Source: a virus. Taken from it: 64,000 nucleotides of DNA. The position numbers and the translations under genes were made by a program. Within the stretch, counting starts at the first letter, position 1. Every line of letters starts with the position of its first letter. Positions 1-64,000 of the stretch are shown in pieces. The DNA lies in IMG/VR virus record IMGVR_UViG_3300025840_003418, positions 32,001 to 96,000 of that record. One strand, given 5' to 3'. The notes under the pieces were generated by a model that was not told where the DNA came from, ran no database searches, and saw nothing but the letters and a program-made list of their open reading frames with translations.

Positions 1-580
1 CTAGCACATTGACAAATCCAATTAGGTGTACTGTCATACTAGCAGGTACTACATATGCAAACAAAAATAGCATAGGATCAACTGCTAATAATATTGCACA
101 ATAAGCAAATATTATTTTAAAATAATTATTAAAAATAAATTTATGCGTTTTACTACGAAATAAATCCTTAACATAACGCACAGGTATGTTTGGAACCTTC
201 CAGTCATAACCTAGCCATACTTTAATAGATTCTATTATACTAAACTTACCGTCAACGTACGGCGAATGTGGATCACCTTCTCTATCTGATTTAGAATGGT
301 GTTGACGATGCAATGCAACCCAACTTATAGTAGGACCTACTGTACTAATTACACTAATATATGTAAGAATTTTTTCAAGCCATGCATATGTTTCAAAACT
401 TCTATGTGTAAGCAGTCTATGAAGCGTTATAACGCTGCTTACGGGTCCTATAATAAACCATACAGATAATGCAACCCAGAACAAATTATATTGCTGTGTG
501 TATATTGCATACGCTACAGCAGGCACTGTTGCAATATGATTGAATGCTTGTAATAATCGTATTTTAGTATTTAAATTCAT
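1..580 (-). CDS. Membrane fatty acid desaturase (Delta9/acyl-CoA desaturase-like), 3' end outside window
   Basis: Not in ORF track; translated by hand from ATG at 580: MNLNTKIRLLQAFNH...ITLHRLLTHRSF...WVALHRQHHSKSDREGDPHSP. Has His boxes HxxxxH and HxxHH, a DPHSP motif and hydrophobic segments; ATGA overlap with upstream stop. Confidence 0.9.
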   Translation of the reverse strand, partial: MNLNTKIRLLQAFNHIATVPAVAYAIYTQQYNLFWVALSVWFIIGPVSSVITLHRLLTHRSFETYAWLEKILTYISVISTVGPTISWVALHRQHHSKSDREGDPHSPYVDGKFSIIESIKVWLGYDWKVPNIPVRYVKDLFRSKTHKFIFNNYFKIIFAYCAILLAVDPMLFLFAYVVPASMTVHLIGFVNVL

Positions 581-1197
581 TTACCTTCTTCTAATCCTAA
601 CCAAACTGTATCATCTATTATATTCGGTGACCATTCTAGCATAGCACCGTTTACTTTTTCTTGCCACACAAAATTTTGCCAACATTTTTGTACTGGATAT
701 GGACAAGTTTGTATATATCCTGCACCCTCATTCCATGCACCATTACTTGCTATATCCATATGCTTGCGCCAAACCTTCCAATATCCTTTATTCGGACGAG
801 CCTTTCTATTTTGCATAGTTATTAAATATACTTCGTAATTATTTACCGCTTCAAGCTCGTTAATAAGTTTACAAGTACATCTAAACCCATCAGTCATATC
901 TGTTGCTGTCATCCTAAAGTCAGGGAATGTATAAAGTCTATTTATTTGTTTAGCTACATTACTAGGATATCTACCGTCGTTAAAAACTCCGCCCATTACC
1001 ATAGGTTTACCGGTGCTAGTCTGATATAGTACACCGTAACCTGTGTGTTCTTCTAATTTTAAATTTTCTTTTATATAATTATTTCTAAGCCAGTTGTCTT
1101 CTTGAAGGCAGAGATCGCGCACTTCTTCAAATTCAGGAGTGCTTTCATAATAAATTTTACAGTGTGTGTCTGATAAGTCGTATCGGTATCCCATCAT
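577..1197 (-). CDS. Hypothetical protein (possibly GNAT-like fold)
   Basis: ORF track 577..1248; start moved to MMGY (1197) because a TAAATA box lies 4 nt upstream and the longer start overlaps the divergent gene; fold guess is weak. Confidence 0.6.
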   Translation of the reverse strand: MMGYRYDLSDTHCKIYYESTPEFEEVRDLCLQEDNWLRNNYIKENLKLEEHTGYGVLYQTSTGKPMVMGGVFNDGRYPSNVAKQINRLYTFPDFRMTATDMTDGFRCTCKLINELEAVNNYEVYLITMQNRKARPNKGYWKVWRKHMDIASNGAWNEGAGYIQTCPYPVQKCWQNFVWQEKVNGAMLEWSPNIIDDTVWLGLEEGK

Positions 1198-1201
1198 ATT
1201 A

Positions 1202-1215
1202 TATTTAAATAAATA
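1202..1215. promoter_or_regulatory. Back-to-back T4-late-type promoter boxes (TAAATA on both strands)
   Basis: tattta 1202-1207 (minus TAAATA); taaata 1206-1211 and 1210-1215 (plus), followed by AGGAGG SD before ATG 1236. Confidence 0.65.
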
Positions 1216-1235
1216 TTCAATAGGAGGTACAAATA

Positions 1236-1919
1236 ATGAGTACAGCATTTTTACCTATAGATTTAGACTTCACTTTACCAGACGAGCAAGATATAATTAA
1301 TTTCTGTGATAGCATCGAACCGTTAAGCGAAGAATTAGGTACTCAATGGCATACATATATAATCTACAGTAGATTAGAACAAGACTCGTGGAAAGACATT
1401 AACGTGTGTTGGCACGAAATAAAAAATAAAACAGTCTATACTGGGAAAAAAGGTAAATTCTACAACGGATTTGACACTACATTTCCTGTATTTTCTAAAC
1501 AACTTATGCAATTACCATTTAAAGATATCTCATATATTGTGCTGTTTAGGCAAAGACAAGAAGTCGGTGCTCATACTGATCGTATAGAAGGTGAAACATT
1601 AGACGATACTCTAAGCATACAAAACAATGATCCTAGAAGATTGCATCTAGAACCCAAACGCTATAATGTATTAATGACAAAATTTGATTATAAAAGTTTT
1701 TATGTATGTAAGGACGAAAAAGACACACCTATATACCCTAATATAACAAAAGAAAAACCATGTTTTGCTTTTTCCTTAGACGAACATGCACATGGTGCAA
1801 CTTATGCTGGACCAGATAAAATAATGGCATTTGTTTCTGGTTCTTTAGATGAAGAAAGACATAAAGAAATTATTAAAAGAAGTACAGAAGTAAACAAAGA
1901 TAAAATGATCGTGTTTTAA
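1236..1919 (+). CDS. Cupin/2OG-Fe(II) oxygenase-like protein, paralog family A
   Basis: HTD...HGA metal triad; shares LPIDxxxxLPxExxI, PKRYN and HGA motifs with 2550..3191 and 33203..33874; strong SD. Confidence 0.6.
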   Translation: MSTAFLPIDLDFTLPDEQDIINFCDSIEPLSEELGTQWHTYIIYSRLEQDSWKDINVCWHEIKNKTVYTGKKGKFYNGFDTTFPVFSKQLMQLPFKDISYIVLFRQRQEVGAHTDRIEGETLDDTLSIQNNDPRRLHLEPKRYNVLMTKFDYKSFYVCKDEKDTPIYPNITKEKPCFAFSLDEHAHGATYAGPDKIMAFVSGSLDEERHKEIIKRSTEVNKDKMIVF

Positions 1920-1920
1920 T

Positions 1921-2553
1921 ATGTTAGATAATGCAATAACAAAATTAAATTTTACTGTAAATCTAGATTCATTACGTGAATACTACGATACATTAGTTAA
2001 TGACTACGAGCATCTTAGATGGGCGTGGGATAAAAACGGTAACGAAATTACCGAAGAGTGGTATGACAGAATAATAAGTAACGGTATTGGGTGTACATAT
2101 CCATATGGATGGGCAATACAGAGTAATCTTATAGATAAGTCAATACCGTGTCCTCCTTATAATATAAGCATTCATCCTAGAGGACTATATGAAGACACCG
2201 AATTAATGTTTGGCCTAGTCAAAAAATTAAAAGATATGATGCCTTATACATTTAGATGGAGTATGGTAGTTCAGCCGCCTGAAGGAAAGGTATCTAGACA
2301 CGTAGATGCAGGGGATCAATATACAGCACACATACCTATATACGAAGCACCAAAAGCAGTATTCAAATTTTGGGATGAAAACGAAACACGCAAAGATTTT
2401 ACGTTTAATGCTGACGGTAGTGTGTACTTAGTTGATACTATTATATCACACGAAACAGAGAATTATAGTGATACAAATAGAGTAGGTTTAGTTTTTAGAT
2501 TTTTTAGAAAAGATTTACCAAAATTGCAAAAAATTGTAGGAGAAATAAGTTGA
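1921..2553 (+). CDS. Aspartyl/asparaginyl beta-hydroxylase-like 2OG-Fe(II) oxygenase
   Basis: HVD...HIPI...DGSVYLVDTIISHETENYSDTNR pattern (HxD...H...N...R). Confidence 0.7.
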   Translation: MLDNAITKLNFTVNLDSLREYYDTLVNDYEHLRWAWDKNGNEITEEWYDRIISNGIGCTYPYGWAIQSNLIDKSIPCPPYNISIHPRGLYEDTELMFGLVKKLKDMMPYTFRWSMVVQPPEGKVSRHVDAGDQYTAHIPIYEAPKAVFKFWDENETRKDFTFNADGSVYLVDTIISHETENYSDTNRVGLVFRFFRKDLPKLQKIVGEIS

Positions 2554-3191
2554 TATTATATACTCCAATTGATATTGAATTCGATATGCCTCCTGAACAA
2601 GATATAATAGACTGGTTTCATGAACATAAAATTAAAGACACAGACTATTGGGAGTTTTCTGAGAATCGTCATACTTGGTGTTACGTAGCACTGCGCCAAG
2701 AGCCGAAAAGCTGGTATACATACGATGCTTGGTTAGACTGGAGTAAGGAACGTAAAGCAATAGACAACACATCTTTAGTGTTTCATCCTGGATTTGAAGA
2801 TACGTTTCCAGGACTTGCTAAATGTGTAAGAGAATTACCGTTTGATCAGATAGGTACTAGTGGATTTATTATGCAAATGGGCGAAATACCAGCACACCAA
2901 GATGCAAAAACAGACCACGATGCAAGTGAACCAAGAAGATATATCATATATGTAACTGATCCTAAACATAATACGTTTTACTTAGAACATAATGGTGTTA
3001 AAATATATCCAGACATAGATGAAAAATATAGGTGTTTTGCTTTTAACAATAACGACATTCAACACGGTGCTGATCCTACTGATAGAACTAAAATATTATT
3101 AAGCACTGTTGGTATTATTAACAAACAAAAGCACGAAGAATTAATCAGCCGCAGCATTAAAAAATTTGCTAAAAAGGTTATACAAGTATGA
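2550..3191 (+). CDS. Cupin/2OG-Fe(II) oxygenase-like protein, paralog family A
   Basis: IPAHQD...HGA; N-terminus YTPIDIEFDMPPEQDII similar to 1236..1919. Confidence 0.6.
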   Translation: MILYTPIDIEFDMPPEQDIIDWFHEHKIKDTDYWEFSENRHTWCYVALRQEPKSWYTYDAWLDWSKERKAIDNTSLVFHPGFEDTFPGLAKCVRELPFDQIGTSGFIMQMGEIPAHQDAKTDHDASEPRRYIIYVTDPKHNTFYLEHNGVKIYPDIDEKYRCFAFNNNDIQHGADPTDRTKILLSTVGIINKQKHEELISRSIKKFAKKVIQV

Positions 3192-3880
3192 ACTATCTTA
3201 AAAGGTTAATAGAATTTAAAAAATCAAATATAAAAGAATATCTCGGAGTATACGGAAAAAGAAGGAAATTAGGACAGACAAATTTTAAAAAATATGCAAA
3301 CAATGCAATTTGGTTTTTTGGTTGCAGTCACGTATGGGGCATAGGTGTTGAAGATAAAGAAAACTGTGGTTATATACTCGAAAAACAATTAGGAATAAAA
3401 GTCCTAAATTTAGGTATTAACGGTGCAGGACCTATGACAGTAGCCGACGAAATAGACTCCTTGTTGAATAAAAGGTTAACACCAAAAGGAATAATTATTG
3501 CATGGCCTAGCAGCATAAGGTGGCAACATTATACAGCATTTGGTAGCAGAGTATTATGGTCACCGGCAAGACTGGACAATATATTTTATCATAATAATCA
3601 CTTTGGTTGTAAAATGTTATATCCTAAGGCATATAAAGAATATTTGAGATTATTAGCAGACGAAAGTATAATAAAAGTAAACAAAAGAGTAATAGACAAC
3701 GTGCGAGATAAGATTAAAGATATTCCTAGTATAGAATTTACATTCAATTCTAACGAAGTTCTTGACATTAATCAACTTACACCAATCCTAGATAAAGGAA
3801 AAGATAACTTGCATCCGGGTCCTTTAACGCATAAAAAAGTTGCAGATATATTAACCGAGTTAGTAAAAGAATGGAAATGA
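3188..3880 (+). CDS. SGNH/GDSL hydrolase-like protein (esterase or acyltransferase)
   Basis: FFGCSH (block I), NLGINGAG (block II), DNLHPG (block V DxxH). Confidence 0.7.
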   Translation: MNYLKRLIEFKKSNIKEYLGVYGKRRKLGQTNFKKYANNAIWFFGCSHVWGIGVEDKENCGYILEKQLGIKVLNLGINGAGPMTVADEIDSLLNKRLTPKGIIIAWPSSIRWQHYTAFGSRVLWSPARLDNIFYHNNHFGCKMLYPKAYKEYLRLLADESIIKVNKRVIDNVRDKIKDIPSIEFTFNSNEVLDINQLTPILDKGKDNLHPGPLTHKKVADILTELVKEWK

Positions 3881-4563
3881 ATTATTATTGGAATGATATT
3901 CCCGGCGAAGGCAAGTGTAGAAACAACTTAATTTACACAAGTCTTATATCAGACGATAAAAAAACATTTTGTCAATGGTACTACAACGACGAAGGATATC
4001 ACGGAGGACAAAACGAAGTAGTTGATCCTAATCTTATGCAAGAAAAGATGAATAGAGAATCATTTGGTTTAAGATTTATGAAACTAAAAGGTTATCAACA
4101 TTTAATTCCAGAGTTTACCATAAGTACCAAAGAAAAGAAAATATATTTTGATATTGACGGTATTGATTTTTGGAATAAAGCAAAATGTAATGTAGAGAAC
4201 TATAGCAAAGTTATACCTAACTGGGAACAACAAATGTTAGATATCTTACAGGCGCATAAAAATATTGGAATGTACAAGTATAGTTTACATCCGTCTAGTT
4301 ATTTTATTATAGATGGTAAATTAAAAAGTTTTAACTACTTCTTTCATTATCTGAATACAGAAGGACCAGTTAGCATTGCAAATCATGCAAGTCATATATA
4401 TAGTACACGTCAAAGTATAATGAAAGAACAAGTCGAAGCAATGGGTATAAGTTGGAACGATCCTGAACCACTAGTTGTTCTACAACATTTATGTTTTGAG
4501 AGTTTTAGAACAAATTATACAGATAGTTTTATAAATCAAGCAAAGGAAATTTATAGTGATTAA
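3871..4563 (+). CDS. Hypothetical protein, possible degenerate kinase-like fold
   Basis: 230 aa ORF coupled to neighbours; AH...LHPSSYFIIDGKLKSFNY resembles the catalytic-loop region of protein-kinase-like folds but lacks the catalytic Asp residues. Confidence 0.5.
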   Translation: MEMNYYWNDIPGEGKCRNNLIYTSLISDDKKTFCQWYYNDEGYHGGQNEVVDPNLMQEKMNRESFGLRFMKLKGYQHLIPEFTISTKEKKIYFDIDGIDFWNKAKCNVENYSKVIPNWEQQMLDILQAHKNIGMYKYSLHPSSYFIIDGKLKSFNYFFHYLNTEGPVSIANHASHIYSTRQSIMKEQVEAMGISWNDPEPLVVLQHLCFESFRTNYTDSFINQAKEIYSD

Positions 4564-5371
4564 AGGAATTAACAGTAATACATATATTGATGTAGAACCA
4601 TATATAGATATGTCTACATTTGAAAAATTACAACCTGAAATAATTCGAGGATTTGCTGAAGCAAGATGGTTTGCAAAAGAAGGCACTTGGATGAAGCCGG
4701 GTTTTGAATTTAAAGATATGAGTTATATTCTCAATTGGAAACCTATATATGCTGCAATGGAAGAATTTCAAGCACTACCAGATGATGATCCTATAAAAGT
4801 AGAAGGTATGAAAATATGGCCTACTGACTTTAAGGATTATAAACAACGTAACCTAATAACTCGTTATTTAAAGATGGCAATGGAGGCATATGATCCTTAC
4901 ATATACTATTTTTTATATGAAGAAGGCGACTGGGATGATAGACCGGGTGAGAAAAAGAAAACAGAAGAGTCTGAATACTTTCCTAATGTAATGAAATGGC
5001 TAGAAGACTTTAAAACTAATGAGATATTTGAATCATTTGGTCGTGTTATGTTCTTTCATTGCGAAGCAGATGGATTGCCGTTTGAACATAGAGATTTAGG
5101 CGCCCATAATGGTATATGGCCTAAAGATAGGTACGAGCCACACAATAACGAATTTATACATATACGTCCAGATACAAGGAATCAGTTTTATATATGGGAT
5201 CCTGATAAAAAGATGAAACACGGTATAAACACTCGCGCTGCATTCTGGAATGATCAAGACTGGCACGGTGGTAACAGAGTGATGTCGCCAACTTATGGGT
5301 TGCGCATAGACGGTAAGTTTACAGAATCATTTAGAAAACAATTAGGTATAGATCATTTAGATAATTACTAG
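4556..5371 (+). CDS. Cupin/2OG-Fe(II) oxygenase-like protein
   Basis: GRVMFF...FEHRD...WNDQDWHGG...LRIDG (HxD...H...R). Confidence 0.55.
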   Translation: MIKGINSNTYIDVEPYIDMSTFEKLQPEIIRGFAEARWFAKEGTWMKPGFEFKDMSYILNWKPIYAAMEEFQALPDDDPIKVEGMKIWPTDFKDYKQRNLITRYLKMAMEAYDPYIYYFLYEEGDWDDRPGEKKKTEESEYFPNVMKWLEDFKTNEIFESFGRVMFFHCEADGLPFEHRDLGAHNGIWPKDRYEPHNNEFIHIRPDTRNQFYIWDPDKKMKHGINTRAAFWNDQDWHGGNRVMSPTYGLRIDGKFTESFRKQLGIDHLDNY

Positions 5372-5372
5372 T

Positions 5373-6992
5373 ATGTATGATATAATATTATTTGGAGATA
5401 TGCCTGACCTAGAAACTTATTCTAGGGCTAGTGGTTCGCATAGAATTGCTACAGAATTACGTGAGCATGGTTATTCTGTTCTAGTAATCGACTTTTCAAA
5501 TTATATAAATTACGACAGGTTTTGTGAAATACTCGATCTTGCAATGAATGAAGATACATTAGCTGTAGGATTTAGTAGTACATGGTTTCCGTTTATATTA
5601 CCAGACGGATCATCAAGCCATCGAGAACCAAGTAAGCCATCTATGCGATTTAATCCAAATAGTGAAAATGAATTAGACAGTTTAAGTATGGAGTTTGCAG
5701 GACCAAACGTCGACTTATACTTTAATAAGATAAAAAGTTTATCTCCTAAGTGTAAAATTATATTAGGCGGAGCTAAGGCGTTTATGTATATTAACATTCC
5801 TGGTATAGATAATGTTTTTATCGGACATGCCGAAACGATGATAGTTGATTATATGAAAGATCTTAAAAAAGGCAATGTTGGTTCATATCCTAAAATTATT
5901 GACTATGACAAGAAAGGACAATCGCCTAGTTGGGATTTTAGGAGTAGCAGGATAGATTACGAACCAGAAGCATTTATACTTCCAAGTGAAACATTGCTTT
6001 TAGAAGTAGGACGAGGTTGCAGATTTAATTGTAAATTTTGCAGTTTTCCGCTAATAGGACAAAAACGTGTAAGTGATTATTTAAAATTTGAAGAATGTTT
6101 ATACAATGAACTAATGGATAATTGGAAACGCTTTGGTACTTGGAAGTACACAATAGTAGATGACACGTTTAATGATAGTACTGAAAAATTACAAATGGTG
6201 AAGCGTGTTGTTGATCGTTTACCGTTTAAGCCTGCATTCTGGTGCTACATGAGATTAGACATTATAGTTAATAATAGAGATCATATTCAACTTGCAAAAG
6301 ATATAGGCATAAGAGAAGTCTACTTTGGCATAGAAACACTTAATAGAGAAGCAGGTAAAGTTATTGGTAAGGGGATGGATCCCAAACGCATTACTGATAC
6401 GTTAGAAGAGTGTGCTAGGGTATGGGGTCATGATACTTGGATAATGACTGGGATGATCTGCGGGTTGCCAAAAGATACTGTAGAAGCATTTGAGAATAGT
6501 TGTAAGTATTTTGATAGACCTGATAGACCGGTAGGACACATTAACACAACACCCCTACGTATAATAAAACATACCGAGTTTACAAAACATAGATTTAACG
6601 CTGCATTTGAACTAGAAGCAGAAAAATACGGCTATGAGTTTCCATACGAAGATGTACCGTGGCGCTGGATTAAAAATGACGGAACTGATATTGATACATT
6701 TGAGAAGGCAACTGACCTTGCAGTTAAGTGGCAAAAGCGATTAGACTCTCATATAGATTTTAAACGAAATTTCTTTTATATAAGTTGTATAGACAATGAT
6801 CATTTTGATTTTAATAAACTAATGAGTTTTAAAACTGGACGCGAATATTACGAATACATGTCTGGTGTAGACGAACAACAACTTATGAAGGAACAGATTG
6901 AAGAAAAATATTTCAAGCCGCTAATTAAATTCTTGCACAAAAAATTAGTATCACTTCCTACCAGTAAGCGTGAAGATAAATTTTGTTTCTAG
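5373..6992 (+). CDS. B12-binding-type radical SAM protein
   Basis: EVGRGCRFNCKFC, DDTFND, FGIET, GKG, ICGLP; N-terminal Rossmann-like domain (HRIATELR...VLVID...ILGG). Confidence 0.85.
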   Translation: MYDIILFGDMPDLETYSRASGSHRIATELREHGYSVLVIDFSNYINYDRFCEILDLAMNEDTLAVGFSSTWFPFILPDGSSSHREPSKPSMRFNPNSENELDSLSMEFAGPNVDLYFNKIKSLSPKCKIILGGAKAFMYINIPGIDNVFIGHAETMIVDYMKDLKKGNVGSYPKIIDYDKKGQSPSWDFRSSRIDYEPEAFILPSETLLLEVGRGCRFNCKFCSFPLIGQKRVSDYLKFEECLYNELMDNWKRFGTWKYTIVDDTFNDSTEKLQMVKRVVDRLPFKPAFWCYMRLDIIVNNRDHIQLAKDIGIREVYFGIETLNREAGKVIGKGMDPKRITDTLEECARVWGHDTWIMTGMICGLPKDTVEAFENSCKYFDRPDRPVGHINTTPLRIIKHTEFTKHRFNAAFELEAEKYGYEFPYEDVPWRWIKNDGTDIDTFEKATDLAVKWQKRLDSHIDFKRNFFYISCIDNDHFDFNKLMSFKTGREYYEYMSGVDEQQLMKEQIEEKYFKPLIKFLHKKLVSLPTSKREDKFCF

Positions 6993-7508
6993 TCCTGCAT
7001 TAAATCCAGCATGCCAATTTTTTATATGCGGAAATTCATATAAATTACCCTGTTTTTCCATATAAAAGCACTCATCTTCAATTACAAAGCCTACAGCAGG
7101 TTGCGGTTTTGAGATAAACATTACAAATCTACGCATATCAACACCTTCGTCTTCCATTTCTCTATAATAATTATTAAAGATATCTGTGTGCCAAGGTGCA
7201 CAATATCCAGGATCAACACTACTTATAAAACTTCCTAAATGTTCAACACCTGCTGCTTCTGCAACTTGTAAAGAAATGCTTTTAGGAAACTGTTGATCAG
7301 GATAATAATGTTTAAACCTACATTGTCCGTTACCTAAGTATCCTGCCTTTTCCATTAAATTTACTTGATGTATATACTCCTCATGATAATGTTTACCTTC
7401 TTCGATGGGCTTTGGCCCGTATTGCTCATGTCCACCGGCTTTAACGCAAGTGTCTATAAGCGCATCTAGATCTATTCTATCTGCTAAGTTATCGATAAAA
7501 AGTTTCAT
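6951..7508 (-). CDS. 2OG-Fe(II) oxygenase-like protein, paralog family B (divergent)
   Basis: PGYCAPWHTD...RF...GNLYEF...WHAGFNAG; start set at MKLF (ATGA overlap with upstream gene). Confidence 0.65.
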   Translation of the reverse strand: MKLFIDNLADRIDLDALIDTCVKAGGHEQYGPKPIEEGKHYHEEYIHQVNLMEKAGYLGNGQCRFKHYYPDQQFPKSISLQVAEAAGVEHLGSFISSVDPGYCAPWHTDIFNNYYREMEDEGVDMRRFVMFISKPQPAVGFVIEDECFYMEKQGNLYEFPHIKNWHAGFNAGLETKFIFTLTGRK

Positions 7509-8176
7509 TCTGTCTCCATTCCTAAACAAGTACCTAAGTTATTTTTAATTATAGTAGAAAGTAGTTGCCCGCACTTGAATACGGGTAATCCATTCTCTAA
7601 TCTAAAATCGCTTATTTGATATTGTTTATTTGCTTTATTTAAAACAGGACTTAAATTTTTATCAAATTCGTATCGAACTTCGTCTAAATCTTTTATTAAA
7701 GGAACAATTCTTATTGTTTTAGTTTCAGTTATATTAACTTTATTTAATAATTTTCTTACAACTAACTGGTGCCTGTATCTATTACCAAAATTAGCTGCTG
7801 AGTGTATAACACCTGTATCCATTAAATACCACTTGCCGTCTTTTACACATTTATGCATAGTTTCATTACTAATGTCAATTAAATAACAATCTATTCCGCT
7901 AAGATTTAGATGCCATCTATCATCAATATCACTATGACCAACATAGTTACTCTTACTTTCCATTGTAATAATTCTTGCTTCACCGTGTGGTTCTCTAAGC
8001 GTACTTAATATCCAATCCCACACTGTTCCTTTGTACTTAGGAGATATTTCCCAAGGATCATAGAAAAAATCACCAGTAGGGTTGTTTAATGTATGTTTAC
8101 CTGTATTAAAATCTGTAGTGTCGAGTGCTTGATCGATAAATTTTGTATCAACACTATATTGTGTATCTTTTATCAT
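7505..8176 (-). CDS. Aspartyl/asparaginyl beta-hydroxylase-like oxygenase with C-terminal extension
   Basis: HSDIDDRWHL...DGKWYLMDTGVIHSAANFGNRYR; second Met chosen, 5 nt after TATAAATA. Confidence 0.65.
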   Translation of the reverse strand: MIKDTQYSVDTKFIDQALDTTDFNTGKHTLNNPTGDFFYDPWEISPKYKGTVWDWILSTLREPHGEARIITMESKSNYVGHSDIDDRWHLNLSGIDCYLIDISNETMHKCVKDGKWYLMDTGVIHSAANFGNRYRHQLVVRKLLNKVNITETKTIRIVPLIKDLDEVRYEFDKNLSPVLNKANKQYQISDFRLENGLPVFKCGQLLSTIIKNNLGTCLGMETE

Positions 8177-8181
8177 AAACA

Positions 8182-8210
8182 TATTTATATGTCTCTAATT
8201 TAAGTAAATA
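8182..8210. promoter_or_regulatory. Divergent T4-late-type promoter boxes
   Basis: tatttata 8182-8189 (minus TATAAATA); taaata 8205-8210 (plus), 4 nt before ATG 8215. Confidence 0.7.
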
Positions 8211-8214
8211 AAAT

Positions 8215-8886
8215 ATGGATGTTAGCAAAAACTGGAAACGTATAGGAATAAGTTTAAGTGGCGGTGCCGATAGTGCGTTATTATCATATCTTATATTATC
8301 ACAAACTAATGCAGAAATATACTTTACTACACAAATACGTTGTTGGAAAACTCGACCATGGCAAAGGTATATTGCTATCGAAGTTGTGGAATGGTTCCGA
8401 CAAAGGTTTAAAAATCCTATAGAACATATAGAAAATTTTATTCCTCCAGAAATGGAAGAACCTAATACAACATTTATTACCGACGAATACGGAGCACTTA
8501 AACCTGGAAATAGAATAATATTACGAGCTCATAACGAATGGGTGGCACATACTTATAATTTAGATGCATGGTATGCTGCTGTTAACAAAAATCCAGATAT
8601 AGATATACCCGGCGCACTTCCTGAACGTAACGAAGGAGTTTTACCATTACATATGAAGCATATGGGGGTTGACATTTTACATCCTTTCGTGTATACTAGT
8701 AAAGACTGGATTATAAAACAATACTACGAACATAATATTAAGGACTTACTAAACTTAACTAGAAGTTGCGAAGGTGAGTTTGACGAAATAGATTATTTAA
8801 CATATACACCAGGCCAGTCTGTTCCAATATGTAATGAATGTTTTTGGTGTAAAGAGAGAGAATGGGCTATTGATCAAATCAAATAG
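8215..8886 (+). CDS. PP-loop ATPase, QueC-like adenine nucleotide alpha-hydrolase
   Basis: SLSGGADS PP-loop; C-terminal TRSC...CNECFWCKER Zn-binding Cys pattern. Confidence 0.75.
   Translation: MDVSKNWKRIGISLSGGADSALLSYLILSQTNAEIYFTTQIRCWKTRPWQRYIAIEVVEWFRQRFKNPIEHIENFIPPEMEEPNTTFITDEYGALKPGNRIILRAHNEWVAHTYNLDAWYAAVNKNPDIDIPGALPERNEGVLPLHMKHMGVDILHPFVYTSKDWIIKQYYEHNIKDLLNLTRSCEGEFDEIDYLTYTPGQSVPICNECFWCKEREWAIDQIK
8669..8697 (+). promoter_or_regulatory. Sigma70-type promoter inside the PP-loop gene
   Basis: TTGACA (8669-8674), 17 nt spacer, TATACT (8692-8697), upstream of the radical SAM pair. Confidence 0.5.
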
Positions 8887-10138
8887 TTGTACATTTTGTA
8901 TGCACCCTTTTACAGGTTTAGCAACACGAGAAGACGGTGCTATAAAAGTGTGCTGCCGTAGCCAGCCGATCGGTTATATCCAAAACGAATCTTTAGAAGA
9001 TGCATGGAATAATAAATCCATGCAAGAAGTTCGCCAGCAAGTGTTAAACAACGAACGACCTGATGTTTGCAAGCCGTGTTTTGATTTAGAAGATCAGGGT
9101 GTAGAGAGCTTACGACAGCGTCATATAGCGGGAGTAATACCCGAAGCACGTATAAACTTATATCCAGATGCGTTAGATGCACTACAAGACGATTTTACAA
9201 TGCCGTTTGAACTTCCTACTATGGAAATTAAACTAAACAATCTATGTAATTTAAAATGTCGAATGTGTAACCCACTTGATTCAACTAGTTGGAAAGACTG
9301 GAATGAAGTAAAGCCTTTTTACGAAAAAGAAAACAATATCTTAATTCCAATTATCGACAAACTTACTGACACTCCGGGCAAATATATTGGCCCGTTTGAT
9401 AACTCAGACAACTGGTGGTCATCATTTGAGAAATTACTACCACACTTTAGACGTGTAGAATTTGCAGGTGGTGAGCCGTTAATGGATCCGTACCACTATA
9501 AGATACTAGACAGACTTGCAGAGTATGGAGACAACATTGAACTAAAATATGCTACTAACGGCACTACGCTAGGCATAAAAGGCGGACGTACTATACACGA
9601 CTATTGGCCTAAGTTTCGTAGCATTGCTGTAAATGTAAGCATAGACGGTATACACGACACATATGAATATATTAGAGGTAATGGTGATTTTACAGAAGTT
9701 GAAGAAAATGTAAAAGTGTTTAAAAGCTTTCCTAATGTAAATAGAGTAGTAGGTGCGTTTACTGTACAAGCAAATAATATTATGCAAATTGACAAAGTAA
9801 TAGATTACTTTTTAAACGAAATGGGCATTGTGTTTTATTCGCATAGAGTAAACTATCCACGCCCATTAAGCGCACAAACATTGCCTAATGCATTAAAGGA
9901 GAAAGTAATTGAAAACTTACAAACCATACAAGAGACCTTCCGTGATTATCCGATTGTACGAGATCATCCTGTGCTTATACCTATTACTGAGAGGCAAGTG
10001 GCCGACAACATTAATTTTTTAAAAGCAAGAGATCTAAGTGAGTATTGGCAAGATTGTATAAATTTTAATCGTGCTTTAGACAAGACTCGCAATCAAAGTT
10101 TTTTAGATTCTAACCCTGAGTTTGCTCCTTATGTATAA
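8834..10138 (+). CDS. Radical SAM protein with N-terminal SPASM/twitch-like Cys domain
   Basis: CMHPF...CC...CKPC, then CNLKCRMC, AGGEP, TNG, SIDG; true start may be slightly downstream. Confidence 0.9.
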   Translation: MNVFGVKRENGLLIKSNSCTFCMHPFTGLATREDGAIKVCCRSQPIGYIQNESLEDAWNNKSMQEVRQQVLNNERPDVCKPCFDLEDQGVESLRQRHIAGVIPEARINLYPDALDALQDDFTMPFELPTMEIKLNNLCNLKCRMCNPLDSTSWKDWNEVKPFYEKENNILIPIIDKLTDTPGKYIGPFDNSDNWWSSFEKLLPHFRRVEFAGGEPLMDPYHYKILDRLAEYGDNIELKYATNGTTLGIKGGRTIHDYWPKFRSIAVNVSIDGIHDTYEYIRGNGDFTEVEENVKVFKSFPNVNRVVGAFTVQANNIMQIDKVIDYFLNEMGIVFYSHRVNYPRPLSAQTLPNALKEKVIENLQTIQETFRDYPIVRDHPVLIPITERQVADNINFLKARDLSEYWQDCINFNRALDKTRNQSFLDSNPEFAPYV

Positions 10139-11018
10139 AGTAACTAGTAGGTGGCCGCATCAAGACTCTGTTAAAATTGAATGGAACCTCGGAAAGCGTT
10201 GTAATTTAGACTGTGCGTATTGTCCTCCTGAGATACACGACATGACATCTCCACACACTAATATAGATACATTAAAAAATACAGTTGACATATTAGAAGA
10301 ATTTGATAAACCTGTGAGAATTAGTTTTACAGGCGGAGAACCAACAGTACATCCTCACTTCGAAGAATTAGTTAAACATACAAAATCAAAACTAAGTTGG
10401 GTCAATATAACAACTAACGGATTACGAAAACCTGTATGGTATGCAGAAGCACCAGTTGATCATTATGTTTTTAGTTTACACTTTGACAACGAAAGTTGGA
10501 CAAGAGCATTAGGCAACATACTTTGGTTTAATCAGCAGAATACACAGAAGATACCCTTTCATGTAAATGTAATGGCTCATCATGACCATATGAAAAGAGT
10601 AAAAGAAGCAACAGCACGGTTAGTAGGGTATGGTATTCCGTTTGCATTACGTAGAATTAGATGGACAGAGAAGCATGACTGGTTTGACGATATGCGATAT
10701 GATGCACAGGACTTAGAATGGCTGTTAAGTGTAAATGCAACTGCAAAACCAAATTGTGTTGTTGACGAAGAAGAACTAGCACATGCTAATGACATAATTA
10801 AAACAAAACGTAATCAATTTGAGGGATGGAAGTGTGCTGCTGGCATTGAAAGTTTAATGATAAATTGGGACGGTGAAGTACATAGAGCAACTTGTCGAGT
10901 AGGAGGTAGTTTAGGTAACATTTACAACGGTAGTTTTACACGCCCTACCGAGTATATAGACTGCACACGTAAATTTTGTACTTGTGCTGCTGATATTCCT
11001 TTAACAAAATTTAAATAA
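10131..11018 (+). CDS. Radical SAM protein with C-terminal twitch/SPASM domain
   Basis: CNLDCAYC, TGGEPT, TTNG; C-terminal CAAG...C...GN...C...CTC. Confidence 0.9.
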   Translation: MYKVTSRWPHQDSVKIEWNLGKRCNLDCAYCPPEIHDMTSPHTNIDTLKNTVDILEEFDKPVRISFTGGEPTVHPHFEELVKHTKSKLSWVNITTNGLRKPVWYAEAPVDHYVFSLHFDNESWTRALGNILWFNQQNTQKIPFHVNVMAHHDHMKRVKEATARLVGYGIPFALRRIRWTEKHDWFDDMRYDAQDLEWLLSVNATAKPNCVVDEEELAHANDIIKTKRNQFEGWKCAAGIESLMINWDGEVHRATCRVGGSLGNIYNGSFTRPTEYIDCTRKFCTCAADIPLTKFK

Positions 11019-11925
11019 ACTTAGTAATATGTGTATCAGGTTGACAATCACAGCAGTCTAGCGGGCAAATAATAGAGTCTAGTTTATCAAAGTTTACTCC
11101 ACAACTTCCTTTTATATTAAGTCCTGCGTCGACACTTATCCGTTCAACAGGCATATTACAGTTCCAACCTTTAAAATAATTTTGTTTGTTTGCTATATAG
11201 GTATTATTATATGCAGGAAAAGATTTGTCATCATAAAATCCTAAACTTTCTACTGTCCTGTATTCGCTTATATCCTTTTCAAAAAATACAAATCTTTTAG
11301 TAGAACGTTTTATGTATTCTAGTTGTTCATTAGTATAACTATCTATATCATGTCCAGGCGCAGCAACTACTTCTTTGGCTAAAATTTTCCATTGTTCTTT
11401 ACTATGTTGCATCTTATCAATATAACTAACACAGAGATCCCAACGTTTTGCATCCATAAGCATCATTGCCGTAACTTCAGTGCCTTTTTGTGTAAGTACG
11501 TCTGCAACATTAATAAAATGATCTATATCAACGTCTTCAGAATGACAACTTAAATGTACCTTATCTAAATATTTTGCATTATTACTCCACCACTTTAAAG
11601 TTCTACTACCATTTGTTACTAGTTGAATTTTTACATTTTCTAATAATGTAATTTGAGAACAAAATTGATCAAGTATAGGCCAAAGTGTAGGTTCACCTCC
11701 GCCTGCTATAGTAATATTAAATTTATCTTTACCTATCGAAGAATAATCTGCAAATAACTTTTTAAATTTGTTTAATACAATATCTAAATTTTTTTCAAAT
11801 CTATATATGCCATCCTTACTACCCGGAAAGCAATATGAACAATTAAAGTTACAAATATCAGTTGGCCAGAATGTGATATCTAATTCGTTGTAAGGTCGTG
11901 TTGTTATAATTTTTGTTAACTTCAT
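11011..11925 (-). CDS. Radical SAM protein with C-terminal twitch-like domain
   Basis: CNFNCSYC, GGGEPT, TNGS; C-terminal GWNC...C...CPLDCCDC. Confidence 0.9.
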   Translation of the reverse strand: MKLTKIITTRPYNELDITFWPTDICNFNCSYCFPGSKDGIYRFEKNLDIVLNKFKKLFADYSSIGKDKFNITIAGGGEPTLWPILDQFCSQITLLENVKIQLVTNGSRTLKWWSNNAKYLDKVHLSCHSEDVDIDHFINVADVLTQKGTEVTAMMLMDAKRWDLCVSYIDKMQHSKEQWKILAKEVVAAPGHDIDSYTNEQLEYIKRSTKRFVFFEKDISEYRTVESLGFYDDKSFPAYNNTYIANKQNYFKGWNCNMPVERISVDAGLNIKGSCGVNFDKLDSIICPLDCCDCQPDTHITKFI

Positions 11926-13304
11926 AACAAGTGTGCCAGTTCAGGAAATACAGAAGCGGCGTTTAGATTTCTTATTTTATCTAATTTAGTTACATATTCT
12001 TTAAAACCGCTAAGCCTATAACTATTATCAACCGAATCCATATGTTCTAGTAATGCTTCCCAGCGTCTCCAACCATAAGGATTAACATTCCAATAATCGT
12101 CATCTTGAGTATAGTTATTCCAAAGCCACTCTTTAAAATCTGCAAATCTACGGTGTACATCTTCTTTATCTTCTTTTGGAAGTATTGTAATATTTAAAAA
12201 TGTAGGTATATGTACCAAGTGCATATTTACTAAACCGCCGCCCATAAGAACTCCACCAACTAAACCAACATTCATTTTTTTAAAATTTTGATTAACTTTC
12301 CATTTTATAAAATCTGGTAGATGTTTAATGTTAAAAATTTGTACTGCGGTTGCCATACTAACATGTATATTATCAGGTGTTGAATCTAATAAATGTAGTG
12401 TACGACTTACTTCGTCAAATTTAGTTGGATATCTTATATAATCATCTCGCTGTTCTATTGCATCAACACTTACTGCAAACTTTACTTTTCTAAATTTACT
12501 CCACAGATCAATAAGTTCATTATCTACTAATAATCCATTAGAGTTATATCTTAGCAATATACTAGATTGATAGCCTTGGCGGATAATTTCTTTAATAAAC
12601 ATTTTATGTTCTTTTATCATTAAAGGCTCGCCGCCTGCAAAATATACTTGTTTTAAATTAGGAATTTGTTTATATAACTCTCCCCAAAATGTGTCCTTTT
12701 CATGCCACTTATTATTAAATTCTTTTTTCTCCCAGCCCATTTGTTGTTTTACTTCAGGATTTTCTAACTGGGGATACAGCAGCTTCCAATCTTGTACCCA
12801 TTTAGAACTATCGTGCGGACTGCACATTACACATTTAATGTTACAAGTATGACCAAGCCTTAAATCTAAATATTGCAATTGTTCAGGAACAGTGCCGTCT
12901 TCTTCAGTTTGTTTAATAAGATCTGGTATATCTATACCTTCGTCTTTATACCACGTTCCAGTTTCCCATATACGTTTACTAACAATTCCTTGTTCTTCTT
13001 CTTTATAACATCCCATACAACTTGCTGGTTTATTTCCGTTAAGCATATCTAATCTTACATTACGCATATATTGATTGTTCCACGCTTCCATAGGAGTAGT
13101 CTTAGCAAAGTTTGCAGGACGACCGTCGTCTCCTTTTATTAAACCAACTTCATGGTCTTCGCCTGCTCCACTAGCATTTGCTGTACAACATAATCGCATA
13201 TCACCATTTGGTCGAGTTGCTAAGTGTATCCAAGGAAGAACACAAAACGTATCACTACCACTTACTTTTTTAATTTCAGTTTGGTAAGATTTAATTTTAT
13301 CCAT
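11922..13304 (-). CDS. Radical SAM protein with N-terminal SPASM/twitch-like Cys domain
   Basis: CVLPW...CC...CMGC, then CNIKCVMC, AGGEP, NSNG; paralog of 8834..10138. Confidence 0.9.
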   Translation of the reverse strand: MDKIKSYQTEIKKVSGSDTFCVLPWIHLATRPNGDMRLCCTANASGAGEDHEVGLIKGDDGRPANFAKTTPMEAWNNQYMRNVRLDMLNGNKPASCMGCYKEEEQGIVSKRIWETGTWYKDEGIDIPDLIKQTEEDGTVPEQLQYLDLRLGHTCNIKCVMCSPHDSSKWVQDWKLLYPQLENPEVKQQMGWEKKEFNNKWHEKDTFWGELYKQIPNLKQVYFAGGEPLMIKEHKMFIKEIIRQGYQSSILLRYNSNGLLVDNELIDLWSKFRKVKFAVSVDAIEQRDDYIRYPTKFDEVSRTLHLLDSTPDNIHVSMATAVQIFNIKHLPDFIKWKVNQNFKKMNVGLVGGVLMGGGLVNMHLVHIPTFLNITILPKEDKEDVHRRFADFKEWLWNNYTQDDDYWNVNPYGWRRWEALLEHMDSVDNSYRLSGFKEYVTKLDKIRNLNAASVFPELAHLL

Positions 13305-14379
13305 TTATAGTTTCCGTAGTAACAATCTGCTCATAAGGTTTTGATATTTCTTTAATTGTGCCACAACTTCTTGCACAGGTAATCATTTTTTGTTTAAACC
13401 AGTATTTGTTCCAAACTGTATGCCATAACTTTGCATTTACAATATCTTCGATAGATTTTTGTAAAGAATTAATATTATCATATCCGCCAAGATCTGTAAT
13501 ATATTCTTCGTGCTGTGTTCTTATATCTATTCGAGCCTGAGTTGTCTCATCTTTTGGTATATTTGTAAACGGCACACTTGCAAGATAACAACAAGGATAT
13601 ACTATCCTATTAGCATCAATATATATTTCCTTCGTGTGTAAAACATAACAATTTATCTCACTATTATTAACTATTTCTTTATAGTTTTTAATAACATCGT
13701 TACTTATAAAAGACATCTTGTTATCACTAGGAGGTTCTATATAATGTGTAGTAGTTGCATTTGAATCTAAAACAGCATATTTTGGTTCACCGATAAATCG
13801 ACTACTATTCTTTACTGAAAAATGTTTAAATTTCATTTCTTTTGCTAATTTTTCTGCTTCTCCTACTTGGTGCTCGTTATGTTTAAATTTAATAAAACAC
13901 CATTCAGCAGTTCCTCCTGCATTAATAAATGCCCGAGCATTTGAAATAATTTTTTCAAAACTAGTACCGATCCTATATAATGAATGTGTATCGGCTAAAC
14001 CATCCAGTGCAAAAACTACTCTACTATCTTTGGGTAATGTTTGGGCTAACAATTCCCACCACTGTGTAGTACGTGCGCTACCATTTGTATGTATAGCGAT
14101 GTTTATTTCAGGTTTATACTCTACTGCATATTTGCACATATCTATTAAATCATTATTAATAATAGGATCGCCAAAATTTCCACAGAAATAAAAACCAGTG
14201 ATTTTATCTAAAACACTGTGAGATAAAATTTTCTTAAAATCAGATACTGTCCAATCATTATTCTTTATTAAAGGATTATCTAAACCGCCTCTAATATTTC
14301 TATTACACATAGGACAGCTTGCTTGACAGCGATTTGTAATTTCAAGATGGATTTGTGTTAGCTCGTTAAAATGGAACAT
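13297..14379 (-). CDS. Radical SAM/SPASM-domain protein
   Basis: CQASCPMC, GNFGDP, TNGS, LDG; C-terminal C...YPCC...CARSC. Confidence 0.9.
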   Translation of the reverse strand: MFHFNELTQIHLEITNRCQASCPMCNRNIRGGLDNPLIKNNDWTVSDFKKILSHSVLDKITGFYFCGNFGDPIINNDLIDMCKYAVEYKPEINIAIHTNGSARTTQWWELLAQTLPKDSRVVFALDGLADTHSLYRIGTSFEKIISNARAFINAGGTAEWCFIKFKHNEHQVGEAEKLAKEMKFKHFSVKNSSRFIGEPKYAVLDSNATTTHYIEPPSDNKMSFISNDVIKNYKEIVNNSEINCYVLHTKEIYIDANRIVYPCCYLASVPFTNIPKDETTQARIDIRTQHEEYITDLGGYDNINSLQKSIEDIVNAKLWHTVWNKYWFKQKMITCARSCGTIKEISKPYEQIVTTETING

Positions 14380-14386
14380 TATAGAA

Positions 14387-14402
14387 TATTTATGACTAAA
14401 TA
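14387..14402. promoter_or_regulatory. Divergent T4-late-type promoter boxes
   Basis: tattta 14387-14392 (minus, 7 nt before ATG 14379); taaata 14397-14402 (plus, followed by AGGAG SD). Confidence 0.7.
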
Positions 14403-14421
14403 ACTGTATAGGAGAACCAAG

Positions 14422-15081
14422 ATGGACATAAGAAAAAATTTAAGCAAAGCTATAATTCGCAGCCAACACTGTCAGCGTAATTGGGATTTAGATAAAGTAA
14501 TACCTCAAGAAGATTTAGACATACTTAAAACAAGCTTAACACAAGCTCCTAGTTTACAAAATGTGGCATTCTATAAGGTTCACTTTATACAAGATAGAGA
14601 GACTATCGAAAAAGTACACGCAGCAACACACGGTGCACCGTACGCTATTGCAGAAGATGGTACTAAAATAGTTGATCCGCATCCACGAGACGAAGACAAA
14701 TATCACGAAATGGGAGATGCTACACAAAGTCAAACATTAGCAAATCTTGTTGTAGTTTTTGAAGACTATTATAAAGTAGAATCACACTTTAAAGAAAAAA
14801 GAATTGCTGACGAACCGAAAGATTTTGATAAAAATGTAGCTTTAGGTATAGTTTCTGGTTATTTAAATTTAACTGCTCAGATGTTAGGTTATGCAACTGG
14901 TTGTTGTTTAAGTATGGATCATGTAAAAGTTAAAGAAGCACTAAATTTAGAGAATGATCCTTTATTGATAATGGGTGTAGGGTTTAAACAAGAAGGTGTA
15001 AGCCGCAGAAAACATCAAGTTGACGATGAAATTTTATATCCTACAAATAAAAGACAAGAAGTTCCAGTCGTAGAATATTAA
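14422..15081 (+). CDS. Nitroreductase-family flavoprotein
   Basis: RSQHCQRNWD...APSLQN...GIVSGYLNLTAQMLGYATGC...MGVG nitroreductase pattern; AGGAG SD. Confidence 0.8.
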   Translation: MDIRKNLSKAIIRSQHCQRNWDLDKVIPQEDLDILKTSLTQAPSLQNVAFYKVHFIQDRETIEKVHAATHGAPYAIAEDGTKIVDPHPRDEDKYHEMGDATQSQTLANLVVVFEDYYKVESHFKEKRIADEPKDFDKNVALGIVSGYLNLTAQMLGYATGCCLSMDHVKVKEALNLENDPLLIMGVGFKQEGVSRRKHQVDDEILYPTNKRQEVPVVEY

Positions 15082-15641
15082 TGCCCTTACACTATGATAT
15101 AGATTTAAAAAATTTTATAGATATACAGGAACGTTTTAGCAAGTATATTAATAAAGATCTAATCGGGCAATCAATAACAGTATTTGATAAAACAGACAAT
15201 GATATCATCTGGTTACGAGAAAAAATTATAGATGATATCATCGATATATTCTCAGAAGATCCAAAAATTAAAATATGTGTGCTAGGTGGGTTAAGCGGAA
15301 ATGAAAGTTTACGAGTTCATATAGATGGACATAATCCTCCTACACCGGATCAACATTGGGCATTAAATATTCCTATATTTAATTGCCAAGATACAACAAT
15401 GTATTGGTATGATAGTAATTATGACATTGGATACGCAACTCCTACAAATAAACCAAATTTACCAGCAGATGATTCGCAACATTTAAGACCAATATGGATA
15501 GGTAATCCTAAAGTTATAGACGAGTGTTCTATAGATAAACCAAAAGTTGTAAAAGTAACTACACCACATAGTGTTACAAATTTTTCAAAACACCCTAGAT
15601 ACTTATTAAGTGTTCGATTTAACATAGAAACTAATTTATAA
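15081..15641 (+). CDS. Cupin/2OG-Fe(II) oxygenase-like protein
   Basis: HID...ALNIPI...PHSVTN...R...SVRF. Confidence 0.6.
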   Translation: MPLHYDIDLKNFIDIQERFSKYINKDLIGQSITVFDKTDNDIIWLREKIIDDIIDIFSEDPKIKICVLGGLSGNESLRVHIDGHNPPTPDQHWALNIPIFNCQDTTMYWYDSNYDIGYATPTNKPNLPADDSQHLRPIWIGNPKVIDECSIDKPKVVKVTTPHSVTNFSKHPRYLLSVRFNIETNL

Positions 15642-15644
15642 AAC

Positions 15645-15651
15645 ATAAGTA
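15645..15651 (+). promoter_or_regulatory. Possible late promoter variant ATAAGTA
   Basis: ATAAGTA in the short gap before GAGG SD and ATG 15671; the same variant occurs at 53620-53626 (minus). Confidence 0.4.
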
Positions 15652-15670
15652 TTTCCGTAGAGGAAATTAA

Positions 15671-16372
15671 ATGATACAATATATTGGTAATTATGCAGAT
15701 TGGATACCGGATACCTGGTGTAAAGAAGTGTTGTCAAATCCTGGGTTTGAAATGCCAAAACATAGTTTGCGAAATGAAGCAAGATTTAATCCGATACTAC
15801 GTGAATTTATACAAGACATAAGTTACATACATACAAAGGAAGATTATCTAAATATACAAGAACATCTAAACACATTAGATCCTAATGATAAAGCAGTTAA
15901 ACATGCAAAGATACATATAGATTATCTCGATCCGGATCGAGAAATGGGCGAAGAATATGACATGTATACAAACTCAGGATATGATGTATATGCGAATCAT
16001 TTTAGTCTACTAGAAAAATTTGATTTATCATTTGACCTTTTAGACAATCCTCCGCCATTTTTAGACTATAAAGGTAAACACATTACTTGGTGGTTTAGTA
16101 CAATGAAACCAGGAGACTTAATGCCTGTACATACTGATAGAGCAAAACCTGATATACCTATAAATAAATATTGGATGCCTTGGACTGATTACGAACCAGG
16201 ACACATATTTATTATAGGTGATAAAGAAGTTTCTAATTATAAAAAAGGTGATGTGTATAAGTTTGACTACGCAGGTGACTGGCACGGTGCTTGCAATTTA
16301 GGTACAACAAACAGATGTATTTTACAAATAGTAGACTATAAACCTTCAAGGAACATTGATGGAGTTTGTTAA
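15671..16372 (+). CDS. 2OG-Fe(II) oxygenase-like protein, paralog family B
   Basis: YIGNYADWI...PGDLMPVHTD...YWMPWTDYEPGHIF...YKKGDVY...HGACNLG...R..LQ. Confidence 0.7.
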   Translation: MIQYIGNYADWIPDTWCKEVLSNPGFEMPKHSLRNEARFNPILREFIQDISYIHTKEDYLNIQEHLNTLDPNDKAVKHAKIHIDYLDPDREMGEEYDMYTNSGYDVYANHFSLLEKFDLSFDLLDNPPPFLDYKGKHITWWFSTMKPGDLMPVHTDRAKPDIPINKYWMPWTDYEPGHIFIIGDKEVSNYKKGDVYKFDYAGDWHGACNLGTTNRCILQIVDYKPSRNIDGVC

Positions 16373-16925
16373 AAATTATAAAAACTGGATCAATCCTTCT
16401 TGGATTGAAGAAATAACAAACACACCCGGGTTGTCCGTACCGAAAGACATGTTTCAAAATATAAATATTTTTGAGGAAATTGAAAACGGCAAGCGTGAGC
16501 CGATGGATAAGTCTGAGGAGGAAATTTATAAAGTTTACGGAACTGACTTAGTACAATTTCAACTTTTAGAAAAGGATGGATTAAGTTTTAAAATTGATCC
16601 TCCTTGGATTCAGCCAGATGAAGACTTTACTTGGTGGATAATAAAAATGTATCCCGGACAATATATACCGGTCCATAGAGATAATCCAAGAGGTGACGAC
16701 AAAAACACACGAAGGTATTGGATGCCATTAACAGAATATGACCCAGGACACATATTTGTATACGAAGACATAACCGTAAGCAAATATAATAAAGGTGATC
16801 TATACTTGTATAATGAAACAAAAGCACTACACGGAGCAATAAACATAGGTTCGACTACTCGTATAATATTGCAAGTTTCTGCATATTATAAAAAGGATGA
16901 AGTAAAAAATGAAATACATAGATAA
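16356..16925 (+). CDS. 2OG-Fe(II) oxygenase-like protein, paralog family B
   Basis: PGQYIPVHRD...RYWMPLTEYDPGHIF...KGDLY...HGAINIG...R..LQ. Confidence 0.7.
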   Translation: MMEFVKNYKNWINPSWIEEITNTPGLSVPKDMFQNINIFEEIENGKREPMDKSEEEIYKVYGTDLVQFQLLEKDGLSFKIDPPWIQPDEDFTWWIIKMYPGQYIPVHRDNPRGDDKNTRRYWMPLTEYDPGHIFVYEDITVSKYNKGDLYLYNETKALHGAINIGSTTRIILQVSAYYKKDEVKNEIHR

Positions 16926-17436
16926 CATGAAGAATTTAGATGTATCTGAAGAAACACTCGATACTTGGAGAAAATTAATTTTAGAAAACGAAGGATTGCA
17001 TAGGCCGAGAGACGGAGGAAAGCCGCAGGGACCTGAAGGAGAAAAAGAGTGGCAAAAAGCAATCGATGCTGGATATGATCCAACAGCTACTTACTTTCAA
17101 ATGTTTGATAAAAACAATTGTCCTTTTGATTTACCAGAATTCCATAAATGTGGAAGATCAAGACACTGGTGGTTAACAAAAATGATGCCAGGAGACTTTA
17201 TGCCGATGCATGTTGACCCGCACACTACTGTACAAAAAAATGCTCAGAGATTTTGGATCCCTTTACAAGATTGGGAAATAGGACATATATTTAAGTTTCA
17301 AGATGAAATAGTAACAAACTATAAAAAGGGTGATATATACGAATACGACGATGCACAAGGTCTACACGGAGCAGCAAATATAGGTTTAACACCTCGTGTA
17401 GTTTTACAAGTAACATTATATGAGGAAGAACAATGA
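16909..17436 (+). CDS. 2OG-Fe(II) oxygenase-like protein, paralog family B
   Basis: PGDFMPMHVD...RFWIP...GHIF...YKKGDIY...HGAANIG..PR..LQ. Confidence 0.7.
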   Translation: MKYIDNMKNLDVSEETLDTWRKLILENEGLHRPRDGGKPQGPEGEKEWQKAIDAGYDPTATYFQMFDKNNCPFDLPEFHKCGRSRHWWLTKMMPGDFMPMHVDPHTTVQKNAQRFWIPLQDWEIGHIFKFQDEIVTNYKKGDIYEYDDAQGLHGAANIGLTPRVVLQVTLYEEEQ

Positions 17437-17987
17437 AGTATATAGGAAATTATCGAGACTGGCTACAAGACGAATGGATTGCATATGCTCTCGAGAATGA
17501 AGGCATAGAGCAACCAAAAGCCGAGTTTGTTGATAATGACATTGAAGGTGCAATTGAAAGAGGAGAACGTGCAGAGTTCTGTGATTTTCAAAAAAAGTAC
17601 GGCGATGCAGGTTACGATGTTAAGTCTTTAATGTATTATATATTTGACGGGAGAAACTTTCCATTTGATATAGGTATACCGCCTTGGGTAACTACATACA
17701 AAGATGGAACTAGCGGAACTTATTTTAATCTATTTAAATATAAGCCCGGTCATGTACTTCCTATACACAGCGATAGAACAACAAAGTTTGAAAAAAATTG
17801 TGTACGTTATTGGATGAGTTGGAAAGATTATGAACCTGGTCATATTTTAATATACGATGATAAATTAATTGGGCCATATAAAGCAGGCGATGTATATGAA
17901 TTCGATGATCCATTTGCAATACACGGCGCAGCAAATATAGGGCTATCAGAAAGACTAACGTTTCAATTTACAATATATGATGAGTAA
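17433..17987 (+). CDS. 2OG-Fe(II) oxygenase-like protein, paralog family B
   Basis: YIGNYRDWL...PGHVLPIHSD...RYWMSWKDYEPGHIL...YKAGDVY...HGAANIG...R..FQ. Confidence 0.7.
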   Translation: MKYIGNYRDWLQDEWIAYALENEGIEQPKAEFVDNDIEGAIERGERAEFCDFQKKYGDAGYDVKSLMYYIFDGRNFPFDIGIPPWVTTYKDGTSGTYFNLFKYKPGHVLPIHSDRTTKFEKNCVRYWMSWKDYEPGHILIYDDKLIGPYKAGDVYEFDDPFAIHGAANIGLSERLTFQFTIYDE

Positions 17988-18723
17988 ATTATATGTATTT
18001 GGTTGTAGTTATGCCACTGGTGAAGAATTATTAGCACACGAATTATCTATTAACGACTATAGATTAGCAACGTCTGATGATCCACGTAAATTTTTTAAAA
18101 AGTTAGAAACTGAGAATCTACAAGAAGAATACAACGCTATAAAAGAAAAACAAAAACTAATATCTTGGCCGCAATTATTAGCAGATAAACTAAATTTACA
18201 ATGTTGCAATTATGCCGAAAGCGGAAATAGTTTAGATAAAATTGTATATCAAGTTTTTGAAAACAATTATAAGTTTACTAACAATGATATAGTAATTGTC
18301 TCACTCACTAAAGCAACACGCAATGCAATATTTAATAAAACTGTAGAATCTTTTCAGTTACCATCATTATTATGGCCGTACAAAGGTTTATTAGGAGTAA
18401 AAGATACAGGAGATATAAAACCTGTTATTAATGAACAGACTGACAAGGCACTAATAGATTGGTTTTCGGATGACAGAATATCTTGGGATTTTGTCAAAAA
18501 CTTACAAGTATTAGAATACTACAATATAAATATTGTTCCTGCTATGAATAATAATATTATTTCATCTATGCCTATAATATTAGATTTATACGAAAAAAGT
18601 AAATCTAAATTTTTAACAGATAAAGGTTTAGATTTTTTTTGTGAAGAACGACTAGCCTGGGGGCATCCAAATAAAGATGCTCATATAAAATATGCGGAGC
18701 ACTTATATGAAATTTTACGGTAA
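17977..18723 (+). CDS. SGNH hydrolase-like protein
   Basis: VFGCSY..G, WPQLLA, NYAESGNS, WGHP...H. Confidence 0.65.
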   Translation: MMSKLYVFGCSYATGEELLAHELSINDYRLATSDDPRKFFKKLETENLQEEYNAIKEKQKLISWPQLLADKLNLQCCNYAESGNSLDKIVYQVFENNYKFTNNDIVIVSLTKATRNAIFNKTVESFQLPSLLWPYKGLLGVKDTGDIKPVINEQTDKALIDWFSDDRISWDFVKNLQVLEYYNINIVPAMNNNIISSMPIILDLYEKSKSKFLTDKGLDFFCEERLAWGHPNKDAHIKYAEHLYEILR

Positions 18724-19252
18724 TTTTAATCACTTAGTTAAACAAGAATGGATAGATACATTAATTTCTACTAAGGGTATAGAGATTAGTCCTTGGAAAG
18801 ATCATGACGGCAAAGATGATGACGTTGAAATTAATGTAGACCAAACACTAGCCACAGATGATAACCAAGCCGATATGTTTACTAATGGTCCGTATGGAAA
18901 TAATCTAATCATGGCTGAAATATTTGATAATCGTAACTGTCCTTTTGACTTAGATATGGGCGAGCTTAACAAATATTTACAAGGAGACTGGTGGATAGTA
19001 AAGCAGATGCCGGGACAGTTTATGCCGCTACACAGAGATACTGTAAATGTACACGACAATAATTATAGATTTTGGATGCCATGGAAAGATTATGAACCTG
19101 GGCATGTGTTTATACACGAAAATAAATTTGTTAGCGGATATGCGTCAGGTGACTTGTTTAGGTACGATCAAGACAATGACTTACACGGAAGTGTTAATAT
19201 AGGACTTACACCTAGAATTGTACTTCAAATAAGTCAAAAGGAAATACCTTGA
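18707..19252 (+). CDS. 2OG-Fe(II) oxygenase-like protein, paralog family B
   Basis: MKFYGNF start by analogy with paralogs; PGQFMPLHRD...RFWMPWKDYEPGHVF...HGSVNIG..PR..LQ. Confidence 0.7.
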   Translation: MKFYGNFNHLVKQEWIDTLISTKGIEISPWKDHDGKDDDVEINVDQTLATDDNQADMFTNGPYGNNLIMAEIFDNRNCPFDLDMGELNKYLQGDWWIVKQMPGQFMPLHRDTVNVHDNNYRFWMPWKDYEPGHVFIHENKFVSGYASGDLFRYDQDNDLHGSVNIGLTPRIVLQISQKEIP

Positions 19253-20046
19253 TTGAAGATTTAAAACAAATAATAGTTGATAAATGTTATACCTTTGATA
19301 ACTGGACAAAAACATTTGACGAGTTTGTAAAACAAAATCCAAGAGATTCTATTACTAAGCTTTACATATATAAAGATAGACCTGATTATTGTGTGTGGGA
19401 CATAACCGATGAGGAAATAAAAACAATTAGCTATAGATATGTTCATTGTCTAAAAGTTAACGGAGACATGCATTGTTTGCAAGAATACCATCCTAATAAA
19501 ATTAGGGGTATTTCAAATTATCAAAAGTTAGATCCCATGCCTGAATTTCCTACATTAAAAAATTACTCATCTGTTCAAATAGAAGGTGAACAATATATCT
19601 ATACTTATTTTAGTAGCCCAGGCGAGTTAGGTTATCCGCCGCCTTATATGTTATTTAATATAATGACGAATAGTAATAATGTTGTTGAAGACTTTAAATC
19701 ATATATTAAAAAAGTAGTCGATGCATATTATAACTTAGGAGTACAATGTAAACAAAAGAATCTTGCATATTACAGTCCAAATCATGTTTTAGTAAACCAC
19801 TTTGTAAATGAAAATTTTTATTTTAAAGATAGTGTATTCTTTGAAGTCGATACAGCGTTAGACTTAGATAATGCAGCCGAATTTTGGAAATCAAGCATTA
19901 ACGGATTTCGCAGAGCCGAAGGTATAATCAATGCATATAGATCTAGAACAGATTACAGTTTAGAGACAGAACGATTATTATTTGATACTATAAAAAATTT
20001 AAGCGAATACGGAAAAGAAAAATGTCTAAATTTAAAGAATGTTTAA
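19249..20046 (+). CDS. Hypothetical protein
   Basis: 265 aa ORF coupled to the upstream stop (TTGA overlap); no recognised motif. Confidence 0.6.
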   Translation: MIEDLKQIIVDKCYTFDNWTKTFDEFVKQNPRDSITKLYIYKDRPDYCVWDITDEEIKTISYRYVHCLKVNGDMHCLQEYHPNKIRGISNYQKLDPMPEFPTLKNYSSVQIEGEQYIYTYFSSPGELGYPPPYMLFNIMTNSNNVVEDFKSYIKKVVDAYYNLGVQCKQKNLAYYSPNHVLVNHFVNENFYFKDSVFFEVDTALDLDNAAEFWKSSINGFRRAEGIINAYRSRTDYSLETERLLFDTIKNLSEYGKEKCLNLKNV

Positions 20047-20219
20047 GTTACATAAGTCACTGGAAAGATGGCAAGAAGATAGTTCAACTTGAAACAAGTT
20101 TGTATATTTTTGCCGAATCGCAAAGTACAGGATCTCATACTTGGTACGATCATACTATTTGGTCATGGCAAGGAAAAGATATTAAAATTGAAGAGGTTGG
20201 TATTCATCCAAATGAATAA
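20022..20219 (+). CDS. Small hypothetical protein (65 aa, Trp/His-rich)
   Basis: ORF fills the gap between flanking genes; purine-rich upstream sequence. Confidence 0.5.
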   Translation: MSKFKECLSYISHWKDGKKIVQLETSLYIFAESQSTGSHTWYDHTIWSWQGKDIKIEEVGIHPNE

Positions 20220-21160
20220 GTAGGCATTGCTCTATACTCACCGTTAACTTTTACTTTAACAAATTTTACATCTTCTAAGTTAACATTTTTTACTTCTTCT
20301 ACGTTTAACTCTAAATTTTCATTTATTACACTACCGTAATTAGTAGTAAGTGTGCCATTACTACTAATCTTTACTGCAACCTTTGGTTCACCGAATGGTT
20401 CTAATCTAGTAACCCAGTTCATACTTGTAGGTAAATATCCCTCACCCGGATCGTCATCTATAATTGCAGTTTGAGCCATTCCCCATTCCCATGGTTCATC
20501 TGATGATTTTCCCATCCAGTCAAATGCATATATGAAGTCACCATTTTTTAAAGATTCAGGATTATCGGGTGTACCTCGAAATCTGTTAAAAGTAGTCCAC
20601 CCAGCTTTTAATGGATTGTTATCATAACTTTCAAAACGCATAGCAGGTTGTTTAAAGTTTCCTGTTTGTGCAATAAGTATACCTGTGCTAGTTGTGTTTA
20701 TTGTTATAGGGACCGGATAACTAAAATCTGTTCCTCCGGAAAGCCACCAAGGTTTTGATTTATCACGTTGCGCCACACTATTAAGAGTGTGTTCTATTAT
20801 AATTCCTTTTGGTTTAATAATACCTTTAGAATTTATTGTAACAAAGTCTCCTGTTGCAACACTGTTAATAGATCCTAATAAAAGTTCTGCATCTATAGTT
20901 TTTTGCCCAAAACTAGGAGTTTCACTTGCTATTGCACTTATAAATGCAGCATTTCCATAAGGTTCGCCAGCAGCGCCTGTATATGCGTTAAACTTTAAAG
21001 TACCTAATTGATCTCCTTGCTGTACTATCTGGGGATTTTCATGAGTGCCGCGGGCTGCTCCAATTTTTATACTAGGTTGATTTTTCTTAAACCCACTAGT
21101 AAGTCCTTTTACGAAAAGAGGTGTATTGTTACCATCTGTTTCTATAATATGTTCTATCAT
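20204..21160 (-). CDS. Tail-fibre-like protein with two internal repeats
   Basis: Repeats ARGTHENPQIVQQGDQLGTLKF and FRGTPDNPESLKNGDFIYAFDW; C-terminal VKVKVNGEYRAMPTY resembles phage fibre termini. Confidence 0.55.
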   Translation of the reverse strand: MIEHIIETDGNNTPLFVKGLTSGFKKNQPSIKIGAARGTHENPQIVQQGDQLGTLKFNAYTGAAGEPYGNAAFISAIASETPSFGQKTIDAELLLGSINSVATGDFVTINSKGIIKPKGIIIEHTLNSVAQRDKSKPWWLSGGTDFSYPVPITINTTSTGILIAQTGNFKQPAMRFESYDNNPLKAGWTTFNRFRGTPDNPESLKNGDFIYAFDWMGKSSDEPWEWGMAQTAIIDDDPGEGYLPTSMNWVTRLEPFGEPKVAVKISSNGTLTTNYGSVINENLELNVEEVKNVNLEDVKFVKVKVNGEYRAMPTYSFG

Positions 21161-21813
21161 AATTCTCCCCAGACTATTATCATTCCAAAACCATCTAATG
21201 CAGAAGGTTGATATTCAACATTTAAGTCTAAACCAAGATTATATAATTGTCCTTGTACTTCTTCTTTAGTAAATGCAGCATGTAAACTATTATAAAAGTC
21301 ATTTTGAAAATATCTCGATTCGTTACTACTATAATATTCTACAACTTTACTCGGACTTGTTTTAGGTCTTGCTAAATCAATTACTAGTACACTTGTGCCT
21401 TTTTTAGAATGATGTTTTAAGGTAATCCAAAAGTCCTTAGGATTGTGAAAATGATGCAAACTATTTACGCATACTATAAGATCATATTTTTTATCAGTGA
21501 TAAAAGGTAAATGTAAATTATGCAGTTGAATACAATGATCTAAACCGCTTTCTTCTATATTTGTTTTTGCAATATCTAGCATAGGAGACGAACCATCAAT
21601 TGCATCAATTTGACAGTATAACATTTCTGCTAGGTCTATTGTGTACTGGGCAGGCCCGCAACACAAATCTAAAACATTATTAAACGTTTTAGGACTAAAA
21701 TAGTCGTCTAGTAATTTTAAAAATAATTTTCGTGTAGGAGTTTTATCTGCTTCTGCAAATGCTTTTACACTATAATCTTTAAGCATCAATTGGGGTTCTA
21801 AACGCCGCTGCAT
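21157..21813 (-). CDS. Class I SAM-dependent methyltransferase
   Basis: VLDLCCGP, AIDGSSPML, YDLIVCVNSLHH, IDLARP. Confidence 0.9.
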   Translation of the reverse strand: MQRRLEPQLMLKDYSVKAFAEADKTPTRKLFLKLLDDYFSPKTFNNVLDLCCGPAQYTIDLAEMLYCQIDAIDGSSPMLDIAKTNIEESGLDHCIQLHNLHLPFITDKKYDLIVCVNSLHHFHNPKDFWITLKHHSKKGTSVLVIDLARPKTSPSKVVEYYSSNESRYFQNDFYNSLHAAFTKEEVQGQLYNLGLDLNVEYQPSALDGFGMIIVWGEL

Positions 21814-22415
21814 ATATTTGCACCAATCATTATTCGTTGTTCAGTTGATTTATTAGGAAGCGTTTTATGATTTAACCATCCTGGAAATAATACAATATCA
21901 CCTGTTTCTGCATTTATTTCATTTTCAAAAAGTGTATGATATGTTTCTTTATCAATGCTATAAGGTTGGTGTTTGAGTAACGTAGATAAAGGATTTTCAA
22001 ATACAAGATTACTATTGTTTAATTGTTTTTTTATATAAAAACTACAAGTTGTAACCATAGGAGAGTGATTATGTAAATCTATATGGCTATCCGTGTTGTA
22101 AATGTTAAACCACATTTCTTTTATAATAGGAATATATTTTGAATTAAATCCGCAATTTTTCCAATATTCTTTACAACTATTTGTAATAAATTCTACTACA
22201 TCAGAAAACCTTGGATCGTATTGTAAATCTCTTTTATGGACGTAAGAACATATACCATTGCCTCTCATTGATCCTTGATTGTTCTTTAATACTTGATCGA
22301 AATTCACTACTTCAAAGAGCACACTTTCTATATCTTTTATACTTTTATTGTATCTTGCTTTATATATTTTAGTTGCAAAGATGTCAATGTCGAATGTCTC
22401 GGATTGTAGGTTCAT
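21798..22415 (-). CDS. 2OG-Fe(II) oxygenase (TIGR02466 / 2OG-FeII_Oxy_5-like)
   Basis: MWFNI...HNH...FY...L.FENP...GDIVLFPGWLNH.T.PN...R..I.N. Confidence 0.85.
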   Translation of the reverse strand: MNLQSETFDIDIFATKIYKARYNKSIKDIESVLFEVVNFDQVLKNNQGSMRGNGICSYVHKRDLQYDPRFSDVVEFITNSCKEYWKNCGFNSKYIPIIKEMWFNIYNTDSHIDLHNHSPMVTTCSFYIKKQLNNSNLVFENPLSTLLKHQPYSIDKETYHTLFENEINAETGDIVLFPGWLNHKTLPNKSTEQRIMIGANICSGV

Positions 22416-22430
22416 ATAAATATTTATATG
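22413..22430. promoter_or_regulatory. Perfect 18-bp palindrome acting as bidirectional late promoter
   Basis: CATATAAATATTTATATG carries TATAAATA-N5-ATG on both strands. Confidence 0.75.
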
Positions 22431-22465
22431 ACGGAAATATCTCTCTATGCTAGGATTGGCAGTTT

Positions 22466-23902
22466 ATGAGCCACGGTCTATTATTCAGTATTACAAGTTT
22501 ACCAACAGTTAGGAGAATGTTAGGTCCTCATCGTGTTGCTTCTTTCTTGCGAGAACAAGAATGGGATATAGAAGTTTTAGATTTTGTAGAGCAATTTAGC
22601 ATCGAAGAAATAAAAGAATACTGTGCTTTACGAATAACCTCGGCAACAAAATTTTGCGGATTTAGTGCATTTTTTGGCGTTTGGACAAAAACTTACGAGT
22701 CTATTACTACCTGGATTAAGGAAACATATCCTGATGTAAAGATAATTTGGGGTAGTCATTCTTATCCTTGGTTTGACTCTAATAGTATAGATTACTATGT
22801 TGTAGGTTACGGAGAAAATGCAATAGTAAAACTTTTATCAAATAGCGAAGTAAAATTTGATGAAAGATTTAAAGATAAAAAAGTTGTTTCTGCATTAGAT
22901 GTTTACACATCATACCCAATGAAGTCTCTTAATGTTATATACCAAGATAGAGATTTTATAGAATCCTGGGAGTGGTTAAGTATAGAACTATCTCGTGGAT
23001 GCAAATTTAAATGTAAATTTTGTAATTTTCCTATACTAGGAGTCAGAAGCGATTATAGTAGGGATGCCGAAGACTTTGGTGTGCAACTAAAGGATGCCTA
23101 CGAAAGATTTGGTGTAACTAATTATTATGTTGCTGACGAAACTTTTAATGATAGTACAGACAAATTAGAAAAATTTGCAAGTGTTGCCGATACACTAAAA
23201 TTTAAACCTAGAATGCACGGATTTATAAGAGCTGATTTATTAGTAGCGCAAAAGCAACAGTGGGAACCTTTAAATAGGTTAGGGTTTTATGGCCACTACT
23301 ACGGGGTTGAAACATTTAATCAAAAATCTGGTAGTAGTATTGGCAAAGGAATGCATCCTGATAAATTAAAAAATGGCTTGCTAGAAGCACGGGAATGGTT
23401 TAAGTCGAATGACACTTATCGAGGAGTAATAAGTTTAATATGCGGATTGCCACATGAAAGCATAGACTCATTTAATGCAGGAGTAGATTGGTGCTACGAT
23501 AATTGGAAGGGAGAAAATACAACTATATTTTCTTTAGATATTCCTACTGACGATAAGGATGTAAAATTGTCGTACATATCTCTTAACTATGAAAAATTAG
23601 GCTATAGAGAAGCAACAGTACCTTATCATAAAAATATAGAACAAAACTTTGGGTACGGTCGATCTTTACTAAATTGGGAAAACGATTATATGAATTTAGA
23701 AACTGCCGATGAAATTGTTAGTATAGCAAATAAAAGAATTTCATCAGTAAATGGTATAAATATGTGGCAGTTCGGAGATTACGGATTAGTTACAGATGAT
23801 CTAAATAAGATATCAAAATTAAATAAAAGTTCTAACCCTAGTCCGAATAGAGAATTAGAATCATTTTACGAAAGATATAAACGGAATAAAATAAACTTAT
23901 GA
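22466..23902 (+). CDS. B12-binding-type radical SAM protein (tandem paralog 1)
   Basis: LGPHRVASFLR, ELSRGCKFKCKFCNFP, DETFND, GVETF, GKG, ICGLPHE. Confidence 0.85.
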   Translation: MSHGLLFSITSLPTVRRMLGPHRVASFLREQEWDIEVLDFVEQFSIEEIKEYCALRITSATKFCGFSAFFGVWTKTYESITTWIKETYPDVKIIWGSHSYPWFDSNSIDYYVVGYGENAIVKLLSNSEVKFDERFKDKKVVSALDVYTSYPMKSLNVIYQDRDFIESWEWLSIELSRGCKFKCKFCNFPILGVRSDYSRDAEDFGVQLKDAYERFGVTNYYVADETFNDSTDKLEKFASVADTLKFKPRMHGFIRADLLVAQKQQWEPLNRLGFYGHYYGVETFNQKSGSSIGKGMHPDKLKNGLLEAREWFKSNDTYRGVISLICGLPHESIDSFNAGVDWCYDNWKGENTTIFSLDIPTDDKDVKLSYISLNYEKLGYREATVPYHKNIEQNFGYGRSLLNWENDYMNLETADEIVSIANKRISSVNGINMWQFGDYGLVTDDLNKISKLNKSSNPSPNRELESFYERYKRNKINL

Positions 23903-25380
23903 ATAAATGTATAATTTTTAGCGTTCATCGTGCCGGAACACATCGTCCTTTAGGTCCTCATAGAATATGTACATTTCTAAGACAAGAAGGATGGGATGCA
24001 GAAGTTGTAGATTATTCTTACTATTTTACTTTAGACGAACTAAAAAGTTTAGTTGAAAATAGAATGGACGAAAACATAAAGTTTTTTGGTTTCGGAGCAT
24101 GGTTCGGAACATGGCCCGATGAAATAGTAACATTTACAGTATGGCTTAAAGAAACTTACCCGCACATTCCTTTAGTATATGGTAGTATGTCTTCTCCTCA
24201 CACAAGAGAATCACCTATAGATTATTATAGTGTAGGATACGGCGAAGAGTCTATATTAGAAATTGTAAAGGACATTTTAGGAAAACCATGTAATTTAAAA
24301 TTTTCTCCTAGATGGAAAGGCAAAGAAGTTATTGACGCTAATGAAGACTATCCTGCATGGCCTAGGAAGACGTATGCAGCATACTACGAAGATAGAGACT
24401 TTTTAGAGGAATGGGAATGGCTTACTATAGAGTTGTCAAGAGGTTGTAAATTTAAATGTCAATTCTGTAATTTTCCCATTCTAGGTATTAAAGAAGATCA
24501 TAGTATAAGTGCAGAAAATTTTAGAAAACAAATTGAAGATGCTTATAATAGATTTGGCATTACGAATTATTACATTGCTGACGAAACAATAAATCAAGAT
24601 AAAGAAATGATGAGAAAGTTTGCAAATGTTGCAAACACTTGGGATTTTAAATTACAAGCACATGGATTTATGCGAGCTGATTTAATGATTGCACAACCCG
24701 ATACTTGGCAAATGATGGTTGATACTGGAATTACCGGTCATCATTATGGCATAGAAACTTTTAATCGAAAGTCAGGTGCTACTATAGGTAAAGGAATGAA
24801 AACTGAAAAATTACAAGAAGGCTTAATAAAAATTAAAGATTATTTTAGGGCTAATAGTATTTATAGAGGTCATATTAGTATGATTGTTGGACTACCGTAT
24901 GAATCTAAAGAAACTTTTTGGAAAGGTGTAGACTGGTTAAAAGAGAATTGGGCAGGTGAATTCTCTGCATTTAACAGACTAGAAATTCCTTTACCTACTG
25001 GTGATGCAAAGCCGAGTTTATTTACACGAAGTTGGAAGGATATGGGTTACCGAGATAGAAAGACAAAGTTACAAAGCGGAACTGAACAAAAGAAGTTACT
25101 GACTATGGGCGGTGGTATGTTTACTGAAGACTTGTTAGACTGGGAAAATGATTATATGGATATAGAATGGGCTATATGGGCAATGGGGGAAGCATACCGT
25201 GTTTTAAAACCCACAAACGGTGTAGGTTCTTGGCACTTTAGCGATTATAGTTTACTTTTGAAAAATGATAATAGGGCTATATCTAAAATAATAAAATCAG
25301 ATTTACACCATAACCAAAACGGTGTTGTTGATGCATTTTACGAAAGATATAAAAAGAAAAAAATAGCCTGGGGAACATAA
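23899..25380 (+). CDS. B12-binding-type radical SAM protein (tandem paralog 2)
   Basis: LGPHRICTFLR, ELSRGCKFKCQFCNFP, DETIN, GIETF, IVGLPYE. Confidence 0.85.
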   Translation: MNKCIIFSVHRAGTHRPLGPHRICTFLRQEGWDAEVVDYSYYFTLDELKSLVENRMDENIKFFGFGAWFGTWPDEIVTFTVWLKETYPHIPLVYGSMSSPHTRESPIDYYSVGYGEESILEIVKDILGKPCNLKFSPRWKGKEVIDANEDYPAWPRKTYAAYYEDRDFLEEWEWLTIELSRGCKFKCQFCNFPILGIKEDHSISAENFRKQIEDAYNRFGITNYYIADETINQDKEMMRKFANVANTWDFKLQAHGFMRADLMIAQPDTWQMMVDTGITGHHYGIETFNRKSGATIGKGMKTEKLQEGLIKIKDYFRANSIYRGHISMIVGLPYESKETFWKGVDWLKENWAGEFSAFNRLEIPLPTGDAKPSLFTRSWKDMGYRDRKTKLQSGTEQKKLLTMGGGMFTEDLLDWENDYMDIEWAIWAMGEAYRVLKPTNGVGSWHFSDYSLLLKNDNRAISKIIKSDLHHNQNGVVDAFYERYKKKKIAWGT

Positions 25381-26834
25381 TGGACCATGCATTAATATTC
25401 GGTGTACACGATATGATGCCCCATCGATTCCTAGGACCGCATCGTATTGCACATTACCTTAGGAATAATGGATGGGATATAGAAGTTGTAGACTTTGCTA
25501 GTTTTTGGACTTTAGAACAACTAAAAAATTTTATTAAATCACGAATACATAAAAAAACAAAGTTTATAGGATTTGGGTGTTGGTTTGGTAACTGGCCAGA
25601 GAATATAGATATGTTATCACATTGGATCAAAGATTATTATCCAGAAATAAAAATTATTTACGGCAGTCATACATATCCTAAATTTAATAACGAATCAATA
25701 GATTATTATACTGTAGGTTATGCAGAAAAAGCAATAATACAATTAGCTAATTATTTTCAAAACAACGGAACTATCAAGTTTGACACAAGATGGGAAAATA
25801 AAAAAATTATTCTTGCTAATGACACTTACCCTGCATTTCCGATGAACGAACTAGGTGTTATATACGAACATAGAGATCTTATAGAACCTTGGGAGTGGCT
25901 TACCATAGAATTTACAAGAGGTTGTAAATTTTCCTGCAAATTTTGCAATTATCCTATATTAGGCGTAAAAGACGATCACTCAACTGCTGCTTCTGACTTT
26001 GAGTACACTGTTAGAGATGCTTATGATAAATTTGGTGTGACAAATTATTATACAGCAGACGAAACATTAAATCAAGATAAATCTATGATAGAAAAATATG
26101 CAAATGTAGCTGATACATTAAATTTTAAATTAAGAATGCACGGATTTATGAGAGCAGATTTATTAATTGCTAATAAAGATACATGGGATCCATTGTCTCG
26201 GTTAGGTGTATTTGGGCATATGTATGGTATAGAAACGTTTAATAAAAAAACTGGCTCTAGTGTAGGGAAAGGAATGGATCCATTAAAAGTAAAAGAAGGC
26301 TTACTCGAAATACGAGAATGGTTTGATGCAATAGAACCATATCGAGGCAATATTAATATGGTGTGTGGATTACCGTTTGAAACTAAAGAAACTTGGGAAA
26401 GTGGCATTGAATGGCTTATGAAAAATTGGACATCTAAAGGAGACATAAGTGCTACTTATGCATTAGAAATACCGTTAAGTAGTATGGATTCAAAATTAAG
26501 TTTTATAAGTAATAATTGGAAAGCATTAGGATACAGAAGAAGAAAAACACCTTCTGAATCTTTACATGCTGTGAGTTCTCTAAAATATGCTGACGAATTA
26601 TTAGATTGGGAAAATGATTACATGGATCTTGACTGGGCAGTAAAAAGTTGTAATACAATATATAAACAGTATAAAGTTGATATGGGCGTTAGTGTTTGGC
26701 ACTGGGGAGATCATGGATTAATGAATTTAAGTTTTAAAGATCTTCAAAAAAAACAAAAACATTATAATCAATGGCCTAACAAAGAACTGGAAGATTTTTT
26801 ACAACGCTATATTAAAAAGAAAATAGAATTATGA
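25380..26834 (+). CDS. B12-binding-type radical SAM protein (tandem paralog 3)
   Basis: LGPHRIAHYLR, EFTRGCKFSCKFCNYP, DETLN, GIETF, VCGLPFE. Confidence 0.85.
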   Translation: MDHALIFGVHDMMPHRFLGPHRIAHYLRNNGWDIEVVDFASFWTLEQLKNFIKSRIHKKTKFIGFGCWFGNWPENIDMLSHWIKDYYPEIKIIYGSHTYPKFNNESIDYYTVGYAEKAIIQLANYFQNNGTIKFDTRWENKKIILANDTYPAFPMNELGVIYEHRDLIEPWEWLTIEFTRGCKFSCKFCNYPILGVKDDHSTAASDFEYTVRDAYDKFGVTNYYTADETLNQDKSMIEKYANVADTLNFKLRMHGFMRADLLIANKDTWDPLSRLGVFGHMYGIETFNKKTGSSVGKGMDPLKVKEGLLEIREWFDAIEPYRGNINMVCGLPFETKETWESGIEWLMKNWTSKGDISATYALEIPLSSMDSKLSFISNNWKALGYRRRKTPSESLHAVSSLKYADELLDWENDYMDLDWAVKSCNTIYKQYKVDMGVSVWHWGDHGLMNLSFKDLQKKQKHYNQWPNKELEDFLQRYIKKKIEL

Positions 26835-27901
26835 GTATATATACAAACTGGGATCCTTTAGAATTATGTATTGTTGGAAATTGTCTAACTGAAGTGCCAG
26901 ACACTTGGAGTATCGATCCTAAGGCAAAACCATTATTAGAAAAAATATTAAAAGAAACAAAAGAAGACTTAGACAATTTAGCAGCACTAATTTCATCATT
27001 TAACACAAAAGTTTTGAGACCAACACCTAAAATATTTCCACAAAAGTCTAATTTACATAATTTTAGTATTTTAAACGCAACTAATCCTATTGTCCCGAGA
27101 GATCAATATTTTGTATACGATAAAACTATATATCAAACATACACTAGTTTACCAGATAGGTACTTTGACGGATTTAATTACTATAGCCTATTTAAAGATT
27201 TGTTTAAGCAAGGGCATAATTGGTTAAGTCTTCCGCCGCCGATTTTAAACAATCTAAATAATAACGAAAAATGGTATCTAGACGGGCAGGACATTTACCA
27301 TAATCGTTTAAACTACACATTATTATGGCATACTGCTACAATGTTTAAAGCAGGCAAAGATATTATTGTAAATAATCAAGGTCCGGGCACTCAGTTAGGG
27401 TTAGAATGGATAAAACGTAACGTTGATGCTGAATTTATACACAATGAAGATACATATGTCGATAGTTGGGGTCATATAGATCACGGATTTTACATGCCTA
27501 ACGATAACACTGTAATATGTATGGACGAACATTGGGTTCCGCAATGCCTACGTAATAAAGAATTAATATTACTAGATGGATTATTTGAAAGATTCGATTA
27601 TAAAAATTTTATAGAAGAAACTAACAATAAAGTAGATCCGTTTTCTTATAATTGGTTAGAAGATTGGTTTGATCAATGGACAGGATATTGTCAAGAAGTA
27701 GCGTTTGAAGCAAATGTTTTAGTAGTAGATCCAAATAATATTATATTTGCAACCGAACAGCCAGAAGTGTTTGCTAAATTAGGAGAATATAATATTAACT
27801 GTCACGTAAGTAAACTACGTCACGGAATGTTTTGGGCAGGAGGAATACATTGTATGACATTAGATATTAAACGTAGTGGTCTAAAGCGTTGCGTAATCTA
27901 G
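26831..27901 (+). CDS. Amidinotransferase (glycine / inosamine-phosphate amidinotransferase family)
   Basis: TNWDPLELCIVG, PRD, HID, C-terminal GGIHCMTLD catalytic Cys motif. Confidence 0.85.
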   Translation: MSIYTNWDPLELCIVGNCLTEVPDTWSIDPKAKPLLEKILKETKEDLDNLAALISSFNTKVLRPTPKIFPQKSNLHNFSILNATNPIVPRDQYFVYDKTIYQTYTSLPDRYFDGFNYYSLFKDLFKQGHNWLSLPPPILNNLNNNEKWYLDGQDIYHNRLNYTLLWHTATMFKAGKDIIVNNQGPGTQLGLEWIKRNVDAEFIHNEDTYVDSWGHIDHGFYMPNDNTVICMDEHWVPQCLRNKELILLDGLFERFDYKNFIEETNNKVDPFSYNWLEDWFDQWTGYCQEVAFEANVLVVDPNNIIFATEQPEVFAKLGEYNINCHVSKLRHGMFWAGGIHCMTLDIKRSGLKRCVI

Positions 27902-29078
27902 TATCTAATTGATTAAAATATTCATTGTCTGCGGTCAATGGAATTACAACACGTAAACCTTTCCATTCGTAGTTTTGTATACCTACATTTAAACCGTTTT
28001 CAAAGAATTTTTTTTGTGCTAACGGTATGTTATCTACAGGAAAAAATTTTAAGTTATAATATAAACCGTACGAAGTATAACTTTCAACAATACCGTCTTC
28101 TACTAGTTGACTAAACATAAGATTGCTTTTTGGTTTTAAATACTTATAGTTTTCAAATATACTTTCTTTTTCGATAATTTCTAAATATTTTAATGTGCTA
28201 TATATACCAGTTAAACTAAAACTATATGTGAAGCCATGACTCCAAAATTCATCTTTTACTGTATTAAAAACTTCTTTAGTCATTAAACACGAACTAAGAG
28301 GAAAGTAACCACCACTCAAACTTTTCCCCATTACAAATATATCAGGGTCTACATTAAATCCTTTTAGTTTTCCTAATTTTCCAGCACACATAGCAATATC
28401 ATCAATAATTAACAAAATATCTTTTGACTTACATAACAATTTAAGAGATTTCCAAAAGTTGTCACTGTATGGTGTTACACCTCCAAGCCAACTACAACTT
28501 TCCATAACAACACAACTTATGTCATCTGCATCTAATGCATTTTGTAAATTATTAAATAAAATGTTTTCATTATCATCTCTATATACACTTTTACAAAATT
28601 GATTGCGTCCTAGTGTGCGAGTCATAAAACTACCGCCACTTATACTAGAACTAAGATAAGTGCTACCATGATAACTTTCTGTTACTCCGATAATCTTATT
28701 TTTTTGCATATTACCGTTACATTGATGATATAATGCTGCTAATTTTACAGCACCCTCAACTGCATCACTACCTGATAAACTATAAAAACTGTAATATCCA
28801 TCTGTCATATCGTATAACTTTTGTGAAAGTTCTAACACTGCATCAGTTGTACTTAGGTATTCCCCACTTACAAATGGTATTTCTTTTGAACGGTTGGATA
28901 CATAATCAATAATGTCAGTTCTATCAAATCCTAACATAAAACTACCACAACTACCAAGACTTGTGTCTAAGAAGTCCTTTCCGTCTTTAATATAACCAAA
29001 CTTTGTATATCTCGAAACAATATTATAGTCAGAATTATTGTTATTTTCTGTAAAGGGAAAAAATATTTTTGGGGTCAT
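27867..29078 (-). CDS. Class III PLP-dependent aminotransferase
   Basis: SGSDAVEGAVKLA, SYHGST, LIIDDI, PDIFVMGKSLSGGYFPLS, HGFTYS; start at MTPK with GGAGA SD. Confidence 0.9.
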   Translation of the reverse strand: MTPKIFFPFTENNNNSDYNIVSRYTKFGYIKDGKDFLDTSLGSCGSFMLGFDRTDIIDYVSNRSKEIPFVSGEYLSTTDAVLELSQKLYDMTDGYYSFYSLSGSDAVEGAVKLAALYHQCNGNMQKNKIIGVTESYHGSTYLSSSISGGSFMTRTLGRNQFCKSVYRDDNENILFNNLQNALDADDISCVVMESCSWLGGVTPYSDNFWKSLKLLCKSKDILLIIDDIAMCAGKLGKLKGFNVDPDIFVMGKSLSGGYFPLSSCLMTKEVFNTVKDEFWSHGFTYSFSLTGIYSTLKYLEIIEKESIFENYKYLKPKSNLMFSQLVEDGIVESYTSYGLYYNLKFFPVDNIPLAQKKFFENGLNVGIQNYEWKGLRVVIPLTADNEYFNQLDTRLRNALDHYV

Positions 29079-29095
29079 ATATAATATCTCCAACG

Positions 29096-29111
29096 TATTT
29101 AACACTAAATA
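29096..29111. promoter_or_regulatory. Divergent T4-late-type promoter boxes
   Basis: tattta 29096-29101 (minus); taaata 29106-29111 (plus, 6 nt before ATG 29118). Confidence 0.7.
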
Positions 29112-29117
29112 CTGTTG

Positions 29118-31037
29118 ATGAAAAAAAATGTTTATCTATTTCAACCAGAAATATCTTCAGGCACACGACCCGAACATTACTTACCGTATAGTGTAGGATG
29201 TATTTGGGCGTATTGTAATCAATTTGAAGATATACAGAATAATTACGAGTTAAAAGATGTAATATGGAAACGTGAGCGACAAAAAGACGTACTGGATAGA
29301 ATAGAAGATCCGGTAGTATGTGCTTTTAGTTGTTATGTATGGAATGAAAATTGGAATCTTACTTGTGCTAAAAGAATTAAAGAACGCTGGCCCGAATGTA
29401 TCATTGTATTTGGTGGTCCAAGTGTAAACGAAAATTGGACAAAACACGAATTTATCGATGTAGCAATGTTCGGTGAGGGCGAAGAAAAATGGGCAGAGTT
29501 GTTACATAAAATTTTAAACAACGAAGCTCTAGATAGATATTGGAATAATCCGAGACAAAAAGAAATTGAAGATTATCCTAGTCCGTATGTTACTGGATTT
29601 TTTGATAAAATAATTGCTGACAATCCTGGCGTGTTTTGGTTTATGATGTTAGAAACAAATAGAGGATGTCCTTATCATTGTACGTTCTGCGGATGGGGTG
29701 CATCTTATTTAAATAAATTAAAAACTTTTGCCTTTGAAAGAGTACAAGCAGATATAGAATGGGCAATAACTCATAATATACATTGGATCTTTCCTATTGA
29801 TGCAAATAGCGGTATATTACGAGAACGTGATGTAGAGATAGCACATCTAATACGTAAAGCAATATTAGATCCAAGAAGTAACATTCGACGTGTAACATTT
29901 AACCATGCAAAAAATCTTAATCCAGCGTGTTTTGAAATGGAAAAAATAATTCAAGAATGGACTTATGGTTTAGAAGTTGCTATACAAAGTTTAAACGTTG
30001 ACACACTAAAGGCTGTTAAAAGATTTAATATGGGTCTAAATAATATCGAAAAAACCTATGCTGAATGTAATAAACACGGAATACGTCATTATACCGAACT
30101 AGTTCTAGGATTACCCTATGAAACTAAAGATACATATATTAATGGTCTTATGAAACTTTTAGAGTTAGGACAACATAACAGTGTAAAAACATATCTAGCA
30201 ACTGTTATACCTAATAGCGAAATGGATGACCCTGCATATCAAGAAAAATACGGAATAAAGCTTATACATCCTAAAGACCTATATAGACGTCCTGAAGAAA
30301 GGATTTGGGACGAAGAAGACGGTAGTGAAGAAGTAATTGCAATGGTTAGTGCTACTAATACAGCATCTTCACAAGATCTTGCAGATTGTTTAAGTTTTAG
30401 TTGGGTTTTAACTCAATTTCATTATGCAGGATATAGTCAAATAGTTGCACAATATCTTAACAATATTGCAGGTGTTTCTTATAGAGAATTTTACGATTTT
30501 ATGTACGAAGAAATAAAATCAGACGAATGGATCGGAGGTTTACAAAAAGATGTGGAAGAAATAATGCTTGCATATCTAGTAAACGGAGAAATTCCTCCAG
30601 AGAGTAAGTGGGGAAATATTGTAGCCCTTACGTTACCAGAAAGTTATGGTACTCAAGAGTTCTTTGCTCATAAAGATTATGTGATTAATTTAGTAATTAA
30701 GATTGCAAATAAATTAATTCAGTTACCTAAGTGTATAGAAGATTTACAATATGCATTTATGAAAGACGAAAATAAAGAGTATCCGTACTTTGTAAATAGT
30801 ACCGTTGATATTGATAGATGGACTGAATATGATTGCGTATACGAAGTTAGAGATAGATCAAAAGTAAGCCATCAAACAGATCAAATGTATAAAAAGTTTT
30901 TACATAAGACCGATCTATATAATACCACCAATCCCTATAAGCACATAAGTACAAGTGAGATTACTAAAGAACAAGAAAAATCATTACAGCCAGTAAGTTT
31001 AGTAGACAGTAAGGTAGAGGAAGGTAGTTTTCATTGA
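29118..31037 (+). CDS. B12-binding radical SAM protein
   Basis: LPYSVG, FSCYVWN, IVFGGP, GEGE, SPY, ETNRGCPYHCTFC, DAN, LGLPYET. Confidence 0.9.
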   Translation: MKKNVYLFQPEISSGTRPEHYLPYSVGCIWAYCNQFEDIQNNYELKDVIWKRERQKDVLDRIEDPVVCAFSCYVWNENWNLTCAKRIKERWPECIIVFGGPSVNENWTKHEFIDVAMFGEGEEKWAELLHKILNNEALDRYWNNPRQKEIEDYPSPYVTGFFDKIIADNPGVFWFMMLETNRGCPYHCTFCGWGASYLNKLKTFAFERVQADIEWAITHNIHWIFPIDANSGILRERDVEIAHLIRKAILDPRSNIRRVTFNHAKNLNPACFEMEKIIQEWTYGLEVAIQSLNVDTLKAVKRFNMGLNNIEKTYAECNKHGIRHYTELVLGLPYETKDTYINGLMKLLELGQHNSVKTYLATVIPNSEMDDPAYQEKYGIKLIHPKDLYRRPEERIWDEEDGSEEVIAMVSATNTASSQDLADCLSFSWVLTQFHYAGYSQIVAQYLNNIAGVSYREFYDFMYEEIKSDEWIGGLQKDVEEIMLAYLVNGEIPPESKWGNIVALTLPESYGTQEFFAHKDYVINLVIKIANKLIQLPKCIEDLQYAFMKDENKEYPYFVNSTVDIDRWTEYDCVYEVRDRSKVSHQTDQMYKKFLHKTDLYNTTNPYKHISTSEITKEQEKSLQPVSLVDSKVEEGSFH

Positions 31038-32212
31038 CACAATTTACAGAACAAGCCATTGATCAAATCTTTAAGTACATTGGTAACAGAAAAATATTAG
31101 ATCCTACAGTTTCACTTTGTCATCATTGCCATAGTCATATTCCTGCCTATAGGATGGAAGAAGACGGAATGATTTATCTAGTTAAATATTGTAATGAACA
31201 TGGGGTTCAAAAATATATAATAGAAACTAGTGCAGAATTTTATTATGGTTTGATGAAATCTATGGAAGATCCTAGGTTTAATATGTCTGGAGGTTTATTA
31301 ATAGAAACAACAGACAGATGTAATTTAGATTGTCCCCATTGCTATCATTTGCCTGATAACGATTCAGCAGATGTAAATAGACAAATATTAATAGATACAA
31401 TTAAAACATTTCCCATAGATAAACCAGGAGACGGTATACATAGAATTATATTAGCAGGAGCTGAACCTACTTTACGTCCAGACTTTCCACAACTGTGTGC
31501 AGAAGTAAGCGAAATACACGAAACTCTGCATCCGGCTGTAATGACCAATGGCATTCGATTTAATAATACAAGATGGCTTAAAGAATCAAAAGCAGCAGGA
31601 TTAGTTTCTGTAAACGTAGGATTAAATCATCCTTCATACCATAATCATAAAGTAATTAGAAATAAACAAGAAACTGCAATTAACAATATCTTTGAACAAG
31701 ATTTAGATATGGGGTACATTAGTTATACAATGATAGAAATGAACGAATTACCTGATATCCTACAAGAAATTATTAATTCACCGTGGCATCCCCAAACTTT
31801 CAGAGTGCGCTTAGGAAGCGAAATAGGCAGAAATGCAACACAGAATGTTTATAGACTAAGCACCTTATATTATGCTGCTAAGGAATGGTGCGAAAAAAAC
31901 AATAAAAGCTTTATTGATATAAACCCTGCAGATAACAATATCTACCATATGATGGTAGACATTGAAGGAAAAATAGTAAGACTAATACAATGGTGTGACG
32001 AAACTAATATAGATATGGAAGAATTACGCACAGGGCCTTGGAATTATTTTGTTCCACATGATGGTATAACAAATTTCCTACATCAAATAATACGTAGAGA
32101 TACTGCAACTAACAAAGGTTTAGAACTTCCAGATAAAGTTCCTGCTAGATATAATTATAAACCTAACATCGAATACGATAAGTCAAAACCTGATTTACTA
32201 AAATTGTATTAA
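31034..32212 (+). CDS. Radical SAM protein with N-terminal CxxC...CxxH metal ribbon (MJ0619/Tes-like N-terminus)
   Basis: TVSLCHHC...KYCNEHG, then TDRCNLDCPHC, GAEPT, MTNG. Confidence 0.85.
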   Translation: MTQFTEQAIDQIFKYIGNRKILDPTVSLCHHCHSHIPAYRMEEDGMIYLVKYCNEHGVQKYIIETSAEFYYGLMKSMEDPRFNMSGGLLIETTDRCNLDCPHCYHLPDNDSADVNRQILIDTIKTFPIDKPGDGIHRIILAGAEPTLRPDFPQLCAEVSEIHETLHPAVMTNGIRFNNTRWLKESKAAGLVSVNVGLNHPSYHNHKVIRNKQETAINNIFEQDLDMGYISYTMIEMNELPDILQEIINSPWHPQTFRVRLGSEIGRNATQNVYRLSTLYYAAKEWCEKNNKSFIDINPADNNIYHMMVDIEGKIVRLIQWCDETNIDMEELRTGPWNYFVPHDGITNFLHQIIRRDTATNKGLELPDKVPARYNYKPNIEYDKSKPDLLKLY

Positions 32213-32218
32213 CCATAA

Positions 32219-32226
32219 TATAAATA
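32219..32226 (+). promoter_or_regulatory. T4-late-type promoter TATAAATA
   Basis: Exact consensus in an 18-bp intergenic gap, 4 nt before ATG 32231. Confidence 0.7.
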
Positions 32227-32230
32227 TTTT

Positions 32231-33100
32231 ATGATGGAAAAAATAGTCATTTCAGGTTGCAGCGTAACTGCTGGTATAGAACTTTGGGAAGAAAAAAATA
32301 TTCCAGAATATTCTAAATTATCAACACCTGAAAATCAAAAAGTAAATTTTTCACACAAAAAAGGTAGTGTTGTATTTGACAAATTAAATGCATTTAATAC
32401 TAAAAATATTAAACAGAATGTACCTCGAGAAGAAATTGTTGCGTATAACAAAAAATTTGCATATCCGTCATTGTTAAGTAAAAACTTACAAGTACCAGTC
32501 GATAATATTGCTGAGCAAGGAATTTCTAACAAAGAAATTGCTCTTCGAACATTAAAATATTTTCCTAAAGATTATTACACAAATACTATAGCAATTATAC
32601 AAATAACAACCCATAATCGAATGTTGTTGACTTATTCTCAAACTGAAGCTGGAAGTGTTGTTTTACAACCTACTCAACCTATTCATTTTTTATCTAGAAC
32701 GCAAAATAATATTTTGCAAGAATACTTTTTTGAGTTTTTTAGCGAATCTCTAACTATGCAAGAAGACTATATGTCTATACTTTACACAATACATAAATTA
32801 AATTTAAAAAATATAATTTGTTATGTATTGCCGATTTCATCGTCTAAACTAAATCAACCACATGGCGAATATCATTATAAAGTTAACGACAATATTACAA
32901 TAACACATACAGATAATTCTTTTGATTTAAGTTCAGTAGAAAATATGTTACTTAATGATATGAATCATTTTAAATTATCAGAGCAGTCTTTAGAAGAAAT
33001 TAGTAATTATTGCTATTTGCCTCATTACCATTTTTCACATAATGCTCATAAGTTAATAAGCGAACACATATCTGAAAGAATAAAATGTTTGCATTTTTAA
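32231..33100 (+). CDS. SGNH hydrolase-like protein
   Basis: ISGCSVTAG, YPSLL, NIAEQGISN, HYHFSHNAH. Confidence 0.65.
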   Translation: MMEKIVISGCSVTAGIELWEEKNIPEYSKLSTPENQKVNFSHKKGSVVFDKLNAFNTKNIKQNVPREEIVAYNKKFAYPSLLSKNLQVPVDNIAEQGISNKEIALRTLKYFPKDYYTNTIAIIQITTHNRMLLTYSQTEAGSVVLQPTQPIHFLSRTQNNILQEYFFEFFSESLTMQEDYMSILYTIHKLNLKNIICYVLPISSSKLNQPHGEYHYKVNDNITITHTDNSFDLSSVENMLLNDMNHFKLSEQSLEEISNYCYLPHYHFSHNAHKLISEHISERIKCLHF

Positions 33101-33177
33101 AATCAATATATTTAAGAATTAAATATAGAAAAAAAATTAAATCTCTTAAGAAAAGAACAAGATATATTTATAAATAG
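33085..33177 (+). CDS. Small basic peptide (30 aa)
   Basis: Hand translation MFAFLKSIYLRIKYRKKIKSLKKRTRYIYK*; fills the gap and overlaps the upstream gene end; below the ORF-track cutoff. Confidence 0.55.
   Translation: MFAFLKSIYLRIKYRKKIKSLKKRTRYIYK
33169..33176 (+). promoter_or_regulatory. T4-late-type promoter TATAAATA
   Basis: Exact consensus, followed by AAGGA SD and TTG start at 33203. Confidence 0.6.
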
Positions 33178-33202
33178 ACTTGTTAAATTTAAAGGAAAAG
33201 AA

Positions 33203-33874
33203 TTGTTTAACAATATTGCATACTTGCCAATCGACATAGAAGTTGATTTACCTAACGAATCTGAAATATTAGAACATTTTCATGCAATAGGAGCTATTTC
33301 AGATCACATGCCGTGTGCTAGTGGATTATGGAAAACTTATCCTATATTTGGAAGAATGCTAAGAGACGAATGGAATGACGTCGATATATATCAATACCAT
33401 AAAAAACATTCAAGTGTATTAATGGATAGCATTGGACAATACTACGATAGTTTTGATACTAAATTTCCGCAAATTGCTTCCGTTATAGATCAATTACCGT
33501 ATAAACAACTAAGTTTAGTAATGGCATTAGAACAAACAAGTGATGTACCGATTCATAAAGATAGAGAAGATTTTGAAATAGTCGACGATGATACAAAATT
33601 ATTAGACCCAAAGCGTTATAATATACTACTTACAAAACACGAATACAAAAGTTTTTTTCTTTCTGAAAATGATAACGGTGATAAAATTTATCCTAAAATA
33701 GATAAAGGTAATCCTGTGTTTTGTTTATCACACGACAAATACTATCACGGTGCTACAATGGCTGGGCCAGGAAAGGTCATGGTAGCAATCGGTGGAATAA
33801 TTGATGTGGAAAAACATAATGCGCTATTAGAACAAAGTTTTAACAAATTTAAAGATCAATCTATTACTTTTTGA
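33203..33874 (+). CDS. Cupin/2OG-Fe(II) oxygenase-like protein, paralog family A
   Basis: YLPIDIEVDLPNE, PIHKD, PKRYNILLTK, HGATMAGP; close paralog of 1236..1919. Confidence 0.6.
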   Translation: MFNNIAYLPIDIEVDLPNESEILEHFHAIGAISDHMPCASGLWKTYPIFGRMLRDEWNDVDIYQYHKKHSSVLMDSIGQYYDSFDTKFPQIASVIDQLPYKQLSLVMALEQTSDVPIHKDREDFEIVDDDTKLLDPKRYNILLTKHEYKSFFLSENDNGDKIYPKIDKGNPVFCLSHDKYYHGATMAGPGKVMVAIGGIIDVEKHNALLEQSFNKFKDQSITF

Positions 33875-34458
33875 CCAATAAGCATAAATCTTTTATACTT
33901 TTCAGTTTGCAACTCTGCTTTCCATGTAACATAAATCTTACTCATTTCTACGAAGTCTTCTAAGTCAGTAGCACATCTTATATGCTCATCTAAATCAAAA
34001 TAGTCGTTACTCTGTAATACTATCATAGCCTGTTCTGGTATGTTACTTAACCAAGTTTCATACTGCTGTTGATTAATATGTTCACAACTTGTGTTGATTA
34101 CTAAATGTGCATCGTACTTGTAGTTGCACATGTCAGCGGTTACTGCTTTGAATTTGCCTTCCATTTCATAACGCTTGTTTACAGTGTTTGCAATTTCTTC
34201 GCAAGTAGGATCTATATCAACGCTAATAATACTTTTAATATCCGGACGAGCATTAAAAAGAATACTTGCCAACACTCCGTTCCACCCTCCGAATATTACT
34301 ATATCTTTTAAACCTATGTACCAATTGTTTAAATGATCACTAAGCCAAACTTTACTTCGAACTTGTCCTTTCCAAAAACTTTCGAGTGTGCGATATCTAT
34401 CTTCGCTATTACGGATTGCATCCATCCAAAACAATACATCTTCTATTTCAACTTTCAT
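33856..34458 (-). CDS. SAM-dependent methyltransferase-like protein
   Basis: IFGGWNG motif I variant, SVDIDP, TADM, INTSCEH. Confidence 0.7.
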   Translation of the reverse strand: MKVEIEDVLFWMDAIRNSEDRYRTLESFWKGQVRSKVWLSDHLNNWYIGLKDIVIFGGWNGVLASILFNARPDIKSIISVDIDPTCEEIANTVNKRYEMEGKFKAVTADMCNYKYDAHLVINTSCEHINQQQYETWLSNIPEQAMIVLQSNDYFDLDEHIRCATDLEDFVEMSKIYVTWKAELQTEKYKRFMLIGQKVID

Positions 34459-35453
34459 ATTTTTACCTTAGGAATCTTTGAGTCAGCACTGCTTACACAA
34501 GTATCAGTAACACATTTAGATGGTGCCTTAAACAGCGTAAAACCGTCTTGTAGTGTGCCTAACGGTTCTTCACTACAACTATAACTCCGCTTTACTTCAT
34601 TACCTCTTATAACGCATCCTTGATATCCTGCATTACAAGTCCATCCTTTAAACTTATTAAAACCAAAGGCATTGAATCGCTCGGCTTGATCAACATTATA
34701 TATGTTACCTGCATCATCTTGTAATTCTACTTGGTATAAAGGAATTATTTTTTTATATCTATCTGGGATTCTTTGGGGGAATCCTGTTTGCATCTGTCTA
34801 AGTTGGCTTGGTGTATATCCATGTACCACGAAGGAGGCAGTGGGGTCGGATTGTGGTTTGAGAGTGACATTAATACCTCGGGCGGCAAATCGTTCACAGC
34901 GTTCGTAAAGTTCCTCAAACCTTTCTGGCACCATGACTTGATTGATTGTAACAAATACTTCATTATCAGCTAATAAGAGACACTTATCTCCAAACTCCTG
35001 TTCATTAGCAAACTCAGCGTGGTAACTCGCTGTGATGCTTTTTCTTTGCAGTGTGTCTGTGTTAAGTATCCACTTGTTCCACCATTTCACACCTGGTGAT
35101 AGATTTGTGGTCATATGAATACTTTGGTATTCGGGTGCTGTATCCCTACAGTAATGATCTATGATCTCCCCAAAGTATTTATACGCTGTAGGCTCGCCTC
35201 CGCTGAACGAAAAATGAAAATCTGTAAAACCGTTATCTCTTGCCTGTGCCTTGATACTATCTAGTGTGTGTAAGTACAATTCTAGATCTTGGTGGTCAGG
35301 GGTACTAGATCTAGCGTATGGCCAGCAATAACTGCATGAATAATTACAAAATCTAGCCAGTATCCAAGAAACTGTGAAAAGATGGCTCTTTAGGAGTGTC
35401 TTCTGTCCAAATTGGGTAATTTTATCCCAGGGTATTGTTTGAAAATTGTTCAT
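34455..35453 (-). CDS. Radical SAM protein with C-terminal twitch-like domain
   Basis: CNYSCSYC, SGGEPT, TTN, SYH; GWTCNAG...C...C...C..SAD; start set at MNNF. Confidence 0.9.
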   Translation of the reverse strand: MNNFQTIPWDKITQFGQKTLLKSHLFTVSWILARFCNYSCSYCWPYARSSTPDHQDLELYLHTLDSIKAQARDNGFTDFHFSFSGGEPTAYKYFGEIIDHYCRDTAPEYQSIHMTTNLSPGVKWWNKWILNTDTLQRKSITASYHAEFANEQEFGDKCLLLADNEVFVTINQVMVPERFEELYERCERFAARGINVTLKPQSDPTASFVVHGYTPSQLRQMQTGFPQRIPDRYKKIIPLYQVELQDDAGNIYNVDQAERFNAFGFNKFKGWTCNAGYQGCVIRGNEVKRSYSCSEEPLGTLQDGFTLFKAPSKCVTDTCVSSADSKIPKVKI

Positions 35454-36111
35454 ACAACCAATCAAAATCATTTATTCTACGCAAATCTTGCGGTGATTGT
35501 GCGTGTTTTTCTCCGTATTCTCTGCCTTCTTGGGCGCCGCGTTTTGCTTCATTTCTATAAAGTGCATCTGAAATAGGATTTAGCCACGCCGCCAATCGGT
35601 CTTCAGTTTCAATATTAAGTTGTCCTTGTATAGACTTACTTGATAATTTTGCACATTCTCTAAATGCACTTTTCCAAGTGTTAAACGGATCTGTATTAAA
35701 TGCAGTAATGTTACTTATTTCGTTCATTACTCGAAAATTGTCGCTAATACTTGTAGTCATGTCAGGCTTACTTGTATCCATGTTTATTGTCATACGTCTA
35801 GGAAAAAGTTTTACACCGCCGTAGCCGTACTCTAAACCATTTATAGGATTCTTACTGCGCCAAACGTGTACATGATCTAACTGATGATCTGGAACTTCAT
35901 AATCAAAATTAAAGGAATCTAAAACCTGTGCATCACCGTCAACAATCCAAAACATTTTAGTAAAACATTTCTTTGCAGCAGCAATGTGTGCCTGATGTAT
36001 TCCTTTTACTCCGTCAACAGGCTTAGTCATAGGAAATCGTTCTTTTAGTGCAGCATAATTTTCAGCAGCATTAGGTTCTTTATAACTTATAAAAACAATG
36101 TCATACATCAA
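35422..36111 (-). CDS. GT-A-fold glycosyltransferase-like protein
   Basis: DIVFISY.EPNA, GI..AH..AA, VDGD (DxD), YGYGGVKL; paralog of 49145..50074. Confidence 0.65.
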   Translation of the reverse strand: MMYDIVFISYKEPNAAENYAALKERFPMTKPVDGVKGIHQAHIAAAKKCFTKMFWIVDGDAQVLDSFNFDYEVPDHQLDHVHVWRSKNPINGLEYGYGGVKLFPRRMTINMDTSKPDMTTSISDNFRVMNEISNITAFNTDPFNTWKSAFRECAKLSSKSIQGQLNIETEDRLAAWLNPISDALYRNEAKRGAQEGREYGEKHAQSPQDLRRINDFDWLYEQFSNNTLG

Positions 36112-36388
36112 ATATCCAGTCAGCTTTGTCGTCTACCCACACATCATAATGAGGTTTTTGCATCCACAAATTATGATACTTAACTCCCCAAGAAAACAAC
36201 TGTTCTTTAGTTAATGCTGTCCAGTCTATACCTGAATTAGCTCCTCGGGCTGTCCAATAAACTATTGTATGTCCGTCCATATATAATTCGTTAATCTTAG
36301 TTATATGTTCGTAGTTAGGTTTTGAGTTATAGTAATCACTGTCTTTAGTGTAGCATATTGTTCCGTCAATGTCAACTACATATTTCAT
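36101..36388 (-). CDS. Minimal HAD-superfamily phosphatase (capsule-biosynthesis phosphatase-like)
   Basis: DIDGT, WTARG, KP, VDDK motifs I-IV. Confidence 0.85.
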   Translation of the reverse strand: MKYVVDIDGTICYTKDSDYYNSKPNYEHITKINELYMDGHTIVYWTARGANSGIDWTALTKEQLFSWGVKYHNLWMQKPHYDVWVDDKADWIFDV

Positions 36389-36744
36389 TTTTGACTATCT
36401 CCTTTGGCAACTCTGTAATTATCTTCAACACTGTCTGGTGTACTAACCTCTACTAGTGTACCTGCTTCTAAACAAATTATTTGATGCGGTAGCAATGGAG
36501 GATTATGCCACGAATCTCCTACACGTAATTCATGTACCTCTATATCAGCTGTTCTAGTATCAATCGTACGGACTTCAAAATGTCCTGATAGTACATGCCA
36601 AGTTTCGTCCTTTTCTCGATGAAAATGCATACTAAACTTTGCACCTGTGTTAAAATTTAATAACTTACCGCAGTATAAGTCGTTAGTAGCAAATATTAAT
36701 TCACTACCCCAACCCTTTTCTACATGTCCTTTTAGTCTTTGCAT
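36385..36744 (-). CDS. Cupin sugar isomerase-like protein (mannose-6-phosphate isomerase type II-like)
   Basis: KGWGSE, SMHFH..KDET, PH, EVST, D.YRV. Confidence 0.8.
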   Translation of the reverse strand: MQRLKGHVEKGWGSELIFATNDLYCGKLLNFNTGAKFSMHFHREKDETWHVLSGHFEVRTIDTRTADIEVHELRVGDSWHNPPLLPHQIICLEAGTLVEVSTPDSVEDNYRVAKGDSQK

Positions 36745-37529
36745 ATTTCTTCCAATCTCGGAGCATATACGCCTCTATGTTGTACAGAAATTTGGCTAGA
36801 CTTTATTGCAAATTCTATTGCCTTTTCTTTATTATCAGTTAACATATAATATGTAACAAAGGCTGCAAAAAAACTATCTCCTGCACCGGTTACATCGGCT
36901 ATTTCTATTGGTTCTACATGATGAGTAGATGTTGTTTTACCATTTTCTATAACAAGCACATCTTTGTCAGCTCGGGTTACAACTAAACTTTCTGCTTCTG
37001 ATATAGCATCATTATACTCATGTTCGTTTATTTTTACTATACAATTTCTAAATCTTGCAAGATCAGGTTTCTTAGTATCAATAAATATCGGAACAGTTGC
37101 ATTATTAGTTATTTCTTCTATTAAATCATAAGGAACTAACCCTTTGTCATAATCTGGTATTACTATACAGTCATATACGCCAGCATACGACAACTTTACT
37201 TCTTGACTCTTAACCTTTTCATCAACTCTGTAAACTTGCCTATAGGATCCTTTTTCAATATACCTATGTTTGTTTTCTACAACATAAGTTTGCAAATTAA
37301 TATTCTTTACGCCCAATGCTTTAAAGTTTTCTGCAACATTGTAACTCATGCCGTATGCACTTTCAGTATACATAAGATCAAAAATAGGCACAGGTGCTTC
37401 TTGGCTTATACGAGTTACTTTGCCGTAATGATTTAGATCACAACAACCGTCACCTATTATTAATACGTTCAATGACCTTTGTTGAAGAATATCTTGCATC
37501 TCTTTCAAAGAAAAACAGTTCTTTTGCAT
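36732..37529 (-). CDS. PfkB-family sugar kinase, HldA/RfaE domain I-like (heptose-7-phosphate kinase)
   Basis: LIIGD...G.VTRISQEAPVP, DYDKG, IDTK, KINEHE, DVTGAGDSF; true start probably TTG at 37472. Confidence 0.85.
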   Translation of the reverse strand: MQKNCFSLKEMQDILQQRSLNVLIIGDGCCDLNHYGKVTRISQEAPVPIFDLMYTESAYGMSYNVAENFKALGVKNINLQTYVVENKHRYIEKGSYRQVYRVDEKVKSQEVKLSYAGVYDCIVIPDYDKGLVPYDLIEEITNNATVPIFIDTKKPDLARFRNCIVKINEHEYNDAISEAESLVVTRADKDVLVIENGKTTSTHHVEPIEIADVTGAGDSFFAAFVTYYMLTDNKEKAIEFAIKSSQISVQHRGVYAPRLEEICKD

Positions 37530-37845
37530 ATTCGCTTCCTATAACTCTTTTATTTACATAGTCTGATCCAACTATCATTAAATCTGGACCATATTCTTTT
37601 ACAGTACTTATGAGCTCGTCGTCTGTTCCAAACAAACTAACTTCGTCAATGAATTTAATGCATTCTAGCATACGCCTGCGTATGTCTTGGTTATTAACAG
37701 GTCTGTCGAAACCTTTGTTTACTTTTATCCTCTCGTCAGTATCTATTGCTACTTTTAAATAGTCGCCTTGGGATTTTGCATATTCAAATAATGCCATGTG
37801 TCCCGGATGCAGTATATCAAAAGTTCCGTTTACAAAAATTTTCAT
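37450..37845 (-). CDS. Nucleotidyltransferase, HldC/RfaE domain II or TagD-like
   Basis: NGTFDILHPGH, KG..RPVN, GSDY, YSSTK. Confidence 0.9.
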   Translation of the reverse strand: MKIFVNGTFDILHPGHMALFEYAKSQGDYLKVAIDTDERIKVNKGFDRPVNNQDIRRRMLECIKFIDEVSLFGTDDELISTVKEYGPDLMIVGSDYVNKRVIGSEYAKELFFFERDARYSSTKVIERINNR

Positions 37846-38363
37846 ACAGAATATAATTGCGGATATTCTAACATTAGATGCATGCCGCCCTTCTCGTATG
37901 CGTTTTTATATACATCAAATATCTGTTCGCTAGATGTAAATTCATAAAATGTTGTGTTTGGACATAACGACTTAAATTGTTCAAAATAATTACCCTTATG
38001 TTGATGTCCGGGATCTAATGGCTCATCGGCGCCTTTGCCTACTCTAATAATAACCGTAGCTGTGCTTCCTGTCATCAGTTCATACTTATCTATATGGTTA
38101 ACAAGTTGATTTGTTGCACTTATTAAGAAGTCCCATCTAGGATAAATGGTAACTACTTTCATTCCGGTCATTGCCATACCTAGACTTATCCCCATTTGAA
38201 CTTCTTCCATTACTGGAGTTTCTATCATTTTATCTTTGTTGACATTATCGAGTGTAGCACTCATTGGATTACCAGGAAAAACAATTTGTTGTCCGATAAA
38301 CTTTGTATCATTTTTATCACCTAAAAAGGTCATTGCCTTTGTTAGTTCTTCTTTATAACTCAT
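37842..38363 (-). CDS. TPP-dependent enzyme, E1-beta/transketolase pyrimidine-binding domain only
   Basis: IETPVMEEVQMGISLGMAMTG, DFL...NQLVN, IIR, GHQH; no C-terminal transketolase domain. Confidence 0.8.
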   Translation of the reverse strand: MSYKEELTKAMTFLGDKNDTKFIGQQIVFPGNPMSATLDNVNKDKMIETPVMEEVQMGISLGMAMTGMKVVTIYPRWDFLISATNQLVNHIDKYELMTGSTATVIIRVGKGADEPLDPGHQHKGNYFEQFKSLCPNTTFYEFTSSEQIFDVYKNAYEKGGMHLMLEYPQLYSV

Positions 38364-39270
38364 TTTGATAAATTCCTTGTTTTATGTTAACATGTAGTAA
38401 CGGCGAAAACGACGGTAAATTAGTAAACGGCTGTAACAAATTTCTATCTTCTATAGTTTTAATAACGTTTTCAGCCATTACATGATGGCACAACATTGAT
38501 GGATGGTCATCTAAGGGCGGTTGATTAAAATAGTCATAATCGGATCTTATTGTTAATTCTTGATTACCAGGTTGATGTTCGTCCATCATGTCTGCCATGC
38601 TTTGGTATTCTATTCCTTTATAAGTCAATGTCATTAACCGTTCATTCATCCAAGGATTATTTCTAATCCATTCTAAATTTTCATTTGGCCATGATAGTAA
38701 CAGTGTAGGTATACCCTTATCTTCACAAGTGCGTAAAAAATGTTCTATAGGTCTTAGACTATAATCAATATACCATTTTACATAATCATCAGGTGTTTTG
38801 ATATCATGTATCTTCATAAAACGTTTTAATTTAGGAATATCATTGTACAATTCATTAAAAGCAATACCCGGTCCTTCAAAAGCAATACAATCTCTATGAG
38901 GTTGAGTAAGTTGCATTACTACTAAACCAATATCTTCTAAAGGAATATCTGTCCTTCCGTGTCCATCCACAAAATTAGTATCACTAAAAAAACAGGTATT
39001 CCACCACTTTAAAATACTCTGATGACTGCCGCCGTTAACTCTATCTACTATTTCTGATGTATTAAAGTAATTTGCAACCAGTCTTGGAAATCTCATTCTT
39101 GCAGCGTGTTCAATTTGTGTGTGATTTACTAGTCGGTGATCGTAGGTGTTCCACGGTTGTTCAACTATGCTAGGAAGTCCTGTATAATAATACAGACCTT
39201 GTCCCCAAGTAAAACTACATCCTGCAAATAAAATAGATTTATTTACTTTTTCTGTTTTTCGTTTTATCAC
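38353..39270 (-). CDS. SGNH hydrolase-like protein
   Basis: FAGCSFTWGQG, NGGS, DDHPS...H. Confidence 0.65.
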   Translation of the reverse strand: MIKRKTEKVNKSILFAGCSFTWGQGLYYYTGLPSIVEQPWNTYDHRLVNHTQIEHAARMRFPRLVANYFNTSEIVDRVNGGSHQSILKWWNTCFFSDTNFVDGHGRTDIPLEDIGLVVMQLTQPHRDCIAFEGPGIAFNELYNDIPKLKRFMKIHDIKTPDDYVKWYIDYSLRPIEHFLRTCEDKGIPTLLLSWPNENLEWIRNNPWMNERLMTLTYKGIEYQSMADMMDEHQPGNQELTIRSDYDYFNQPPLDDHPSMLCHHVMAENVIKTIEDRNLLQPFTNLPSFSPLLHVNIKQGIYQNEL

Positions 39271-39694
39271 TTTGTCCTCCTTTCGGCCAACTTATTTCCC
39301 AGTCTTTAAAATCTGCTGCTAAACAGTCTACTTTATAATCTTTTCTTCCACCAATTAGTTCTTGTATAATATTCTTACTTGTATTTCTAATTCCGTTCAG
39401 ACCATGAGTAAGTTCAAGATTTCCTTCTTTTTCGCCTCTACGAAACTTTGATTCATTTTGCCAGATATGCAAATTCATTTGTGCGCAAACTATTATAGCT
39501 CTAATAGTTTTTGCATCAACTACTGAATTATTTTCATCTAGTATAAGTTGTATGTCGTGTACAATATCATCAATCTCTTGTGCGTACTCGTCTTTGTATT
39601 CTGGTATAAAGACTTCTTTTAATTGTACAATAGAAAGTCTATCAATTAATTCACTTAGTGTTTGTAAATATCTTCTTTCTGATTTGTATGTCAT
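39239..39694 (-). CDS. Helical hypothetical protein (DUF4254-like, seen in sugar loci)
   Basis: TLSELIDRLSIVQLK...N..IW..E...R...N..R pattern. Confidence 0.55.
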   Translation of the reverse strand: MTYKSERRYLQTLSELIDRLSIVQLKEVFIPEYKDEYAQEIDDIVHDIQLILDENNSVVDAKTIRAIIVCAQMNLHIWQNESKFRRGEKEGNLELTHGLNGIRNTSKNIIQELIGGRKDYKVDCLAADFKDWEISWPKGGQSDKTKNRKSK

Positions 39695-40623
39695 AGGTTC
39701 GTAAAACTCCTGTTGTTGTGCGTAACTACAATACTATATGCTTCAATAAGTTGTTTTATACCATAATCTAAATCATACAAAGGTTTCCAACCTAGTGATT
39801 CTATTTTATCATTACTTACAATATAGTTTCGTTTATCAAAGTCTTGTTTAAATTCGTCCTGCTTAATAACTAAACCAGGTATGTGTTCTTTTATTTTTTC
39901 TGCAAGTTCCATTTTACTTAGATTAGCAGTAGACAATCCTACATTAAATGCTTCGCCTGAACATTTTTCATAGTTTTCTATTACAAACTCAAATGCTCTT
40001 GCAATGTCTTGTACATGTATATAGTTGCGTTTAAAATGCGCTTCAAACAAAACGAGATATCCATCCGTAAAAGATTTATAAACAAAATCATTTACTAACA
40101 GGTCTTGGCGCATTCTAGGACTAATTCCAAAAACAGTAGCAAGTCTTAGTGCAACACCGCCGCTAGCAATAACTGTATCTTCTGCGTCACACTTTGTTTT
40201 AGCATACAAACTAAGAGGTTTGAATGGACTTTCTTCTGTGATAATTTCTTCACTAGAACCATACTGGCTGTTTGTGTTAGGCATAATCAATTTCTGTTTT
40301 GCTGTTAACACTTGTGCAATGTGCTTTATCTGTTCGTAGTTAACTTCTACTGTAAGTTGAGGATTATCTTTACATGCTGGCATTCCTACAATAGCAGCTA
40401 AGGGAATTATTACATCGTGATCTTTAACTAATTCTTGCAATAGTTCTTTGTTGCGTACATCGCCTTTTACAAAACAAAAGTTGTCGTTTTTAAATAGATG
40501 CAAAAGAGACAATTGCTTGTACATAAGATTGTCTAATACTGTAACAGCATATCCTTTAGATAACAAATATTCTGCTGCTGTAGAACCTAAGTATCCGGCT
40601 CCGCCTGTGATTAATATTTTCAT
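39691..40623 (-). CDS. NAD-dependent nucleotide-sugar epimerase/dehydratase (extended SDR)
   Basis: ITGGAGYLG, LAAIVG, YAKTK (YxxxK), LRLATVFG. Confidence 0.92.
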   Translation of the reverse strand: MKILITGGAGYLGSTAAEYLLSKGYAVTVLDNLMYKQLSLLHLFKNDNFCFVKGDVRNKELLQELVKDHDVIIPLAAIVGMPACKDNPQLTVEVNYEQIKHIAQVLTAKQKLIMPNTNSQYGSSEEIITEESPFKPLSLYAKTKCDAEDTVIASGGVALRLATVFGISPRMRQDLLVNDFVYKSFTDGYLVLFEAHFKRNYIHVQDIARAFEFVIENYEKCSGEAFNVGLSTANLSKMELAEKIKEHIPGLVIKQDEFKQDFDKRNYIVSNDKIESLGWKPLYDLDYGIKQLIEAYSIVVTHNNRSFTNL

Positions 40624-40628
40624 ATATT

Positions 40629-41729
40629 TTATCCCTTTAAAGCATTTATAAACTTTGATGTTAATACCATATCGTCATCTTGTGTAATCATACGAATTAA
40701 TTTTTCATAATTTTTTTCTATTTTTTCACCATAATTGTCTAGTAAATATTTTTGAACATTATGATTAGTTTTATATTTTTCTTTTAGATCGATTAGATAT
40801 TTGCAAGTGCTATATATAGAATTTTGTGCGTCATCTTGTGTAATCTCATTTAAATTTTCAGGAAGAAATTTAAAATTTAGTAACCAAAATCCATTGTCAA
40901 TAAGCCATTTATATTGATCTTGAGTCGTATATAGCATAAAAAATATTTTTGCTTTACCATATAACAAACATTTTAATGTTTTTTCCGATATATGTTGTCT
41001 GTGAAATCTACTGTCTGTATCGACACCATCAGCCCAATTGTGACCTACATCGTTACCTATTGTTTCCCATAACATATTAACAACACTAGTTTGGTAATCT
41101 GTATAAGATGATATGTGATTATGTTCCCAAACTCCGAATATTTCATAACTATTAATAACATCAGAAATATTACTACTATGCGATTTGTAAATTTTAAGAT
41201 CTTCTTTTAATATTTCTTTCATATTATCATAGATCATATGTCTAGTCTGAGACAATTTTCCGTTTATATGGAAAGGTCTGTGATAACATCCAACAAGATT
41301 ATTTTTTATGTCAGATGGATAAAAATTTAAAAATTCATGACCAAAATAATAATAAAAATAAAATAAAGTTAATCTATAATCATTTATAGCATTTTTATGA
41401 TCAAAAGAATATTTTGCGCCAGAAAGATATATATTACCGTTATCTAAAAATCTTTTTATATCATTATCTGAAAAGCTAGGACCTATCTTTTCGCCAGGAG
41501 TTGATAAAACTATTTTACTTTTATTTTCTTGATTAATAAGATCAATGCTGTTAGAACATTCTAAGTATTTTTTTTTAGGCCAAGATTTGCCAAAATAGAA
41601 CAAATCATTGTTAAGTTTAACACTAAAGCTACCTCGCTCTCCTACATTAACCTTGCCATTTTTTAAAAAATACATAATGTACCCTATTTCATTCCAACGG
41701 CTATACTTAAAATAATACTTGGACATCAA
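40629..41729 (-). CDS. Hypothetical protein, weak similarity to the SEKT-type glycosyltransferase-like family
   Basis: ET...ISEKTLK...GF motif resembles 43228 and 46391; very AT-rich. Confidence 0.5.
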   Translation of the reverse strand: MMSKYYFKYSRWNEIGYIMYFLKNGKVNVGERGSFSVKLNNDLFYFGKSWPKKKYLECSNSIDLINQENKSKIVLSTPGEKIGPSFSDNDIKRFLDNGNIYLSGAKYSFDHKNAINDYRLTLFYFYYYFGHEFLNFYPSDIKNNLVGCYHRPFHINGKLSQTRHMIYDNMKEILKEDLKIYKSHSSNISDVINSYEIFGVWEHNHISSYTDYQTSVVNMLWETIGNDVGHNWADGVDTDSRFHRQHISEKTLKCLLYGKAKIFFMLYTTQDQYKWLIDNGFWLLNFKFLPENLNEITQDDAQNSIYSTCKYLIDLKEKYKTNHNVQKYLLDNYGEKIEKNYEKLIRMITQDDDMVLTSKFINALKG

Positions 41730-43228
41730 TCACCTAATAATTTTCTTTTTAAAGTTTTCTTTCTTGTATTACGCAATTGCTCTACTGCATGAAATCCAAA
41801 TCTTTTTTCTAATAGTCTCTCATATTCTGGTAAGCTATTGTATCTATCCCATGCATAATCTCTAAATCTTAAAACTTCTGCTGCTGACAAATAATCTGTT
41901 GGCAAGTTTTGTGTTTCATATGCGTGTTGCGAGTAACCTATATACTGGTCAGGAAGTTTTACTCCATTTGCTTTTGACTGTCTATATAACGGCGATCCTG
42001 GATAAGCCATAGCACAGTAAAAACTAGCCATTTCAGTTAAGTTTTCTTTAGCAAACTGTAAGGTATTTTCCATACTTTTCTGCGTGTCTCCTGGTAATCC
42101 AAATATGTAATTTCCTGCTACTGCAATACCATGCGATTGAATATTTGCAATCAATGTAGTAATGTTTACATCTTCAAACCCTTCTTTGTATATAATTTTT
42201 CTAGCTTCTATATCAGGATTCTCAATTCCTAATGCGAGCCATTTAACACCTGCACGTCTTAGTATTTCTAAATGCTCTGGTTTACAAGTGTCTACTCTAG
42301 CATATGCCCATATGTTAAAGTCATAGCCTCGTTCAATGATTAACTCACATATTCTTACAAAATGTCTAGGATTAAGAACAAACAGTTCATCTGCAAATTT
42401 AATATTTTTAACACCTTTATCTGCTAGTATACCAAGTTGATTAACTGTAAATTCCGGAGACCAAAATCTAAAGCCATTCATATGAGATGCGTCGAGTTGA
42501 TCATTGCTAGATCTATTAATAATATTAATCATACAAAAGGAACACTTATACGGACATCCTAAACTAGTATATATAGATGCAAAAGGTTCTTTTATTGAAT
42601 TATTAGTCCAACTATGCCAGCCAGCTGTTCTATACCCACTGTTAGGATCTATTTTATTCCAATTTATTCCAGGCAAGATAATATCAAGGTTGCTTCTAGA
42701 AACAGGAATAGATGCTTCATTTAAATGTACACCTTCTGCATCCCTATATGCTATACCTTTGATGTAGGACAAGGACTTTGTTAAGTCCGAAGCTTGACTT
42801 AAATCGTGTAATGCTTGTACACCTTCATTTGTAAATGCAATGTCAATAAAAGAATGTAACTCAAGTGTTTCGACAGGCAATGCACTTACATGCCCGCCTA
42901 CGAATCCTATTTTAATATTAGCATCTAATTGTTTTACAAGTTCTGCAACTTCTATTGCTCCGGTCATATTTTGCGAAGAAGCGCTCGGTTGTGCTCCATA
43001 GACAATAAAAACTGCCATTTCACATCTAGAGTCTTGTATCCTTGCCGCTGACTGTTCTGCAGTCAATCCTAAGACTTCGCAATCTAATATTTCTGTTCCT
43101 ATACCTGCTGTTGATAGACTATTTTCTAAGAGTCCTGCCCAAATAGGTGTCTCTATAGCACTATCGGATGATGCTAAAGACTGAAATACTCTTTTTGCAG
43201 AATTTGCATGAATAAGCAAAAATTTCAT
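41726..43228 (-). CDS. B12-binding radical SAM protein (class B methyltransferase-like)
   Basis: VGGHVSALP, NEG, TSLGCPYKCSFC, DELF, YARVD, LGIE, IFGLPGDT, YPGS. Confidence 0.9.
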   Translation of the reverse strand: MKFLLIHANSAKRVFQSLASSDSAIETPIWAGLLENSLSTAGIGTEILDCEVLGLTAEQSAARIQDSRCEMAVFIVYGAQPSASSQNMTGAIEVAELVKQLDANIKIGFVGGHVSALPVETLELHSFIDIAFTNEGVQALHDLSQASDLTKSLSYIKGIAYRDAEGVHLNEASIPVSRSNLDIILPGINWNKIDPNSGYRTAGWHSWTNNSIKEPFASIYTSLGCPYKCSFCMINIINRSSNDQLDASHMNGFRFWSPEFTVNQLGILADKGVKNIKFADELFVLNPRHFVRICELIIERGYDFNIWAYARVDTCKPEHLEILRRAGVKWLALGIENPDIEARKIIYKEGFEDVNITTLIANIQSHGIAVAGNYIFGLPGDTQKSMENTLQFAKENLTEMASFYCAMAYPGSPLYRQSKANGVKLPDQYIGYSQHAYETQNLPTDYLSAAEVLRFRDYAWDRYNSLPEYERLLEKRFGFHAVEQLRNTRKKTLKRKLLGD

Positions 43229-44541
43229 TACCGATATAGTTCCTCAATTTTTTCAAACAACTCTATATAAGGATTAGTATCTATAAAAGTTTTAAGATGT
43301 TCTTGATTATATAAAAGTATATCCTTACAATTATAATACAGATCATGCATGGTGTCAAGAGACATATTACCCAGTCTTCTAATTTCTTTCATCATTAATT
43401 GAACACGCTTCTTCTTGTTATCTTCTCTAGTATATGCTTCGTCAATATACGGTTCAAAAGTTTTAAAACCTAACTCGTGCAACAGTTGTATTGCACCAAT
43501 ATTTCCGTAGTGTATAAACGGATGTAAATTTACAAATGGTCTAAACGTTTTTTCAGAATTAAAAGGATAATCGTTATTGATAAAATCTGTTTCAGATACA
43601 ATACTTACATAACTATCAGTATACCACTGTTTATTAGTTTGGTTTGATGGAAATCCTGTTTTGTCATCAAAATGATTAGTGTCAAGTTCTATTGGAATCA
43701 TTGCATTAGCTTTATCAATTACGTCCTTAGGCATATCAGCACCGTAATGTTCATAAAGCCAATTTTGTACAATGTCTGTTTCTTCCTGCATAGGTGAAAT
43801 AAAACTTGCTAAACTTTTTTCTAATAAACCTGTACGCACTAATTCGTATAATAGATAATATCTATGCTTTCGATTTGCCCTATTTAAAGTTAAAAAGTGC
43901 TTACTACGTTTAGATCCATCTAGGTCTGCCTCTCTTACTATATCAGCAGTATAATTTAGACTACCAACAAACGGAAAGTTCATCATTTCTTTTGCACTTT
44001 CGTGTGCAAAGAACGTCGAACTTTCGATAACATGCATTTCTGTATTTTTTTGAATATTGCCAGCAACCATAATTAAATTTTTTAAATCCATTCCATAAGA
44101 TCTAAAATAGTCTTCTATTTCTCGTATACCGTCTAACATAATCGGATCATGCGTAAGATTAATTATAATCTTAACCTTTCCTGATAGAATTAAATTACGC
44201 ATCTTAGTTGACAGTGTATCCATAAGAGAATAATGAATATTAGTATTTTTTGTATAACTGCCCTTCCATAAAACTTCAAAATGCAAAATCTCTAAAGGAA
44301 ATAAGTAAGTTTCATTATCGTTAACATCTACTTCATCTGGACTTACTTGTTTTAATAGTCCTGGTTTAATTGTATATCGATGAAAATTATCGTGCCATCT
44401 AAAAGATACACCGACAGTCTCTTCTATTCTTTTTCTAATTTCTTCTTCATTAAAAAGATTAGAAGTTTCATATAAACAGGACTGATGTAACCCATTAGGT
44501 AATGCAATTCCATTTACCCATTTATCAAAAACAACTTTCAT
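43228..44541 (-). CDS. Putative GT-B glycosyltransferase-like protein (GT10-like C-terminal motif)
   Basis: FLTLNR...HR, IVSET...SEKTFRPF...HPFI..G..G....L..LGFKTF...IDE.Y. Confidence 0.5.
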   Translation of the reverse strand: MKVVFDKWVNGIALPNGLHQSCLYETSNLFNEEEIRKRIEETVGVSFRWHDNFHRYTIKPGLLKQVSPDEVDVNDNETYLFPLEILHFEVLWKGSYTKNTNIHYSLMDTLSTKMRNLILSGKVKIIINLTHDPIMLDGIREIEDYFRSYGMDLKNLIMVAGNIQKNTEMHVIESSTFFAHESAKEMMNFPFVGSLNYTADIVREADLDGSKRSKHFLTLNRANRKHRYYLLYELVRTGLLEKSLASFISPMQEETDIVQNWLYEHYGADMPKDVIDKANAMIPIELDTNHFDDKTGFPSNQTNKQWYTDSYVSIVSETDFINNDYPFNSEKTFRPFVNLHPFIHYGNIGAIQLLHELGFKTFEPYIDEAYTREDNKKKRVQLMMKEIRRLGNMSLDTMHDLYYNCKDILLYNQEHLKTFIDTNPYIELFEKIEELYR

Positions 44542-45171
44542 TTAGAAAACTACCCATTTACCAGTACCGTAATGAGGATATTTAGATTTATAGTTATAAT
44601 GTATAACATCATTAGGTAAATCTCTTGTTTTATTCCATGTTGCTACAGTCGGAGTTCTTGTACTAACTTCGTTATCTTCTACTACAAAGTATAATGGTAG
44701 ATCGAAATTACGTGCGTACTTATGGACTTCATAAAATAGCCCAGTTTCAAAACACATATCTCCTATAAAGCACCAAACTTTATCATCAGTTCCGTTATCT
44801 TTGATAGACTTAGCAACACCTAATGCTATTGAAAGAGGTCCACCGACGATTGCACTACTATAGAATTTTTCATCGATGTTACAAACTGTAATAGATTTAC
44901 CATCAAGTATTTCTTGTTCTAACCAATTAGGACTTAGACCTTTTAACAAAGCATGATAATGACTACGCCATGTAGAAAATACCCAGTCGCTTGTTTTAAT
45001 TCTTTTAAATATTTCTATCAACGAATCTTCATTACCGTTACTTAAATGAACAGGTCCTCTAATCTTAGCACCTTCCCAATGTTCTATTATTTTATTTTCA
45101 AACTCAATTAGATCTTGTGCTGTAAAAATGCTTTCTCTCACCTGAGGATACTGTTCTAAATTTTTAATCAT
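44542..45171 (-). CDS. TPP-dependent enzyme, shortened E1-alpha-like subunit
   Basis: GPVHLSNGNE, STWRSH, AIVGG, GDM...EDN TPP-binding motif. Confidence 0.85.
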   Translation of the reverse strand: MIKNLEQYPQVRESIFTAQDLIEFENKIIEHWEGAKIRGPVHLSNGNEDSLIEIFKRIKTSDWVFSTWRSHYHALLKGLSPNWLEQEILDGKSITVCNIDEKFYSSAIVGGPLSIALGVAKSIKDNGTDDKVWCFIGDMCFETGLFYEVHKYARNFDLPLYFVVEDNEVSTRTPTVATWNKTRDLPNDVIHYNYKSKYPHYGTGKWVVF

Positions 45172-45874
45172 AATATTTTCCTAAATGACTATGTATGTGT
45201 TCTGCTACTACTCTGTGACCATCGACTGAAAAATGTGAATCATCTATAGGATAATTTGGTAAGTCTAATAATCTATATTTATTAGTTGAAATATATCGAC
45301 ATAAATCAATGTTGTAATGAATGTTATCAAATGTCATCATGGTTTTACTTTCATCAGGCACTTCGTCTGCATCGTACAGAATCCACAATACATCAATTTT
45401 TTTGTTTTGTAGATATACAGTATATAAGTCAATATTTTTCATAAGGGTATTGAATTCGACTGTTCTGTTGTAAAAATATTTTTGATACAAGGTGTAGTAT
45501 CGCTTGATATTTTTATCGTCAATTTCTAAATTGTTAACTGTAACAAAATCTTCTATTTGATTTGAGTAAATCATTATACGTGGCAACAGAGTTGTTTGCA
45601 TAGTAACTAGAATATTGCTACCATCCTTAATATCTTTTGTGTGCTCATATACGTTCTTAAAAATTAAATCGTTCGATGCTCTTGGAACTCCGTGATTTTC
45701 TACTTCACAATTTAGCATTTTTGCTAGTTGTGTAGGATATGCATTGGCATACATATAATTTCCATATTCATTAGGAGGATGCTTTTTTAACCACCTATGA
45801 TACTCTGGTGAATTAAGGCCTGCGCCTTGTGTAAAACTACAACCAAAAGATAAAAGTTTATCGTATTGTTTCAT
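45164..45874 (-). CDS. SGNH hydrolase-like protein
   Basis: FGCSFTQG, YP..LA, NHGVPRASN, DSHFSVDGH. Confidence 0.65.
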   Translation of the reverse strand: MKQYDKLLSFGCSFTQGAGLNSPEYHRWLKKHPPNEYGNYMYANAYPTQLAKMLNCEVENHGVPRASNDLIFKNVYEHTKDIKDGSNILVTMQTTLLPRIMIYSNQIEDFVTVNNLEIDDKNIKRYYTLYQKYFYNRTVEFNTLMKNIDLYTVYLQNKKIDVLWILYDADEVPDESKTMMTFDNIHYNIDLCRYISTNKYRLLDLPNYPIDDSHFSVDGHRVVAEHIHSHLGKYYD

Positions 45875-46401
45875 CTATCTCTTTCCTGTAAAATAGGATC
45901 TGTTGTAGGCCACTCTATTCTAAATCGAGGATCGTTCCACTTAATAACACCTTGATTCTTTTCGTCTACATAGTCGCCTTCGTAGAACATATTATAATGG
46001 AATATACAATCTGTTAGTGCATAGTGACCGTTAGCGTACCCAGGAGGTATTAAAACTTGATCTCTAGTCTTTTCTGATAGTATATAAGATTCCCACTTAC
46101 CTGTTTTAAGATCAAGAACAACTAAATAGATATCACCTACAAGAGCTTGTACAAGTTTATAAGTCTTATCATCATAATGCAAGCCTCTTAATACACCTTT
46201 GTAAGACTTACTAAATCTTCCGTGAACTTCGCTGTCTTTAGAAATAATTTCTGTTACAGGATGGTCGCTAGAATGATAAGTTGTAAAAATTTCTCCTCTG
46301 TATTCACGATATACAGAAGGTTTATAAATTGGAACTTGTTTGCCAAACGTATTAAGATGCGAAACTATCCATTCGTTCCATTTTTGATTTTTATAGCTCA
46401 T
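45871..46401 (-). CDS. rmlC: dTDP-4-dehydrorhamnose 3,5-epimerase
   Basis: RG.IF, S.SYKGVLRGLH, KLV....G.I..V.LDL, IPPGYANG, WNDP...IEWP. Confidence 0.85.
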   Translation of the reverse strand: MSYKNQKWNEWIVSHLNTFGKQVPIYKPSVYREYRGEIFTTYHSSDHPVTEIISKDSEVHGRFSKSYKGVLRGLHYDDKTYKLVQALVGDIYLVVLDLKTGKWESYILSEKTRDQVLIPPGYANGHYALTDCIFHYNMFYEGDYVDEKNQGVIKWNDPRFRIEWPTTDPILQERDR

Positions 46402-47767
46402 TTGCTTTTGCTTCCAAGAAATTTACAAAGTCTTTAGTTAAAGGCTCTGACTCGTAAATCTTTATTAAGTGCTCTCTATTGTGTTCTAAAATATCTTGCA
46501 TTTCCCAATACCATGTATATATTTCATCTTCGGACATTTCGCATAATCGTTTGACTTCTGAAACTATCATTTTTAAACGCTTGTGTGCAACTTTTTCATT
46601 ATCATACGACTCGTCTATCCAAGGACTAAAAGTTTTAAATCCTAAATCTCTTAAATGCTGTAATGCACCCTTGAAAGAAAAGAAAAAGAAAGGATGATAG
46701 TTTCCTATCGGTTTAAAAACTTTTTCAGTTAATGATTTATGATCTCCATGATAGTATGTTTCTGTGCATATATAAAAATAACTATTTCTATAAGGTTCTC
46801 GTGTTCGATCAGTCCATGCACTTACAGTATTCATAGTAGTATCGGGCTCGTCGGCAAGTTTTTTTGGAAATAAATTAACCAATGACTCTGTTTCGACATC
46901 GTAATCTAAACTCCATTCAATCTTAACATGTTTTAACATTTGATCATTTAGCGAGGTTTTTTCAGATAGATAACTCCAATCACCGCGATCTAAAATTTGT
47001 TCACAATATAAAGAATACAGAAGTGCTTGTCGATGATTTCTAGGACTTTTTATTTTCATTAAAAATCTAAAAGGACGTTTTCTACTTTTTTCTAACTCTG
47101 AATCCCATCGACCAGTTTTTGAATAATATTTACTACTGTTCCACATAACAAACGGCCAATCACGCACTTGAATCTTTCGTTCATGGGGTTCAAACCATTC
47201 ATCGTATATCTTATGGCCATTATGTGTATTAAACACTAAAATAATTTGACTCGGTGGAATATAGGACGATTCTAAACATTTATGTAAATTTTCATATTCA
47301 TGTTTTTCGATATAATTTTCCTGAGCTAAATCTAGAATTATAGTACATTTTTTGTTTTGAGCATCTTCTAATGCTTCTTGCGACATATACTTCCAAAAAT
47401 AATTACCATTAAGTTTTGAAAATTGCCTAACTCCATGTGCTGCAAACTGATCTAAATGAGGACTTATCTTAACAACATAAAAATAATGACTACACTTTTG
47501 TTTTCCTTCGAATAATGAAGTATGTTTTATACTAGTTACTTCTTCTAAAGCATTTAAATTTGTTACTGTCCAACTGTTAGGCCAGTCTCCTAACTGATTA
47601 TTAAATATCTGTCTACTAATATTAGATTCGCTAGGGTCAGTATAGGCGTTAAATCCGTTGCTTATATTATGTTGAGAGTGCATGTAATTCAACACAGCAT
47701 GATTACTTTCTAAAGCATTAGGTAAAAAATATCCCGGGAAAACATAGTCATATAAAAAGTATATCAT
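46391..47767 (-). CDS. Putative GT-B glycosyltransferase-like protein (GT10-like C-terminal motif)
   Basis: HR, ICTET...LTEKVFKPI...HPF....GALQHLRDLGFKTFSPWIDESYD; paralog of 43228..44541. Confidence 0.5.
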   Translation of the reverse strand: MIYFLYDYVFPGYFLPNALESNHAVLNYMHSQHNISNGFNAYTDPSESNISRQIFNNQLGDWPNSWTVTNLNALEEVTSIKHTSLFEGKQKCSHYFYVVKISPHLDQFAAHGVRQFSKLNGNYFWKYMSQEALEDAQNKKCTIILDLAQENYIEKHEYENLHKCLESSYIPPSQIILVFNTHNGHKIYDEWFEPHERKIQVRDWPFVMWNSSKYYSKTGRWDSELEKSRKRPFRFLMKIKSPRNHRQALLYSLYCEQILDRGDWSYLSEKTSLNDQMLKHVKIEWSLDYDVETESLVNLFPKKLADEPDTTMNTVSAWTDRTREPYRNSYFYICTETYYHGDHKSLTEKVFKPIGNYHPFFFFSFKGALQHLRDLGFKTFSPWIDESYDNEKVAHKRLKMIVSEVKRLCEMSEDEIYTWYWEMQDILEHNREHLIKIYESEPLTKDFVNFLEAKANEL

Positions 47768-49155
47768 ATAGTATTTTTCCATTTATGATATTCTTCTTCC
47801 ATTTCAGGAAACGTTTTAAGAAAATTAGTTCCACGTCTTCTATCATGCTCATCAACAAATCTAATTAAATTTTTTCTATGATTAATTACATGGGGTTTTG
47901 TTTCGTGTTCTTCGTCGATGTATGTTGTTATTTCATATATACGTCTAAACTTTTCGGCTTCCCAATTAAAGAATTTCCTATTAGCTGATTCGTACCAGCC
48001 GTTGTTTTCTATGTTATCGTATACTAAAGAAACCTGATCATATATATATCTTCTAAACTTTGCAGGCATAATATCAACTGCTTGATATCCAGGATGTCTC
48101 AAATAAGGAACATCAAGTATCATAGGCATGTGCTTAGCCTGCCAACCGCCGTATGTATCTTTAATTTCTAATATATCTTTAATAAGATTTTTAAAACTAA
48201 ACAAACTTAAAAAGTTATATGTTGCCATATTAGTAAATGTACAATTTGGAACTTCAGTTAATACTTTGTTTATATTATCTAACCATTTGTTGTAGTCTAG
48301 TCCGTGTCTAATGTATTCTGCTTGTGCTCCTGTAGCTTCAGCACTTGTAAATATTTTAAATTTCTTAACCTTGCCTTCGCTACAGATTATTTTAATTTTT
48401 TCCATAAAGCGATTAAACACTCCGTCTGGAACACACATATTACTGTTGACAGCAAACTCTAGGTCTGGTCTAGGATTTTCTATAAGATCGTCTAGTACTC
48501 GAAATGTATCTTTAGAAAGTAATGGCTCGCCGCCTGTAATACGGAAATGTTTGAGATCCTTTGATACATCGGGCCACCATTTCCAAAATGCTTCTACATA
48601 AGGATTGTAATCTTTATTTGGAATAGGCATAACACCTTGATCTTTAAGCCAATCAATACCGCCATGCGCAGTTGTAGTTGGATACGGTCCGTATTTCTGA
48701 ACTTCTTCCATCCATTTACTACTAACTTGTGGTGAACAGTATGAGCATTTGAAATTACACACACTACTAAAACTTACTTCTAAATAACTAGGATTAACAT
48801 TATCATCCCAAGGTTTTTGAATAATTTCTGGAATATAAGATTCAGCCCAGGGTTCTTTGGACTTATATGTTCTATCACTTATTTCGTTATTGTCTTCTAC
48901 ACGCCAACAATAGTCACACTCTTTAGGCCTATCACCTTCGAGCATTTGCTTACGTTGTAACTTCTTAAATTTTGTATTATGTAATGCACTAGAATTACCT
49001 TCTAATTCTTCAACAGGTATTTTGTGAGGTACTGGATGATGACAACTATGCGTCTGTCCGGTATGTAGGTGTAGTGTAACTTGTTTCCACTTAGCTACAC
49101 AAAAACTGCAACTAACAGGATCTAGATTTTCTTTTTTCCATACTTCAGGTGTCAT
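47764..49155 (-). CDS. Radical SAM protein with N-terminal twitch-like Cys domain
   Basis: FCVAKW...SCHH...ECDYCW, then CNFKCSYC, TGGEP, NSN. Confidence 0.9.
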   Translation of the reverse strand: MTPEVWKKENLDPVSCSFCVAKWKQVTLHLHTGQTHSCHHPVPHKIPVEELEGNSSALHNTKFKKLQRKQMLEGDRPKECDYCWRVEDNNEISDRTYKSKEPWAESYIPEIIQKPWDDNVNPSYLEVSFSSVCNFKCSYCSPQVSSKWMEEVQKYGPYPTTTAHGGIDWLKDQGVMPIPNKDYNPYVEAFWKWWPDVSKDLKHFRITGGEPLLSKDTFRVLDDLIENPRPDLEFAVNSNMCVPDGVFNRFMEKIKIICSEGKVKKFKIFTSAEATGAQAEYIRHGLDYNKWLDNINKVLTEVPNCTFTNMATYNFLSLFSFKNLIKDILEIKDTYGGWQAKHMPMILDVPYLRHPGYQAVDIMPAKFRRYIYDQVSLVYDNIENNGWYESANRKFFNWEAEKFRRIYEITTYIDEEHETKPHVINHRKNLIRFVDEHDRRRGTNFLKTFPEMEEEYHKWKNTI

Positions 49156-50074
49156 TATTATCCTCAATTAAAAATGGTTCTTTGTTTATTCTTTTTGGCA
49201 CTTGATAAACTGTTTTAAAAAATTTACTTTGTTGATCACTTAGTGGAGATATTGATATCGGAATATTTAATTCTTTTATCAAAGTTTTACCTAAATCCTG
49301 TATTGTAGACATTAGTGTTTCATCAGTAACTTCTAATTGGTTCCAAAAATTATTCAAATACGAAAAGTCACGTACATTTATAAAGTTCCAGTCTGTACAC
49401 ATTGTCATATACAACCCCTGTCTTGCACCAAATATCGCCCATAGTCCGTTTTCTACATCTGCACCGATCATTTGCCAAATATAAAGTCTATGTAAATTTT
49501 GCCAATATCCGTCATACAGTTTACTTGTATCAGGCTTCATTCCCTGATCAAGTGACATCTTAACACCTTCACGAAAACCAGCACGCCATGCTTGCTGTGG
49601 AGTTGCATTATTATACACATCACTAAAAGTAGTATTCATTTGGATATAGCGCATGTCCCAACAAAAGTCAACTTGACCTTGCGGATTTCCTGGTTCAGCA
49701 TTTTCATGTGTACGCATATTGAGAACATAACTCTTTGGCCAACATTTAAGTCCGCCATTTCCATATACTAATCCGTTTATAACATTTTTTCCACACCAAC
49801 TAACAACACTATGATCTAACTGTGCTTCAGGTTTAAAATTTATAATTTGTTGTATATAATTAGCATATACTATATTGTCAGCATCTACAGTTATAAATCT
49901 ATCAGTTTCGCTTAATTCTGCGCAAGCCTTGTGTGCAGCATCCGAGCCTTCTACTCCGTGGACACGTTTAGCCCATGGTATTTTACTACACAAGTCTGCA
50001 TAGTTTTTTTCTGCGTTGGGCTCGTCGTAACTTAAAAAGATAACATCATAGTCTGCTACTTTAATTGAATTCAT
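49145..50074 (-). CDS. GT-A-fold glycosyltransferase-like protein
   Basis: DVIFLSYDEPNA, GS..AHKACA, VDAD (DxD), YGNGGLKCW, AWRAGFRE. Confidence 0.65.
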   Translation of the reverse strand: MNSIKVADYDVIFLSYDEPNAEKNYADLCSKIPWAKRVHGVEGSDAAHKACAELSETDRFITVDADNIVYANYIQQIINFKPEAQLDHSVVSWCGKNVINGLVYGNGGLKCWPKSYVLNMRTHENAEPGNPQGQVDFCWDMRYIQMNTTFSDVYNNATPQQAWRAGFREGVKMSLDQGMKPDTSKLYDGYWQNLHRLYIWQMIGADVENGLWAIFGARQGLYMTMCTDWNFINVRDFSYLNNFWNQLEVTDETLMSTIQDLGKTLIKELNIPISISPLSDQQSKFFKTVYQVPKRINKEPFLIEDNNDT

Positions 50075-50958
50075 TTTACTACCTCATATCTATAATTACG
50101 ATAAAGTCGTGGTGTAAATATCGAAAGATTTTCTTCTTCTGATTTGTACATGTACGGAAATATGCACTTTGTCTTGTCTATTAAATCTTTAATTGGTATT
50201 TCAATAGTCCGAATTAGTATGTTAGGATCATCGGGCTCAGTGATAAAAAACATAACAACCTTATCAGTAATTTCCTTGTCTAACAATTTTTCATTTACAA
50301 CAATATCTTTAGTGCTATAAAATTGCCATTGTTTTGCAATATCATTTTTAAAAATATATACACTAGTGTCATCAGACGAATTTATCATATACAACTGATT
50401 GTCAACTAAAACTTTATGTCCTTTTCTATTTTTTCGTGCCATTAAAGGAATAGATTTTTTATCTACTGATACTATATTTTCAAGAAATAGTTCAGCAGTG
50501 TCTAACGTATCTTCAACAGTAAAATCTTTATGAAGTTTGTATACATTATTATTAGCCCAAACGTGATCGCCTTTATAAAACAAATCAGTTGCGTTATGTT
50601 TTCTAAAATCTATACCAACGTATATCTTTTCTAGGTTGTCAAATGTATTACCTTTAAATGGAATTTGATAAAGGTAATCTTCAACTGATTTTAAAAAACT
50701 AGTTGCAACCTCTCTAGCGATTACGTATTCTCTAAGTTGATGATTATATTTTACTACATATTCGCTAATTTTTGCTCTACCTAAAAAATATTCTTTTACT
50801 TCGTCATGATTAACTTCAATAACATCATAATCGCTATCTATAGGGTTATTTGTAATGTCAAAGACTTCGCCATGTGTTTTTTCAAAATACACATAACTTA
50901 TATCTCCTTGTGCTATTAAACTGTTTAATTTTGTTATTGCATTAATTAAATTAGACAT
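50071..50958 (-). CDS. Hypothetical protein carrying one copy of a CBM5/12-like repeat
   Basis: YKGDHVWANNNVY segment matches the repeats in 50951..52384. Confidence 0.55.
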   Translation of the reverse strand: MSNLINAITKLNSLIAQGDISYVYFEKTHGEVFDITNNPIDSDYDVIEVNHDEVKEYFLGRAKISEYVVKYNHQLREYVIAREVATSFLKSVEDYLYQIPFKGNTFDNLEKIYVGIDFRKHNATDLFYKGDHVWANNNVYKLHKDFTVEDTLDTAELFLENIVSVDKKSIPLMARKNRKGHKVLVDNQLYMINSSDDTSVYIFKNDIAKQWQFYSTKDIVVNEKLLDKEITDKVVMFFITEPDDPNILIRTIEIPIKDLIDKTKCIFPYMYKSEEENLSIFTPRLYRNYRYEVVK

Positions 50959-52384
50959 AAGTTATTTCCTTGTATTTGTTAAATACTTTTTCGACAAAGT
51001 CTTTTTCGGTATAATGCAATATACCATTTTGTACAAAATTTCCTAACTTTAAATTACAATTGTCATCTAAATATACGCCTAATTTATCTTGCCACCTATC
51101 TGGCGGATTGTTCCAGCCTTGTATCATCGGCTTTAAGTGTGTAAATGTAAGAATATTGTTTTTCTTATTTGTAACTTCTTCTTCTATATTAAGTATTTTT
51201 ATTGCAATTGCTGCTGCGACATCTATACTCAAATGTCCGGGTGTTTGATTAGGTAGAAACTCTTTCCAAAACTCTTTCCAATTCTTACAAATAATTTCTA
51301 GTAAATTATAAAAGTTTTTTGCTAGATCTGATTGTTTAAAATAATGTACCCCAACGTATGTGTTAGGCAAATAGTTTTCGGTAAATGTCTTTCGGTAAAA
51401 ATCATTTTCAATTACGTTATTATTAAATGTTCTTACTTCAGATGTAAAGAATAAATCTGAATCACTTAACATATTCCACGTACTAGTAAGATCATTAAAC
51501 ACCATCATATCAGTGTCCATTACAATTGTTTCATCATACGGACTACAGTGATAGATTTTCCATCTATTTTCAACTTTCCAAATAGTTGTTTCAGCATCAT
51601 CACCAAAGGGAATAGGAATAATTTTGTCAAACAATATCTCATAATCTGCAGGAACAATATCGTTAGTAATAATTGATATTTTTTCATTAGGACTATTTTT
51701 ACTTAGAGACAGTGCTAATAACACAGCCTGTTTAACATAGTCTACTTGTAGTACAGGATCAACTGTATATAAATTATTATAATAACACACTAAATTGCCC
51801 GGCCGTGGGTTTTCAAATACTAAACTTTTGTTACTGTCTGCATACAATTTAACTTCTTGATCAATAATAGGCTCGTAATCGTCTTCAGTAAACTCACTAT
51901 TTGCTGGTACGTCAACTAAAGCACGCCACACTCTGTTATTATGCCAAACATGTTGACCTGCTAAATGTAAAACTTCTTTATACCAAATATCAATGTTAAC
52001 TCCTTCAAATTGAGGAGTCAGTGTATATAATTGTGTTTCATCTTCTTTACGCACTTCGTAAATATTATTATCAGATAATACAATATTATTCTTTTTACAC
52101 AAGTGATGTACAACAAGATCGTTTTTGTCATAGTGTATATAGACTTCAGGTATTACTAATTTTACATCATCATAATTAAATGTTTTAGACTGTAAACAAG
52201 TATTAACAAATCTAAAGACTTTATTATCATACCAAACATGCTGACCAGATATATAGTCGAGATCCGGATACCATATATCTACATGAATACCTCTGTATTG
52301 CTCTTCGAGGAAATGATTAGGTATTTGTCTCGATACTCTTTCATAACTATTTTGTGCTAAAACTATTATACCTCTATTGCTCAT
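50951..52384 (-). CDS. GT-A glycosyltransferase (GT8/mannosyltransferase-like) with ~200 aa duplicated insert
   Basis: DYVKQA..LALS, FDKII, SPYDETIVMDTD (DxD), ILHY; insert with two GQHVW repeats. Confidence 0.75.
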   Translation of the reverse strand: MSNRGIIVLAQNSYERVSRQIPNHFLEEQYRGIHVDIWYPDLDYISGQHVWYDNKVFRFVNTCLQSKTFNYDDVKLVIPEVYIHYDKNDLVVHHLCKKNNIVLSDNNIYEVRKEDETQLYTLTPQFEGVNIDIWYKEVLHLAGQHVWHNNRVWRALVDVPANSEFTEDDYEPIIDQEVKLYADSNKSLVFENPRPGNLVCYYNNLYTVDPVLQVDYVKQAVLLALSLSKNSPNEKISIITNDIVPADYEILFDKIIPIPFGDDAETTIWKVENRWKIYHCSPYDETIVMDTDMMVFNDLTSTWNMLSDSDLFFTSEVRTFNNNVIENDFYRKTFTENYLPNTYVGVHYFKQSDLAKNFYNLLEIICKNWKEFWKEFLPNQTPGHLSIDVAAAIAIKILNIEEEVTNKKNNILTFTHLKPMIQGWNNPPDRWQDKLGVYLDDNCNLKLGNFVQNGILHYTEKDFVEKVFNKYKEITYV

Positions 52385-53216
52385 TAATTACTCTTTCTAG
52401 ACTAAATTTATTCATTATATGAACACTTTTTCCTTTAGTACTTAATGCTAGATATTCTCCTAAGTATTTTGGTCGTTCAACCAAAAATTGCATATAATCA
52501 TCATTAATTTCTAAACATATATCTTTATCAATTGTATAATAATGCGTACCTGGTAATTCTTGTACACAACTATCAAGTCCATCAAAACCATTAAGAATAT
52601 GTGCTGCAATACTAAATGCAAAGTCATTTCTAAATAACGGAGAGTCAATTTGATACACTCGCCTGTAATGAGGCCAATTATCTTGTATGTGTGAAATTAG
52701 ATCAAAGAATATTTTATTTGATTCAGTCTTTGTAAAATATACTACAGTTGCCCAATAAAAATCAACACCACACTCACTTATGTACTTAAACTCTGCTTCA
52801 CTACGTGTTCCTGATAAATCTTTTGCATTTTTAAACATCATTAAATCATATTGACTGTCAAAACAGGATTTAAATAAATCATTAGAAATAATATAATCTG
52901 TATCTAATAACAATGTGCTATCGTATGGAGATAGATCATATGCTTGTGCTCTGCCTGCATTTTTAAAAGGAAGTTTTTTGTGTGTTAAAGTACCATCAAA
53001 GTAAAATCTATTATTCTGGACAACTTCCCATGCTGTAGGAATAATCTTATCAAATATTCCTCGGTCAAAACTTTCTACTAAGTAGTCTGGAGAATCAGTA
53101 ACTATACTAGTAGGAATATTTAAATACTTCTGTATACGTTTTGCTAAAAATTGTGCTTGATTTACATAATCAAGCGATCCGTTATTTCTTGCAAATAGTA
53201 ATGCGCCTTTAGTCAT
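52374..53216 (-). CDS. GT-A glycosyltransferase (GT8/mannosyltransferase-like)
   Basis: DYVNQA, FDKII, LSPYDSTLLLDTD (DxD), RND.AF.IA, H.MNK. Confidence 0.75.
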   Translation of the reverse strand: MTKGALLFARNNGSLDYVNQAQFLAKRIQKYLNIPTSIVTDSPDYLVESFDRGIFDKIIPTAWEVVQNNRFYFDGTLTHKKLPFKNAGRAQAYDLSPYDSTLLLDTDYIISNDLFKSCFDSQYDLMMFKNAKDLSGTRSEAEFKYISECGVDFYWATVVYFTKTESNKIFFDLISHIQDNWPHYRRVYQIDSPLFRNDFAFSIAAHILNGFDGLDSCVQELPGTHYYTIDKDICLEINDDYMQFLVERPKYLGEYLALSTKGKSVHIMNKFSLERVINEQ

Positions 53217-53562
53217 TTTCTATTAATTTTTCTACCGAACGTTTTTTACCCAATGCTACATAACTGTTATGATAATCGTTAGAAGCTTCAAAGTAAATAT
53301 CTAAAATATCTTCTAAAAACTTAGACAAGTCTGGTATCATTACTGGACGATCGTTGTCATCAGTCAAAACAACGTCAGTATCTGCACCTTGCTTTACTAG
53401 TAAATCTATAAATGTAATTAACTCTCGTGTAATAGTAAACTGAGAACCTTCAGTAAAATATATTAAACTTTCTTTAAACTTTTCTTGAAGAATACGTTTT
53501 TGATTATTGATCGTAACCATATACTTGCTAAAGTCAAGGGCTTTTTCTAATCTTTCGTCCAT
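53209..53562 (-). CDS. Hypothetical protein (possible fibre-assembly or chaperone-like protein)
   Basis: AGGAGG SD before MDERLEK; first gene downstream of the structural block; function is a guess from position. Confidence 0.6.
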   Translation of the reverse strand: MDERLEKALDFSKYMVTINNQKRILQEKFKESLIYFTEGSQFTITRELITFIDLLVKQGADTDVVLTDDNDRPVMIPDLSKFLEDILDIYFEASNDYHNSYVALGKKRSVEKLIEND

Positions 53563-53582
53563 ACTACCTCCTGTTAGTGTTA

Positions 53583-53611
53583 AGTATAACACAGATTGTT
53601 TAGTAAGTCAA
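53583..53611 (-). promoter_or_regulatory. Sigma70-type promoter heading the minus-strand glycosylation run
   Basis: Minus strand TTGACT (53611-53606), 17 nt spacer, TATACT (53588-53583) with TG extension, then AGGAGG and ATG. Confidence 0.7.
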
Positions 53612-53628
53612 TATGAATATACTTATTA

Positions 53629-54576
53629 TTACAGGTTGCTTGTAGAGTTGTAAGTTGGTGCTGCTACACTTACAGTGGTGACTGTGTTAGACCCTATTAC
53701 CATTGTACCATTTGCTCTCAGTACAGACGGTTGTACTGTTAACGTGCCCTGGACGTCTTCGTCAACATCAGTACCTTGTCCATCAACGCCGCCTGTATTA
53801 ACATCGTCAAACACTACGTTAAATCTAATTCTAGAAGTGTTATCTTCTTTTGCTTGAATATAAAAAATGTTACCTGTATACGTTGATGCTGTTTTTTGCC
53901 ATATAGTTTGGTAAGTACTAGTAAGATCATAGTTACCAATACTCGAAGCAGTACCATAGCCTGTGCTGTGTATAGTGCTTGTATAACCAAACTCAACGTG
54001 TCCAGTTCCGATTATACCCGACCATTCTTGACCCTTTGTAGAGTTATCGCCTGTTTGTGTAGAATCTATTTTCACTCTACTACCTGCATTAAAAAATTCT
54101 CTACGTGCAGCAGCGTCTGCAAATGTTAGTGTGAATTCATGATTTACAGCACCATTCCATGGAGTTGTTCTGCTATTACTCGAATATGAAGTTTCAGAAC
54201 GTTGACTAGTATGTAGGTCAAATCTATTATTTTCGCAATCAGTCATTAAACCTTCAAGATATATTATGTGAGCTTCTTCAATTTTATCAGTATTAGTTGT
54301 GTTTGCAAGGTAATCACCAGTTACATAAGGACTTTCAATTGTCCCAAAAGCGGTTGTTCCAATCTGGTGTACTCTTGCTCTTACAATATCGCTATAAATA
54401 TCTAAATACTGTTGTTCACTAATCAAATCACCGCTAGATGTTGCTGCTACTGTTGTAGAATCAATACTGTTTCCGTAGCCATATGTTTCGTTAGCACCTG
54501 AAGAAGAATCTCCCATTACTGATAATATTCGAGAACGTAGATTGTTATATCGCGTGGCTGTAATAAAGGTAGGCAT
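53629..54576 (-). CDS. Virion structural protein (Ser/Thr/Gly-rich), paralog of 54621..55607
   Basis: ITATRYNNLR, GYG, RARVHQIG, WNG..H, RREFFNAG, IGNYDLTSTYQ shared with neighbour; AGGAG SD. Confidence 0.7.
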   Translation of the reverse strand: MPTFITATRYNNLRSRILSVMGDSSSGANETYGYGNSIDSTTVAATSSGDLISEQQYLDIYSDIVRARVHQIGTTAFGTIESPYVTGDYLANTTNTDKIEEAHIIYLEGLMTDCENNRFDLHTSQRSETSYSSNSRTTPWNGAVNHEFTLTFADAAARREFFNAGSRVKIDSTQTGDNSTKGQEWSGIIGTGHVEFGYTSTIHSTGYGTASSIGNYDLTSTYQTIWQKTASTYTGNIFYIQAKEDNTSRIRFNVVFDDVNTGGVDGQGTDVDEDVQGTLTVQPSVLRANGTMVIGSNTVTTVSVAAPTYNSTSNL

Positions 54577-54612
54577 TGGGACTCCTGTCAAACTATATCA
54601 TTATATATAGTT

Positions 54613-54618
54613 TATTTA
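54613..54618 (-). promoter_or_regulatory. T4-late-type TAAATA box
   Basis: Intergenic tattta upstream of a structural gene. Confidence 0.55.
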
Positions 54619-54620
54619 CT

Positions 54621-55607
54621 TTACAGTGTTGTTATGTTTTGGTAAACTGGTGCAGGAACTTCGATATAAAAGTCAATTAAATCATCACCAGTTAGAGTAC
54701 TTTTTGCTCTTAAATGATTTACACTACTCTTTAAAGTTCCGTCAATTAAATCATCTTCTGCGCCGCTTTCCAAATCATCAAATACAATTTTAAATTGTAT
54801 TTCAGAATCAGAAACTTCTTTTGCATATATTTCCATTAAATTTTGATTATATGTAGGATATATTCCACCATTGCTTAATTTAGTATAAATTAATTGATAA
54901 GAAGTTGTTAAATCATAGTTGCCGATTGCAGAAGGTGTTCCCTGGTCAGTTGTACTAGTATCACTATGGTTAAACTTAACTATACCTGCTCGTTGTAATA
55001 GAACACTCCAGTCATTGCCTTTAGGGGTTGCATAACCTAAATTAGATGTTTCTATTCTAAGTTCACCGCCTGAGTTAAAAAAATGTCTACGATGACCAGA
55101 ATTATTAAAAGAAACTTTTACTTCATGTATAAGTTGTCCATTCCATTGAGAAGTTCTAGTGGAAGAAGTACCCAATTCGACTACTGACTGAGTCGAATCA
55201 ACTAAGAATTTATCAGTTTCGATTCTATCCATCATTCTTTCTAGATCAGCAATACCTTTAAATTCAGCATCAGCTCCTGTGCCAGTTGACTCTTCGCCTA
55301 TAATATCAATTCCGGCTACAAATTCAAGATTTTTTATTTGATCAGTTATTTCAGAACTTAATAACCCAATTTGGTGTAATCTTGCTCTTATCAAGTCTTT
55401 GTATAAATTATTAAAAGACTGTGCAGTAACATTAACTTGCATATTGCCGCCTGGGATGTTTGTTACTTCTTCACTACTTATAGCACCACCATAACCTGAA
55501 GCACCTTGTCCATATCCAGTTTGTCCAGCGCCAGTTCCTAAAACTGCTGCTATTCTGTTTTGCAATAGGTTAAACCTTGATGCTGTAATTAAATCTCCGA
55601 CGGCCAT
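54621..55607 (-). CDS. Virion structural protein
   Basis: ITASRFNLLQ, GYG, RARLHQIG, RRHFFNSGG, IGNYDLTTSYQ; lies in the fibre/baseplate block. Confidence 0.7.
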   Translation of the reverse strand: MAVGDLITASRFNLLQNRIAAVLGTGAGQTGYGQGASGYGGAISSEEVTNIPGGNMQVNVTAQSFNNLYKDLIRARLHQIGLLSSEITDQIKNLEFVAGIDIIGEESTGTGADAEFKGIADLERMMDRIETDKFLVDSTQSVVELGTSSTRTSQWNGQLIHEVKVSFNNSGHRRHFFNSGGELRIETSNLGYATPKGNDWSVLLQRAGIVKFNHSDTSTTDQGTPSAIGNYDLTTSYQLIYTKLSNGGIYPTYNQNLMEIYAKEVSDSEIQFKIVFDDLESGAEDDLIDGTLKSSVNHLRAKSTLTGDDLIDFYIEVPAPVYQNITTL

Positions 55608-55618
55608 TTATCTTTCCT

Positions 55619-57142
55619 TTATACCTTAAGAACACATTCTACTAATTTTTCGCCCTCATCGTTATTTGTTTCTAGTGCTATGCCTACCATTGCCGTTGAA
55701 GCAATAGTTGTACATACACCTTCTGCCCAAGCATACACTGCCATACCCTTTGAAACTGGACCTTTTACTCTTACTGGTAAACGTCCTTTAAGTCCAATAT
55801 ATTGCCCTTCTGCTTCTGAATTCATCATAAGCGCAGGATCTGTTGATACAACACCAATACAGAATGAACTTGCGCTTGCTGGCTCTACTTCATGATCCGG
55901 ATGTCCACATACTGCAACTGCTGTGCCTGCTGGTAATTCTTCAGCAGTGGTATATTTCTCTGCAAGGTCAGCAAATTGTGCTTGTGTTGCTGTACCATGA
56001 AAAACATTTGCTGTAATGTCACCGCTTGCATCTCTTGCGGCAATTGTATTTCCGCCAGCAGTGACTGTTGCTGTTTGGTGACTAGGTGCGCCTGCTGCAG
56101 GATCATTTACTTTAAGATTAGTTGCTTTATCAGATTCGCCTCTAAAGTTTACAGCATGTACTTCTGCCCATTGTAATGTAGGCGATCCTAAATCAGTTAC
56201 ATTGTCTAATACCGGAACTACTGCTGGGTGTGTAATTTTTGCTACATCAGTTAGTGTACCTGAAGCGTTTGTTGTTTTAAAAATTATTTCACTGTTACTA
56301 CCATTATTGTTTGATAGTACACCAGCACCGCTTTGTGTAGATAGACCAAAAATTCCATCTATAGTTGCACTAGGTGCTGTTAGTGTTGCAGAAAAGTTAG
56401 CTGCGGCACTTAGTGCATATGCACTTGCTGCAACGCCACCTAGTTTTTCTGCATTAGAAGCAGTACCATGGTAAACATAATCATTTCCGGCTACATTAGT
56501 ACTATTTGTAACACCGTTGTCTGAATCTAAAGTATATTTTAGGGTTGTACCTTTTTTAATTTTATCAAAGCCGGCAATAGGATTAAGTGATCCTAAAGTA
56601 AATTCTTCGTTACTTATAATATACGAAGTTTGATCATTAATTACAGCTTTAATAATAGTTTTTGTAGCACCTAACGTATCAATTACTTGTTCACTTACCA
56701 TGTTAGTAATACCTGAACCAGCAGACTGAGGACCAACTAGGGTATATTGATTATCTCCTGCTGTACCGTTATGCACATATAACTGATTGTTTACTTCGTC
56801 CCACCAAAAATCACCTTTAACAAGTGTACTAGGTGCACTTGATGCGATCTCAGAACCGCCTGTTGATTTCCAATATCCAATACCTGGTAATGCGCCAGGA
56901 GTAGCAACAAAATATTTTAGTTTACTATTTGTAGAATCGTACCATAACTGCCCTCTAATTGCTCTAGTTGGTGCGTTTCCGCCTGCAAAGTTTTCTAACA
57001 AGAACAATAAGTTCTCGTTTTGGATCTCTCCGTACCCTGCGTAGTTTTTACCAATAAATTTGATATTGGTTGTTTGATCTATAGTTCCATCTTCTACTGT
57101 TGTTAACAGTGAATTGTCGAATCTATCAATTTGATAAGCCAT
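55619..57142 (-). CDS. Tail fibre/baseplate protein with C-terminal Peptidase_G2-like (intramolecular chaperone) domain
   Basis: Shared N-terminal GKNYAGYGE..NEN...LLENF...P...GQLWYD; C-terminal ADLAEKY...GVVSTDP..MMN...GRLPVRVKGPVSKG. Confidence 0.75.
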   Translation of the reverse strand: MAYQIDRFDNSLLTTVEDGTIDQTTNIKFIGKNYAGYGEIQNENLLFLLENFAGGNAPTRAIRGQLWYDSTNSKLKYFVATPGALPGIGYWKSTGGSEIASSAPSTLVKGDFWWDEVNNQLYVHNGTAGDNQYTLVGPQSAGSGITNMVSEQVIDTLGATKTIIKAVINDQTSYIISNEEFTLGSLNPIAGFDKIKKGTTLKYTLDSDNGVTNSTNVAGNDYVYHGTASNAEKLGGVAASAYALSAAANFSATLTAPSATIDGIFGLSTQSGAGVLSNNNGSNSEIIFKTTNASGTLTDVAKITHPAVVPVLDNVTDLGSPTLQWAEVHAVNFRGESDKATNLKVNDPAAGAPSHQTATVTAGGNTIAARDASGDITANVFHGTATQAQFADLAEKYTTAEELPAGTAVAVCGHPDHEVEPASASSFCIGVVSTDPALMMNSEAEGQYIGLKGRLPVRVKGPVSKGMAVYAWAEGVCTTIASTAMVGIALETNNDEGEKLVECVLKV

Positions 57143-57167
57143 ATTCTGTACCCCTAAATGCTATTAT

Positions 57168-57174
57168 TATTTAT
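57168..57174 (-). promoter_or_regulatory. T4-late-type ATAAATA box
   Basis: Intergenic tatttat upstream of 55619..57142. Confidence 0.55.
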
Positions 57175-57181
57175 CGTATCT

Positions 57182-59068
57182 TTATAAACTTTCAAGACCT
57201 ATGTTTACCCATTCAATTGTTGTAATATTAGTGACAGGATCAGTATTTGCCTGCACTTCATAAGTTAAAAGTTGTCTGTTTGGATTTGTGAATTCGATAT
57301 TGTTAAACGCAATATCTCGAACCACTGGTTGATTTTCTGTACCATTTTTGTCAACAGCAACCGTTGAAATATTCTTTGCTGTTTCAATATTAATTGTAAC
57401 ACTACTATAACTAGTTGTATGTATTCTTGCTATTTTACCAACGTTAACAGATTCAACTGGAAACAGTCCTGCTAAGTAAGAAGCAACAATTTCTAGATAT
57501 GCTAAGTTAGTATCGATACCTGTAACGTCTAATGCCATAGCTAATGGCTGTGTTAATGTTGTATTATCGACATATACTTTGTTAGCAGCATCACCTGGAT
57601 TCTGTGGTGTAGCAATACCACTTATTCTAGCAACAGGGTTAATTTGTAACTGGCCGCCTGTAGTAAATGTAATATTACCTGTAGCTTGTAAATTTAAATT
57701 ACCTGTTGCTAAAACAGTATTGCCGTCTATGTTAATGTTATCTACATCTAAATACACCAATGTACCTAGTCTAACTAAATCATCTGCAAAGTTAATGTTT
57801 TGTAAACTGTTTTCTGTTAATTTAATACTACCGTTAATTCTATAACTTAGCGATTCACTTGTTAAATTTAAATCTTTGTTTGATTCCCAAGCGTTTGAAT
57901 CGTATTCCCATAAGAACGTTTTATCGCCCTGTGTAGATCTAACAATAATACCACCGCCGTCTGCAAATAAATCGTCTTGTGCTGTACCGTCAGCAGTAAC
58001 AGCAAGTTTTATCGATTTATCCAAAACTTGCAAGGTTGTAACTTCAACGCTTAATTGCTCACCTTCAACAATTAAGTTGCCTGTTATTCGTGTATCACCT
58101 TCAACATCTAGCGTATATAACGGAAGTCGATCAATATTCATTATACCAACTCTACCTTCACTAGCATCAATGTATACAGCGTTAGTTAAGTTACCTAAGT
58201 TAGCCCCAGACACAACTCTTAATGCAAGGTCACTATTTGAGATAGGATTTTCGATAAAGAAATTAGCACCCTGTGGACGCATACTCATAATCGTGTTAGT
58301 AGTATTTGAGAATATTAAACCGTTTGTGTTTCTTATTTCTAATCTACCAGTTGTTAAACTATCAATATCAGATCTAATAAACTGATCAGCATTGAGTAAT
58401 TGTCCGTCAGTTGTTGCTAAGTTTGAAGTACTTTCAGCAGTACCAATAAACTTAAAATTTACTTTATCGTATACGTTAAACCCTTTGAATATAATACCAT
58501 TAGGATTACTTGCTGATACAAGTGCTGGAATTCTAGCCACTACAGCAGGTGTAAATTCTATGTTACTAAATAAACCAACTTCTTCGTTATTGATGTATAG
58601 TTTTGCAATTGTAATCTCAACTTCTGTAATACTTTTAATAGTTTCAACGAAGAAACCTGTTTTACCTTGGTTTTTAGTAAAACTCGGTCCAATTAATAAT
58701 GGATCGCCGCCGCCATCAAAAAAGTATAACTGGTCATCACTATTGTTAAACCAAAAGTCACCAGCTGCTAATCCAATAGGCTGTGTTGACTGAATAAACG
58801 GTTCGCCTGTTGATTTCCATTCTACACCAGTATAAATTTTTAACTGGTTGTTTGCGCTATCCCACCATAACTGCCCTGTCAACGGATTGCTTGGTGCAGC
58901 AGTATTCGAAAAGTTTTCAAGCAATTTGATAAAGTTTTCATTAAAAACTTCACCGTAGCCCCTATACCCTCTACCTACAAGCGTTAAGTTTGTACTTGTA
59001 GTATCAATCTTTCCGTCAATTAAGTCTACTAGTACTGTACCGTTTGTTTTATTTAATTGATAGCTCAT
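57182..59068 (-). CDS. Tail fibre/baseplate structural protein
   Basis: Shared N-terminal GRGYRGYGE..NENFIKLLENF...PSNP..GQLWWD; fibre-like GRVGI...LDVEG, VDNINIDGN, DAANKVYVD motifs. Confidence 0.75.
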   Translation of the reverse strand: MSYQLNKTNGTVLVDLIDGKIDTTSTNLTLVGRGYRGYGEVFNENFIKLLENFSNTAAPSNPLTGQLWWDSANNQLKIYTGVEWKSTGEPFIQSTQPIGLAAGDFWFNNSDDQLYFFDGGGDPLLIGPSFTKNQGKTGFFVETIKSITEVEITIAKLYINNEEVGLFSNIEFTPAVVARIPALVSASNPNGIIFKGFNVYDKVNFKFIGTAESTSNLATTDGQLLNADQFIRSDIDSLTTGRLEIRNTNGLIFSNTTNTIMSMRPQGANFFIENPISNSDLALRVVSGANLGNLTNAVYIDASEGRVGIMNIDRLPLYTLDVEGDTRITGNLIVEGEQLSVEVTTLQVLDKSIKLAVTADGTAQDDLFADGGGIIVRSTQGDKTFLWEYDSNAWESNKDLNLTSESLSYRINGSIKLTENSLQNINFADDLVRLGTLVYLDVDNINIDGNTVLATGNLNLQATGNITFTTGGQLQINPVARISGIATPQNPGDAANKVYVDNTTLTQPLAMALDVTGIDTNLAYLEIVASYLAGLFPVESVNVGKIARIHTTSYSSVTINIETAKNISTVAVDKNGTENQPVVRDIAFNNIEFTNPNRQLLTYEVQANTDPVTNITTIEWVNIGLESL

Positions 59069-61434
59069 GTTGATGTTCCTGCGTATATAATATAATTTAA
59101 TGCCAAGTAGGGGTTCATAACATTAAGTGGTGAACCTAAGGCACCGCCTGTTTCTATACCTCCTGTAGTTGTTTTTCCTTGATAACCCGAGGCACCTGCT
59201 TCTATAGATATAGGAATACCGTCTGGATCGGTTAATAACTGCCCCGGGTTATCTGGATCCTGTGCTTTCTGACTGATAGCATAGAATTGAGATTCGTCAC
59301 CTTCTAAAGTATGATCATGGTCTGGTAAATTCTGTGTATTAATTGCATATGATTGATTTCCTTGTGATTGACCTATTGTATCTGGGCCGCCGCCTTCAAA
59401 TGCAATACCTGTAAAGCTAAATGTAGCAATTCCACCTACAGTTAATGAGTTAATTGTAATTACTAGATCATGAGTAGGTGTAGCGCCGCCGAATATAACT
59501 CCAGAAATTGTAACTTTTTCTGCAACTGTATATCCAGTACCTGGATTAGTAACTTGTACATTATAATTTCCAGCATTAAGTTGTACACTGAATACAGCGC
59601 CAGAACCAGTACCCGTTGTTGATGTTTGCTGAACGTTTGTAAAACTTGCAACTGATCCAGTAACACGGTTTGCTGCTTGGCCGCCCATATTATCAACACC
59701 TAAAGGAAATCTACCTCTTAAATCAGGTAATCCGAATTTTAAATCTCCGCCATCGCTAACTAAACTTGCTGATTTAAAGTTATGTCCTATCACTTGCCAT
59801 AGTTCGTTGTAGTCAGTTTTAAATACTTCTTGCCCTGTGCATAGTAACCAACCTGCAGGCGCTGTAACACCTGCATATGGCATAATACTACCGACCGGTG
59901 TAATAGGCACAGATGACAATAAATCAACTTTGTTTACTTTATACAGTCCTGAATCTGCTCCTGTAGTTTTGTTAATTAACAGTTCGTCTGTGTTACTGAT
60001 TAAATCAGCTCTAAGTCTTGTTTTACTAGCAACGATATCGTTTGATATTGAAACTTCAAATACCTTTTCAGATCCTGACTGTCCGTCAAACTCAAAACTA
60101 TTACTTGTAAAATCGCCTTGCATTCTAAATGTAGTTGCATTAGTTAATTTATCAGCAGTAGTTGATCTACCAGTAACATTACCAGTAACATTACCAGTAA
60201 CATTTCCTAAAAATGATTCTGCATACATTCTCTTAAAAGGAGCATCTGACGATCCTATATCGTAAGAGTTAATTTCTAGTGCAGGCAATATATGGGCATT
60301 TACTATAGTGCTTCCTGCAATGTTTATACTGCCGCCGATATGTAAATCTTGAGCAATCCCAGCGCCGCCTTTTACTACAAGAGAGCCTGAACTAAAGTTA
60401 ATAGCATTTTCAGTATTACTAGCTTCTATTTTACCTGTGTTAGTAGGATCTGTTGTATCAACTGTTGCTTTAATATTACCTATAACATCAAGTGCCTGAC
60501 TTGGTGCAAGGTTATTAATGCCTACCCTTTCTTCACTATTGACTCTTAAAACAGTATTAAAAGATTGATCTACATCTTTAAGTATTAAATCGATTGAAGA
60601 TATTTGGTTATTGTTTTTTAATTCAACTGACGTACCATTTACACCTATCTGGAATTGGCTATCTGTTCCAAGTTTAAATCCAGAGTTATTATTGATTGTA
60701 AGTTGTTCGTTTAAAATTGCACGAGAATCAGTTCTTATAAATTTTTCAGCAGCAACTTCAACTGCGCCGCTACTTTCAACAACTATTAGTCCTTTAGCAC
60801 TTTCAGCTACACCAATAAATTTTATAGGATTATCTATACTACCTTCATTACGTAAATTAAAACCTTTCTTAAGAGTACCAAACCCACTGATAGCAGTTTT
60901 AGGTGTAAATTCTTCTGCACTTACAATAGCATATGGTATATCCTGTATATACATAATGAATATACTTTTGCTTAGATTATCAATGTCTAAAACAGTTTGT
61001 GCTCTGCCGCCTGTAAGTAGTCCTGTTCCTGCTTCAGGTCCAATTAACAACCAAGTATTTCCTGAAAAGATATATAATTGTTGGTTAACTGTATCAACCC
61101 ATAAGTCGCCCGGTGACGACTGATTAGATAATGGCTGTGAAGCTGCTTTTACAAATCCACTTGCCGTGCGCCATTGAGCACTATCATATATTTTTAATTG
61201 ATCAATGCCGGCTGAAGTATCATACCATAATTGTCCTTCAACAGGGTTACTAGGTTCAGATGCACCTGCAAAGTTTTCTAGTAAATGCAAAAAGTTTTCA
61301 GCAATGGCTTTACCATAACCAATTGAACCTTTACCTGGTAATTTTAAACTAGTATCGATTAAGTTAATTTCTCCGTCACTGATTTCAATAGATCCCTTAT
61401 TTACAAAGTCTGTAAATCTAACTATATAAGGCAT
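59065..61434 (-). CDS. Tail fibre protein with phage tail-collar domain
   Basis: Shared N-terminal domain; PVGSIMPYAG..APAGWLLC.GQ...LPDLRGRFPLG collar; NLPDHDH and MNPYLALNYII tip motifs. Confidence 0.85.
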   Translation of the reverse strand: MPYIVRFTDFVNKGSIEISDGEINLIDTSLKLPGKGSIGYGKAIAENFLHLLENFAGASEPSNPVEGQLWYDTSAGIDQLKIYDSAQWRTASGFVKAASQPLSNQSSPGDLWVDTVNQQLYIFSGNTWLLIGPEAGTGLLTGGRAQTVLDIDNLSKSIFIMYIQDIPYAIVSAEEFTPKTAISGFGTLKKGFNLRNEGSIDNPIKFIGVAESAKGLIVVESSGAVEVAAEKFIRTDSRAILNEQLTINNNSGFKLGTDSQFQIGVNGTSVELKNNNQISSIDLILKDVDQSFNTVLRVNSEERVGINNLAPSQALDVIGNIKATVDTTDPTNTGKIEASNTENAINFSSGSLVVKGGAGIAQDLHIGGSINIAGSTIVNAHILPALEINSYDIGSSDAPFKRMYAESFLGNVTGNVTGNVTGRSTTADKLTNATTFRMQGDFTSNSFEFDGQSGSEKVFEVSISNDIVASKTRLRADLISNTDELLINKTTGADSGLYKVNKVDLLSSVPITPVGSIMPYAGVTAPAGWLLCTGQEVFKTDYNELWQVIGHNFKSASLVSDGGDLKFGLPDLRGRFPLGVDNMGGQAANRVTGSVASFTNVQQTSTTGTGSGAVFSVQLNAGNYNVQVTNPGTGYTVAEKVTISGVIFGGATPTHDLVITINSLTVGGIATFSFTGIAFEGGGPDTIGQSQGNQSYAINTQNLPDHDHTLEGDESQFYAISQKAQDPDNPGQLLTDPDGIPISIEAGASGYQGKTTTGGIETGGALGSPLNVMNPYLALNYIIYAGTST
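60169..60204. repeat. 3 x 12-bp exact tandem repeat (ACCAGTAACATT) encoding NVTG repeats
   Basis: Three exact copies; protein reads GNVTGNVTGNVTG. Confidence 0.9.
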
Positions 61435-62048
61435 TATGCATTACCTCCTGACAAACTCTGTATTCTCACTGTATAGTCAATTTGTATTAGTCTGTTTAAT
61501 GATTTTTGTACAGGGTGAAAAATAACATGTGTAATCAGTTTACCTGATTCATTTGGATCACTTGATTTACTACGCAACCCTAATTCATCAAATATATAAT
61601 CACTAGACAAATTAGTAGCATTATCAAATGCTTCCTGTGCAACAGGCTCTGAATAGTCTAGTAAACAACTTACAAGTATGTCTGTATAATTTGTTCCTGT
61701 AACGTGTCTAATTTCTAAATAATTGCTTTCTGGATTATTATTAAGCAGTCCGTCGTCAACTACAACTTTTGAATATGTTTGATTATAAAGACTTGCATTT
61801 GCGCCTGTACTGTTTGGTGTTAGATATGTAATAATACCTGTTGGATCAACACTTGTGCCGCCGTTGCCGAAGCTCATTTCGTATATAAATCCTTTACCCA
61901 AGTTTGCCATACTTTCTGCAAGAGCAACACTCATATTTTCGTAGTGTATTGCATTACGCTTTTGTACAAAAACTTCGCCATTGCTAGGATCGTATATCTT
62001 AATATGGCCCTGTACTGCTATTCCGTTTAAATCTGTTATACTGTTCAT
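61434..62048 (-). CDS. Virion structural protein (baseplate-associated)
   Basis: GHIKI.D...NAIH...FGNGG...FDELGL...THVIFHPVQKSLNR.IQI.YTVRI; lies between the baseplate-like gene and fibres. Confidence 0.7.
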   Translation of the reverse strand: MNSITDLNGIAVQGHIKIYDPSNGEVFVQKRNAIHYENMSVALAESMANLGKGFIYEMSFGNGGTSVDPTGIITYLTPNSTGANASLYNQTYSKVVVDDGLLNNNPESNYLEIRHVTGTNYTDILVSCLLDYSEPVAQEAFDNATNLSSDYIFDELGLRSKSSDPNESGKLITHVIFHPVQKSLNRLIQIDYTVRIQSLSGGNA

Positions 62049-62067
62049 GTTGTCTTCCTATACAATG

Positions 62068-62073
62068 TATTTA
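62068..62073 (-). promoter_or_regulatory. T4-late-type TAAATA box
   Basis: tattta directly after the upstream stop, ahead of the AGGA SD of 61434..62048. Confidence 0.55.
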
Positions 62074-64000
62074 TTAGTTTCCGGATCTCAGAAAGAACCC
62101 GATACTTGTTTCTGTTTCAGTTATTGATTCGCCTATTACGTTCCACATTGAGCCTTTTTTCCTAGTTACTACAATGTTTCTAGTAGCAAACTCTAGCAAT
62201 GACGAATTAGTAATATCAATTATTGCTTGTACTGGTGTGTCGTTTTCAATTACATACGATAATGTAAAATCTGCTGCTACATCTTCATCACCTTCAGGCG
62301 AGTCTTGTGCTATATTAGGATTATATAATTTAGACGTTTTACCAGTTAGTCTAATACCATTAATAAAGATTTCAAACTCATCGACAGAATTAGGTATAAA
62401 CCCTAATTCAAATGTACTTGCAACTGAAGATACATCTGCACTATCAACTGTTTGTGTTTGCGTTACATCTTCATATGTAATATTTTTTGTTCTACTTTGA
62501 TCATACACTGGTGTACCTAGTGGATGTACATCACGCACTCCTGTACCAAGCGTTCCTCGACGTATTAGTCTAAGTCTATTTTCATCCTTAACTAGGTATT
62601 CAATACGCTCCTTACCTATCCAAAGCACCCCAGGTAAATTTAATTCTCTATCTGGTTCTGGTAAGTTAGTTGCATCTTTAACTTCAATTTGTAAATCATA
62701 CTGCGTAAGTTCTTTTGAAAGTTTAGTTGTTGGGCTATCAATACGCTTATAAGTTGTATTATTTGTTATGTCTTTAAAGATTCTATAACTATATACTGCA
62801 CTATCTTCTCCTTTAGTAGTAACTTGCATATCGAGTGTATCTTGCACTTGTCCTGGAACTAGTTCTTCAACACTTTTTGCACTTTCAGGAGTAACAAAGT
62901 TATCACCATCAATTATAATGTCTTCAGGTCTTTGTCCACTTGCATTTAAATAGTTTAAATCACCACCACTAATATCAGTATCATAAGTTGCACCGTAAGG
63001 TAAAATACTACCATCGCTTGTAACTTTTCTTACAACAATCTTTACATATGATTCTCCTTCTCTAATTGCAGTCATTATTCCTAAGTCATTTAGATTAATT
63101 ACCTGTGTTTCACCGTCGCCGACTAATGTTTGACAAGTTGCGTTTAGATTAGATTGTTGGGCAGTACCAAAGTTTTCGTCATCGTGTCTAATGTTACTAA
63201 AGATATTATCATTAGAATCTATACCAATCCTGTAAATGTTATATGACACATCTAATTCTAGTGCTCTAGGTAATATTATACTTGTACTAGAACCGTCAAG
63301 TTCTACAATTAGATCTTCTAATTCTTCATCAGTATCATAGTCAAAATCAGTCCATTCGCCGTTGCCCCAGCCACGTGCTGTTCCAAAATCTAAAGTATCA
63401 ATTTGTACACCAGCATAATCAATACCATCCATTAATTGTGCTGCATCTTTACTAATCATATTATCATTTGGATTATACGCAAACTTAATTCTATCAATAG
63501 CATTTAATATTTCTAAACTTTTGTTATAGACAATAGTAACAGTATCGCCTACACCAGCCGGTGTACTTAATACAACTCGACCTTTATATCTTGTATAACC
63601 TTTGGACATATCTTGAATATTAGTTACTGAATATTGTCCTGATAATACCTCGGTATTGTTAATGTATACTACATAAGTACTATTTAAAACTTGCATCGGC
63701 CATTCTAAATCAAACACTGTTTGTGTTCCTGTTCCGGTAAACGATTGTGTGTGCTCTAATGTATTTACAGATTGGGTTAGTACTGGCCAATTTCTATCAA
63801 ATTTAATTGTAGATCTAATTGTTCTAGGTTTACTTCTACCTAAGACAGGGTAAGCTGTTGCTTGAACTCCTTCTGAATTAGGAGGAGGTGCTATTTGAAT
63901 AGTTGGTATTGATGTATAGCCTTCACCTGGATATACAATTTTTAATCCGGTAATATTCCCGTACCCAATAAATGCTTCTATTACTGCGCCGCTGCCGCCG
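62074..64000 (-). CDS. Large baseplate wedge-like structural protein, 5' end outside window
   Basis: Frame stays open beyond the track start at 63717 to the window edge (GGSGAVIEAFIG...PGEGYTSIPTI...IKFDR); contains EELVPGQV.DTL and ERIEY...RRGTLGT motifs. Confidence 0.75.
   Translation of the reverse strand, partial: GGSGAVIEAFIGYGNITGLKIVYPGEGYTSIPTIQIAPPPNSEGVQATAYPVLGRSKPRTIRSTIKFDRNWPVLTQSVNTLEHTQSFTGTGTQTVFDLEWPMQVLNSTYVVYINNTEVLSGQYSVTNIQDMSKGYTRYKGRVVLSTPAGVGDTVTIVYNKSLEILNAIDRIKFAYNPNDNMISKDAAQLMDGIDYAGVQIDTLDFGTARGWGNGEWTDFDYDTDEELEDLIVELDGSSTSIILPRALELDVSYNIYRIGIDSNDNIFSNIRHDDENFGTAQQSNLNATCQTLVGDGETQVINLNDLGIMTAIREGESYVKIVVRKVTSDGSILPYGATYDTDISGGDLNYLNASGQRPEDIIIDGDNFVTPESAKSVEELVPGQVQDTLDMQVTTKGEDSAVYSYRIFKDITNNTTYKRIDSPTTKLSKELTQYDLQIEVKDATNLPEPDRELNLPGVLWIGKERIEYLVKDENRLRLIRRGTLGTGVRDVHPLGTPVYDQSRTKNITYEDVTQTQTVDSADVSSVASTFELGFIPNSVDEFEIFINGIRLTGKTSKLYNPNIAQDSPEGDEDVAADFTLSYVIENDTPVQAIIDITNSSLLEFATRNIVVTRKKGSMWNVIGESITETETSIGFFLRSGN

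What the first reader, a model, noticed from the sequence alone, without database searches (positions are those of the whole stretch)
1..53562. A ~53 kb phage tailoring-enzyme island (14 radical SAM, ~14 oxygenase-like, 5 SGNH, ~7 GT-like genes) next to the tail fibre genes: candidate virion or host-surface hypermodification pathway
Seen: 14 ORFs with an intact CxxxCxxC, about 14 with an HxD/H...H triad, 5 SGNH-like, 2 methyltransferases, amidino- and aminotransferases, a PP-loop ATPase, a nitroreductase and sugar enzymes, contiguous with baseplate/fibre genes and sharing their TAAATA boxes. No NRPS/PKS, transporter, regulator or DNA-replication gene is present. Known: T4-like cyanophages and pelagiphages carry oxygenase- and glycosyltransferase-rich islands beside tail fibre genes, mostly uncharacterised. 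Inference: the substrate is a macromolecule made late, such as Ser/Thr-rich virion proteins and their attached glycan or the host envelope, which is oxidised, aminated, amidinated, methylated, hydroxylated and acylated. A defined pathway of this size is not one I know to be described.
Basis: partly seen in the sequence, partly recalled or inferred. Interest (0 to 1): 0.9.

Follow-up and report, generated by a model that had tools for sequence, protein, structure and literature searches.

The report
Jumbo-phage radical-SAM sugar-tailoring island
An uncultured estuarine giant phage devotes more than 53 kb beside its tail-fibre genes to soluble modifying enzymes, 14 of them iron-sulfur "radical SAM" enzymes; the block is real and probably builds a heavily edited sugar-type decoration, but its product and target are unmeasured.

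Summary
The block is real, and most of the enzyme list holds. Exactly 14 ORFs carry CxxxCxxC and all 14 hit PF04055. The amidinotransferase, aminotransferase, nitroreductase, two methyltransferases, PP-loop protein and sugar-nucleotide enzymes were confirmed. Some counts were too high: 9 oxygenase-like ORFs rather than about 14, and 2 glycosyltransferase-fold proteins plus 4 weak candidates rather than about 7.

The contig is a 127.6-kb fragment of an uncultured T4-like jumbo phage, not a chimera. A 331-kb relative holds a homologous 43-kb island with 15 radical SAM genes.

The island is a conserved core that two inserted cassettes (19.5 and 11.6 kb) and a variable left arm enlarge. The core holds seven radical SAM genes, three of them in NF033640, together with GT-A-fold proteins, a methyltransferase and a PP-loop protein. 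It is kept in hundreds of viral contigs and, at 46-52% identity, in Bdellovibrionota genomes.

All proteins but one are soluble. No precursor peptide and no export gene was found.

Best reading (0.42): a late, cytoplasmic pathway that builds and edits a variable glycan, probably on the virion.

Marine phage islands with radical SAM cassettes are already in print, and this scan noted similar islands on other DNA. Product and target are unknown.

The parts
2..580 (-). o1, fatty-acid-desaturase-like membrane di-iron protein. It runs off the window's left edge (G000 31810-32580).
   Evidence: PF00487 4.4e-11. The only ORF with several hydrophobic segments. Homologues lie beside N-twitch rSAM genes in 4 bacterial loci.
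577..3191 (.). o2 (unknown); o3 and o5 (paralogue family A, together with o38); o4 (Asp/Asn-hydroxylase-like).
   Evidence: BLASTP paralogy. o4 PF05118 1.9e-4, below cut-off. o4 is linked to o11 and o20-25 by iterative HMM.
3188..5371 (+). o6 (GCS-motif, SGNH-like family); o7 and o8 (unknown, conserved in G001 at 53% and 65%).
   Evidence: hhalign o6~o54 96.7%. G001 hits. ESM Atlas lead for o8: Asp_Arg_Hydrox cluster, score 0.95.
5373..6992 (+). o9, B12-type (class B-like) radical SAM.
   Evidence: CxxxCxxC. PF04055 1e-14. Paralogue of o30-32. All NCBIfam hits far below cut-offs.
6951..8182 (-). o10 and o11, Asp/Asn-hydroxylase-like cupins.
8215..8886 (+). o12, PP-loop ATPase-like protein (core gene).
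   Evidence: SGGADS motif at residue 15, nearly invariant in 14 homologues. Weak profile hits to ThiI, NAD synthetase, Asn synthetase and LarE. Present in 17 of 30 related loci.
8834..10138 (+). o13, N-terminal-twitch radical SAM (core).
   Evidence: NF033640 326 bits against a cut-off of 170. SPASM-type hit at residues 22-82. 28 of 30 related loci.
10122..11925 (.). o14 (+) and o15 (-), short radical SAM proteins (core).
   Evidence: PF04055 1e-12 and 8e-13. Best NCBIfam hits are STM4011- and viperin-like, below cut-offs. o14 in 28 of 30 related loci.
11922..13304 (-). o16, N-terminal-twitch radical SAM (core).
   Evidence: NF033640 396 bits. 4149 relatives at E<=1e-10, the listed 120 at 72% identity or more. 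46-50% identity to Bdellovibrionota proteins.
13297..14379 (-). o17, radical SAM (core).
   Evidence: PF04055 1.6e-7. Beside o16 in bacterial loci. 29 of 30 related loci; some hits may be paralogues.
14422..20046 (+). Accessory unit: o18 nitroreductase, o19 unknown, o20-o23 and o25 tandem hydroxylase-like paralogues, o24 GCS-motif SGNH-like, o26 unknown.
   Evidence: PF00881 6e-10. Paralogy. Found in only 0-3 of 30 related loci, counting hits that cover over half the query.
20204..22415 (-). o27 unknown (27 homologues, no Pfam domain); o28 SAM methyltransferase; o29 2OG-Fe(II) oxygenase.
22466..26834 (+). o30, o31 and o32: three tandem B12-type radical SAM paralogues, 44-49% identical to each other.
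   Evidence: 104 relatives in viral contigs.
26831..27901 (+). o33, amidinotransferase.
   Evidence: phmmer against PDB: HsvA 9e-23, StrB1 5e-18, AGAT, SxtG.
27867..29105 (-). o34, class III (omega) aminotransferase.
   Evidence: PF00202 7.5e-42. No NCBIfam cut-off reached.
29115..32212 (+). o35, a B12-type radical SAM (KedN5-like C-methyltransferase); o36, a radical SAM with an N-terminal Zn ribbon.
   Evidence: NF033712 155 bits, below the cut-off of 700. PF23545 1.8e-13 and PF04055 2.5e-15.
32231..33874 (+). o37 (GCS-motif SGNH-like) and o38 (family A).
   Evidence: hhalign o24~o37 99.9%. BLASTP.
33856..36111 (-). Core trio: o39 class I SAM methyltransferase fold, o40 radical SAM, o41 GT-A (nucleotide-diphospho-sugar transferase) fold.
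   Evidence: AF2 pLDDT 91 and 92 with Foldseek. Each present in 30 of 30 related loci. o40 has 584 or more viral relatives. o40 is about 52% identical to Bdellovibrionota proteins.
36101..47782 (-). Accessory sugar cassette o42-o56: HAD phosphatase-like, WbuC-like cupin, rfaE-I-like kinase, rfaE-II-like adenylyltransferase, E1-beta-like (o46) and E1-alpha-like (o53) thiamine-diphosphate pair, SGNH-like o47 and o54, SDR o49, B12 radical SAM o51 (HpnJ-like), RmlC-like o55, and unknowns o48, o50, o52 and o56.
   Evidence: Absent from G001. Seen in only 0-1 of 30 related loci, apart from the o52/o56 family.
47764..50074 (-). o57, N-terminal-twitch radical SAM; o58, GT-A fold (paralogue of o41). 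Both core.
   Evidence: NF033640 337 bits. BLASTP o41~o58, hhalign 100%. Order kept in relatives.
50071..53592 (-). o59 unknown; o60 and o61, GT8-like candidates with a D-T-D motif; o62 unknown. All conserved in G001.
   Evidence: In the profile search 19 of 20 PDB hits are glycogenin, at E 0.017-0.08. PF01501 found nothing. G001 hits.
53629..64000 (-). Adjoining structural genes: o63 and o64 (fibre-like composition), tail fibres o65-o67 (shared N-terminus; o67 has a Collar domain), o68, and the start of a 4723-aa ORF (o69).

Best explanation
Window 1-53,592 (plus about 0.8 kb to its left) is the tail-fibre-linked accessory island of an uncultured estuarine/marine T4-like jumbo phage. Its core is conserved across the lineage: radical SAM genes o13-o17, o40 and o57, GT-A-fold o41 and o58, methyltransferase o39, PP-loop o12, and o60-o62.

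In this phage two insertions at sites that are tight or differently filled in relatives, together with a variable left arm, enlarge the core.
(a) A 19.5-kb insert (o18-o38) holds a hydroxylase array and a block of three or four B12-type radical SAM genes with an amidinotransferase and an aminotransferase.
(b) An 11.6-kb insert (o42-o56) holds a sugar-nucleotide cassette (heptose-type kinase and adenylyltransferase, phosphatase, SDR, RmlC-like epimerase, E1-like two-carbon-transfer pair).
(c) The left arm (o1-o11) adds further oxygenase-like genes and one more B12-type radical SAM.

Inferred mechanism. Late in infection these soluble enzymes act in the cytoplasm. They make activated sugars, transfer them with the GT-A-fold proteins, and edit them by radical C-H chemistry, C-methylation, hydroxylation, amination with amidination, amidation and O-acylation. 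The result is a strain-variable glycan. The acceptor is most likely the phage's own fibre or other virion proteins.

Shown: gene content, protein families and folds, conservation, the core-plus-cassette layout, solubility, and promoter-motif enrichment.
Inferred: every reaction, the order of steps, the glycan nature of the product, and the acceptor.
For: Phage identity and integrity.
- DNA polymerase phrog_262 (1e-197), baseplate wedge (3e-286) and fibre families flank the island.
- GC is even across the window.
- In G001 (331 kb), 35 of 49 ORFs between 239.5 and 282.6 kb have G000 homologues, and the region holds 15 radical SAM genes.
- Another assembly's 25.8-kb DNA contig spans window 14001-34000 with 13 differences.

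Glycan cues.
- o41 and o58 have a GT-A fold with an invariant D-x-D. The listed Foldseek hits are almost all glycosyltransferases, at E 1e-4 to 3e-3.
- rfaE-I/II-like, RmlC-like, SDR, capsule-phosphatase-like and WbuC-like proteins are present.
- An amidinotransferase sits beside an aminotransferase.

Cytoplasmic action. Only 1 of 69 ORFs has several hydrophobic segments.

Core plus cassettes.
- In 30 related loci of 15 kb or more, o39, o40 and o41 occur in 30 of 30, o13 and o14 in 28, and o16 in 26. o18-o38 and o42-o55 occur in 0-4.
- The o57-o41 junction is 37 bp in 5 of 18 loci and holds 2.5-7.7 kb of differing genes in the other 13.

Late timing. TAAATA lies upstream of 14 of 69 genes against 3.2 expected, at unit heads in both the island and the fibre genes.

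Cellular counterpart. The same o39, o41/o58, o16, o17, o40 module, with tandem N-twitch copies, occurs in bacterial loci; 58 of the 74 loci are named as Bdellovibrionota.
Against: - No acceptor or product was identified.
- The GT evidence is moderate: TM about 0.4, and the same fold class includes sugar nucleotidyltransferases (HddC at rank 21).
- Pfam GT8, GT10 and GDSL_2 found nothing in the record.
- The conserved core and the G001 island lack the sugar-nucleotide cassette.
- Twitch/SPASM and B12-type radical SAM enzymes, Asp/Asn hydroxylases and class III aminotransferases are equally at home in peptide and small-molecule pathways. NCBIfam lists RiPP maturases among the weak hits.
- All function-level NCBIfam hits except NF033640 are below their cut-offs.
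- 27 of 62 island ORFs have no Pfam hit.
- The RNA-library contigs cannot exclude DNA carry-over and say nothing about timing.
Confidence: 0.42

Rival explanations
1. Host-envelope remodelling. The island makes unusual activated sugars or edits lipid A or O-antigen precursors. The host's own flippase, polymerase and ligase then display these, changing the infected cell's surface (superinfection exclusion or a blocked receptor).
For: This is the reading given in print for glycosyltransferases and rfaE in pelagimyophage host recognition clusters (passages). rfaE-like, capsule-phosphatase-like and WbuC-like hits are typical of LPS and capsule loci. Bacteria keep the module without any phage baseplate homologue in the 5 genomes tested. 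From recall: the Asp/Asn-hydroxylase family includes the lipid A hydroxylase LpxO.
Against: No initiating phosphoglycosyltransferase, flippase, polymerase, ligase or ABC transporter candidate was seen: only 1 of 69 ORFs has several hydrophobic segments. The late-type promoter boxes are shared with the fibre genes. Surface remodelling late in a lytic cycle has little time to act.
Confidence: 0.2
2. A small-molecule pathway: a guanidino, C-methylated aminoglycoside- or nucleoside-like metabolite, or a cofactor, made during infection and not attached to any macromolecule.
For: Amidinotransferase o33 resembles StrB1, HsvA and SxtG. B12-type radical SAM o35 is KedN5-like and o51 is HpnJ/AprD4-like, though weakly. 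An E1-like thiamine-diphosphate pair, an SDR, an RmlC-like protein and a class III aminotransferase are common in antibiotic sugar pathways. A cyanophage paper calls a similar trio 'antibiotic synthesis genes' (passages).
Against: No exporter, resistance or regulator gene was seen. GT-A-fold proteins are core genes, kept in 30 of 30 relatives, while the amidino and sugar cassettes are rare accessories. The position and promoter motif are shared with fibre genes.
Confidence: 0.15
3. Direct post-translational editing of proteins: RiPP-like chemistry on virion proteins (C-methylation, hydroxylation, cross-links, epimerisation), with sugars playing only a minor part.
For: SPASM/twitch and B12-type radical SAM enzymes and Asp/Asn beta-hydroxylase-like proteins are classic peptide or protein modifiers. 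RiPP maturase models appear among the weak NCBIfam hits. The adjoining fibre-like proteins are rich in Ser/Thr, Asn/Asp and Gly.
Against: There is no candidate precursor. Only 8 small ORFs of 20-79 aa lie mostly outside the main ORFs, none convincing, and gaps are at most 157 nt. None of the RiPP maturase models listed reached its cut-off; no search aimed at a RiPP recognition element as such. Sugar-nucleotide and GT-A-fold genes are left unexplained.
Confidence: 0.12
4. Hypermodification of phage DNA (glycosylated or amino-alkylated bases).
For: Phage glycosyltransferases, PLP enzymes and radical SAM enzymes do occur in DNA-modification clusters (recalled; one such paper was seen only as a reference entry).
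Against: No thymidylate-synthase or hydroxymethylase family member in G000 or in the 93%-complete G001. The island sits with the fibre genes rather than the replication genes. Fourteen radical SAM genes far exceed any such cluster I know of (recalled).
Confidence: 0.04
5. Assembly chimera of a phage contig with a cellular biosynthetic cluster.
For: The core genes have cellular homologues in Bdellovibrionota.
Against: GC is even, 0.28-0.38, across island and flanks. The same island lies inside a 331-kb phage contig. Near-identical gene order occurs in other viral contigs (L005, L006, L165, L166). An independent DNA contig spans 20 kb of it. Viral o40 sequences fall on one side of a long branch, apart from the bacterial ones.
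Confidence: 0.01

Closest known systems
Host recognition cluster (HRC) of pelagimyophages and cyanomyophages (Zaragoza-Solas et al. 2020, PMC7029224; passages read)
   Same: A large hypervariable island among structural genes of marine T4-like phages. [quoted passage not shown] Its mean size of 44.6 kb in pelagimyophages is similar.
   Different: The host phage here is a jumbo phage whose polymerase is nearest to 350-490-kb phages. The island has a strongly conserved seven-radical-SAM core (o40 at 77-100% identity in the 80 viral loci kept). In this window two inserted cassettes and a variable left arm bring the total to 14. The VrlC/gp14 borders were not examined. The core genes were not found in three roughly 160-kb phages rich in radical SAM genes (o40 query).
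T4-like environmental viral genome TARA_ERS488813_N000010 with 12 radical SAM genes (Nishimura et al. 2017, PMC5332604; passage read)
   Same: A marine T4-like phage genome with a double-digit number of radical SAM genes.
   Different: That paper treats them as part of Fe-S metabolism, without describing a pathway or island. Whether it holds the same core is unknown to me: its Table S1E is a supplement I could not open.
NCBIfam NF033640, N_Twi_rSAM (twitch domain-containing radical SAM protein)
   Same: o13, o16 and o57 score 326-396 bits against a cut-off of 170, with a Cys-rich domain placed before the radical SAM core.
   Different: The family has no assigned reaction. I found no paper on it.
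Virion glycosylation by soluble viral GT-A enzymes (PBCV-1 A64R, PDB 2p72/2p6w; mycobacteriophage virion glycosylation, seen only as a reference entry)
   Same: Small soluble GT-A-fold proteins encoded by a virus. A64R is among the Foldseek hits of o41 (ranks 38 and 47).
   Different: No radical SAM or oxygenase tailoring is known there (recalled). Glycosylation of this phage's virion is untested.
Streptidine-type amination and amidination (StrB1, PDB 1bwd) and HsvA (PDB 5wpi)
   Same: o33 matches these amidinotransferases at 5e-18 and 9e-23 and lies beside an aminotransferase.
   Different: The partner here is a class III rather than a DegT-type aminotransferase. The substrate is unknown. This cassette is a rare accessory (4 of 30 related loci).
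ADP-heptose pathway (GmhA, HldE, GmhB, HldD)
   Same: The kinase-like, adenylyltransferase-like and phosphatase-like ORFs lie together, with an SDR about 2 kb away in the same cassette.
   Different: All scores are below the NCBIfam cut-offs. No isomerase (GmhA) was identified. The SDR scores better as GalE/RmlB than as HldD.

Membership tests
Radical SAM superfamily (PF04055) | CxxxCxxC cluster motif | tested here: met
   Present in 14 of 69 ORFs: o9, 13-17, 30-32, 35, 36, 40, 51 and 57.
Radical SAM superfamily (PF04055) | Profile score over the curated cut-off (29.5 bits) | tested here: met
   11 of 14 by hmmscan and 13 of 14 in the six-frame search. o35 is below the cut-off in both.
NF033640 N_Twi_rSAM | Score over the cut-off of 170 bits, full-length match | tested here: met
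   o13 326, o16 396, o57 337 bits, matching model positions 1-2 to 397 of 398. o17 and o40 give only weak partial hits.
Class B (cobalamin-dependent) radical SAM methyltransferases | N-terminal B12-binding domain plus radical SAM core | tested here: inconclusive
   PF02310 exceeds its cut-off only in o51 (37.6 against 32.1). o30, o32 and o35 are below it. o9 and o31 are linked only by paralogy. No NCBIfam equivalog cut-off was reached.
GT-A glycosyltransferases | Nucleotide-diphospho-sugar transferase fold with a D-x-D motif | tested here: met
   For o41/o58: AF2 pLDDT 92; Foldseek gives 28 hits at E<=1e-3, and the listed ones are almost all GT-A enzymes; D58 and D60 are invariant. TM is only about 0.4, and no Pfam GT family was hit.
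Glycosyltransferase family 8 (PF01501) | Profile match | tested here: not met
   No match in G000 at E<=0.1. The o60/o61 profile gives only weak glycogenin hits, E 0.017-0.08.
SGNH/GDSL hydrolases | Profile match and Ser-Gly-Asn-His blocks | tested here: inconclusive
   PF13472 found nothing. o54 hits PF00657 at E 0.0025, below cut-off. The profile gave no PDB hit. The family does keep invariant G-C-S, N, S and two His.
Amidinotransferases (StrB1/AGAT/HsvA) | Significant sequence match to solved members | tested here: met
   o33: 9e-23 to 1e-12 against 7 PDB sequences. Catalytic residues were not checked. Pfam gave no hit at E<0.01.
Host recognition cluster (HRC) of marine T4-like phages | Hypervariable, non-syntenic island holding tail fibres | tested here: met
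   Cassettes differ between relatives. Fibre genes lie on the right, and a fibre-like ORF lies on the left at G000 29746-31203.
Host recognition cluster (HRC) of marine T4-like phages | Position between VrlC and the neck gene gp14 | not tested
   VrlC and gp14 were not searched for. The left flank here is the replication module.
Wzx/Wzy- or ABC-dependent surface polysaccharide locus | Initiating phosphoglycosyltransferase, flippase/polymerase or ABC transporter (polytopic membrane proteins) | tested here: not met
   A hydropathy scan finds several hydrophobic segments only in o1, the desaturase-like protein. No such Pfam family was hit.
RiPP biosynthetic gene cluster | Precursor peptide gene beside the maturases | tested here: not met
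   The largest gap is 157 nt. Eight small ORFs lie mostly outside the main ORFs, none convincing; their conservation was not tested.
Hydroxymethyl-pyrimidine-based DNA hypermodification | ThyA-family hydroxymethylase | tested here: not met
   PF00303 was not found in G000 (33% complete) or G001 (93% complete).
ADP-heptose pathway | HldE kinase and adenylyltransferase, GmhB, GmhA and HldD at equivalog level | tested here: inconclusive
   rfaE_dom_I 99.6 against 345, rfaE_dom_II 92.9 against 181.5, heptose_epim 57 against 275. GmhA was not identified.

The most novel reading that the evidence does not exclude
The N-terminal-twitch and companion radical SAM enzymes are a new class of glycan-editing enzymes. 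With them, an abundant lineage of uncultured jumbo phages, and separately predatory Bdellovibrionota, would build strain-variable, radically tailored glycans on their own host- or prey-recognition fibres. The tailoring would include C-methylation, hydroxylation, guanidinylation and acylation. That would make virion glyco-diversity a hidden layer of host-range and defence evasion.
Probability: 0.25. Interest if true: 0.85.

Novelty: new variant of a known kind. Interest (0 to 1): 0.6.

Why it matters
If the reading holds, a widespread group of uncultured giant phages spends 10-15% of its genome on radical chemistry applied to a surface decoration. The core gene o16 has 4149 relatives at E<=1e-10 in metagenome proteins, and o40 has 584 or more in viral contigs. 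Virion or cell-surface glycans edited by radical SAM enzymes have not been described, so far as I know and could find. The seven core families, including NF033640, have no known reaction, so they are a compact source of new enzymology. The core-plus-cassette layout and the shared module in predatory Bdellovibrionota offer concrete starting points: a small conserved gene set to reconstitute, and variable cassettes to compare.

Tried and rejected
Searches that found nothing close.
- A megablast of the fibre region against phage records gave only 36-41-nt matches.
- No isolated phage holds a close o16; the best is 23.5% identity. None holds any o27.
- A single-protein scan of genome contigs with o16 found nothing. 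An 8-sequence alignment was too diverse to search with. The 4-sequence alignment A2 worked.

PDB sequence or profile searches.
- No usable hit for o56, o50, o27, o26, the o41/o58 profile, the o39 profile or the SGNH-like profile.
- hhalign among 35 ORF families found no links beyond those reported. The first run timed out and the remaining pairs were run separately.
- The ESM Atlas held no structure for o56 or o8. The GT10 score of 0.79 is a lead only.
- Pfam GT8, GT10 and GDSL_2 were not found in G000. For GT10 the control genomes were also silent, so that result says nothing.

RNA. Parts of window 14001-34000 have no cover in the RNA-library contigs (3, 4 and 9 of 30 bins). This is not interpretable.

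Literature.
- The 'moraphage' paper (PMC12619734, passages) describes a different lineage outside the T4 group, so I did not use it.
- PMC13635244 was irrelevant.
- Searches for a description of these islands or of N-twitch radical SAM enzymes found only the two papers cited.
- One search failed on a badly formed term.

Not attempted. I did not send a complex prediction, because enzyme-substrate pairs are a poor use of that tool. I did not try to predict the host.

Full report
WHAT THE DNA IS. The window is G000:32001-96000 of a single 127,599-bp linear IMG/VR virus record that CheckV rates 33% complete. It has no N, no tRNA, and an even GC of 0.28-0.38.
- Left of the window lie replication genes: a DNA polymerase (phrog_262, 1e-197), an HNH endonuclease, and a fibre-like ORF at G000 29746-31203.
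- Right of the island lie tail fibres (o65-o67), a 4723-aa ORF, a baseplate wedge (phrog_10646, 3e-286) and a hub/lysozyme protein.
- The polymerase is nearest to those of 350-490-kb phages, at 42-50% identity.
- No isolated phage carries a close copy of the island's core gene o16.
- At least 14 DNA runs labelled freshwater, estuary, salt marsh or seawater hold 96-99% of the sampled words of window 22466-32212.

THE OBSERVATION.
- I took 69 main ORFs. They are tightly packed: the largest gap is 157 nt.
- CxxxCxxC occurs in exactly 14 of them, and each hits PF04055. A six-frame search of the whole record finds the same 14 and no others.
- They fall into three groups. Six are B12-type (o9, o30-32, o35, o51). 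Three belong to NCBIfam NF033640, with the Cys-rich 'twitch' domain at the N-terminus (o13, o16, o57). Five are shorter proteins (o14, o15, o17, o36, o40).
- Nine ORFs are oxygenase-like (o29 plus eight Asp/Asn-hydroxylase-like), not about 14.
- Five ORFs form one family with an N-terminal G-C-S motif. SGNH membership was not shown for them.
- Confirmed: the amidinotransferase (o33), class III aminotransferase (o34), nitroreductase (o18), two methyltransferases (o28; o39) and a PP-loop motif protein (o12).
- Of the claimed seven or so glycosyltransferases, only o41 and o58 are shown to have a GT-A fold (AF2 pLDDT 92; Foldseek hits almost all GT-A enzymes; invariant D-x-D). o60 and o61 give weak glycogenin hits. 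o52 and o56 have a lead only. Pfam GT8 and GT10 found nothing.
- 33 of 69 ORFs, and 27 of the 62 island ORFs, have no Pfam hit at E<0.01.

NOT A CHIMERA.
- G001, a 331,570-bp viral contig rated 93% complete, has a homologous island at 239.5-282.6 kb. There 35 of 49 ORFs match G000 proteins and 15 ORFs are radical SAM genes.
- Contigs L005/L006 and L165/L166 repeat the gene order o20-o55 at 90-98% identity.
- A 25.8-kb DNA contig from a public run spans window 14001-34000 with 13 differences; it may or may not be independent of the source sample.

ARCHITECTURE.
- o40 has at least 584 relatives in viral contigs, and the 80 kept are 77-100% identical. o16 has 4149 relatives at E<=1e-10.
- In the 30 related loci of 15 kb or more, o39, o40 and o41 occur in 30 of 30, o17 in 29, o13 and o14 in 28, o16 in 26, and o12 in 17. 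By contrast o18-o38 and o42-o55 occur in 0-4.
- In relatives the order o58-o57...o41-o40-o39-o17-o16-o15 | o14-o13-o12 fits into about 10 kb.
- Here 19.5 kb (o18-o38) is inserted between o17 and o39, and 11.6 kb (o42-o56) between o41 and o57.
- The second site is a hotspot. It is 37 bp wide in 5 of 18 loci and holds 2.5-7.7 kb of differing genes, often with more radical SAM genes, in the other 13.
- So the 53-kb island is a conserved core, enlarged by those two inserted cassettes and by a variable left arm (o1-o11).
- Three phages of about 137-165 kb with 7-9 radical SAM genes each lack o40. Their sets are therefore different.

CELLULAR COUNTERPART.
- A scan of 185,579 species genomes with an N-twitch alignment gave 197 relatives. 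Of the 74 loci kept, 58 carry Bdellovibrionota-type names in the record titles.
- In those loci the module o39, o41/o58, o16, o17, o40 recurs. o40 occurs in 25 loci at about 52% identity, and o39, o41 and o58 in 14 loci each. Tandem N-twitch copies, B12-type radical SAM genes, and now and then an amidinotransferase or a desaturase-like gene lie alongside. Some of these sit on contigs of 0.9-3 Mb.
- Five such genomes have no homologue of the phage baseplate wedge.
- o40 was found in 15 of 301 genomes sampled from that phylum.
- In a quick tree, 42 viral o40 sequences lie on one side of a long branch (SH-aLRT 90) away from 16 bacterial ones. I read this as an old sharing rather than a recent transfer. 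The careful tree did not finish.

HOW IT PROBABLY WORKS.
- Only o1 has several hydrophobic segments. There is no flippase, polymerase, initiating transferase or exporter candidate, so the chemistry takes place in the cytoplasm.
- The right-hand cassette encodes rfaE-I-like kinase, rfaE-II-like adenylyltransferase, capsule-phosphatase-like, WbuC-like cupin, SDR and RmlC-like proteins, plus a pyruvate-dehydrogenase-E1-like alpha/beta pair. All score below the NCBIfam cut-offs.
- I read this cassette as making an activated, possibly heptose-type or branched sugar. The branch idea rests on recalled examples of E1-like pairs in deoxysugar pathways.
- The middle cassette joins three or four B12-type radical SAM genes with an amidinotransferase and an aminotransferase. 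That suggests C-methylation together with formation of an amine and then a guanidino group.
- TAAATA lies within 60 nt upstream of 14 of 69 genes against 3.2 expected. These include nine of the first or internal unit heads in the island, and o63, o65 and o68. It resembles the T4 late promoter core, which I recall rather than tested.
- Contigs from three RNA libraries cover 27, 26 and 21 of 30 bins of window 14001-34000 at mostly 99% identity or more. DNA carry-over cannot be excluded.
- Taken together: a late, cytoplasmic pathway that builds and heavily edits a glycan and varies between strains as surface structures do. The acceptor is not known. I favour virion proteins because of the position, the shared promoter motif, the soluble GT-A-fold enzymes and the lack of export genes.

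RIVALS. These are host-envelope remodelling (0.20), a free small molecule (0.15), direct protein editing (0.12), DNA modification (0.04) and a chimera (0.01). The evidence is given under each. No precursor peptide gene was found. No ThyA-family gene was found in G000 or G001.

WHAT IS KNOWN.
- Zaragoza-Solas et al. 2020 describe the hypervariable 'host recognition cluster' of marine T4-like phages, with fibres, glycosyltransferases, rfaE and radical SAM cassettes (passages).
- Nishimura et al. 2017 mention a T4-like marine genome with 12 radical SAM genes (passage).
- A cyanophage paper lists an aminotransferase, an amidinotransferase and a radical SAM gene together (passages).
- My searches found no paper on the conserved core, on NF033640 chemistry, or on the Bdellovibrionota link. 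Subscription journals and supplements were not covered.
- This scan has noted similar islands before on other DNA: 87 notes in at least 77 genomes. Those notes are unchecked AI notes. I read them after reaching the same reading, and they are not independent evidence.

VERDICT. The feature is real. It is a new variant of a known kind of phage island, unusually large (14 radical SAM genes, at least 53 kb), with unknown chemistry.

Noticed in passing
window 62074-64000 and on to G000 108245: One ORF of 4723 aa on the minus strand (G000 94074-108245) lies between the tail-fibre genes and the baseplate wedge gene. Only its C-terminal 641 aa lie in the window, and they gave no Pfam hit.
   Followed up: no
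window 55619-61434: The three tail-fibre ORFs o65, o66 and o67 share a homologous N-terminal part of about 180-330 aa (33-39% identity) and differ in their distal parts. o63 and o64 are paralogues with fibre-like composition (Ser+Thr 17-25%, Gly about 10%).
   Followed up: partly
window about 60168-60208 (inside o67): A stretch of 36-41 nt is 95-97% identical to tail-fibre genes of cyanophages P-SSM2, P-SSM5 and S-PRM1. It is the only nucleotide-level match of the fibre region to any phage record.
   Followed up: no
G000 1707-2531 (L001): A 274-aa ORF in the replication flank carries CxxxCxxC, but it matched neither PF04055 at E<=0.01 nor any PHROG.
   Followed up: partly
L096 and L111 (one 936-kb Bdellovibrionia contig, 635.8-671.3 kb): A bacterial chromosome region of about 35 kb holds at least 12 ORFs with CxxxCxxC from the same families as the phage, beside GT-A-like and methyltransferase-like genes. 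It is a cellular counterpart of unknown function.
   Followed up: partly
window 36111-47764, compared with L168-L237: The junction between the o41-like and o57-like genes is an insertion hotspot. It is 37 bp wide in 5 of 18 related loci and holds 2.5-7.7 kb of different gene sets in the other 13.
   Followed up: yes
window 20204-21160 (o27): A 318-aa Gly/Thr/Ser-rich protein sits inside the enzyme island. It has only 27 homologues in 5.8 billion proteins, no Pfam domain, and no match in phage records. It could be structural rather than enzymatic.
   Followed up: partly
G002, G003, G005 (viral records of 137-165 kb): Smaller phages rated 83-100% complete carry 7-9 radical SAM genes each, partly clustered, but lack the o40-type core gene. 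Radical-SAM-rich blocks therefore exist in at least two different forms in aquatic phages.
   Followed up: partly
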